Source of the DNA: Macrostomum lignano
Taxonomy: Eukaryota
DNA length: 45,701 nucleotides
Direction: 5' to 3'
NCBI GenBank assembly: GCA_002269645.1
Contig: NIVC01000354.1
Span: 1-45,701, forward strand
Part shown: positions 1-45,701 of the stretch, in pieces
How positions within the stretch are numbered: position 1 is the first letter of the stretch
How the letters are laid out: every line of letters starts with the position of its first letter
Translations under genes and position numbers: made by a program
Notes under the pieces: generated by a model
What the model was told of the DNA's origin: nothing
Seen by the model: only the letters and a program-made list of their open reading frames with translations
Database searches by the model: none

Positions 1-40
1 TTAAATATAGGTTCGGATAATATAGATTACAGGTGTGTGG

Positions 41-262
41 ACATCTGGGATCGCGGATTTAGATATTTGAGATGCGGGGTTTAATAGACATCTGAGATGT
101 GGAATTTAGATTTCTGAGATGCAGGATTTAGAGATCTGGGATGCGGGATTTAGACATCTGAGATGCAGGATTTAGACACCTGAGATGCGAGGTTTAGATA
201 TCTGAGATGCGGGATTTAGATGTCTGATATGCGGGATTTAGATATCTGAGATGCGGGATTAT
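41..262. repeat. 22-bp minisatellite (GAGATGCGGGATTTAGACATCT)n, about 10 degenerate copies
   Basis: Direct tandem repeats read from the sequence; no spacers. Confidence 0.9.
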
Positions 263-342
263 ACATTCGTATAAACTTATAATTCTTATAACAATAAACT
301 TTGTGATTTTTTAAGCAAATGAAGGCTCGTTTATTACAAATG

Positions 343-514
343 TAATGTGTGTTCACACTGTTACTAATGTGTGTTCACACTGTTACTAATGTGTGTTCAC
401 ACTGTTACTAATGTGTGTTCACACTGTTACTAATGTGTGTTCACACTGTTACTAATGTGTGTTCACACTGTTACTAATGTGTGTTCACGCTGTTTTTACT
501 AATGTGTGTTCACA
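343..514. repeat. 22-bp minisatellite (TAATGTGTGTTCACACTGTTAC)n, about 7.7 copies
   Basis: Near-perfect copies start at 343, 365, 387, 409, 431 and 453, followed by two variant copies. Confidence 0.95.
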
Positions 515-3500
515 TGCCATAGCCACGTGCCCTGCACTCCATAAGCTTGGGCTTTGGTGATTTTCTAAGCTTTCTTTTTGGGTCGCACACTTATCCAGCG
601 CCGCATGGCTATGCTGCTTTGCTCCAATTTTAATCCAATCCTTCACATTGTTAAAAACATGAGATAAATTCAGAAACTGGCTCGGAGCCTTTTTCAGCGT
701 AATACTCTTATATTACTACTCAGACGCCAATTTAGTAGCGATTTTAGTTTTTTAGAACTTTTTTCTGATGCTACTAATTTTTGTGTTGTAAATGCGGGGT
801 TCAGACATGACAGAGACTTTAAACTTGGGACTCTGGAACAATGTGTGAGCTTACGAGTTGCTTTTTAACATTTAATTTGTTGTATTTTCTTGCTGATATA
901 CAGGACGATCCTCCGCCACTTGTACTCATACTTTGTACATTTTTGTTCTTTTTTTAATGCAAATGTTACTCTCTGTGAATAAAAAAAGAATTGAAATTTT
1001 TATGTTTAGAATTTTTAATTGCTATATGTTGTTTGTCAAAATTTATCAACTGCTGCTACAGATTCTGTCCCATCAACCTAGCCAAGCAAACCCAAGCCCC
1101 GGGTTTGACTGGGTGAAATTCTCACAGGTGAGAGAGTAATATTGGTGAAGGTATGATAAATCAGGGTATTCAAAATTATTGCCAGTTTGAGGATGAATCG
1201 GTCGGACAGGAATAATCCCCCCCTCCCTCGACGCCTCCATATTGGGAGAAATATCCGCATTTTGAGCTGTCAAACTGAGATGCAAGCGAGCTATACAAGC
1301 CGCGAAGTGTTTACTCATCCGCCCTAACCCTTCAAAATTGTGCCTCGGAGGCCGGAGCGGAGCTTTCGAGTGGCCTGTCAATCAAAAAAGGGAAATTTTC
1401 TTTCCCCGGTCTGGCTGTCTGTAGCTTCTGTTCAAACGAGCAGGACACGATTTCTACTGTTGTATCAGGCGCATTGGTCTTGCAACCGCTGCATGTCTAT
1501 GGCCGCAATGTGGCGGCAGTGATAAGTGTTTTGACCATAGACACCAGTAGTGGACTGTCTGTCGCGTGTATGTACCATTACAGCGGTGTATGTTCCGTGT
1601 ACCATGCATTGTAAAGGGAAGCAGACTGCTTAGCATTATGCGAAGTATTCAGACATTCATCTAAAGAACAGTGAAATTAGCTGCATTTAGCAACTAAGGT
1701 TAGTAAGAAAACATCAATTGCGTTGTGATTAGGAAAAAATCTAAATAAATTTGGTTTGTCTTTGATTAAAGGTGAGATGCAAATTTCCGTTAAAACTTTC
1801 AAGCAAATCTATAGTACTTTTTGGACACCGGAGACTGTGCAGGCGGTGGTGTTTTCTCCAGCGAATTTTTCAATGTCAGATCGACTTGGAAGTATTGATT
1901 TTGGTGGATTTACATGTGTAATTTTTACTCGAGTTCATACTCGATGCCACAGTGCCTCTATAAAATATGATATCCTATTATATTAGAATGTTCTAAGAAA
2001 TTCACTTACTTTCTAGGAAACCAGCAGGGGAAGAGCAGTTCAGCGGTAAACGTGTCTGAATCGCACCACGGCCCCAATGCCACTGATTCACATCTATGGC
2101 GCGCGGAGCGCCACCCTTCCTCCAAGGCACAGAAGGTGCACATGTCTGACGAAGAGAAAATCGAAAGGCTGCTGTACACCCTGTGTGAACCGTATGTATG
2201 AATGAGTGCTGTGCCTGCGTGTACAGTATTGGCGCGCTTGCATGTGCTCAGAAGTCGGCGGATGGGCAGAACTGCCGTCAGCGCTGGTTGTGGGACCGAT
2301 CATACATGCGCAACCTCCAAAATTCGGTCGGCCGTGCGACTTAGTTTTAACAAAAATGCGACTTACCTGTGAAAGAGAAACCCTAAAGCAAAATTAACGC
2401 AATTTCGGGTAAACGGTAGGAGTAGCTATGACTGTCTTATTAGGGCTAAATGCCTTGTCATCTAATTAGTACTACGTCTGTATTCTTTGGGGTGGCATTT
2501 TTGCGACTTACCTTGGTTGGCCGCCAAATCGGTCAGCCGGATCGGCCGACTGTTGCGCATGTATGGGACCGATGGTGCCTAAGGCGTTGCGCCAGGGTGC
2601 CCCGGAGCCCTCATATAGGAAACCGGCATCAATGAACACAATAAACAAGAAGAAAACGTTGCAACTTTAATGTTTCGTTTAATTTTGACAGTTTTAGTAG
2701 AGCCAACGCTCCATTTATTTATGCATATACAAACTAATAAATCATAAATAAATATGTATGCAGGAGACTGGAGAGGGAACAAAGGGGATCGAATTGACAT
2801 TGGAGATGAGGTGGGTGGGTGCAGGGGTGAAAAACGCGGCTTCTTTGCTGCTAATTGACACCATAAATAGATATATGATGAAGCTGGGACTCAGAAATTG
2901 CTGACTACATAAAGTTTGTGTGTGCAGCTTCTTAAAAATGTGCTTAAACAAAATATTAATAAAGAATGTGTTATTAACAGTACCACGAGGCTAACGCTAA
3001 GCGACAATTGCGCACAATTTCATTTTCCCCTATTTGCAAGTGAAGGCAGCGACGTGAGCTCCAGCAACGGACAGGCTCTGCGTTCCGTTATTTTGCTTGT
3101 CTTTTCGGCTAAAGACATAAGAAGTAGAAAAAAAACAACAGAAAAAGTAGAGAAGAAAACAAGGCTGAGCACAAAACGAAGGAATCGATAAAAAGCGGAC
3201 GCGGAGCGGTTGCTATAGTAACCAAAAGCGCAAAACGAATAAAAGACAGAGCGGATGTGCAATCATTAATGAAGTGAAATAACAATAACACTCGAGTTTA
3301 ATATGGTGCGACACACAAAAATCTACTCAAATTAATAGTTCACCAGCAATCAGTTTGCCTAGAAATGTACAAGTGGAGTTGCTTTATTCTCGAATCGATC
3401 TCAAATCTGGCAGGACTAGAATATCAAGCTTGAGCTGTTAGTAATTATAATAAGCACGATTCATATAGTTACTACCGTTAATATTGCAATAGAAATTTGA

Positions 3501-3750
3501 TTAGAAACAAAACAAACAGAAGACAAAAAGGCAGCAGTATCCAAGGTGTGTGTGTGTGCGCGCAAAACTTTGATAAAGTGCAAAAAGGTGGACTGTAGAA
3601 AGATACTCAGCTGACGGGCCATGCACCCAGAGAGATTCCGCAATTTAAGACAACGCGGAAATGAGGAAAAACGCAATTAACAGTTGCGGGACGGCAAGTT
3701 TCGCTAATTTTAACAAAAAATTCTATTGCTGTGAACATCAATTGGCAGGC

Positions 3751-5117
3751 TCAGGCCAGGCTCTGATGCAGCGCCAGCAGCGCGTTCAGCTCCGTCTCCG
3801 GCAGGTGGGCCCGCTTAGCGGCGAATTCCGCCAAGCCGAGCGGCGACTGAGCGTGCAGGCAGCAGGCCGGGATGTGCAGCAGCAGCCGCGCCTCGCCAGA
3901 CAGCGTCGGCAGGCGATCGGCCGACGACGACCACCACTGAGCCGCCGAGCCGGAAGCTCCGGCCTGTTCGAGCAGCGACTCGTATCGTCTGGCCTCGTCT
4001 TCTACAGACTTGCGCGCCTGATCCAGATTCTGCTGCACCACCAGCGAGTTCCGCTTCCGCCGGCTGATGTGGCCGGCCTCTTCGGCCAGCTGCTTCTCCA
4101 CCAGCTGGGCGACGGCCGACTTCCGGTCCGTCTCGGCCGGGAGCGGCAGCCGCGGCTGCAGGAAGGCGGCCAGCTGGGCGAGACGCCACACCTTGTCCGG
4201 GCTGCGGTAGGCCGCCAGCACCCGCTCCCGGCTGCCTCAGCCAGCGCCTCCACAGCGGGATCCACCGCGGCGTCGGCGTGCGAGGAGGGCGACGCCGTCG
4301 AGGACGTCGCCGGTTGGCGCAACACGGCGGGCAGGTCGCGCACCACCGGCAGAGCCTGGCCGAGGCTGCCAGACGAGGCGGAGAAAAGCCGGCCAAGGTG
4401 GTCGCGGAACCGGACAAGGGCGGCCGCCAACTCGCGGGCCGAGCGAAGCTCCGGATCGGTGCAGCCAGACGGCGGCGGTGGCGGCGATTGCGGCTTCGTC
4501 ACGGAGGTGTCGTCCACGAGACGCTGCAGGGCGTCCAGCGCCGACTCCCAGCCGGATTCGTCATCGAAGTCCTCTTCCTCCTGATCTTGATCCTCCTCTT
4601 CGTTGACGTCCTGAGCCGCTTCGACGTCGCCGTCGGCGTCCATGGCGCAGTCGGTGGCGACGGTGCCGACAGCAGCGTCGTTGCCTTCGCCGTCTGTCGC
4701 GGTTGGCGCCTCCTGATCATCTAGCAGGTCGTTACAGTTGACGTCCGCCTTCTTCGGACGGCGGGCATCATCGTCTTTCGCTAGGCGACGATTGGCGCGA
4801 AGGATCTGACGACGTCCATAGTGACCGCGGCGACGACTGCAGCGGCGGCTGCGGCAGCGGCGGAGGATCGCCTGGCAGGCCGGCGTCTCAGCCAGGGCGT
4901 CGCTGACAGCCTGCGACATGGCGGCGTGCAGACAGGGCACAATGATGATCTTGTCGATGGAGTCGTGCATCCCGTTCTGGTTGGCCTGTTGCAGTTGGCG
5001 GACAAAGTCGGCCGGTCGGTTGCAGACGATGGGCAGAAAGTCCTGCGGCAGCTGCGACTCGGTGTAAGCCGAGATGATCTCCAGGCAGGTGGATGCCAGC
5101 AGGTTTAGGTTGGGCAG
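3751..5117 (-). CDS. ZBED-like gene, last exon: hAT core C-half plus C-terminal dimerisation domain (frameshift at ~4229-4232)
   Basis: Acceptor tcacccctctcaccaccag|CTG at 5118/5117 (alternative cttgcag|TAC at 5159, same frame). Motifs: IVCNRPADF (hAT VTD-x-G/A-A-N), VPCLHAAMSQAV (CxxH region), SGWESALDALQRL (TRWNS-x3-ML-x-R), LAAFLQPR (ATxLDPR), QWWSSSADRLPTLSGEARLLLHIPA (WW-x5-FPxLxxxARxxLxIPA), HLPETELNALLAL. TGA at 3751-3753. Confidence 0.82.
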
Positions 5118-8100
5118 CTGGTGGTGAGAGGGGTGATAAATCATCATTTGAAGTCGGTACTGCAAGCGTGATTCTGGGGACTTTAGAGAGCTTATTGTGT
5201 CTTTGACACCTTCCAGTGTCGCTTTGGGGGTTCTTGGTGTGTCTCTGGTGTCCTCTTGGTGTGTCTCTGGTGCCCCTTGGTGTTTCTCTGGTGCCCCTTG
5301 GTGTTTCTCTGGTGTCCTCTTGGTGTGTCTCTGGTGTCCTCTTGGTGTGTCTCTGGTGCCCCTTGGTGTTTCTCTGGTGCCCCTTGGTGTTTCTCTGGTG
5401 TCCTCTTGGCGTGCCTCTGGTGTCCTCTTGGTGTGTCTCTGGTGCCCCTTGGTGTTTCTCTGGTGTCCCCTTGGTGTTTCTCTGGTGTCCCCTTGGTGTG
5501 TCTGGTGCCCCTTGGTGTTTCTCTGGTGCCCCTTGGTGTGTCTGGTGCCCCTTGGTGTTTCTCTGGTGTCCTCTTGGTGTGTCTCTGGTGCCCCTTGGTG
5601 TTTCTCTGGTGTACCCTTGGTGTGTCTCTGGTGCCCCTTGGTGTTTCTCTGGTGTACCCTTGGTGTGTCTCTGGTGCCCCTTGGTGTTTCTCTGGTGTCC
5701 CCTTGGTGTTTCTCTGGTGTCCTCTTGGTGTGTCTCTGGTGTCCTCTTGGTGTGTCTCTGGTGCCCTTGGTGTTTCTCTGGTGTCCTCTTGGCGTGCCTC
5801 TGGTGTCCTCTTGGTGTGTCTCTGGTGCCCCTTGGTGTTTCTCTGGTGTCCCCTTGGTGTTTCTCTGGTGTCCCCTTGGTGTGTCTGGTGCCCCTTGGTG
5901 TTTCTCTGGTGCCCCTTGGTGTGTCTGGTGCCCCTTGGTGTTTCTCTGGTGTCCTCTTGGTGTGTCTCTGGTGCCCCTTGGTGTTTCTCTGGTGTACCCT
6001 TGGTGTGTCTCTGGTGCCCCTTGGTGTTTCTCTGGTGTACCCTTGGTGTGTCTCTGGTGCCCCTTGGTGTTTCTCTGGTGTCCCCTTGGTGTTTCTCTGG
6101 TGTCCTCTTGGCGTGCCTCTGGTGTCCTCTTTGTGTGTCTCTGGTGTCCTCTTGGTGTGTCTCTGGTGTCCTCTTGGTGTGTCTCTGGTGCCCCTTGGTG
6201 TTTCTCTGGTGTCCTCTTGGTGTGTCTCTGGTGCCCCTTGGTGTTTCTCTGGTGCCCCTTGGTGTTTCTCTGGTGTCCTCTTGGTGTGTCTCTGGTGTCC
6301 TCTTGGTGTGTCTCTGGTGCCCCTTGGTGTTTCTCTGGTGCCCCTTGGTGTTTCTCTGGTGTCCTCTTGGCGTGCCTCTGGTGTCCTCTTGGTGTGTCTC
6401 TGGTGCCCCTTGGTGTTTCTCTGGTGTCCCCTTGGTGTTTCTCTGGTGTCCCCTTGGTGTGTCTGGTGCCCCTTGGTGTTTCTCTGGTGCCCTTGGTGTG
6501 TCTGGTGCCCCTTGGTGTTTCTCTGGTGTCCTCTTGGTGTGTCTCTGGTGCCCCTTGGTGTTTCTCTGGTGTACCCTTGGTGTGTCTCTGGTGCCCCTTG
6601 GTGTTTCTCTGGTGTACCCTTGGTGTGTCTCTGGTGCCCCTTGGTGTTTCTCTGGTGTCCCCTTGGTGTTTCTCTGGTGTCCTCTTGGTGTGTCTCTGGT
6701 GTCCTCTTGGTGTGTCTCTGGTGCCCCTTGGTGTTTCTCTGGTGTCCTCTTGGCGTGCCTCTGGTGTCCTCTTGGTGTCTGTTGGCAATTCTAATTTCGA
6801 CTAGTTTTAATCCTCAAGTCAATAACATTCTGTCACTGCATATCATAACGATTTCACGCAATTATACTCGTAAGCAGACGAATTGCATCAGTAGATAAGG
6901 TGAGAACAACAATCCCTCCGCACGCTTGACTTGTTTTCCTCCTCTCGTTCAGCACCAGCTACGAAAAAGAAGTCGGACCCAGCGATGCGATATGCGAGCT
7001 AAGGAGGCCTTCCTTCCTTCTATGAAGCTTCCTCTCTCCATCTCCATAGTTGTCAAGGCGACTTGCCGCAATTCTCCGTTTCGTGTTCGCATTGTGCGTG
7101 TGCTCCCCTCCTTCCCACCCCCAGCATGCCATTGCAGCAGATGCTTCATCAAAGCAAAGCTGAGGCTCCCCTGGCGACAGAGTGGCGATCGCGAGCCCCG
7201 CGGCCAAGCAGATTCAACAATAGGCTGCTTATAATCGGCAGCAGAAAAAGGCGCGACGCCAAGGGAGGTGGTGGGCGGGAGATGCGGGCTGGCGGCAGCT
7301 CATCAGCTAAGCGTGCCGTGACTTAACAACCGCCATGGGGTGTCGGCTTGAGGCCAGATTTGAGGCCTCGCGGTCGCAGCGAAGAAGGCAAAGAATAACA
7401 AGGGGACACGGAGAGGAAGTTGGCCCCCTATAGCTCCTCTTACCCGGCCAATTGAACAGTGAGAAGCGTTCCCGCGCTGCGAAGATCGAGTAGAGGATTA
7501 TGAGATCCCTTATAGGCATCCCTGGGACAGAGGGAGAATAGCGGGGGGTGGCGGGCTCCATTGTTCGGAGCGGAACTCGGGCTCATTGTCACAGCCTCTC
7601 CGACTTGAAAAGACGTCCGTGCAAGTCTTTCCTGTCTGGCTTGATGGCTCGGCTGGGAGGGAGGCCGACAAGCTTCTTCCATCACCGAGCTCAGGATCTC
7701 TCTTTGCCCGCAGCCTCATCTCCCAGCATCCTCTTTATTCTCAAAGCCCGGCGATTTACCCTCCGCGCGTTTGTCAGCCTGGAGCCTTCAAACTCCCCGG
7801 TCTTCCCTCTCTTAGCTCAGCTCAATTTCAGACTGAGCTGACGGGAGACTCATCAATTTTAAGTTTCTTTTTTTCATAAAAAATTCGGCCCACACCTTTT
7901 CAAAATGCCAGATCGACTTTGCGGCTGCCGTTCCCGTCTTGATTGGTTCAGAAAATTTCTCTCCAGGCTAGGTTAAATAGATGGATTCAAATCTGAATCT
8001 GACATTCTTTGTGGATCCTAGACTGGTGGACAATAGCGGACAGGCTCGACAAGACAGACCTAAGACACAGACACTAAGACATACGAAGACACAGACACTA

Positions 8101-11100
8101 AGACAGACGGAAGACACAGACACTAAGACAGACCTAAGACACAGACACTAAGACAGACGAAGACACAGACACTAAGACAGACAAAGACACAGACACTAAG
8201 ACAGACGAAGACACAGACACTAAGACAGACAAAGACACAGACACTAAGACAGACGAAGACACAGACACTAAGACAGACAAAGACACAGACACTAAGACAG
8301 ACAAAGACACAGACACTAAGACAGACAAAGACACAGACACTAAGACAGACCTAAGACACAGACACTAAGACAGACGGAAGACACAGACACTAAGACAGAC
8401 AAAGACACAGACACTAAGACAGACAAAGACACAGACACAAAGACAGACAAAGACACAGACACCAAGACAGACCTAAGACACAGACACTAAGACAGATGAA
8501 GATACAGACACAAGGACAGACGAAGACACAGACACTAAGACAGACGGAAGACACAGACACTAAGACAGACGAAGACACAGACACTAAGACAGATGAAGAC
8601 ACAGACACTAAGACAGACGGAAGACACAGACACTAAGACAGACGAAGACACAGACACTAAGACATACGAAGACACAGACACTAAGACAGACGAACCCAGA
8701 CACTAAGACAGACGAAGACACAGACACTAAGACATACGAAGACACAGACACTAAGACAGACGAACCCAGACACTAAGACAGACAAAGACACAGACACTAA
8801 GACAGATGAAGATACAGACACAAAGACAGACGAAGACACAGACACTAAGACAGACCTAAGACACAAACACTAAGACAGATGAAGATACAGACACAAAGAC
8901 AGACGAAGACACAGACACTAAGACAGACCTAAGACACAGACACTAAGACAGATGAAGATACAGACACAAGGACAGACGAAGACACAGACACTAAGACAGA
9001 CGGAAGACACAGACACTAAGACAGACGAAGACACAGACACTAAGACAGATGAAGACACAGACACTAAGACAGACGGAAGACACAGACACTAAGACAGACG
9101 AAGACACAGACACTAAGACATACGAAGACACAGACACTAAGACAGACGAACCCAGACACTAAGACAGACGAAGACACAGACACTAAGACATACGAAGACA
9201 CAGACACTAAGACAGACGAACCAGACACTAAGACAGACAAAGACACAGACACTAAGACAGATGAAGATACAGACACAAAGACAGATGAAGATACAGACAC
9301 AAAGACAGACGAAGACACAGACACTAAGACAGACCTAAGACACAGACACTAAGACAGATGATGATACAGACACAAATACAGACGAAGACACAGACACTAA
9401 GACAGACCTAAGACACAGACACTAAGACAGATGAAGATACAGACACAAAGACAGACGAAGACACAGACACTAAGACAGACGGAAGACACAGACACTAAGA
9501 CAGACGAAGACACAGACACTAAGGACAGACGAAGACACAGACACTAAGACAGACGAAGACACAGACACTAAGGACAGACGAAGACACAGACACTAAGACA
9601 GACGAAGGCACAGACACTAAGACAGACGAAGACACATACATAAAGAAAGACGCCAAGCACAGGCTATGTAAAGGGCCATTGGGGTGTTCTCGTATCTTGA
9701 GTAGCAAATCAAGCAGCACAATTAAGACACTCACCGGTCGGGTCTCCAGAACGCGACATTTAGAAGACGATGACAGAGTCTGCTGTAGCTGCTGCTGTGC
9801 CGGAGTGCTGTCTTGCGGGACAAACGCTCTGAGCGTTAGCAGCCTGGTGCCGGCATGATTGCGCCACACCTCGGCTGAGAAGGCACGCACTCCGGGGGCG
9901 CCGCCGATTAGAGCGGCTTTCACCGCGGCCTGCTCGGAGGTCAGGGCGGCCGGTAGCAACTGTTCGAGTAGCCGTTCGCGCTTCGGCGGCTCGCACCTGG
10001 GCGCCAAGCTCTGCACCAGGCGCTGCAAATGTGCCACAGCGGGGGGTCGTAAGGTGGGTTAGGAGCAGAAGTCGAAAAAAAAGAATAATAATGCCCTCCC
10101 CCCTGAGCAGGCAGTGTGAATAATGCAAAAGCTGACGCAAAAGCAGAAGAGAGAAGACAGAAGAGAGAATGGGCCAGTACCAGCAGGAACTGCTGTACAA
10201 ACACCGCGCCACTCGCGAATGACGCCGAACGAAAAAAAAAATTTTTTAGAGGCCGGAGGGGTTGCGGCGGAGACTTCGGTCGGAGCCATTGTTGGTGCCG
10301 CTAACAGGAAGCGACTTCCTCTTCTAAAGCCCACTCGCTCAATCACTCTCACCGTCTCTCTGTCTCTCTGTGTTGTCTCCTTCTCCCCCTATTACAGCCG
10401 GGAAAAAATTGCAACAAAAACTACCCAGCAGACAGGGGCCCGCCTATTCTAGCGTAGGAAACTGCCCAAACTGATCGAAGAGTGGCTAAGCCGGCGCTCT
10501 CAAGTGAGGCGCCGCTGGTCGTCAGCAACCCGAAGCTTTGGGTGGCGTGGCGGGCGCCGCTGAAGTGTGTGAGCGGGACCTGCAGCAGCAGCTGATATCC
10601 AGCGCAGCCTAGCGAGCTGCTCGTGTGCTCATTCCATTACTTGCCTCTCCCTGTCAGGGACCGGGAATTCCCGTTCTCCTGCTGCCCACCGTTTTGTGAC
10701 ACAATTATCGGGCCCTCCTATGCCAACACTCGAAAGTCATTGTTCCCCGCCCCTCCAGCGATCTGGCTGAGTGAATGTGAGAGAGAGGGGAGGACGGGAA
10801 CTCGATTCCCCGACCTGAAAACCGTCCTCTTTCCCGTTCCCCTCAACCTCAAACCAACCCCCCGGCATTGTTCGCCTCGGTCCCGCGGGGTGACAGGCTG
10901 AGCAATAAGAGGATTCTGTCCCCATTGTTACCAACGGAGCCGATTTCCGGAGCAGCAGGACCCGAAGAGGGCCACCCGAGAAGAAGCTCGGTTGCGGTGG
11001 AGTGGGGCGGCTGAATGATTACCTGAACAAACAGTGCGGGCCCCGGCCCATTCACGCAGAAGACAGCGCGCTCAGCCGCGGCGCTCGCAAGGGCTTCCTG

Positions 11101-14100
11101 TCCCCCTTCAGGCCCTCCAGGCCCAGGGAGCGGGACATTCCGGCGCCCTCTGCAGCCCCCCTCCACCCTCGGAGCTCCCAAATAGCCCAGACCTCCACCT
11201 GGAGTCGATCTCTGCTCTGTGCCCCCTCTCTTTTTCACTGTGCTGCTGCTGTTCATTGTTCTCCACTCAGCCTTCGCTCTCCCCTTCCCCCGCTCCACAC
11301 GAGAACGCCCCCCCCCCGCTACCTCGTGTTCTATTTTTTATGCCATTCTCAAACAATGGGATTCGAGTCAGCGAGTTTCGATGAATTGATGATGACCGAC
11401 CGTGAGGCGGAGAGGCAGGGAGGGTAGTCAAGCCGGGGAAAGGGAAGACCGCGGGGAGCAGCGAGGCATGGATAAAAAAGCTCTCCGAATTCCAGATCCC
11501 GCCGGGACCTGGAGGGTGCCAGCTTTTTCACCACCATGCTGGCTCGCTCTTAACCCCCCCCCCACTCTCTCTTTCTCATCAGGCCAGAGCCTCTTCTAGA
11601 AATCGATTTCTTTCCGCTCGTTCCCGCCGCCGCGTGCCCCTCATCGTCAGCCTCCCCCACAGGTGTCAGCCTCAGCAGCGCGAAGGCAAAATCAGCCGCC
11701 GGCGACCCCCAGCAGCGGCGGTGGTGGCAGCAGCGGCGGAGGCAGCAGCAGATGCCTCAAGTCACTGCCAACCCTTCGCAGAGCTCCTCCCATCCCCCGC
11801 GGTGAGCCGCCAGCTACCTCAACCCCAGCCTCAAAATACAATAGACCCCGTCCCCCTGGCGAGTGCATTGTTTCGCTCGAGTCTCAAGCTCCCCCGGGGG
11901 GGCTCAACCAGTGTTGCTGCTGCTGCTGCGAGCGAATGAGTGAAGCTTCTGGGCCGGGCCTGTCCCCCCTCTCTTCTCACTCGTCGCATTCCTCTACCCT
12001 CCCCCATAACAATTTCTAATCCCATTTCAGGCAGTTGCCGTGCTCACCCCACACAGCATCACCTCCCCATCAAGCGTCACCCGGGCCACCCCCTCCAGCG
12101 TCTCGAACCCTTCGGCTTGGCCAGGCCCAGCTGCCTGCTACAGAAGAGGTGAAAGCCAAATCGATAATGCAGTCCCTCAGTCCTCATTTCCAGCTGCTTC
12201 TCCTTCCACACCCCAGTCGCTTTCTGCTCTCGCTTACTAACACACAAAGTGAAAACTGCTTGCCACCTTGCAAACAAACACTTTCTATCAAGCTCATTCA
12301 GCTTCCTTCCCCGCGGCGGCTGCGGTGAACTCGGCCCCGAGCAGCAACTTCCTATGCGAGTAGACTCAAGCTCCCAAATTGGAATTTGGAGGGAGGGGGG
12401 GGCAACTCATCATCGCCTACCAGCCTCGACTCCGCATGCCTGGGCAGGCGAGCAGAGCAATAGAAAGAAATGGAAAGAGAGGCGCGCCGATTGCGCACTT
12501 GAATCTAAGCGGATCAGCTTTCATTGAACTGCTCTATATAAGAGGAATTGGGGCGCTCAAAATCTTTGTTTGAAAGCTTGCAAACTGCGGTGTTGGGGAG
12601 ATGACGAATACAGAGAGACAGGATGACAACAACACAAAAAATGTGGGAATTCTCCCCCGATCCGAGCGCCTCCTCCTCTTTTACCTCCAACGAGGCTGGC
12701 TTTGCGGGAAATCGGGGGGGGGGGAATAAATGCGGCTTTTGAGTCGGATGGGTAAATCGATATCATCACCTCGGGCAGCCCCCCCCGTCACCCACCCTGC
12801 CGCCTGTCTCCCAAGTGTGCAGAGAGGCTGACTAGGCTGCTTCTCAAGTTGGCGAAACGAAATAGACTACTTTTTTGCATCGCTCCTGCGCCCATTGTTC
12901 TGGCGCCAAGTTTTTTTGATCGCGACAGCAAGCAAGAAATTCGGGTCCGACTCACACAAAGCTGTCGAACCAAAAACGCTGTGGAGGATTGATAATCCCG
13001 GCCTATGGAGCTCTTTGAGAGTCATCTTCCCTTTTTGATGGGGGAAGACCACACAAGTTTTTTTCGGTCCAGGGTGCAGCGTCAACAACAGCCGCCCCTT
13101 CGTGTGTCAGGCGCTTTTTTTGGATGCACAGAGCGGGCGGCCATTGTTAATTGGATCTGCGGTGCTCAAGTTTCATCATTAGAGTTGGGGAACTCAATTG
13201 GACTCGACGAACAAGATATCCCAATGCCAGCTCCCGCAACCACCTTGACACTGCCGAAGTTGGCCGGCGCCTACATAGACTGTTATATACCTCGATTGCT
13301 CGACAGGTATGAATGATACTGGGACAGTTTTGGGATGGAGAAGGAAGCCATTAAAAGGCAGTTCTCCCGAATTGCGAGCAGCGACGATAATGGGGGGAGG
13401 GAGGGAGGGAAGGAGGGAGTCACACGCTGCGGGACCCGCAACGACGGGGCTGAGGGAGGAAGGCCTGGCTTATTCTGCCGCATCTTCTGTGCCGAAAGCA
13501 GCTCGTGGGAACTGCAGCAGCATAGAGTTTCTTTGTTCTTTACACCCACTTCCACCTTTTCCATCGCTCCCTCCTCCATCTGTTTCTCTACTCCCACTTC
13601 CCCCTCGAGCGCCCCCAACCCCTTGCGATTCGAGGCAGAATGCAGCAGAGCGGGTACAGGGAGGGAATGCGCCTACCAGAGCTCTTCCGCCTGCTCACCG
13701 CGTCTCAAACGCTCTTATTCCTTAGACTTCCTCCCCCCTATTCTTTCCCTAACAACGCGCGAGAATGCGAGCCGCTCCTCGGTATTCAGCAGTTAGATCT
13801 GCAGACTCCACGCTTTGTTCCATCCTTCCCAAAAATTTTTTATAGGACAACCGCCTCATCCTCCGCGAGGATCTGCGGGCGGTTCTATTATCCTGCCACA
13901 GCTAATCTAAACACAAAAACCCGATCTCGCGGCCTGAAGTTTGTCTGCTACATACCAGCAGGTGCGAGACGCGCTGTATAGATCTTCGCGAAGTTAACAA
14001 GCAGGCGCATATAGGGAGGCAGGGCAGGCAGTGAAGCGAACGAGCTCCGCACGAGAGAGAGGCATTGAGGAGCGGAGCAATGATCCCAATTTATGGCGAT

Positions 14101-17100
14101 CCAGACGCGCTCGAGCTATGCGGGGGGACTGAGTCGGGCGGCGGAACTCGTCTTGCCGTTGAGGAGAATTCAGGAGAGGCTTTTATTATTATGTTCCTCC
14201 ATCTTCTAGAGCATCATCTCCCCCCATGCTCACCGCCCCGCACTGTTAAAGACATGTTTAATGCTGCGGGCCCCCGACAATGGTCCGGCCGGGGCTCAAA
14301 TAAAACCGCAGCTGCAGAGCCTGACAGCGTCGCTGCAGAACTACGCTCGCCCCTGGCCACTCGCATCATCTCAAAGGCTATAGCGCAATTCATTGCTTCG
14401 CAGTCCATTGAGCCTCCATCAGCGGCTTGTATTGAAACTCGTATTCTGCGCTGCAAGACAACTAGCCAAATCCCACCCCGTCAATAAATTCTCCCCTCAC
14501 CCCCAGGTAGCCGCAACTTTTCTAAACTCCTCGTCCAGCAGCAGCAACAACAGCAGCAGAAGCAGCAGCAAAGTTGCAAAGCTTTTGTTCTGGAGGCCCT
14601 CCCGCCAGTAGTTCGCCTCTCTCTGCAGCCCCCCAACCCCCGCGGCTCCGGCGTTTGGACATTTTTCCAAAGGCTTTTCACAGCAATGCACGAGAGAGAG
14701 AGGGTATTCAGCTGGTTGAGGGTCGAGTCGGGCCCAGCAGGGAGCATTCCCAAATTCTCCCCAGTCCAAACCTCCCGCCTCCTGTTGCAGACACAGTTTT
14801 TGGGAAAGAGAGGCAGAGGCGGCAAGCGCAAGCTGTATCTGCCTGCCGCAACAACAACACAATACGAGGCGGACGACCCCCCCTCTATTCTGCCATGCTT
14901 CAACTTTAGTCCCTCTCCAACTTCTCTCTTTCTCTACTGGGTCCGGGGGCCACTCGCGAACTCCGGGTCCGGGGCCGCATGAATAATTGAGCAGTAATTC
15001 TATTTCTCCCTAATTATCTCTACCTGTAGGTCTGCTGCCATCACACAATGCCCTGGGCCGCGGGGAACAATGGCAGGGGGGCCGACTCTTCTAACCCCGC
15101 AAGTCCCCCATTCCACTCCGGAGAGCCTCATCATCGGCGCCCGAGTCCGCGCGCGAGCCTCTTTTACCCTGGGATCCGAGCTTTACGAGCCCCTCTCCTG
15201 CCCTCAGCGCTTCCCACTCTTCAACTCATTCATTCCCCTCCCTCATCTCTCGTGTCTCCCAACCCCCCCCCCCCCCCAAGTTTTACGGGCCTGCAGCGCA
15301 GCACGGGAGTTTTAACTCCGCGCCGGACTCTGCCGCCCTCATCATACCGGGGAATCGCGGCGGCGGCAGCAGGCAGCTCCACCTCCACCTCCGCCTCCGC
15401 CCGCGCGGGGGTCGCGCCCGTCACTTCATCATCCCGGGGAGAGCGGCGGCAGCCATCGGACCCGCACGCCATTGTATGCCGGAATGCCGCATCCAAAAGC
15501 GGAGGGGGGGAAGGGGACGCACGGCCGACCAGGTGGGAAGCGAGGCCCGGCATTCCGGCAGCAGGTTTTTTCAAACTTCTTTATCCCTCAAGCTGCTTGC
15601 CTAAACCACCAAAAACTCATCACTCGCAGGCTCAAACCGCCCCCCCCCACCCACCAGACACTCTTGAACCCGCGCGGCCAGCTTCTTAGACAGAGACAGA
15701 GAGCGGGAAGAATCGCTCGGGCTCGAGAAAGCCGACCACCCGCCCTTTGCCGGCCTTCGCGGCCAAGCCCAGCATCCCATTGTCAGCCTCATCCAACTGC
15801 TCACCGTCACGCAACGCTGCATAGCTCATATACCATCGCTCTCGCTAGCAGCTGTTTAGCCAGTCAGTCTATTATGCCCCAGACGAAACCAACTCGAGAG
15901 TGAGACGGAGGCAGCTCAAGCAGAAACGCGTCAGAAACAAAAAAGCCGCAATATGCGAAATAACCAACTCTCCCGCCCAACCCGCAGAAAATGCCCCCGC
16001 ATTCATCCCCATCCTCTTTCGCCCCCTGAAAACAATTGAATTCATAGCCAGCCGCCGCCAGGACACAAACTCCCAGAGCCGGCACACGCGAGACCCAGGG
16101 CCAACTCAAACTGAATGCTTGAATTGCGGCAACAAGTTTGCATGTAGCAAGTGGACCGCCCGTGCTCCACTTGTTGGGCGTGTGTCTCTCTCAACTGCGT
16201 TTTTTTTGTTTTCTCGCAGCCCTCGGCCTCGCAACACCTGACTCGCGATTTTGCCCAGCCAGACCCCCGCCCCTGCCGCCGCCAAGATGCAGAGTTTTGG
16301 GAGGCTGCATAGCAAAACTCCGGGGACAAAGTGACCAATATATAATTGTGTTGCAGTGTGCCACGCTTGGATGCAGGAAAACAAGCTTGAAGGATAGGAA
16401 ATACCCTCTTCTCCGCTTTGTCCCTCGCTGCCTCGCGCGCGTTTCGCCTCTCTTCTCCCCACCTCACTGTCTTCTAGAGGCCGCCTGAAGGACCTGCTGC
16501 TGCTAGTCTCTTGCGCTTTCAACACTCCCTATTGTTCCTTCGTAAGCCTCGGTCGACCTCAAGCCTTCCTTCGCCAAGCCCCGGCAAATTTTGAAGACGA
16601 ACAACTATGCTCTCGTCGCCAGAGAGAAATGTGTTGCTGAGTCCAAGAGGCCAAACTTCTCAGCTTTGAGAGTCGATTCATAATAAAAATCGGTTTCAAT
16701 TGTCGAGCTTTTCTCTATTCGCTTTCCCAATATTTGCTGGGGAGAAATATTGCTTTTTTTCTCTCTAGCGGCGGCGGGGAGTGGGAGGCACGTCGCGCCC
16801 TCAATTTCCGAGTCACCTGAGTCGAAATTTCCCAGAACCCCTTTCCCCCGGTGTTCTCAGTCACACACAGGCCAAGCCTCGCAGATGGGATTAGAAAAGA
16901 AGACGGGACTGGAAGAGAGAAATTGCCAGCCGACCCCGAGCCCCGAATTTCCGAGATTTTCCTAGAATAATGCCGCGCGCCGCCCCTCGTCACGGCCTCC
17001 CCCAGCGGGTGTAGGCAATATTTGACTGCCGCAGCCACCCCGACCCTCTCCCGAGCCGGCAGGCAGACAGACCGACGACGACTTTCACAAAGCGTCTGCC

Positions 17101-17806
17101 AAAGCCCAGAACAGGATGGATGGAGAAAAGAAAAGAAGTTTCGGATCAAGGATAGATTGGCGGAGGAGCACCGGAGATCCGAGGTCGAGCGGCGGAGAGA
17201 GAGAGACTCGTGCCCGGTTTTCGGGCAGGCCCGCGAGGGCTCCGGCGAACAGTTGATTTTTATTAAAAAGCCAACGGGGACGAAAGCAGAGGCAAACACA
17301 ATTGCCAGGAACCGAGGGATGAGACGGGCCTCAAGGTGCGGCTGAATAAGGAGAAGAAGAAGAATGGGAGGCTTGGGCAGCCGGCGAACGATTCTCGAAT
17401 GCAACAATGCCTCCCCCTCCCCCAATGCAGCCAAGCCGGCCAACCAAAGAAAACCGATGCTTCGCCCATGCACAGTTTGTGTGAGACCCAGAGTTTGGCC
17501 AGAGGTAACCCGAGCCCGCCCTGGATGGCTAAAGGCCCATAACTCGATTAGAATACTCGGCAGGAGGGTCCGCCAGGCCGGCTCTAACCACCGATCGCCT
17601 TCAGCGCATTCACTTTGCTCTCCTACCTTCCTTTCCCCCTCCCTCTCTCTTCATCCCGTTTCCTCAAGTAGCTCACCTCCCAAACATTCATTCAGAAGCG
17701 CTTGGAATGCGATCGGGCCGGGCCCAGGCGGTTTCGCGAGTAGCCCGGGCCTGAAATCCGAGTCCTAGCCTCTCTTTTGTACTCGCATCAAATACCCAAT
17801 TAAAGG

Positions 17807-17867
<61 letters not shown>

Positions 17868-20800
17868 AAGAGAAAAAACTTGGTGGAAAAAGGTAAGAAG
17901 CGCGGGTCAGGCTGGGAGAGATGATGATGGAGGAGAGCAAAGCGCCTGCTGAATGCTGAAATCCGCGACTTTTCGCGCGAGCCAGCGAGCACCACCCCAG
18001 CCTCCCGCTCCGCCACTTCTTCTGTTCTCCTGTGCCAATTCTCTACTGCCCGCGGCTTGACGTCCCATTTCCTGCAGACTGGGGCAGGGGGGCGGCTCGG
18101 ACCTGAGCCCGGCTGGAGGCAAAAAAGACACACTGGGCGACTGTCGGGAAGGTCGTCTCGGTTCTCACCTCACCTCTTGGCTCCCCTTCCGTTCCCCTGT
18201 CCACCCAATTTCCCTGGGACCCCAAGGTTCGCTTCGATCCGAGCGGCTGATGAGTGATGACGCCTTCCCCATCGGCCAGCCTCCCCTGCTCACTTCTCCC
18301 ACTAAGCCCCTTCGCGCCGACTTTCTTTTAAATTCAAACAAAACTTCAGCAGAGAAAAAACCGGCCAAGTTTCTGGATTGTGGGATCGGAAGACGGCTGT
18401 GACCAAATCCATTCCACCTTCTCAACGCCTCTGCCTCTTTCTCTCCCCTCTCCATCAGAAAGTCGATAAGGCAACAATGCCGCTATATAGGGCAAAGCAA
18501 TATGTCCTTTGAGCAGGCTTGTCCGAGGTGAATGAGCAGTGAGTAGAGATGAGGCCGGGCTGTTTTGAATTTTCGGTAGCAAGATGCCAGCCTTGATGCG
18601 AAGGAAGCCCAGACTGGGCGAGCATTTTTGACACAGACACACACATTCAGGGGCCGCACACACCAAGTCTTCCTTTCCAGGAATCTAGATCCTTTGTTTC
18701 CCTAAGGCTAGAAGCAGCACCCGCACGAGGCGGCCTTCCCCAATACCCTCCCCGCCAGGCTTCCCGATGCCAGGCCAAGCAAGGCAGCAGAATCCCAAGG
18801 CAAAGCTTCAAGGCAAACCCACCTTTTTCTCACTCGGGCCTGCTTCTGCTGCTGCTGCTGCAACTGCGCGCCGCGCTCGAGTTTCCGCAAAGCAAACAAT
18901 GGGGGGTGGGAGGGGAGAAATAGAAGGAGCTGCGGTGAGGGAGAACACAAACCGCCCCGCTCCATTCGATTGAACAACAGAGCCAGTGTTTTGTGAGATA
19001 TCGGAACGGACCCATGGCTGGCTGACAGACCCATTGTGTACACGGGCTGCGGACAGCTCACCGTGTCTGAAACACCTTCCTTCGTTCACAGGGCTGGCTC
19101 ACACCTTCGAGTTTGTCCCCGTTCTCGCTCCCTCCATCTGTGCTAAATTTACAATGTTTGACAAGCTTTATAAATGTGACGAAGAAAGAGAAACTGGGGG
19201 AACTAAGGAAGCATATTATACAGGAGGGATGGCGCTGTGTTGTTTGGGCTATTGCTTCTAGAAGCATTCTTTCTGCTTTCTCTAAACCCAGCCCCCGCCT
19301 CAGTTGTGTGCGGAATCGTGGAAAGCAAGGAAGGAGCAGATATGGCCGCCGTATGCCCGAGCGATAAATGGGAGGGGAATTGCAGAGCTGAGCTCATGAC
19401 GGTGCGGGCCTGTGGAGAAGCCATTAATCTGACAAATATGAGCCTCCGAGCTCGGCCTCCCCTCCACCTACTCCCCTCAGCCAGGCCTCCATTGTTTGCG
19501 ACCTAATCTAGTAGCATAGGCCTGCAGGCCGGCGTGTTCGAGCTGGGGAGCGCCTATCTGGTAGGGGAGATAGACAGTGGGACGGGATCTTAAGTTTAAT
19601 GCGAATTCCCAGCAGCCCCACAATGCAGCTGCTGCTGCTGCTGCTGCTGCTGCTACAGCTGGAATGGAACTGATTCTGCCGCGAGTCCCGCCCGCATTGT
19701 ATCGAAACTTTTCAACAGCGCCAGTTATATAGTCACATGGAGGCTCCGTTTTATACCGGGCCTTCGCTCTCTCTCTCTCTTATTAAACCCGACCGGCTTC
19801 TACTATCCAGAACTTCCCCCTTCTTCACTTAAGAATTCCTCGTTCCTATTACCGGCATCGAGGCCCCGGGGAGAGGAGTTGGGGAGGGGGAACAAGGCGA
19901 AGCGAAGTTCTTGGCCCCTCTCTGAGAGCGAGAGTGAGTTTAGAGCTAAAATAGAGAATGGATGGACACGAGTTTTCGGCTAAGGAGGAAGGAAGCTACA
20001 CCAGGGCGCCACCCCATCACACCTGGGCTGACCAGCCGCCGTGTGAAGAATAATGGCTGGGGGAAGCTGAGAGAGAGCAGAGAGTAGAACGACAGACAGT
20101 CGCGCGTCGTATCCGTCTGGTCTGTCCTGGGCCCCGTCCGTCACAGCCTCGGGAGCAAGGAGGTTTCAGTGATCAAGGGATTTTCAAGTGGGATTAGAGC
20201 AGAGGGACCAAGATGGCTGGTAGCAACATACTCGTTGGTTCAAGCAGCTGAAGCTCGCGAAAACAGAATGAACTGCATAGGGGAATAGAAATCCATTGTT
20301 GGAGCGCATGCACTGCGCACACAATGCCATTAACGGTGCGGGTCGTCTGTCCGAGTTACGGGGAGGGGGTTGGTGCGGCACCCTGCTGGTTGAATAAACC
20401 CAGGTGGGCAAAAATCCCATTTTCTCGATTCCCCTTTTAAAACCCCTTCCAGCCCCGGCCGTATATGGATTTATTCCCCCCCGTCCGGACTGGGGTGCTC
20501 ACTGCTCAACCGACTAACCTCCCGAAAAACTGACGATTCGCTCGCTAGCTCCACGAAAAAAAGTCGCGGACCAGAGTCCGAAACGAAGCCCAAAAGCGGC
20601 GACAAGCGGCAGACGCCCGCTTTTTCCTCTTCTGCAGGAATATATATATAGCTTTTTTGCCTGCGATTTTGTATGCGCGGGTAAAGGGGGAGCAAAAAGG
20701 CAAAGCCTAAGCCCAGTCATCCCAGGTAGGCGGCTGACTGACTGCGCGGAACTCTCGGCAATAAAGCTGTTCAGCTCTGCCCGCAGCTCCGAAGCCTCCT

Positions 20801-20965
20801 GGCTGGCGGCACCGAGCAGCCGGGGGGGGGGGGGGGGCCGCCGACATTCGAGGACCACTCGTGAGCCCCACAATCTTGCCCCAGCCAACAGCCCACTCCC
20901 CCCCAAACTACCAATTCCCAAGTCTGCAGCAGTCTGCCTAGGCAGCAAAGAAGCCTGAAAACCAG

Positions 20966-21002
<37 letters not shown>

Positions 21003-21192
21003 TCGCTCGATCGGCAAGCGAGCAGCAGGCTGCTGTTTCACTTGCCTGGCGGCAGCGGCTGCGGGCGCAAGCCAGCGAGCGAGTCGAGTCTTGCAGATCC
21101 CCCTCCCTCCGACTCCGCCAACCCCCACCGATTCGTGGGTGCAGCATTGTTTGCAAAGTGGCCAGTTGTGGCAGCAGATTTCGCGAGCTCGC

Positions 21193-21232
<40 letters not shown>

Positions 21233-24200
21233 GACTCACACGGGGAAAACGAGAAACGGCTGCTTCCCCAGTCCTTGCTCCCGTGTGCTGAAAAAAACAG
21301 CTCCCTACTTGCGATCCCCGGAGCTCGCAGAGGACGAGCTCAGAAAGCCGGAGAATAATTTGGTGCCCCTCTCCGATCCCGGCTCTGCCCCATAACCTTT
21401 TTCCCTACAAAACCCTCTACACTTAAGCCTCTGAAACTATACCATTCCGCAATACTGACGGGGACACCCTGTTGATTAAGACCCCGCTTCAGCTGTCTGT
21501 GTGTCTCTGAGCTCCACACCGGGCGCCATATTGCGGGAATCGAATTTTTATCCCCCGACAGCGCTCTCAAAGCCGCACTCGCCACTGCTGTTCCACTTCG
21601 TTCCGCTCCCGCAACAGGAAACCGCGGGAAGGAACGAGAGAGAGAGAGAAGAGAAATCTCAAACTCGCCAAAAACAATCGCGCAAAAGTATGCTCTCCAA
21701 AATAAGATTGAAAATCTCAAATAATATTATTAACTTTTGAAGTTAATTCACAGTGGTATAGATCGATTTTCAAAACTCGAACAGTTTTTGACAGCGCTGG
21801 TCAAGCTGGATAGGAGAAGCTACTGAAAACTGACAGACCGTCAGTACTTGAGCCACCCCAGCGCACACACACGCACCCTTCGTATCTAAAAAACGGCTTG
21901 AACAGTATTCAGCAGGACTCCGCTCCCTCTTCATAACTTCTGCCCCCCCCCCGATCCGAGCTGGAGCCGAGCGAGCAGAGCTGAGCTAAGCGAGCTTTAG
22001 CTAACCCTCGAATTGTTCGGCTCCCCGCGGCAGCAACGTGACGAGAGAGACGACAGGCAAGAAAGAAAGCAAGAGCGAATAAAATGAGAAGGGAAATGAG
22101 AGGAACCAGCTGTGAAAGGCTCGGGCAAAAAATGAATAGGGAAGCTCGACAAGGCCGAAAGAGTTGCAGACAGTTTAAGAAAGGTAAGGAGGGAGTGAGA
22201 ATGTGAATGAGTCAGTTAGAGCTGACCTGAAGTGCTGCAGTGGGGACTGGGGGAGCCACTTTCATCTGGCCGAAATTTCGAATTTTAGAAGAATCGAAGG
22301 AAGGGATCATAAACCGAATTGGCGTCGCAACCAGCTCAATGATAAATAAGGCTTGATGAACATTGGCGAAAAGAATGGAAAGAGAAAAAAACAAATGCTG
22401 TGTTTGGAGAAAAGTTAAGGAGTTATTGGGAAAGGAACCAGAACCTCTGGAGGAGATCATCAAGCGACATCAGACGAGGAAGGTAGCCATGGCAAATGTC
22501 TGTATTCAAGGAGAAATAGAAGGTGAAAAGAAAAAGAGGAAGACCGAAAAGGCAGTGGGCGGGAAGATGACCTGAAGCCGTGAAGGAATGGACCGGATGG
22601 ACAATGGAGAGGCTGGTAATGGTAAAGAAGAAGAACTATCTTGAGCAAAGCAATTTCTAGACCAAGAAGCGCAGCTCACCAAGAAGCCAGGCTGATACAG
22701 GGTGTCCGTTGGCAGCAGGTCTCTGGCCAGGAAGTGCACGAACTTCTCAGCCCCGATCGGATTGTCGCGGCACTGACCAGCCGCTGGTGTAGGCGACTCG
22801 CCCGGCTGGCCAGTCGCCGTGTGCGGAGCCGCCGCCGCCGCCGCCGCCGTCGGGCCGCCTCCGGTCTTGCGCAACGGTGCCGGCGCCTTCCGCTTGGCCC
22901 GCTTCGGGTCCGGCGGGCCGCTGACTCCGACGCCACCGTTGCCCGCCGACAGGCTGGCGCTACCGCCGATGCCTGAGGTGGCTGAATTATTATTAGCTGT
23001 GGGATTATTAACAGCTGGATCGGCGCTAGAATAGTCGTCTCCAAAGTTAGTAGGCGACTGGTGCTTGGCGGGCCGGTAGACTCCCTTGGCCAGCGCCATT
23101 GTGGGGTACATCTGCGCCAGAGCGTTCGAGTACAGCACATCCTGCAGGGTTAGGTGGCTGCCGCCCAGCGGCGGGAAGGTGCCAGGAAAGCAGTGGCTGG
23201 GCAGGAACAGTGCGGAGAAGTCCTGAACAGCGGCTGTTGTTGCCGGCGGGGCTGCCGCCGCTGCCGCGTGCCACTGCATCGCCTGCGCTGGCACCTGCTG
23301 TTGCTGCTGCTGCTGCTGCTGCTGTTGCTGTTGCTGCTGCTGAAGCTGCTGGAGCTGCTGTTGCTGTTGCAGCTGCTGCTGAAGAACGGACTGAAAAGAT
23401 GGAAAAGACGGCATGTTGACAATGTATAGGTATGAAATATTCATAAGCACCATACTGAATTATTCCAAATTCCAAACGGCAAAGCATTTTGCTGCATAAA
23501 TTGTTTTCGAACTCGATGGGAAATCGCGAGTGTTGCCTGAGCTGTGGAGTCTGCTTGAGGAAGCGATTCGCTCTGAGCTAATCGAGCGAGCAATATTATT
23601 ATAATCTAAACTTCAGCGGGAGGATTTGCTTAGCCTCCCGCTTACCTATTTGTTTTCCTTTCCCTCTTTTTCCCATTTTATCCCATCGCTTATTTCTGCC
23701 AGGCCGCTTTATAATGATTCCGCATATTGTCCTCCCAGACCCTAACCAGATCCTGTGTGGGCTCGGCTCAAGGAAAACTCGCTGGAGTCGCCTCCATCGT
23801 CTCTCCCGCTCCCACAAGTCCCCCCGCAGGCTTTTAGAAGCGAAAAAAGCGAACTCCGGAGGTTTAGGAGGCCGGGCCGGCCCGCATTTTTGCTCGAATC
23901 CCAATTCCCAGTCACATCCCGCCTGTTTGCGCACCCCCGCGTCTTCGTCGTCCCGTGCTCGACCCCTCAGTTTCTCTAAGCCCTATTTACGCATGCCACA
24001 CGCCCTCCTCCTCGATAGCTCATCGGGATCGTTGAAAGTCTTCCCTCTTAAAGCCGGGGCCCTTCATTCTAAAAACCGCACACAGCAGATCCTCCCTCAC
24101 GTCATCGTTTTATAAGTTTTTATTTCGCCTCTCCTCAAATCGCTTTCTCACCGTTGCACTCACGGAGCAGACAGTTTTTTTCGTGTTCATCCCAGACAAT

Positions 24201-26781
24201 TGAGCCAGGCGAAGGGGAGGTCGTGACAAGAACAGGCGGGTTATAAAATGAAAACAATTCGAATTGGGGGGGGGGGTGGGCGGCTTTGTTGTTCGAAACG
24301 AATAAAAGCTGTCTGTGTATCGAGGCTTTGAGTCTCCAATCGGTCTCGAGTGGGCCTCGAGTAGTGGGAGAGAACTGGTTTAGCAGAGCAGGCAGGGGCT
24401 GGCAACAGGTGATGCTCGAATGTTACTTTCTCACTGCCTGCGGTCTGGGACTGGGAGAGCGACTGGGATGGAAACAGCTGGTCTGGCTCCGTCTTTTCTA
24501 TCACTAATTTCTGATCTTAGTCTGTCGAATAAATTTTTTAACTTAGCAACACGAAAAACTACAAAGTTCTGTATCCATGAATTTAGCGATTGCAGTTTGA
24601 AATTCTAATTGATGGAGTTGCACAATGGACAAGAGAGAAAGAGAGACTGACTCAGGGACTGAAGTGTGAATGAAATAATGTAGTACTAGTTAGAAGGGTA
24701 ATTCATTGATGAAAAATGACTTGCAGCACCTTATTTGAGGGGGTTGAAGTGTGCGTGCTGCAGCATCAATGCAATGCGACTGTATTAGGTCACTTAGCGG
24801 CACAAACTTACTCATACTGATTTCTGATCAGCGCCAGACCCAAAGCGGAGCCTCTATTTGGCGCCAGGGCTGCAGGCCTAATCTAGAAGCGGGTCTCATC
24901 CGCGCAGAGGAGGGGCCATTGGAACAGGGGGAATGAGCTGTGAGCGAGCGCCGCGGCCCCACCGGGGCTCTTCAAGCGGGCTCTTCGACTTCCGGGTCGC
25001 GGACCAGAAACGAGGCTCCGCTTCCAGGAGAAGGCAATTGGGGAGTGGAACAGAAAAGCGATCCAATGCAGCAGCGCAGCTTGCGGTCGAGGGGGGGAGG
25101 GCGGCCGAAGCGAGCATACCAAGGGGGCAGGGGTGCTTTTTTGACGGGATGAAGTTGCGGCGCAGACGAGGAGAGAATAGGTATTGTGCACCGCACACAA
25201 CTGAAGAGAAGGAGCAGGGGACAGAGGCCAATTCATCAATGTTGCTTTGGAACCAAGGCTTAACAATGGCCGACTTCGCTGGCTATAAAAAAACTTTTTG
25301 AGGGCAGAACCGGGGGTCCTGAGCACCGCACAGCTCGCACTTGCTCCGGGGCTTGGTTGCGTTTTGAGTAGATGAAAAAACACCTCCCCTCCCAATACCA
25401 CTTTAAACACCGGAGGAGTTTTCGAAAAAAAGTCGGGGCGCTCAATTCATTGTGCGCGCGTGAACCGGGCTTAGGGCGGCCGCCCCCGGGGGGCCCGCAG
25501 CCTCAAGTGGAGAGCCGGGCCTTCCTGCTAGTTGCCACCAACCCCAAGGCCCCCCGGGGAGTTGACAGAGGTGGGAGAAATTGGACTCTGATGATGATTA
25601 TGGGAAGACCTTGGTAAGGCCGTGAGAGGACTCGACAGATTGATCCCCAACGCTAAACTCCTCTTTCTTCCCGGCGCACAAAACTCAACTCAATCCAAGT
25701 CCCATTGCACGCCTTTCAGCTCATGGTCCGAAAAAAGTAGCAAAAGAGTAGAAAAAAATCTGGTGGAAGAAGCGCGAAAAAGTGAAAGGCCCAGAGGGAG
25801 TCGCACGAGGAAGGGCATTCAATAAAGGGGGAGAAGAGGAGAGATGCAGGCGGAGGAAGGAGATGATGGGGGACTGCATGGGGAGGCTGGCTAGTTTCCT
25901 TCGGGAGCGGAAATTCCGAAAATTGCGGGCCCCTGCAGGTCGGTCCACCAGAACGAATGGGGAGCGTTCCTTACCTTGTCGATAGCGTGCCCAATGGAGC
26001 CTCCGTGCTGCGGTAGACCGGACGCGCGACCGCCGCCGCCGCCCCTGACTGCGCCGCCGTCAGCATTGCCGCCAGTGCCGAATTCCGTAGCGCACTTCAC
26101 AGAGGGCACCTGCTGCATCTGGTCCGGCTTCACCGCCACCGTCAATGGCAAGGGATATTGCTGCGGAGGCTGCTGCTGCTGCTGCGGCTGCTGCTGAGTC
26201 TGCTGCGAATTCGGAGTCGACTTTCCGCCGGAAACACTGCTAGTCTTCTGCTGCTGTTGCTTGCCAGCCGACGCTGCGGAAGCTGGCGACGCCTGGTCGG
26301 CGGATGCCGGCTTGCCCGACTTCTCCTTGACAACCGGCGCGGGGCCGTTGCCACGGCCGCGTTTCTGCTCCTCCTCCTGCCGGGCCACGTCGCCGTGACG
26401 ACTCTTCAGGTGGTTCAACATCGTGGTGGTCGTGCCCGAGTTGTTGAAGGCTAAGACAGCGTTGCAGATGCTGCAGACCGTCTTCTTCACGTCCTGAATG
26501 CCGCTCGACTCGTCTATCGGGTGGGTGAAGTAGCGCCACACGAAGGACTTCTTGGCTTGCGACTTAACGTGTTGCTGCTGCTGCTGCTGCGGAGCCTGAG
26601 TCTGCGGCGTCTGCGGCTGCTGCGGCGACGCCGAGCCCGTCAGCACCGCCGCAACGGACGACACGGCGTCGGACGTTGGACTGTCAGGGCCAGTGGCGTC
26701 GCTGGCTCCGCCGATGCTCGGACTGCCGACCATTGAGCCTACGGCGGCGGCGCTGCTGCTCAGTACAAGTGGCTCGGACAT
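3751..26781 (-). CDS. Spliced gene model: BED-finger, hAT-transposase-derived (ZBED/DREF-like) protein, ~1,057 aa; join complement(25975..26781, 22680..23390, 9735..10022, 3751..5117)
   Basis: Coding exons of 807, 711, 288 and 1367(+1) nt, joined by GT-AG introns that are all phase 0. hAT motifs continue across the junctions: ...LARDLLPTDTLYQPGFL|RLVQSLAPRCEPPKRERL... and ...KCRVLETRP|LPNLNLLASTCLEII... Motif order is BED, D-x2-P-x6-GF dimerisation motif, RNaseH-like core, W-x-S motif, L-x-P-R motif, C-terminal WW/P-x-L dimerisation domain. Needs one base restored near 4230. Confidence 0.8.
5233..6781. repeat. Composite 21/22-bp minisatellite of GGTG(Y)n subunits (GGTGCCCCTT / GGTGTTTCTCT / GGTGTCCTCTT / GGTGTGTCTCT), ~1.55 kb, in intron 3 of the ZBED-like gene
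   Basis: Tandem array read directly. The plus strand is almost A-free, so stop codons are absent and spurious 500+ aa ORFs appear. Confidence 0.97.
8051..9635. repeat. 24-bp minisatellite (GAAGACACAGACACTAAGACAGAC)n, about 66 copies, in intron 3
   Basis: Tandem array; the 8-aa periodicity of overlapping ORFs (VSVSLSVL) confirms the 24-bp unit. Confidence 0.97.
9735..10022 (-). CDS. ZBED-like gene, exon 3: N-part of the hAT RNaseH-like core
   Basis: Acceptor tttgcag|CGC preceded by a ctaac branch-like motif; donor CCG|gtgagt; 288 nt, phase 0-0. RLVQSLAPRCEPPKRERLLEQLLP...FSAEVWRNHAGTRLLTLRAF matches the hAT pattern L-x-P-x-Y-x2-PSR-x2-L...T-x-D-x-W-T...YL-x-VTAHF. Confidence 0.82.
17809..17864. 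repeat. (GA)28 microsatellite
   Basis: Perfect dinucleotide run. Confidence 0.95.
19628..19654. repeat. (GCT)9 microsatellite
   Basis: Perfect trinucleotide run in intron 2. Confidence 0.9.
20968..20997. repeat. (CT)15 microsatellite
   Basis: Perfect dinucleotide run. Confidence 0.93.
21196..21229. repeat. (CA)17 microsatellite
   Basis: Perfect dinucleotide run. Confidence 0.93.
22680..23390 (-). CDS. ZBED-like gene, exon 2: polyQ / Ala-Pro-Gly-rich linker, basic NLS-like motif, start of the hAT N-terminal dimerisation motif
   Basis: Acceptor ccatcttttcag|TCC; donor TTG|gtgagc; 711 nt, phase 0-0. Pure Q16 run at 23295-23342; PDPKRAKRKAP; ends AEKFVHFLARDLLPTDTLYQPGFL (hAT I-x2-D-x2-P-x3-V-x3-GF). 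Confidence 0.8.
25975..26781 (-). CDS. ZBED-like gene, first coding exon containing the BED zinc finger
   Basis: First in-frame ATG at 26781 (the ORF track starts at an upstream TTG). BED signature SFVWRYF...C-x2-C-x17-H-x4-H (CSIC...NHLKSRH) at 26395-26547. Donor AAG|gtaagg at 25975/25974, phase 0. Confidence 0.88.
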
Positions 26782-26929
26782 CTTGCTGGCGTCTGGCAAA
26801 GCGGCTTTCTTGGTCTGGACAATGGATAATAAAGACAATGGATTAATGAATGCCGGCTTAGCGATGTCGGAGGCTGACTCGGTGGGTCTAATGCGGCCTG
26901 CTCCCTAAACCTCTTGTCTCCAACGGGTC

Positions 26930-29229
26930 TCTGTTGTGGAGGGCTTTGAAAAAATTTGGGATGAATTGTTTTTGGTAGGAGGGTTCCAGACCCGCTCTGG
27001 GAGTCTCCTTCTTGTTGACAGGGCCTGCTTATTTATTTATGAAAATGCCAATTCGTCCGAGCCTCCCCCAGTCCCAGACCCCCTGCCCCAGCTCTGGTTG
27101 GCTACCTTGCCACCTTTCAGACCCATTGCTCAAACTCCCACCTCAGCTCAACCCCGCCTCCTCGAACCCTTTCGCGCGCTCGCTTCGTATTGTCTCCACG
27201 CCCCACCCCAATCTAGCGCGGGGATTCAAAACCTTTTCCTTTCTTCCCCTCCCCTCCTCTCTGCCCCGATTCCGGCGCCCGCCCCAGTTCTCTCTCCTTT
27301 GAGCTTCGCGTCGCGTCGCGGCCTTCCCTCCCTCCTCCGGACACCGCGGGACGGCCGGGAGTGGACGAGCGGAGTTAGTTTGGGGAGGGAGAACTTAATT
27401 TCTGAAACTCAACGAGGATAGAAGAGTAGAATAGGCTCAATAGAGAGAGAAATGCATCAGTAACAACTTGGGGAGTTGCGCAGTTGTACTGGGTTGGATG
27501 AAGCATTGTGTGAGAGCTTTATTATTAGTGTGTATCAGATAAGCATGCCGGTTGGCTCTCGTCTCTAGGCATTCGCAGCACGAGCGCAAGGCACGATTGT
27601 GTGCTGCTGCTGGGAGCGCTTGAGGAGTGATAGATGGATGAGGCTGAGCCTGAAGCTGACTGAACTCCCTCACACACCAGCCCCAGCCTCGATCCTTAAT
27701 TCCTTGATGAGTTGGCTAGTATAAGTAAGAGAAGCATCGTGGTTAAGGAAGGAAGGAGAGAAGAGATTCTGATGTGTCTGCCTGTCTCGTTTTGGTTTTC
27801 GTTAAATAGGTAGGTAGCCAGACTCAATTCATGTGTGTACTGATACTCGTACACCCGTATAACCAATGCGGACAAACACAAAACTTTAATTATTTAACGT
27901 TGAAAATTCCAATAAACAGCGCGACGATTCCGTATTATAAGAAAACTTACTACAGTTCCACACAATTCGTTTGTTTGAGTCAACTAGCGTTCGAAAGAGC
28001 CTTGCGCTAGGATTAGTAGTCCTTCTTGAAGAAAATATTTCGACGCTTGGCCGTCGTTCCTCTGGCAATAAACTGAGCAAGCAAGAGGCGCAATCGAAAG
28101 TTTCAATTAGAGAGCGAAATCAACAGTAATCTTTCCTTACATCACAGTTGCAAAAAGGTCGCACGAAGATCGAGAGGCGTTCCCTCGGCTGTACCAATTA
28201 AAGCTGTGATTTTCGTAAACAGATAAAAAGGGTGCAATAAAAACAGGCGGCCCCCAACCCTCCCCCCCCCCCAATGATTTCGCCGCTATCTGATTGGGCT
28301 AACCGCGACTCCAACCCGAAATAGCCTAATGTACACAGACAGGGGTAGAAAAGGGTGACAAAGTGGAGAGGGGTGGGTGGGAGTCGGGACAAGCGAAGGT
28401 TAGAATTAGAATAGTGAGGCTTAAGCCACTCCTTAGCCGGCCGTCGATTTCAAAATCACATTATCCTCGGATCGGACCACAAGCTTGACTTCTGAAAGCT
28501 TGGTTTTGGAAATCTAGCTTTCGTTGCAGCACTTGTACACTGCGCCTTTACGTGGGGTGGGTGGCAGGCATCCCAGTTAGAAAATCGGCGCAAATGAAAA
28601 AAAGCACTTTATTTGACTGTCGAGCTCTGTTCTCTTGCACATTCGCGATTCATGCTCGCGCGCGCGTGCAACACTTCAGGCAGCTAAAACTGCGTGCACT
28701 GTATATGTGTGTACACAGAAGCCTGATTTTGCCTATAGCATAGCCGAAAAATTATTTTAGATTTTAACCTGATTTTTAATTGAGGATCGAAGTTAAATAG
28801 AAACCATTCTGGATTTGCTCTGACTTATGAAATCATATTTCGAATTTCAAGCAGCGTTTTATTATGCTTTTTACCCCTTGACAACTTTTGGTTGACATTG
28901 TAATGTACACGCAAAATTTCTAGGTTTACGAGCACCGTAAATTTTGAGTGGAGAATTACTTTTCCACACCATTTCAGTTTCGCAACTGATTGAGTGCTTA
29001 TTCATACCTTTCTTCAGTTTTGCTTACTAACAAATTGGCAAATAAAGTTACACTAAGCCAATAAACCCGATAAGCCAAACCAGACCACTAAAAGTACAAA
29101 GTAGACTTATTTACAAAACAATCATTCTTGCTGCTGTTAGCCAGAGGCGCACCGCATTCACTTGTTGAAGCAGCAAGACAACTTGCAGATCGATTCAACT
29201 CGAACTCGAAACGGATCAGATCAGTTACC
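26930..29229 (-). other. Candidate 5'-UTR intron of the ZBED-like gene (donor CAG|gtaact at 29229/29228; acceptor ccctccacaacag| at 26931/26930)
   Basis: Splice-site consensus only. There is no ATG between 26930 and 26781, and an in-frame TAG precedes the ATG. No transcript evidence. Confidence 0.25.
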
Positions 29230-31335
29230 TGCCAAGCTTCCCATCAGCACACGGGAGCAGACGAACGCTACCCCCTAACCCTGAAATCAGGCTCGAACGA
29301 TGTTGTCACCGAAGCCTAAAAACAGGCTCCTCATCCTCATCTCAATCTTAAAACCGGATCAGGTCTCGACTCTTGAGTCTCAGACTCGGTGGGTGAGGGG
29401 ATACTCGACGAATGGCGAGCGGCAGTCGAATCGAGACCTCTTCTTGCCTTGCTTCAGCTGGGAGTGTGCAATGCAGTCTGTGCTCGGGTGCGCACATTGA
29501 TTTCCTGCTTTGACAGTTGTTGGGAACACGCTGTGCTTCGTTCGAGGCTTTGCTACTCACAAGTTTATCCATTTTCATGAAATGCTACTGGAGACCTCGT
29601 CAATCAAGCAAAATCCGTCGAAATGTTAATTGTCACTTTTCCAAACTGGCAATATTTATTTCAGGAAATCAACGAGTGAACAAGTCTCATCTCCTGAAAT
29701 TTAGTCTATGGCTCAACTCTACCCATCGGCGCATTGTATTCATTTGCTATGCACTTTTGGTGACAATAACACGCGCGTGGGATGCGTCATTTTGGACATG
29801 TCATTTAGGACATTAAGACGCAAAAAACGGCAATTTAGAATCAAAACAAAGGGTAAATTTTATTTTTTTATGTTAGAAAAACATCAAAAACTGTTCAACA
29901 AAGTTGTTCATTGTTCATTGAAACAATTGTGACTTTGTTGTTGATAGGGAGAGCGGCCTCAAATTTCGAAATTGACTATTAAAAATTAAATAATAATATT
30001 ACATAGTTAATTCAGTACTAAAATTAGAGAAGTTCATGAAACAAAATGGAATAATCGTTTTGTATCGGGCGCACCCTCGTTGGTCGTTTAAGCGCATCTA
30101 TTATTCCCAGCTTTCTGCTGCACCATCGATGGAATGTGTTGGCAGGTGTGCTACACTTTGGAACAATAGGTTCTTAATAAGTTTGATATCTATCGAACGC
30201 TTTTTGCAGATAATACTAGTTAACTTACTGCAAGTAGTCAAGAGCTGACATGTCCAAAATTTTAAACTGTAGTCCTTTCTGCAGTCTTTTGTAGCCCTTT
30301 CTATGATGAGCTTTCAATTAATTAGCAGGAAAATGAGTTGAAAAAAGCAATTACATCATACCAGTTCCACCATTTTTGCCTATAATCTATTTGTTCAACT
30401 GAAAAGTCTGCTAAAAGTTAAAATCGAAGTCGCAACAATATCGAATAAACTATTAAACTTGTCATAAAAACACAGCGCAAAGAAACATGGCACAAAAATT
30501 ATTTCATAGTAGGATACCCATCCATGTCGAATATATCTAAATATACTAAATTATATACTAAAAATGAATAAAGTTGCTATTCGGTCGTAAAAAACGGACA
30601 AACAATTCTCCTCAGATAGGCTGCTGCAAAGACAAGCAATTCCCGTGGTGATGCAGCGTATCTGATAGTAGCTCGTAAAATGATCTCCACAGTAAAACAT
30701 CCTTCAAAGGTATTGACAGCTTCAAAGCGCGAATGAAGAAGCATTCAAGCGCGCATTTTAACGTAGGTGCACTCGGATTACCAACGAGAGGTTTTTTGCA
30801 TAGGGAAATGGATAACATACAATAGAAAAGCCGACTCCGTTATAAAACTGATGTAGAAACAGATTAATACTGCGCTCAATAAAACATTTTTCGACTAGGC
30901 GCACAACCATCAGAAACAAGCGTATTTGAGCTCGAAAAACGCAGGCAGTAAAAGCAAAATACACTTCATTCGCATTATGACAATTGCAAGTCTTAAGTGT
31001 TAGTTCACAGCCTGACAACAATTAATAATTTAGTCGATAAAGTGTCTGATGCTCGTCAAATTTGATGAAGAAGCCTTCACAGCCGGCGTAAAAATGTGTC
31101 ATATCAAATAATACCGGTATACCGATTTATTTACGTTTCTTAATTATTGAATTGTTGAATAGACATATCTAGACGTGTAATACTACGAGTAACATAGAGT
31201 ACCAAAAGTGCTTTATTGCAAGATCCTCTGCTAAACTATTCCTGTTTAGCTGTAAACACAAACTGTCAATACAATCTAGATTCGTACACCAATGCGATTA
31301 GACAAACAGGGAGAGTTGAGGGGGTGTGGCACAGC

Positions 31336-31701
31336 CAGGGGCGTCGCCATGGATTTTATAGTGGGGGGGGGACAAAGCTGAGAATTCTACATGTACATGC
31401 GAATGACTAAATTCCTACATGTACATTATTTCCGAATCGGTGTTCTCATCGATCATTTTAACGCCACAGGCACTCATTTTAACGCCACAGGCACTCATTT
31501 TAACGCCACAGGTACTCATTTTGGCGCCACAGGCCCTCATTTTGGTGCTGCAGGCGCTATGTTTTGTCGCCCTGAAGCAAAATTATTGATTTCCATAATG
31601 GGTCAACAAGGTGGGGTGGGGGGACAAAGCATTGGCATGCCCCCCGTAGCTTTCACTGGGGGGACATGTCTCCCCTGTTCCCCCCGGTGGCGACGCCCAT
31701 G
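31336..31701. mobile_element. Non-autonomous DNA transposon (MITE), probably hAT superfamily, 366 bp
   Basis: 14-bp TIRs with one mismatch: CAGGGGCGTCGCCA (31336-31349) and TGGCGACGCCCATG (31688-31701). Flanking 8-mers GGCACAGC and GACACAGG match 6/8, consistent with a decayed 8-bp TSD (established hAT hallmark). GC-richer than the flanks. Confidence 0.7.
31453..31557. repeat. 21-bp tandem repeat (TCATTTTAACGCCACAGGCAC) x5 inside the MITE
   Basis: Copies at 31453, 31474, 31495, 31516 and 31537, decaying to the right. Confidence 0.9.
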
Positions 31702-31922
31702 GACACAGGCATGAGAATAAAAAACAACGGACAGGAACTCAAATTACAGTTATCGGAACTACCGGCAAACAACGACTGGAGAAATGTTTGATCTTAGTCA
31801 TCAGTGGACTAAACAGACGGTAGTGTTTTCCAAATATTGTAGATGAAAAAAATACAATCCAAAGTTCATCGTTGAGTTTGTGCGCATCCGTCACCCAAGT
31901 CCTGAAATTTGCTGTCCGTGGG

Positions 31923-33084
31923 TCAAGTTGGGCGCTGAAAAGATGCAGAAAGCGGCATTGCCGGCAATGGTTCTACTGAGCCGCCAGCTGCATCATCGGA
32001 GACTGATACGGCCATGGCTGCAGCAGTGGCGGCATTCGTGGTCCTAGTCGACGAACAGTCCTCGTCCGAGATAAACCCGATGGCCGAGGAGTTCTCCTCG
32101 TCGCCGGCAAAATCGACCAGCTCCCTGGCAGAGCAGCGCGGGAACCGGGGGATCTCTCGGGTGGCGTGGAACTTCTCATAGTTGATCTGGTACTCGCCGT
32201 TGTCCTTCTGATAGGTGATCAGCCGTTCAAACCGGTGGCCCCAGCGGATCTCAGACGGCAGGTAGCTGGAACGGGCCTGCGTGGTCATGCCAGTTGACTC
32301 GATGATGCCCTCCAGCATCACGATCAGCTCGAACTGTTCCGTCTGTAGGTCGTCGGCCGAGATCTCCCAGAACGGTGAATTACAATCGATCTTGTGCTCG
32401 ACGATGATCGGCCACACCAGGAACAATCTATCGTAGCCGTCGTTGTAGCCAAGATCGATGTCGAACTGTTCAAGAGGTAGCACTTCGTTTTCGCGGGTGA
32501 TGCGCTTCTTGATGAGGACGGCGCGGACGTGGGCTTCGATCAGCTGCGATTTACGCATGTCGCCGACTCGGAACAGCAGCACCATCTGACCGTCGCGCTT
32601 GCAGATCACGGCGCTTTTGCTAAACATCAGCGTCTCGGCGCGCTTCTTCGGACGGGACAACTTCGCAAACACCAAGCCGGTCATCAGCGCCTGGATAATA
32701 ACGCCGAAACAGCTCTGCGTCATCACCATGAGAACAGCCTCTGGACAGCGATCAGTTGGATAGCGATAGCCATAGCCAATGGTCTGCTGAGTCTCAATCG
32801 AGAACAGCAACGCGTCTGAAAAGTTGTCCAAGTTGATGACGCAGGGCACAAAGCCGAGTGGTCGCTTGTCGTCGAGATCGCCGTGGGCGAAGCAGATCAG
32901 CCACCACATCAGTGAGAAGAACAGCCAGCCAGAGATGAAGGTGACCACAAATAGCAGTAGGGTGTAGCGCCACTTCATATCCACCAGGGTGGTGAAGATG
33001 TCCGCTAGAAAGCGGCGCTTTCTCTTCTTAATGTTGTAGTGCGAGATGTTGCACTCGCCATTCTTGAACACTAGCCGCTTGTAG
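31923..33084 (-). CDS. Inward-rectifier potassium channel (Kir/KCNJ family), main exon
   Basis: Uninterrupted ORF: RLVFKNGECN, DIFTTLVDMKWR, FLFSIETQQTIGYG-type pore (LLFSIETQQTIGYGYRYP), AKLSRPKKRAETLMFS, LEGIIESTGMTTQARSSY. Acceptor ccttccccttacag|C at 33085/33084 (phase 2); TGA at 31923-31925. The subfamily is not resolvable by eye. Confidence 0.97.
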
Positions 33085-34014
33085 CTGTAAGGGGAAGGAA
33101 AGCAGAGAAGAGAATGAGCTTTACTAAATAGCGCCCGAGATCAGCTGCAAACTTTACCAGATGCACTCAGATTCTCAATGTCTGCCATATTGGGCTCAGT
33201 TCTCTAGAGTCTTGAAATTGAGAGAATGTCACCTTACATTCTCCATTAGCCTCAATTATTTAACAGGAAGAGTCCCATTAATAGGTGGCGCTGGATTATC
33301 GCGCCTGCAATTTTATCGACAGTACTTGACTACAGAGCCCAGGCAAAAAACTCACGAATTTATAATACATCGCACAACCCAAGCTCTCTGGATTAGTGCC
33401 AATTATATTTAATGCACGCGTACTTTATACACGCGTGTATGTTTATTGTTTATGTTTAACGCTAATTGTCATGCGTATTCGCATTTTGGACTTGTCAGTT
33501 GTCACTTGAGCAAGGACCCATATAGTATAACAGGACGTAAAACTCAATGATTTAATTTTTTAGGGGGCCAATTTCTTGTAAAAAAGAAACTGTGAAGATA
33601 AGAAAAAATCATTTTTTCATCCCCAAAATCAGTATTTGCATTGATTCTAGGGCAGTGAAGATTACCATTCCTTTAATTTAACGTGTACAGTATGTTACTC
33701 TGTTGTATTTTGTATAGCTGTGTCGTAAAAGCTTCATTTTTATTGTTTTCTTCCTACTTCATAAGCCCAAGTCAAAGTTGTAAATACGAGCTACTCACCA
33801 GTGAAAATTTTGTTTTTGTTCCTTTTTAAATAAAGTACATTAGTAATAATATTGTTGCATTCAGGCCTTGGCTTAAAAATGGATGGCTTTCTAAAGACTA
33901 GGTCAATAAAAATTGAAAAAAATGATATTGATAACATTTTCTACTTATAATTATTTAGACAGGTGTAGGAATAGCTACTAGTATGCATTTAAATGGAACT
34001 CATTGTCTCATTGT

Positions 34015-36327
34015 TCATTGTCTTCAGCAGGACGTTCGACGAGCACTTGGAGACGCTGGCGGAAGTTTTTAAGCGGTTGGGAGACGCGGGACTCAAGCTG
34101 CACAAGGCCAAGAGCGCGTTCGGTCATCGCCGGGTGCTGTACCTGGGACACCTGATCAGCGAGCAGGGCATCGCACCGGATCCCGGCAAGGTCGAGGCCA
34201 TTCGCAGCATGCCCAGCCCAACGACGACCGACGAGGTGAAGCGGTTTCTCGGAATGCTGGGTTTCTACCGCCGGTTCATCCCAGGCTTCAGCCAGACGGC
34301 GAGGGTCTTGCACGACGTCAGCGTGAAATCGAGGGACTTCGCGTGGAGCAGCGACTGCGAGCGAGCGTTCCGCGAGTTGAAGGACCGGCTGACGACGGCT
34401 CCGGTGCTGAGGCTGTCGGATTTCACCAAGCAGTTCGTGCTCAGCTGCGACAGCAGTCAGTTCGCCGTCGGCGCGGTGCTCAGCCAGCTGCACGCTGACG
34501 CCGAGCTGCCTGTGGCGTTCGCCTCGCGCACCCTCAACAAGGCCGAGCGCAACTACTCGGCGACCGACCGCGAGCTGCTGGTGCTGGTCTGGAGTCTGAA
34601 GTACTTTAGGACGTACCTGCTGAGTGTCCCGAGCTTCAGAGTCTACTCGGACCACCGGCCACTGCAAGGTCTGCTCGCAACAAAGGACCCCGAATGTCGG
34701 ATGGCGCGATGGCTTTCGACGCTGCAGCAGTTTTCGTTCAAGCTGCTGTACCGGCCTGGCAGGGACAACGTCGTGCCGGATGCACTGAGCCGGGTGGCCG
34801 GCACGCGCCTGCAGCCTCGGTGGGACGACAGCCGCCAGCACGAGGAGCAACTGCAAGACCCGCTGCTGAGCAAGGCGTTCCAGGCGCTGACCGAAGGGAT
34901 TGACAGCCTGTCCGATTCGTGGGCAGCGCAGGTTTGCGAACTGCTGGACGAGGCCTCGGTGAGCTCGGCGGGTGTCCTGCTGGTGGGTGGCCGGCTAGTC
35001 ATTTCCGGTCACCTGCGGCCACATTTCCTGCAGCAGGCGCACTCGTGCGACCAGAGCGGACACCTCGGCGTCGACAGGACCGGAGTGAGATTGTCTGAGC
35101 GCTGCTGGTGGCCTGGTCTGCGACGGGACGTCGAGAACTGGGTGGCCAGCTGCGCGGTCTGCCTGGCCAAGAAGAGTCCAACCAAGCCGCAGAAGGCGCC
35201 GCTACAGTCGACGTGCCAGCCGATGGGCCCCGTGGCAGTTGGTGCAGATCGACATCAAACGGCCGCTTCCGCGTACGACTGATAGCAAGGCGTACATCCT
35301 GAGCATGTGCGACGCCTTTTCCAAGTTGATGGAGACGGCAGCCCTGGCGGTGATCGACGCGTTGACGGTGGCGGATGCGCTGCTCAAATCAGTGGTTCTG
35401 CGTCACGGCGCTCCTCAGGTGCTGCACAGTGACCAGGGACGGCAATTCGAGAGCGAGGTGTTCGGCCGGCTCTGCGAGCAGCTGGGCGTCGAGAAGACGC
35501 GCACGTCGCCGTTTCATCCGAGCGGCAACGGAATCGTCGAGCGAGGCAACCGGACGCTCGGCGACATGCTGGCGACGACGGTGGCCGAGAACCATCAGGA
35601 CTGGGACAGCAAGCTGCCGTATGTGACCTGGGCCTACAACACCTCCGTGCACAGCACCACCGGCCTCAGTCCGTACCAGGTCCTCCACGGCTGGCCACCG
35701 AAGCTGGATCTCGACAGCTGGCTGATAAGCGGCGACCGGCTGGCAGCCGACGGTGGACATCACGGCTTCCTGCGGCGAACTCAGGAGAACCTGCAGAGCG
35801 CTTTCGACACGGTGCACGGCCGACTGCGGAGCGCCCAGGTCGAGCGCAACCGGCTGACCAACCAGGACTCACGGTTCGTACCGTTCGAAGAGGGCCAGCT
35901 CGTGATGCTTCGCAACTACGTCGTCAAGCGCGGTCAGACGCGGTGCCTGAGCGCCAAGTGGAAGGGGCCGTACCGAGTTCTGAGGCGCCTGGGCGAGGTC
36001 AATTACCGCATCCAGGACGAGACCGGCCGCAGGCGCCGGTCACTGTTTTGCGGCGGTCAGCGAGAGAGTGGCGGCCACCTGACTTGTACATGGCGGGCTT
36101 TGCTTGACTCGGGAAATCGGGTCTTTTGCTTCTAGGTGGCTTGTTGGTGCGCGTGCACTTTGATGTGCGCGTCTGGCTTGTTTGGGGGTTGGGGTTTAGC
36201 GCTGCAGCGTGTGCGTGCTTAGAGTGGTTACACCCACCCCAACTTTGGCAATAAATAAATTGGCGTGAGCCAGTGAGGTCTCCTCAAGTTTTGTTTCACT
36301 GCAACTCAACCCACGGTCTTAATTACA
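34015..36327 (+). mobile_element. Ty3/gypsy LTR retrotransposon fragment: RT C-terminus, RNase H, integrase and a probable partial 3' LTR; 5'-truncated; antisense inside the Kir intron
   Basis: IVFSRTFDEHL...YLGHLISEQGI (RT), FVLSCDSSQFAVGAVLSQ...NYSATDRELL (RNase H), H-x6-H...C-x2-C zinc finger, D-D-E (QIDIK, HSDQGRQF, GIVERGNR), KWKGPY (GPY/F). RT-RH-IN order is diagnostic of Ty3/gypsy. +1 frameshift at ~35226-35230. The distal segment has AATAAA (36250) and ends TTACA at 36327. Confidence 0.93.
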
Positions 36328-37850
36328 ATAATATACCTACAATAATGGCTTAAGAGTGCCTGCATGCAGCTTCTTTACAGATTTACTTATTCAAAAAAAA
36401 CAAAATTCACTTGTGAGTATTTATAACTTTGTCTTGGACTCATTAGATATTCATTAGACAATATGAAAATGAATTACTTGCTTCTTGATCAGCTTGTCAA
36501 AACTATGCAACACCCCAGTGCGTTCCCAGCCCAGTTCTTAGGGGTCGTTTTCACAAGCTTGAAACTTCATATCATCGAAATGTCTTGGTAAAGTTTACTT
36601 TGTCTAGCTAGAGCGAAACTTCACAAGCTCGAAATTTCACATATTGTCAAAAACTCTTGCCAAACTTTTGAAATTTCTTTAGCTTATGAAGTTTCGACGA
36701 TGTGAAATTTCGAGGTTTATGAAAGTGATCCAGTGCGCGCTTTGGGAGGCGTCCCATATTCAATTTTTAATTATCAATGAACTCCATTTAAATCAAAGCT
36801 TCCTCGCTCGTCTCCACCAATCAGACTCTGCGCAAAAGAGGCAAAAGGAGCAAGTGAAGAGCAAATTTACTGTTAACAGCAGAAGACAGAAGCATTTGCC
36901 TATCCTACACTATCCCTTTCAGATTTCAAAGCGAAGTCTCGAGAAAACAGGATCGAATGCAGGAATTTGGTAAGCATTAGCAGTTCGATTCGAGCAGCAA
37001 TCGTGAAGAGAAGAAGATCAACTCTAGGGCGGGGTTCAGGCTGTTGTCATGGCGGCACAGAGGCCGCCGCCCCCCACAGATCGATGAGTTCTCAATCAAT
37101 ACCCATTCGAAACTCGAAAAACTGCCACCAAAGAAAACGGTTGCTATTTACTTCCCGGGCGACTTAAACAGCAACAAAAAACTGGTTTTTAGGCAGAGAG
37201 AAGAATGACAAGGGAAACAAAAGTAATCGAAACAAACAGTGTATAGGCGAGAGTAACAGCTCAGTGTTCAAAGCGTCCGACTCTCGGTCCAAAGATTTAG
37301 CGCGAGCCAAATCAAATTTCGGGCTCGTGCACGGAAATTAACCTGGGTCCTGTTGAGATATTTATGCTCACTAGGATCAAACCTAAGCCATACAGAGTTT
37401 TTACCCGCCTGTTTACATACATGAGAAAGTCAGGGTGGATGTACAAACTCTGTGAGCGTGTGAATGCGTACGCACCTGTATCCGTGTGCGGGCGCAAGCT
37501 CAGGGGTCAGTGGAATGACTTTAACATAACATGCTTGCCTCCTCACTGACTGTGGGTCGGTTTTCGGCAGGTGTCGATAAAGCCCCTGGCTGGTTACCAA
37601 CTATGGACAGCTGAAGTAGTCGTAGAAAGACACTGCACTTGAATTTCTTAGAAATGAGCTGGAGGCACGTAAAGGAACGTGTACTTTTCGTATCGCCAGT
37701 GCATTTAGTACTGGTTGGCAGGGGTCAGCAAACTCCGATCTGCGAAGCCTCTCTATCCGGCCCTCTGGTCCTCTGAAACTTCACAATAGCAATCCGGCCC
37801 GCTCAAGGCTAGTGTCTTCTTAGAAGATCTCTTCTTTCTAATTTCCTCTA

Positions 37851-38300
37851 TCCTCCTCTCTCCTCTATCCTCCTCTCTCCTCTCTCCTCCTCTCTCCTCT
37901 ATCCTCTTCTCTCCTCTCTCCTCCTCTCTCCTCTCTCCTCCTCTCTCCTCTATCCTCCTCTCTCCTCTCTCCTCCTCTCTCCTCTATCCTCCTCTCTCCT
38001 CTCTCCTCCTCTCTCCTCTATCCTCCTCTCTCCTCTATCCTCCTCTCTCATCTCTCCTCCTCTCTCCTCTATCCTCCTCTCTCCTCTCTCCTCCTCTCTC
38101 CTCTATCCTCCTCTCTCCTCTATCCTCCTCTCTCCTCTATCCTCCTCTCTCCTCTCTCCTCCTCTCTCCTCTATCCTCCTCTCTCCTCTATCCTCCTCTC
38201 TCCTCTATCCTCCTCTCTCCTCTATCCTCCTCTCTCATCTATCCTCTCTCCACTCTCGTCTCTCGATCGTCTCTCGTCTCTCCACTCTTCTCTCTCCTCT
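37851..38300. repeat. Polypyrimidine low-complexity array (CTCCTCTCTCCTCTAT-like), ~450 bp, in the Kir intron
   Basis: Almost pure C/T with periodic TAT variants; reads GA-rich on the Kir pre-mRNA about 110 nt after the donor. Confidence 0.92.
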
Positions 38301-38407
38301 CTATTCTGTCTCCTCTGATGCGCAGTCATGCGCTACTCGAAGTATAATGATTTAAATAGAAAAATATGAACCCGCTTTTGTTACTCATCAAAATTGCATG
38401 AACTCAC

Positions 38408-38584
38408 CGCCTCGTGCTCTTAGCTTTGGTTTCGCGCCAAATCCGACCGGGCTGCTGCGATTGATCGCCTCCTCCGTGATTCACCTTCGCGGCCGCGCTG
38501 GCAGCGGCGGCTTTAGGCGGACCAGCGGCTGCCAGTTCGGCCTGACCGTCCTCCTTCGGCAGGTTCACCACCGGCGGGCCGTCG
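38408..38584 (-). CDS. Kir channel, N-terminal exon (177 nt, phase 2-2)
   Basis: Acceptor ttttcttgtcaacag|C; donor CG|gtgagt. Encodes DGPPVVNLPKEDG...IWRETKAKSTR and joins in frame to (R)YKRLVFKNG. GC-rich island in AT-rich surroundings. Confidence 0.8.
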
Positions 38585-39325
38585 CTGTTGACAAGAAAAT
38601 GCGAGTGTTACTAAAAATAGACTGATTAGCTTTGCCACTTCATTTATGCTGCCTTTGCCCAAACCAATCACTCGCTGAAAGGGACGACAATCAGTAAATT
38701 AATCGCACCATTCAGGCTCAGGCAGTCAGTCTGCAAATGCTGTAACAGTCGGAAACCAATCAGGCAAATTGATTTCCACTCCCGCTGAGGGGATAGGTAA
38801 GATGCAGCTGCTCGGTAAGCTAACATGCTGCATAGCTAGGATCACAGCCGATTCAGAATCTTGAATGAAGTACACTGTAAACGCTGGTTTAATATATTTA
38901 ATAACAAATATTTACAATTCATAACCATACAAGAATAAAATAAGGTGTCATATAACTTACTTTATTGTACGTGCTAATTTTGTTTCAGGTGGATATTGGG
39001 TAAAGCAAAAAGTGTTTATCTCATGAAAATACACTTTGCGCGGCATATGAAAATTTTAATGGATTTAATTAGTTCTTGCTAAAGTCCTAATATTGTGCAG
39101 ATGACAAATAGTACGAGATTAGAAAATTAACAGATATTAGCTCATAATTTTAATTCTATTTATTTTAATTTTAGAGTTTATAAGATTAAAATAATACATG
39201 TATATATGTCCTTATTTATTAATGCAAAAAATAATTTACAAAAGTGAAAGCTGCTAATGACACTTAATACATAATGAATATTCAAGTAAAATTTTATAAT
39301 AGGAAATAAGAAAACATTTCCTTAC

Positions 39326-39333
39326 CAGGGCAT
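39326..39333 (-). CDS. Kir channel, candidate start exon (ATG CCC TG|gtaagg)
   Basis: Strong phase-2 donor compatible with the next exon (gives MPC-DGPP...); in-frame TAA upstream. Total CDS 8+177+1162 = 1347 nt (448 aa). Confidence 0.5.
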
Positions 39334-41357
39334 ATCAAATCCAGATTTTTAAACAAGCAGCATTGCGAATATGGGCACAGGAATTTCAGCAGACAAAAAT
39401 GATTTTCTCGGATACTAGAATATTATCTCCTTCATTTTTCGTGTATATAAAATCAAGCTGACGTATTAACTGCGATCATTGGCACTGTCTGTATTAATTA
39501 AGTCGAATCGCAATATTTCTAAAATTCGACCATATTAAATCATAAATCGCTAATTGCAATTAGCGCTTTATCACAATATAACAAATGAAAAGAAGGCTCT
39601 TATCTATGCATACGATACAATTATTTTTTTGTATAAGAAGAAGTTAGTTTTTTTTCTTTAAATACTGTTGATTCTTTGCAGCTTTAAAACTATTTTAAGA
39701 AAATAACGAAATTTTCTTTCAAGTATAATTAGGTAAATAACTGAGAAGCATCACGCACTTCAATAATTTATTTTCAATTTAATTCATACTAAAATCAAAT
39801 ACTTTAGAGTAGCATTAACTAAGTTTTAGCATTTTTCTAATCCTAAATCACTGTCAGTTACTGTAGTAAAGGTTAGCTTATAACGAATTGTGTTAAAAAA
39901 CAGATTACGGTGCCATAATAATGTGCAAAGTTTTAAATGGTGGGGCTTTTAAAAGTAATTAAAGACATGGAATAACGAGTTCGTGCAACTTGTTGGTTAT
40001 ACGCAAAAATACTGGGCTGATTTAATTAGCATTGGATAGTTTTGACGCTCCGCGTAAGCAGGACGCCACAAAAAAGTAAGCCAATTCGATAATATCGCAG
40101 AGCTGCTGTATAGAATAGAATATAGGATAAAAATCTTTCATCAGTAGCTAAATAAATGTTATGTTTCAATGCTGAGAGCGAAAAGTGGAATTTACTTAAC
40201 TTGAGAATAAAGACAATAAATGATTTTTCGGATAAATACGCGCTCGTGCGCGTGTAGCAACTGCATCACAAAAATACTTATTTAATGACTATATTATTCA
40301 ATATTGCATGTAATCAGTGTTCAATAACAAATGATCAGCTTATTTTGGTAGACGAGTCCATGAGAATTAGTGTAGAGAGGTAACAACAAAGAATAAAAAT
40401 TGTCCGTTTTTGTTTGTTTCAGAAAACGATGATGATATTATCAATTATCATGACATTAACCGCGTATCGATAAGCTAGCTCTTCAACAGAGGCAGTCTCT
40501 ACTATAAGAAAGGGTAGAACTAGAAGCCTATTGGCTAAGTTATACTACTGCGGGTCTTCCAGGTAAAAATATTTAAGTTCAAGCATTCGTTTTTTTATAT
40601 ACTAGCATAAAAAATGCTGTACTATCAGAATATAGACACATTATTTAAAAAAGCAGGCCACATTGTACAAAGTTTGTGCAATAAACACTTTACATGTTAT
40701 AAACCGGTTACAGTACATGCAAAGGGTGGTATTAATATGCTAGAATCTGAACTATTGCGCTATTATTTTTTAGGCATTGCTAGAAGCTAAACAGGTAAGA
40801 AAACTACTGTACTTTATATATGAAATTTAGTAAAAAATACCAATCATAATGAGATAATGTGGCAGTTAAAGTTGTAAGAAAACTACTAACAGTAGCTAAC
40901 ATTATATCCCCAACTTTTTAACAGTCTATATTAGAATAAGTTACATTACGCCCTGACCCTGACACACTAGCTGTTTCCTTATACGGTATGGTTTGGAAAA
41001 GCCTGCATGCTACTAAACAGTACGAAGCCACGCTTTTTACACCTGGGTTGTTAAAATTCTGAAAGGGGACTATTCCGAAAACGAAATCTTTTTAACTTTC
41101 AATTTCAGATCGCAGCGATAGATTCTTTTATGAAAGTCCAGTCTAGATACATGTAGATAAAGTTAGCTGTCATTTCTGTCATTTGATGAATGGTAAATCT
41201 GTTAACTTTCCCCCATACTTGATCGCACATTTATATACTTGAACTGTTCAACGTACAGTTGAGTCTGCAAACTAGTTAAATAAGCCAATCCTACAGTCAA
41301 CCGCTCAGAAGGCAGTTCACAATGAGATCCATCAGAAGACGATGAATCAGCGCAGCA

Positions 41358-41492
41358 TCACACGGCCGTGGGCTCCTGCTGCTGATTGTCCTCAACTCCA
41401 TCCGCCTTGCCGGCGCCGCTGCCCAGCAGCTCCAGCGGCAGCACCTCGACATGCGGCGGCAGCTCTTCCGGCTGGCTGATCTTCATGAAGCG
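41358..41492 (-). CDS. SLC6 transporter, terminal exon
   Basis: Acceptor aatttctgcag|CGC, phase 0. RFMKISQPEELPP... continues ...PGTLKE as in SLC6 C-tails (G-x-L-x-E-R-x5-P). TGA at 41358-41360. Confidence 0.85.
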   Translation of the reverse strand, partial: RFMKISQPEELPPHVEVLPLELLGSGAGKADGVEDNQQQEPTAV

Positions 41493-41938
41493 CTGCAGAA
41501 ATTTGACACAGAAAAAGCATTGGGACAAATCAAAGCTAACTGGTAGAATTATTTCTGTGACGCATAAAACTAAAGGGGGGGTCGAATCTTGTGCAGTCAG
41601 ACAGAGACCGGTTTCTGGCTTGTTTGCCTTCGTCAGTTGACCACAGCCGCACGCTGTACTCTCCCAACCCACTCTCAGTGTGTGCAAATCGTTTCTTTTA
41701 TGGCGATATTTTTTCGGGCTATGTGAAAGATTTTACGATTCAAATCTTTATTCCTCTACTTTCCTCAGTAGCCTAAATTGAACATCTCAGTATTTCAAAC
41801 TCTCCGATTGCAACAACAACCCCATCCGAAATTCCAAATCAGTAGTCTAAACCGATCCCAATCCCGATCCTGGATCTTGATCCCAGCTCCTTGTCCAGAA
41901 TCCCAAACTTGAATAATTATGTTCGGAATCCTTGGTCA

Positions 41939-42082
41939 GAATCCCAATCCCATCTCAGACTCTTGTCTCGAATCCCGATCCCATCTCAGACTCTTGTCTC
42001 GAATCCCGATCCCATCTCAGACTCCTGGCTCGAATCCCCATCTTGTCTCAGACTCTTGTATCGAATCCCGATCCCATCTCAA
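41939..42082. repeat. 31-bp minisatellite (AATCCCGATCCCATCTCAGACTCTTGTCTCG) x ~4.5, in an SLC6 intron
   Basis: Direct tandem copies without spacers. Confidence 0.88.
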
Positions 42083-42208
42083 AACCAGACTCTCAGATCC
42101 CTATCCTACTCCCAAATCTTGATTCAGTATTAAAGCTAAAAATCCCGGTCATCGATCTGCAATCAATCGAGCATGGTTGTGACAAAGTTCTCCCGCAGTC
42201 CCGCTCAC

Positions 42209-42388
42209 CTCCTTAAGGGTGCCGGGCGTGATGGCTAGCTTGTAGAAAAAGTACACGGGCACCATGACCAGTGAAGACATTGTGATCATCCAGCCGATGC
42301 CGATGGCCCACTTGGGAAACGGAATCGCTTCCCCGAGCACCATGACCGGTCGAGACTCGTAAAAGATCAGATTGGCGATGAAGATGGC
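42209..42388 (-). CDS. SLC6 transporter exon (end of TM11 to TM12)
   Basis: Acceptor ttccgcag|GCC; donor GAG|gtgagc; 180 nt, phase 0-0. [11 protein letters not shown]...[27 protein letters not shown] matches YP-x-W-x3-GW-x4-SS-x3-IP-x-Y. Confidence 0.92.
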
Positions 42389-42430
42389 CTGCGGAATTCC
42401 GGGGCGATGAAGCATTCGCATCGAAAGGAA

Positions 42431-43829
42431 GGAACGGGAAAGGAACAGGGAAAGGAACAGGGAAAGGAACAGGGAAAGGAACAGGGAAAGGAACACGGAA
42501 AGGAACAGGGAAAGGAACAGGGAAAGGAACAGGGAAAGTAACAGGGAAAGTAACAGGGAAAGGAACAGGGAAAGAGACAGGGAAGGAAACAGGGAAAGTA
42601 ACAGGGAAAGTAACAGGGAAAGTAACAGGGAAAGTAACAGGGAAAGGAACAGGGAAAGGAACAGGGAAAGGAACAGGGAAAGGAACAGGGAAAGTAACAG
42701 GGAAAGTAACAGGGAAAGTAACAGGGAAAGGAACAGGGAAAGGAACAGGGAAAGGAACAGGGAAAGGAACAGGGAAAGGAACAGGGAAAGGAACAGGGAA
42801 AGGAACAGGGAAAGTAACAGGGAAAGGAACAGGGAAAGGAACAGGGAAAGAGACAGGGAAGGAAACAGGGAAAGTAACAGGGAAAGTAACAGGGAAAGGA
42901 ACAGGGAAAGTAACAGGGAAAGGAACAGGGAAAGGAACAGGGAAAGGAACAGGGAAAGGAACAGGGAAAGTAACAGGGAAAGTAACAGGGAAAGTAACAG
43001 GGAAAGGAACAGGGAAAGGAACAGGGAAAGGAACAGGGAAAGGAACAGGGAAAGGAACAGGGAAAGGAACAGGGAAAGGAACAGGGAAAGGAACAGGGAA
43101 AGGAACAGGGAAAGTAACAGGGAAAGGAACAGGGAAAGGAACAGGGAAAGAGACAGGGAAGGAAACAGGAAAGTAACAGGGAAAGTAACAGGGAAAGTAA
43201 CAGGGAAAGGAACAGGGAAAGGAACAGGGAAAGGAACAGTGAAAGGAATAGGGAAAGGAACAGGGAAAGGAACAGGGAAAGTAACAGGGAAAGGAACAGG
43301 GAAAGGAACAGGGAAAGGAACAGGGAAAGTAACAGGGAAAGTAACAGGGAAAGGAACAGAGAAAGGAACAGGGAAAGGAACAGGGAAAGGAACAGGGAAA
43401 GTAACAGGGAAAGGAACAGGGAAAGGAACAGGGAAAGGAACAGGGAAAGTAACAGGGAAAGGAACAGAGAAAGGAACAGGGAAAGGAACAGGGAAAGGAA
43501 CAGGGAAAGGAACAGGGAAAGGAACAGGGAAAGTAACAGGGAAAGGAACAGGGAAAGGAACAGGGAAAGGAACAGGGAAAGGAACAGGGAAGTAACAGGG
43601 AAAGGAACAGAGAAAGGAACAGGGAAAGGAACAGGGAAAGGAACAGGGAAAGGAACAGGGAAAGTAACAGGGAAAGGAACAGAGAAAGGAACAGGGAAAG
43701 GAACAGGGAAAGGAACAGGGAAAGGAACAGGGAAAGGAACAGGGAAAGGAACAGGGAAAGGAACAGGGAAAGGAACAGGGAAAGGAACAGGGAAAGGAAC
43801 AGGGAAAGGAACAGGGAAAGGAACAGGGA
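42431..43829. repeat. 12-bp minisatellite (GGAACAGGGAAA / GTAACAGGGAAA)n, about 116 copies, filling an SLC6 intron
   Basis: Direct tandem array; the 4-aa periodicity (FPCS / PVPF / LFLS) in overlapping spurious ORFs confirms the unit. Confidence 0.98.
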
Positions 43830-43882
43830 GAGACAATAAAAAGGAAATGCACAAGAACTGAGAAGCAGGCACCAGTTCTCAC

Positions 43883-43982
43883 CATGAGAAACACGGGACT
43901 GATGAAGGTCCAGCAGATTTGCCAGTAGGGGCCGGGTGCAAACCAAGCATCTTTTTAACATCCGCGCTGAACCGTTTGTGAC
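43883..43982 (-). CDS. SLC6 transporter exon (IL5 to TM11), with a 1-nt deletion at ~43940-43942
   Basis: Acceptor ttcaattcag|GT; donor ATG|gtgaga. Reads (G)HKRFSADVKKMLG[F]APGPYWQICWTFISPVFLM if one T is restored (GGTTT->GGTTTT); 100 nt observed, 101 needed. Confidence 0.9.
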
Positions 43983-44069
43983 CTGAATTGAAAATTTAGC
44001 GAAGTAAAAAATAATTGAGGAAGGAACCGAAGAGGCATAGCCATAGGTACGAATTTCCCAGCAACTGAC

Positions 44070-44169
44070 CGTAAAACCAGCACAGGGCGACGCCTTCAAC
44101 GCAGACGATGAATAACAGAGAGATTGGAGCTCCGTGCTGGTCCAGCAGGTTCAGGACGTAGAAACCGCC
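44070..44169 (-). CDS. SLC6 transporter exon (TM10), monoamine/SERT-like
   Basis: Acceptor atacaaag|GGC; donor G|gtcagt; 100 nt. GGFYVLNLLDQHGAPISLLFIVCVEGVALCWFYG. The HGAPIS-x-LFIV motif resembles lophotrochozoan serotonin transporters as I recall them; not verified by search. Confidence 0.92.
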
Positions 44170-44219
44170 CTTTGTATTGCGGTTCGGACAATCGGGATTG
44201 TTGATTGCAATAATTCGAT

Positions 44220-45011
44220 CTAATCTATTGATACTCATATAATGTAATCTGTCATGTTGTTCAGTCTAATCAATCTCATCATATTCTGAATGTAATCTAA
44301 TCTAATCCATCATGTCTGAGTCTAATCTATCTAATCTGTCATCTGTTGAGTCTATCTAATCCTTCATATTCTGAATGTATCTATCTAATCCATCAATATT
44401 CTGTATCTAATCTAATCTAATCTGTCATGTGTTGAGTCTAATTTAATCCATCATAGTCTGAATCTAATCTAATCGAATCCATCATATTCTGAATCTAATC
44501 TAATCTAATCCATCATATTTTGAATCTAATCTAATCTAACCATCGTATTCTGAATCTAATCTAATCTAATCTGTCATGTGTTGAGTCTAATCTAATCTAA
44601 TCCATCATATTCTGAATCTATCTAATCTAATCCATCTTATTCTGAATCTAATCTAATCTATCCATCATATTCTGAATCTAATCTAATCTAATCCATCATA
44701 TTCTGAATCTAATCTAATCTAATCCATTTTATTCTGAATCTAATCAAATCTAATCCGTCAGTGTTGAGTCTAATCTAATCTAATCCATCGTATTCTGAAT
44801 CTAATCTAATCTAATCCATCTTATTCTGAATGTAATCTAATCTAATCCATCATATTCTGAATCTAATCTAATCTAATCTAATCTGTCATGTGTTGAGTCT
44901 AATCTTATCTAATCCATCGTATTCTGAATCTAATCTAATCTAATCCATCTTATTCTGAATGTACTCGTAATCTAATCTAATCCATCATATTCTGAATCTA
45001 ATCTAATCTAA
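44220..45011. repeat. AATCT-based composite satellite ((AATCT)2-4 + CCATCATATTCTG), ~790 bp, in an SLC6 intron
   Basis: Direct tandem array, more degenerate at the left end. Confidence 0.93.
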
Positions 45012-45106
45012 CGCATCTCGTGGCCGAGATTATCGAACGAACAATGGCTGCGAAACAACCTGCACAAAAGGTGTAAAGCTAATCCTACACTAATCCCAGT
45101 ACAAAC

Positions 45107-45231
45107 ATAGGTGGTGGTGGCCAGGCGCCAATGAAGCAGTAGACAATCAGGCGAGAACGAACAGCTCGCGTCTGCGCTGCAGCTTGGGAATTCGTCCAGA
45201 ATGCCCGTGATGATGGCCTCAGACCGCCGTA
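45107..45231 (-). CDS. SLC6 transporter exon (end of TM8 to TM9), with four apparent 1-nt deletions
   Basis: Acceptor ctccaccgcag|TAC; donor TAT|gtttgt. Restoring 4 bases (125 to 129 nt) gives YGGLEAIITGILDEFPKLQRRRELFVL(A/G)LIVYCFIGALATTTY, the classic FGGLEAIIT...DE-x-P...RE-x-FV monoamine-transporter motif. Confidence 0.88.
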
Positions 45232-45356
45232 CTGCGGTGGAGAAACATTGGGGATTTGTGTAAGTTTTTGTTTGAATCATGGGAGAATTTGTCCCTGGTT
45301 AAAAGCTTGTTCCTTTGTGTTAATCTTTTGGCTTGTTGTTTCGAAGTAGGTTTCTT

Positions 45357-45701
45357 GGTATCTGAGGTATCTGGGGTATCTGCGGTATCTGGGGTAACTG
45401 GAGTATCTGAGTATCTGGGTATCTGGGGTGACTGGGGTATCTGAGGTATCTGGGGTATCTGGGGTATCTGGGGTGAGACTGGGTATCTGGGGGTATCTGG
45501 GGTGACTGAGGTATCTGAGTATCTGGGTATCTGGGTAACTGGAGTATCTGGTTTGGACTCGAGGGGTATCTGGGGGTGATGGGCGTAATCTGAGGTATCG
45601 GGTATCTGGTTCTGGGTGACTGGGGTAACTGGGAGTATCTGGGGTATCTGGGGTATCTGGGGTGACTGGGGTATCTGGGTGACTGGGGTATCTGAGGTAT
45701 C
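45357..45701. repeat. 9-bp-based repeat (GGGGTATCT / GGGGTGACT / GAGGTATCT)n, running off the window end, in an SLC6 intron
   Basis: Direct tandem array with variable G-run lengths. Confidence 0.92.

Follow-up and report, generated by a model that had tools for sequence, protein, structure and literature searches.

A 23-kb, four-exon hAT-derived host gene of Macrostomum lignano, probably belonging to an old flatworm family of captured Ac/Hermes-type transposases

On the minus strand of a contig of the flatworm Macrostomum lignano (NIVC01000354.1 of assembly GCA_002269645.1; its positions 1 to 45,701, the whole stretch analysed, are called the window here), pieces of a hAT transposase-like protein are found far apart from each other. 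The question raised by this locus is whether these pieces are the exons of one host gene, parts of two genes or the remains of a mobile element. Our analysis identifies a real 23-kb, four-exon host gene, which adds a new case to a kind of gene that is well known. It probably represents, in M. lignano, an old flatworm family that originated when an Ac/Hermes-type hAT transposase was captured by the host. The protein of about 1,057 aa comprises, in this order, a conserved N-terminus, a BED finger, a Q/S/G-rich linker with a basic motif, the transposase core, an acidic insert, an all-helical region and a hAT C-terminal oligomerisation region.

The four coding exons are joined by three GT..AG junctions (J1 to J3), all in phase 0, and the introns amount to 20 kb (Table 1). 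An earlier note on this DNA had described four minus-strand exons with canonical phase-0 splice sites, and these were recovered at the same positions, as was the division of hAT motifs at GF/RL (J2) and ETRP/LP (J3; slashes mark splice sites). J1 sits within low-complexity sequence. Its donor (AAG/GTAAGG at 25975/25974) agrees with the consensus at eight of nine positions and has the top score among 12 candidates, and its acceptor shows a pyrimidine tract of 14/15. The N-terminal motif of exon 1, MSEPLVL, resembles the N-termini of fluke proteins (MMEPQVL). In exon 2, the basic motif KRAKRK is similar to a nuclear localisation signal and matches KRKRxRP of the flatworm relatives; the hAT core begins in the same exon (EKFVHFLARDLLPTDTLYQPGFL), in a region matched to the beginning of the Hermes chain by a profile of the flatworm proteins. 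Exon 4 contains the remainder of the core, the acidic low-complexity insert, the all-helical region and the hAT C-terminal domain. Long spurious open reading frames in intron 3 are caused by two tandem arrays.

Table 1. Features of the hAT-derived gene in the window
Feature	Position	Strand	Remarks
Coding exon 1	25975..26781	-	269 aa; ATG 26779-26781; Q/S/G-rich linker after the BED finger
BED zinc finger	26395..26553	-	aa 77-129; KKSFVWRYF...C..C...LAFNNSGTTTTMLNHLKSRH
Intron 1	23391..25974	-	2,584 nt, GT..AG, phase 0; predicted (splice-site quality)
Coding exon 2	22680..23390	-	237 aa; poly-Q run, low-complexity linker, KRAKRK, start of hAT core
Intron 2	10023..22679	-	12,657 nt, phase 0, immediately after GFL
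Coding exon 3	9735..10022	-	96 aa; first RNase H-like core strands
First catalytic position (Hermes D180)	9870-9872, exon 3	-	GAG, Glu; motif SAEVW
Intron 3	5118..9734	-	4,617 nt, phase 0, after ETRP
Tandem arrays, intron 3	5233-6778; 8051-9652		22-nt unit; 24-nt unit; two-thirds of intron
Coding exon 4	3751..5117	-	1,367 nt in window; stop TGA 3751-3753
Second catalytic position (Hermes D248)	5019-5021, exon 4	-	Asn for Asp
Short G-run	4227..4229	-	GGG in window, GGGG in copy g3 (L001)
hAT C-terminal (dimerisation-type) region	3754..3999	-	...RRYESLL...QWW...LPTL...LLLHIPA...
Third catalytic position (Hermes E572)	3847-3849, exon 4	-	Gln for Glu

In exon 4, a 1-nt frameshift had been overlooked. 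The length of this exon in the window is not divisible by three, whereas both GenBank copies have 1,368 nt; like copy g3, copy g4 (L002) carries one extra base at the short G-run. One G is missing there in the window. Unless it is restored, codon 974 (window 4002-4004) is a stop in the joined frame, and the sequence for the hAT C-terminal domain lies in another frame. With one G put back, the four exons yield exactly 1,057 aa, the length also obtained from both GenBank copies; the earlier count of about 1,057 aa holds after this addition and not for the sequence as written. Since both GenBank copies lack the deletion and the differences between the window and L001 are dominated by indels (46 gaps against 17 mismatches), it is most likely an assembly indel, and an allele is less likely. 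It is no evidence for a dead gene. Exon 3 is identical in the window and copy g3.

The 3′ half of the gene, which had been regarded as hidden altogether, is already present in GenBank as PAA64400.1 / PAA54641.1 ("hypothetical protein, partial"), where the product of exons 3 and 4 alone is annotated (543 aa). For exons 1 and 2, neither a full-length M. lignano protein nor a transcript was found in the protein database. The GenBank annotation of M. lignano is based on a genome-guided RNA-seq assembly from which transcripts overlapping repeats were excluded (PMC5730564). Of the three junctions whose use had been proposed, J3 is used in the RNA-seq-based protein PAA64400.1, J2 is supported by comparison with colinear relatives and by the Clonorchis gene, which has an intron at this place, and J1 is predicted. 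No protein in the database spans J1 or J2, and together with the GenBank record of exons 3 and 4 only, this would fit two separate genes, one encoding a BED-finger protein (exons 1 and 2) and one a hAT-core protein without a BED finger (exons 3 and 4). However, the two GenBank contigs break off within intron 2, so that exons 1 and 2 could not be joined there and the deposited proteins are flagged as partial. Moreover, exon 3 opens at a good acceptor without an ATG of its own at the start, the hAT core runs unbroken from exon 2 across J2, as it also does in Hermes and all the relatives, and Clonorchis joins both parts over an intron at the same position. We consider two separate genes very improbable and treat the four exons as one gene in the following.

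The domain content of this gene corresponds to the earlier proposal of a BED finger, an RNase H-like core and a C-terminal domain. In the Pfam analysis of the M. lignano protein, zf-BED reached 29.8 bits (cut-off 20.6). The finger is the most conserved portion of the protein: of the 45 alignment columns that are invariant, 35 fall within aa 77-136, the Macrostomum finger is 57-67% identical to those of the fluke and tapeworm relatives, and the zinc ligands C103, C106, H124 and H129 are invariant in the flatworm alignment, which agrees with the claim of an intact finger. Because of this concentration of invariant columns, DNA binding is probably the selected function. The profile and structure searches suggested in the earlier note were positive for zf-BED and Hermes, whereas Dimer_Tnp_hAT stayed below its cut-off for the M. 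lignano protein alone (14.9 against 21.4 bits, E 0.023). Several flatworm relatives carry PF05699, and the alignment of the flatworm profile extends through the C-terminus of Hermes, with WW...YP.L...IP conserved. The match of this profile to the Hermes transposase is end to end (E 8.5e-9, 466 profile positions), the alignment spanning about residues 17-483 of the 517-residue construct. An AlphaFold model of low confidence (mean pLDDT 56), compared with the PDB by Foldseek, had nine Hermes chains as its sole significant matches (E 1e-5 to 1e-3; TM-scores 0.32-0.41). By these comparisons, the descent of the gene from a hAT transposase is solid.

The proposed loss of catalysis was confirmed at the level of the triad, as E/N/Q are found at the positions of Hermes D180/D248/E572. 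In the flatworm relatives, the first position is occupied by E or K and the second by N. At the third, most of them lack Glu, although the HMM alignment leaves it there in three (P0022, P0024 and P0005). The M. lignano protein would accordingly be expected to cleave DNA no longer.

Flukes and a tapeworm have colinear relatives of 1,100-1,800 aa, which are on record as unnamed BED-type proteins and demonstrate conservation across flatworms. In these, the N-terminal motif, the BED finger, the KRKR motif, the GF motif, the core and the C-terminus follow in the same order. Among the matches identified, no planarian relative was seen and tapeworms were represented by one only. In Clonorchis sinensis, the relative has a phase-0 intron after EGEGFK, which is the position of M. 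lignano intron 2 (after GF[K/L]), and an exon boundary after DSIK corresponds to intron 3 (after ETRP) when the two are aligned by hand with the strand positions as a guide. The flatworm profile search returned 25 representatives at E<=1e-30 among 1.84 billion proteins. Within M. lignano, at least two copies with about 96-97% identity, introns included, lie in duplicated blocks, and both retain the same downstream Peptidase_C97 neighbour. The gene is therefore not single-copy in M. lignano, which is expected for a genome that is partly duplicated and whose assembly is redundant owing to extra chromosomes (PMC5730564). Between the two copies, 13 nonsynonymous and 17 synonymous substitutions in exons 3 and 4 give a dN/dS of 0.27 (p 4e-4, from 30 substitutions only), demonstrating the purifying selection that had been anticipated. 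No terminal inverted repeats beyond chance were found, again as anticipated: inverted matches between the two flanks reach 13 nt at most, compared with 10-13 nt in shuffled controls. Because of this dN/dS, the kept neighbour, the absence of inverted repeats and the small number of relatives, the locus is a host gene and not a mobile element. Domestication of a hAT transposase by the host is well supported, and the colinear relatives, the shared intron position and the RNA-seq-based annotation of the 3′ half add to the evidence for it.

A decaying, non-functional hAT copy with insertions mimicking introns would also account for the loss of the C-terminal domain to a frameshift in the window copy, for the lost catalytic residues and for tandem repeats filling the "introns". 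However, neither GenBank copy has the frameshift, and 3.2 kb are otherwise open in four pieces with consensus splice sites. The finger identity between Macrostomum, fluke and tapeworm and the lack of terminal inverted repeats also speak against decay. With open GenBank copies, the dN/dS between them, the intron shared with Clonorchis and an RNA-seq-based annotation of the 3′ half, a pseudogene is largely refuted, and we regard it as extremely improbable.

For the domesticated protein, a function as an oligomeric BED-finger DNA-binding factor is likely by analogy. The BED finger would read DNA, the dead transposase body would provide a scaffold for oligomerisation, and the Q-rich and acidic stretches may act as effector regions. 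Judged from its relatives elsewhere, the protein could be a nuclear, self-associating, sequence-specific DNA-binding factor of transcription or chromatin.

The earlier description as "ZBED/DREF-like" applies to the architecture; orthology to DREF or to the vertebrate ZBEDs was tested and not established. A single early-bilaterian domestication could have given rise to insect DREF, to echinoderm and mollusc "ZBED1-like" genes and, along a branch that then evolved very fast, to the flatworm gene as an orthologue of DREF. Outside flatworms, the flatworm core profile scores highest with Rhodnius DREF (143.8 bits); next come "ZBED1" proteins of Aphidius and Frankliniella with the same BED signature, and the fingers of the flatworm family and DREF have WKYF..P...C.LC..QLA[FY]N in common. 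Glu at the first catalytic Asp is found in the flatworm proteins, in insect DREFs and in a sea-urchin ZBED1 (XP_011674868), as well as in a sea-cucumber, a mussel and a lamprey protein. However, the margin of Rhodnius DREF over intact transposases (134.1 bits) is small. In the reciprocal search with a DREF profile, transposases with intact DDE scored 300-530 bits, whereas the flatworm proteins scored 13-152 bits and took ranks 136-193 of 193. In a neighbour-joining tree, the flatworm clade falls within a 25-member group holding all insect DREF-type proteins, but the bootstrap value for this grouping is 0.035 and long-branch attraction is likely between dead transposases that evolve fast. The Rhodnius DREF intron seems, from the alignment, to lie before the F of GRG/F, a few bases off the flatworm site, and the sea-urchin ZBED1 gene has no intron at the flatworm GF site. 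Because of the reciprocal search, the intron positions and the bootstrap value, orthology to DREF is not supported and we consider it unlikely. That the shared D-to-E exchange marks one ancient, bilaterian-wide domestication is quite unlikely as well; if true, DREF would be an ancient animal transcription factor with the flatworm gene as its fast-evolving orthologue, which might control stem-cell proliferation genes as DREF does in flies.

The flatworm gene can be compared with several known systems. Hermes of Musca domestica serves as the structural reference for active hATs and has the same domain order and fold. However, Hermes is encoded by a compact mobile element, has the triad D180/D248/E572 and comes with terminal inverted repeats and target duplications of 8 bp, whereas the M. 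lignano gene encodes E/N/Q at these positions, lacks inverted repeats, contains 20 kb of introns and has fixed relatives in other species. The insect DREF family (DNA replication-related element factor, known from Drosophila) binds the DRE (TATCGATA) and controls proliferation genes. Like the flatworm gene, insect DREF is a multi-exon host gene encoding one N-terminal BED finger, a dead hAT core and a C-terminal domain, with Glu for the first catalytic Asp and loss of the SERxFS glutamate. Among named proteins outside the family, it scores best in the profile search, yet it is not reciprocally closest. The flatworm proteins are about 1.5-2.5 times as long as DREF, with a long low-complexity linker, and differ in intron positions, in the BED finger signature (SGTTTTMLNHLKSRH versus NTSNLRMHLQNKH in DREF) and at the second catalytic position, where they have Asn and the DREF-type proteins of insects Ser/Ala/Thr/Phe.

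Vertebrate ZBED1 (hDREF/TRAMP) and other Ac-derived ZBEDs are likewise domesticated Ac-type hATs acting as BED-finger DNA-binding regulators. For ZBED1, self-association through the hAT C-terminal domain is reported to be required for nuclear accumulation and DNA binding (Yamashita et al. 2007, listed among the references of PMC7471704). The vertebrate ZBEDs are reported to retain the DDE triad and to originate in jawed vertebrates (PMC3606216). In contrast, the flatworm family is without the triad and was found only in flatworms in protein database searches, and a phylogenetic link between both was not established when tested. The role proposed for the flatworm protein would be like that of DREF and ZBED1. 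In Arabidopsis, DAYSLEEPER derives from a BED-plus-hAT transposase, its catalytic site is degenerate, and it was recruited as an essential DNA-binding host factor. DAYSLEEPER, from the plant lineage, and other lineage-specific domesticated hATs represent independent recruitments, and the likeness to the flatworm gene does not imply common ancestry.

The closest database match of the joined four-exon model is a 543-aa protein of M. lignano, PAA64400.1, which is deposited in GenBank as 'hypothetical protein BOX15_Mlig000368g3, partial'. Positions 1-17396 of the window align with its contig (L001, GCA_002269645.1) at 99.6% identity (17 mismatches, 46 gap openings), so that by alignment the window represents a different sequence version of this locus, or an allele of it. 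L001 and L002, the contig carrying the second GenBank copy (g4), belong to the Mlig_3_7 set and both end within intron 2 (at ~16176 and ~17396, about 1.2 kb apart), which explains why the deposited proteins are 5'-partial. The model presented here is the first full-length one of a gene known in GenBank only as a 3' fragment. The four minus-strand exons proposed in the earlier note are present, and GT..AG borders were found at 3/3 junctions. Since exons 1-3 each comprise a multiple of 3 nt, every junction is in phase 0, as had been stated. The predicted start codon is supported by its MSEPLVL motif, which resembles the N-termini of the fluke relatives (MMEPQVL). Two long ORFs (4002-6788 and 5197-6898) arise as artefacts from a 22-nt tandem array and were not regarded as genes.

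Both GenBank proteins contain the third junction (9735/5117). The annotation behind these derives from a genome-guided RNA-Seq assembly, from which repeat-overlapping transcripts were excluded (PMC5730564). Support for the second junction (22680/10022) comes from the hAT core, which is uninterrupted across this position in every relative and in Hermes, the transposase of Musca domestica, and from the relative in Clonorchis sinensis, a 23-kb gene interrupted by a phase-0 intron at this very position (Clonorchis EGEGFK/gtaagt...tag/SMIGFL versus M. lignano PGFL/gtgagc...cag/RLVQSL). A second Clonorchis exon boundary, after DSIK, pairs with ETRP at the third junction in a hand alignment guided by the strand positions of a structure model; automatic alignment places this boundary differently. 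The first junction (25975/23390) lies in low-complexity sequence and is a prediction. Its donor, AAG/GTAAGG, matches 8/9 consensus positions and is the best of 12 candidate donors, and the pyrimidine tract of the acceptor reaches 14/15.

Exon 4 has a length of 1,367 nt, a point overlooked in the earlier note, and three-frame translation revealed a change of frame near 4230. Here the window reads GGG (4227-4229) where the first GenBank copy (g3) has GGGG, and g4 is also one base longer. Uncorrected, the window model runs into a stop at codon 974 and lacks the C-terminal domain, whereas a protein of exactly 1,057 aa is obtained when one G is put back. Apart from this site, exons 3 and 4 of the window are identical to g3. 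Because of this identity, and because window and L001 differ mainly by indels, the 1-nt difference is most likely an assembly indel, and we flag it as such for the window copy. Rescue of the frame by a 20-nt GT..AG 'mini-intron' (4203-4222) was rejected, as it is far too short and would remove residues found in the GenBank proteins.

In the M. lignano protein zf-BED scores above the Pfam cut-off and Dimer_Tnp_hAT below it. The hAT origin is seen with a profile of ten flatworm proteins, which matches Hermes end to end (E 8.5e-9; profile positions 787-1252 versus chain residues 17-483). The core was also modelled with AlphaFold, at modest quality (pLDDT 56). The model displays alternating strands and helices, then an all-helical region and helices at the C-terminus, and nine Hermes chains are the only PDB structures that it matches significantly. 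In the alignment with Hermes, the catalytic residues D180/D248/E572 are replaced by E/N/Q. In all flatworm relatives the first catalytic position is occupied by E or K and the second by N; the third is mostly other than Glu, with Glu in three relatives by alignment.

Relatives that share this domain order and comprise 1,100-1,800 aa were detected in Mesocestoides, Opisthorchis, Clonorchis, Paragonimus, Dicrocoelium, Calicophoron, Echinostoma, Heterobilharzia and Schistosoma. The BED-finger region provides 35/45 of the invariant alignment columns. A profile of this finger alone gave no scored hits, probably owing to the word index, and was given no weight for the distribution of the family. The fluke relatives split into two paralogue groups (database relatives P0009, P0011, P0012, P0017 and P0021 versus P0004, P0016, P0020 and P0022), one with Glu and the other with Lys at the first catalytic position, and both with Asn at the second. 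This pattern implies that the duplication arose within the parasitic lineage, after the loss of the triad. M. lignano itself has at least two copies, g3 and g4, which are ~96-97% identical, introns included, and are both followed downstream by the same Peptidase_C97 gene. Judged by the shared introns and neighbour, these are duplicated blocks and not transpositions, which fits the redundancy already reported for the M. lignano assembly (PMC5730564). Between g3 and g4, 13 nonsynonymous and 17 synonymous changes and one in-frame 3-nt indel were counted in exons 3-4 (dN/dS 0.27, p 4e-4). No terminal inverted repeats beyond chance were found in the gene flanks in comparison with shuffled controls. 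With the flatworm profile, only 25 of 1.84 billion representative proteins score E<=1e-30. Those identified are from flatworms, save for a Rhodnius-type DREF, ZBED1-named proteins of Aphidius and Argopecten and one unnamed sequence, all at the weak end; below this set follows a continuum of ordinary hATs. Two UniRef100 entries, A0A1I8HX66 and A0A1I8G2A0 (P0014 and P0015), are fragments of the M. lignano protein with 243-245 aa. Their labels, 'DEAD_2 domain-containing' and 'Rho-GAP domain-containing', do not fit the sequences and were disregarded. The wrong reading frame at the start of P0014 points to a frameshift in the older assembly.

The surroundings of the gene are summarized in the table. 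An uninterrupted potassium-channel ORF is its upstream neighbour. In the retrotransposon remnant, the first ORF includes the last part of the reverse transcriptase together with RNase H and the integrase zinc-binding domain, the second the integrase core and C-terminal domains. The two overlap in different frames (35239-35282), which indicates a frameshift; upstream, the greater part of the reverse transcriptase is missing. A symporter ORF tail, adjoining a 12-nt tandem array, covers profile positions 470-522 of 524 with a score just below the cut-off of 27, and probably represents the final exon of a transporter gene. Two arrays of 1.5-1.6 kb occupy most of intron 3, near both splice sites, and yield stop-free frames which appear as spurious ORFs of 500-930 aa on both strands. 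The other short-unit arrays in the window are consistent with the very repeat-rich genome of M. lignano (PMC5730564). An Rfam search of the window gave no matches.

Features of the BED-hAT locus and its surroundings in the window
Feature	Position	Strand	Remarks
BED-hAT gene, exons 1-4	26781-25975, 23390-22680, 10022-9735, 5117-3751	-	first junction predicted
Codon replacing Hermes D180	9870-9872		E; Hermes alignment
Codon replacing Hermes D248	5019-5021		N; Hermes alignment
Codon replacing Hermes E572	3847-3849		Q; Hermes alignment
Inward-rectifier potassium channel ORF	31923-33071	-	382 aa; Pfam IRK 194.5 bits, IRK_C 227.8 bits
Retrotransposon pol gene remnant	33993-36135	+	64% GC patch; two ORFs with pol domains
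Sodium:neurotransmitter symporter, last transmembrane segment (ORF tail)	~42150-42420	-	Pfam SNF 25.1 bits
Tandem array, 22-nt unit	5233-6778		72 copies; intron 3
Tandem array, 24-nt unit	8051-9652		66 copies; intron 3
Other short-unit tandem arrays	1-514, 37844-38250, 41939-45701		9-31-nt units

The selected function may centre on the BED finger, as sequence-specific DNA binding, while the dead transposase body and the C-terminal region would supply self-association. For hDREF, self-association mediated by hATC is reported to be needed for nuclear accumulation and DNA binding (paper cited in PMC7471704). A KRAKRK motif probably directs nuclear import, and the poly-Q and acidic stretches may serve as effector regions.

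Outside flatworms, Rhodnius DREF scores highest (143.8 bits), and next come insect 'ZBED1' proteins with a DREF-type BED signature. Glu at the first catalytic position also occurs in insect DREFs, in ZBED1-named proteins of sea urchin and sea cucumber, and in mussel and lamprey proteins. In a neighbour-joining tree of 111 core sequences the flatworm clade falls inside a group with Glu-bearing DREF-type proteins. However, bootstrap values are low (0.23 for the clade, 0.04-0.35 for its placement, with 0.035 for the position inside this group), and the tree was not relied on. Searched with a DREF profile, transposases with an intact DDE triad reach 300-530 bits, whereas the flatworm proteins rank last (13-152 bits). 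Unlike the flatworm genes, Rhodnius DREF apparently has its intron before the F of GRG/F, and a sea-urchin ZBED1-named gene has none at the flatworm site. According to published work, vertebrate ZBEDs retain the DDE triad and originated in jawed vertebrates, and ZBED1 is not close to DREF (PMC3606216). For these reasons we treat the flatworm proteins as DREF-like in design: of the label 'ZBED/DREF-like' in the earlier note, this likeness stands, while membership in the DREF or ZBED families is not supported.

A search of the available literature library gave no paper on the S. mansoni gene Smp_157860, on Mlig000368, a flatworm ZBED or a domesticated flatworm hAT, and the database entries of the family are unnamed. 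Since M. lignano is open to transgenesis and RNAi, the function of the gene is directly testable. Major human parasites carry members of the family (Schistosoma, Clonorchis, Opisthorchis, Paragonimus), its BED finger is nearly invariant, and a predicted flatworm-restricted DNA-binding factor could be of interest to parasitologists too. Genes of this kind are well known and the flatworm lineage is undescribed: hATs have been domesticated recurrently as DNA-binding regulators, as in DREF, the ZBEDs and DAYSLEEPER, to which the flatworm family adds a lineage older than the divergence of Macrostomum from parasitic flukes and tapeworms.
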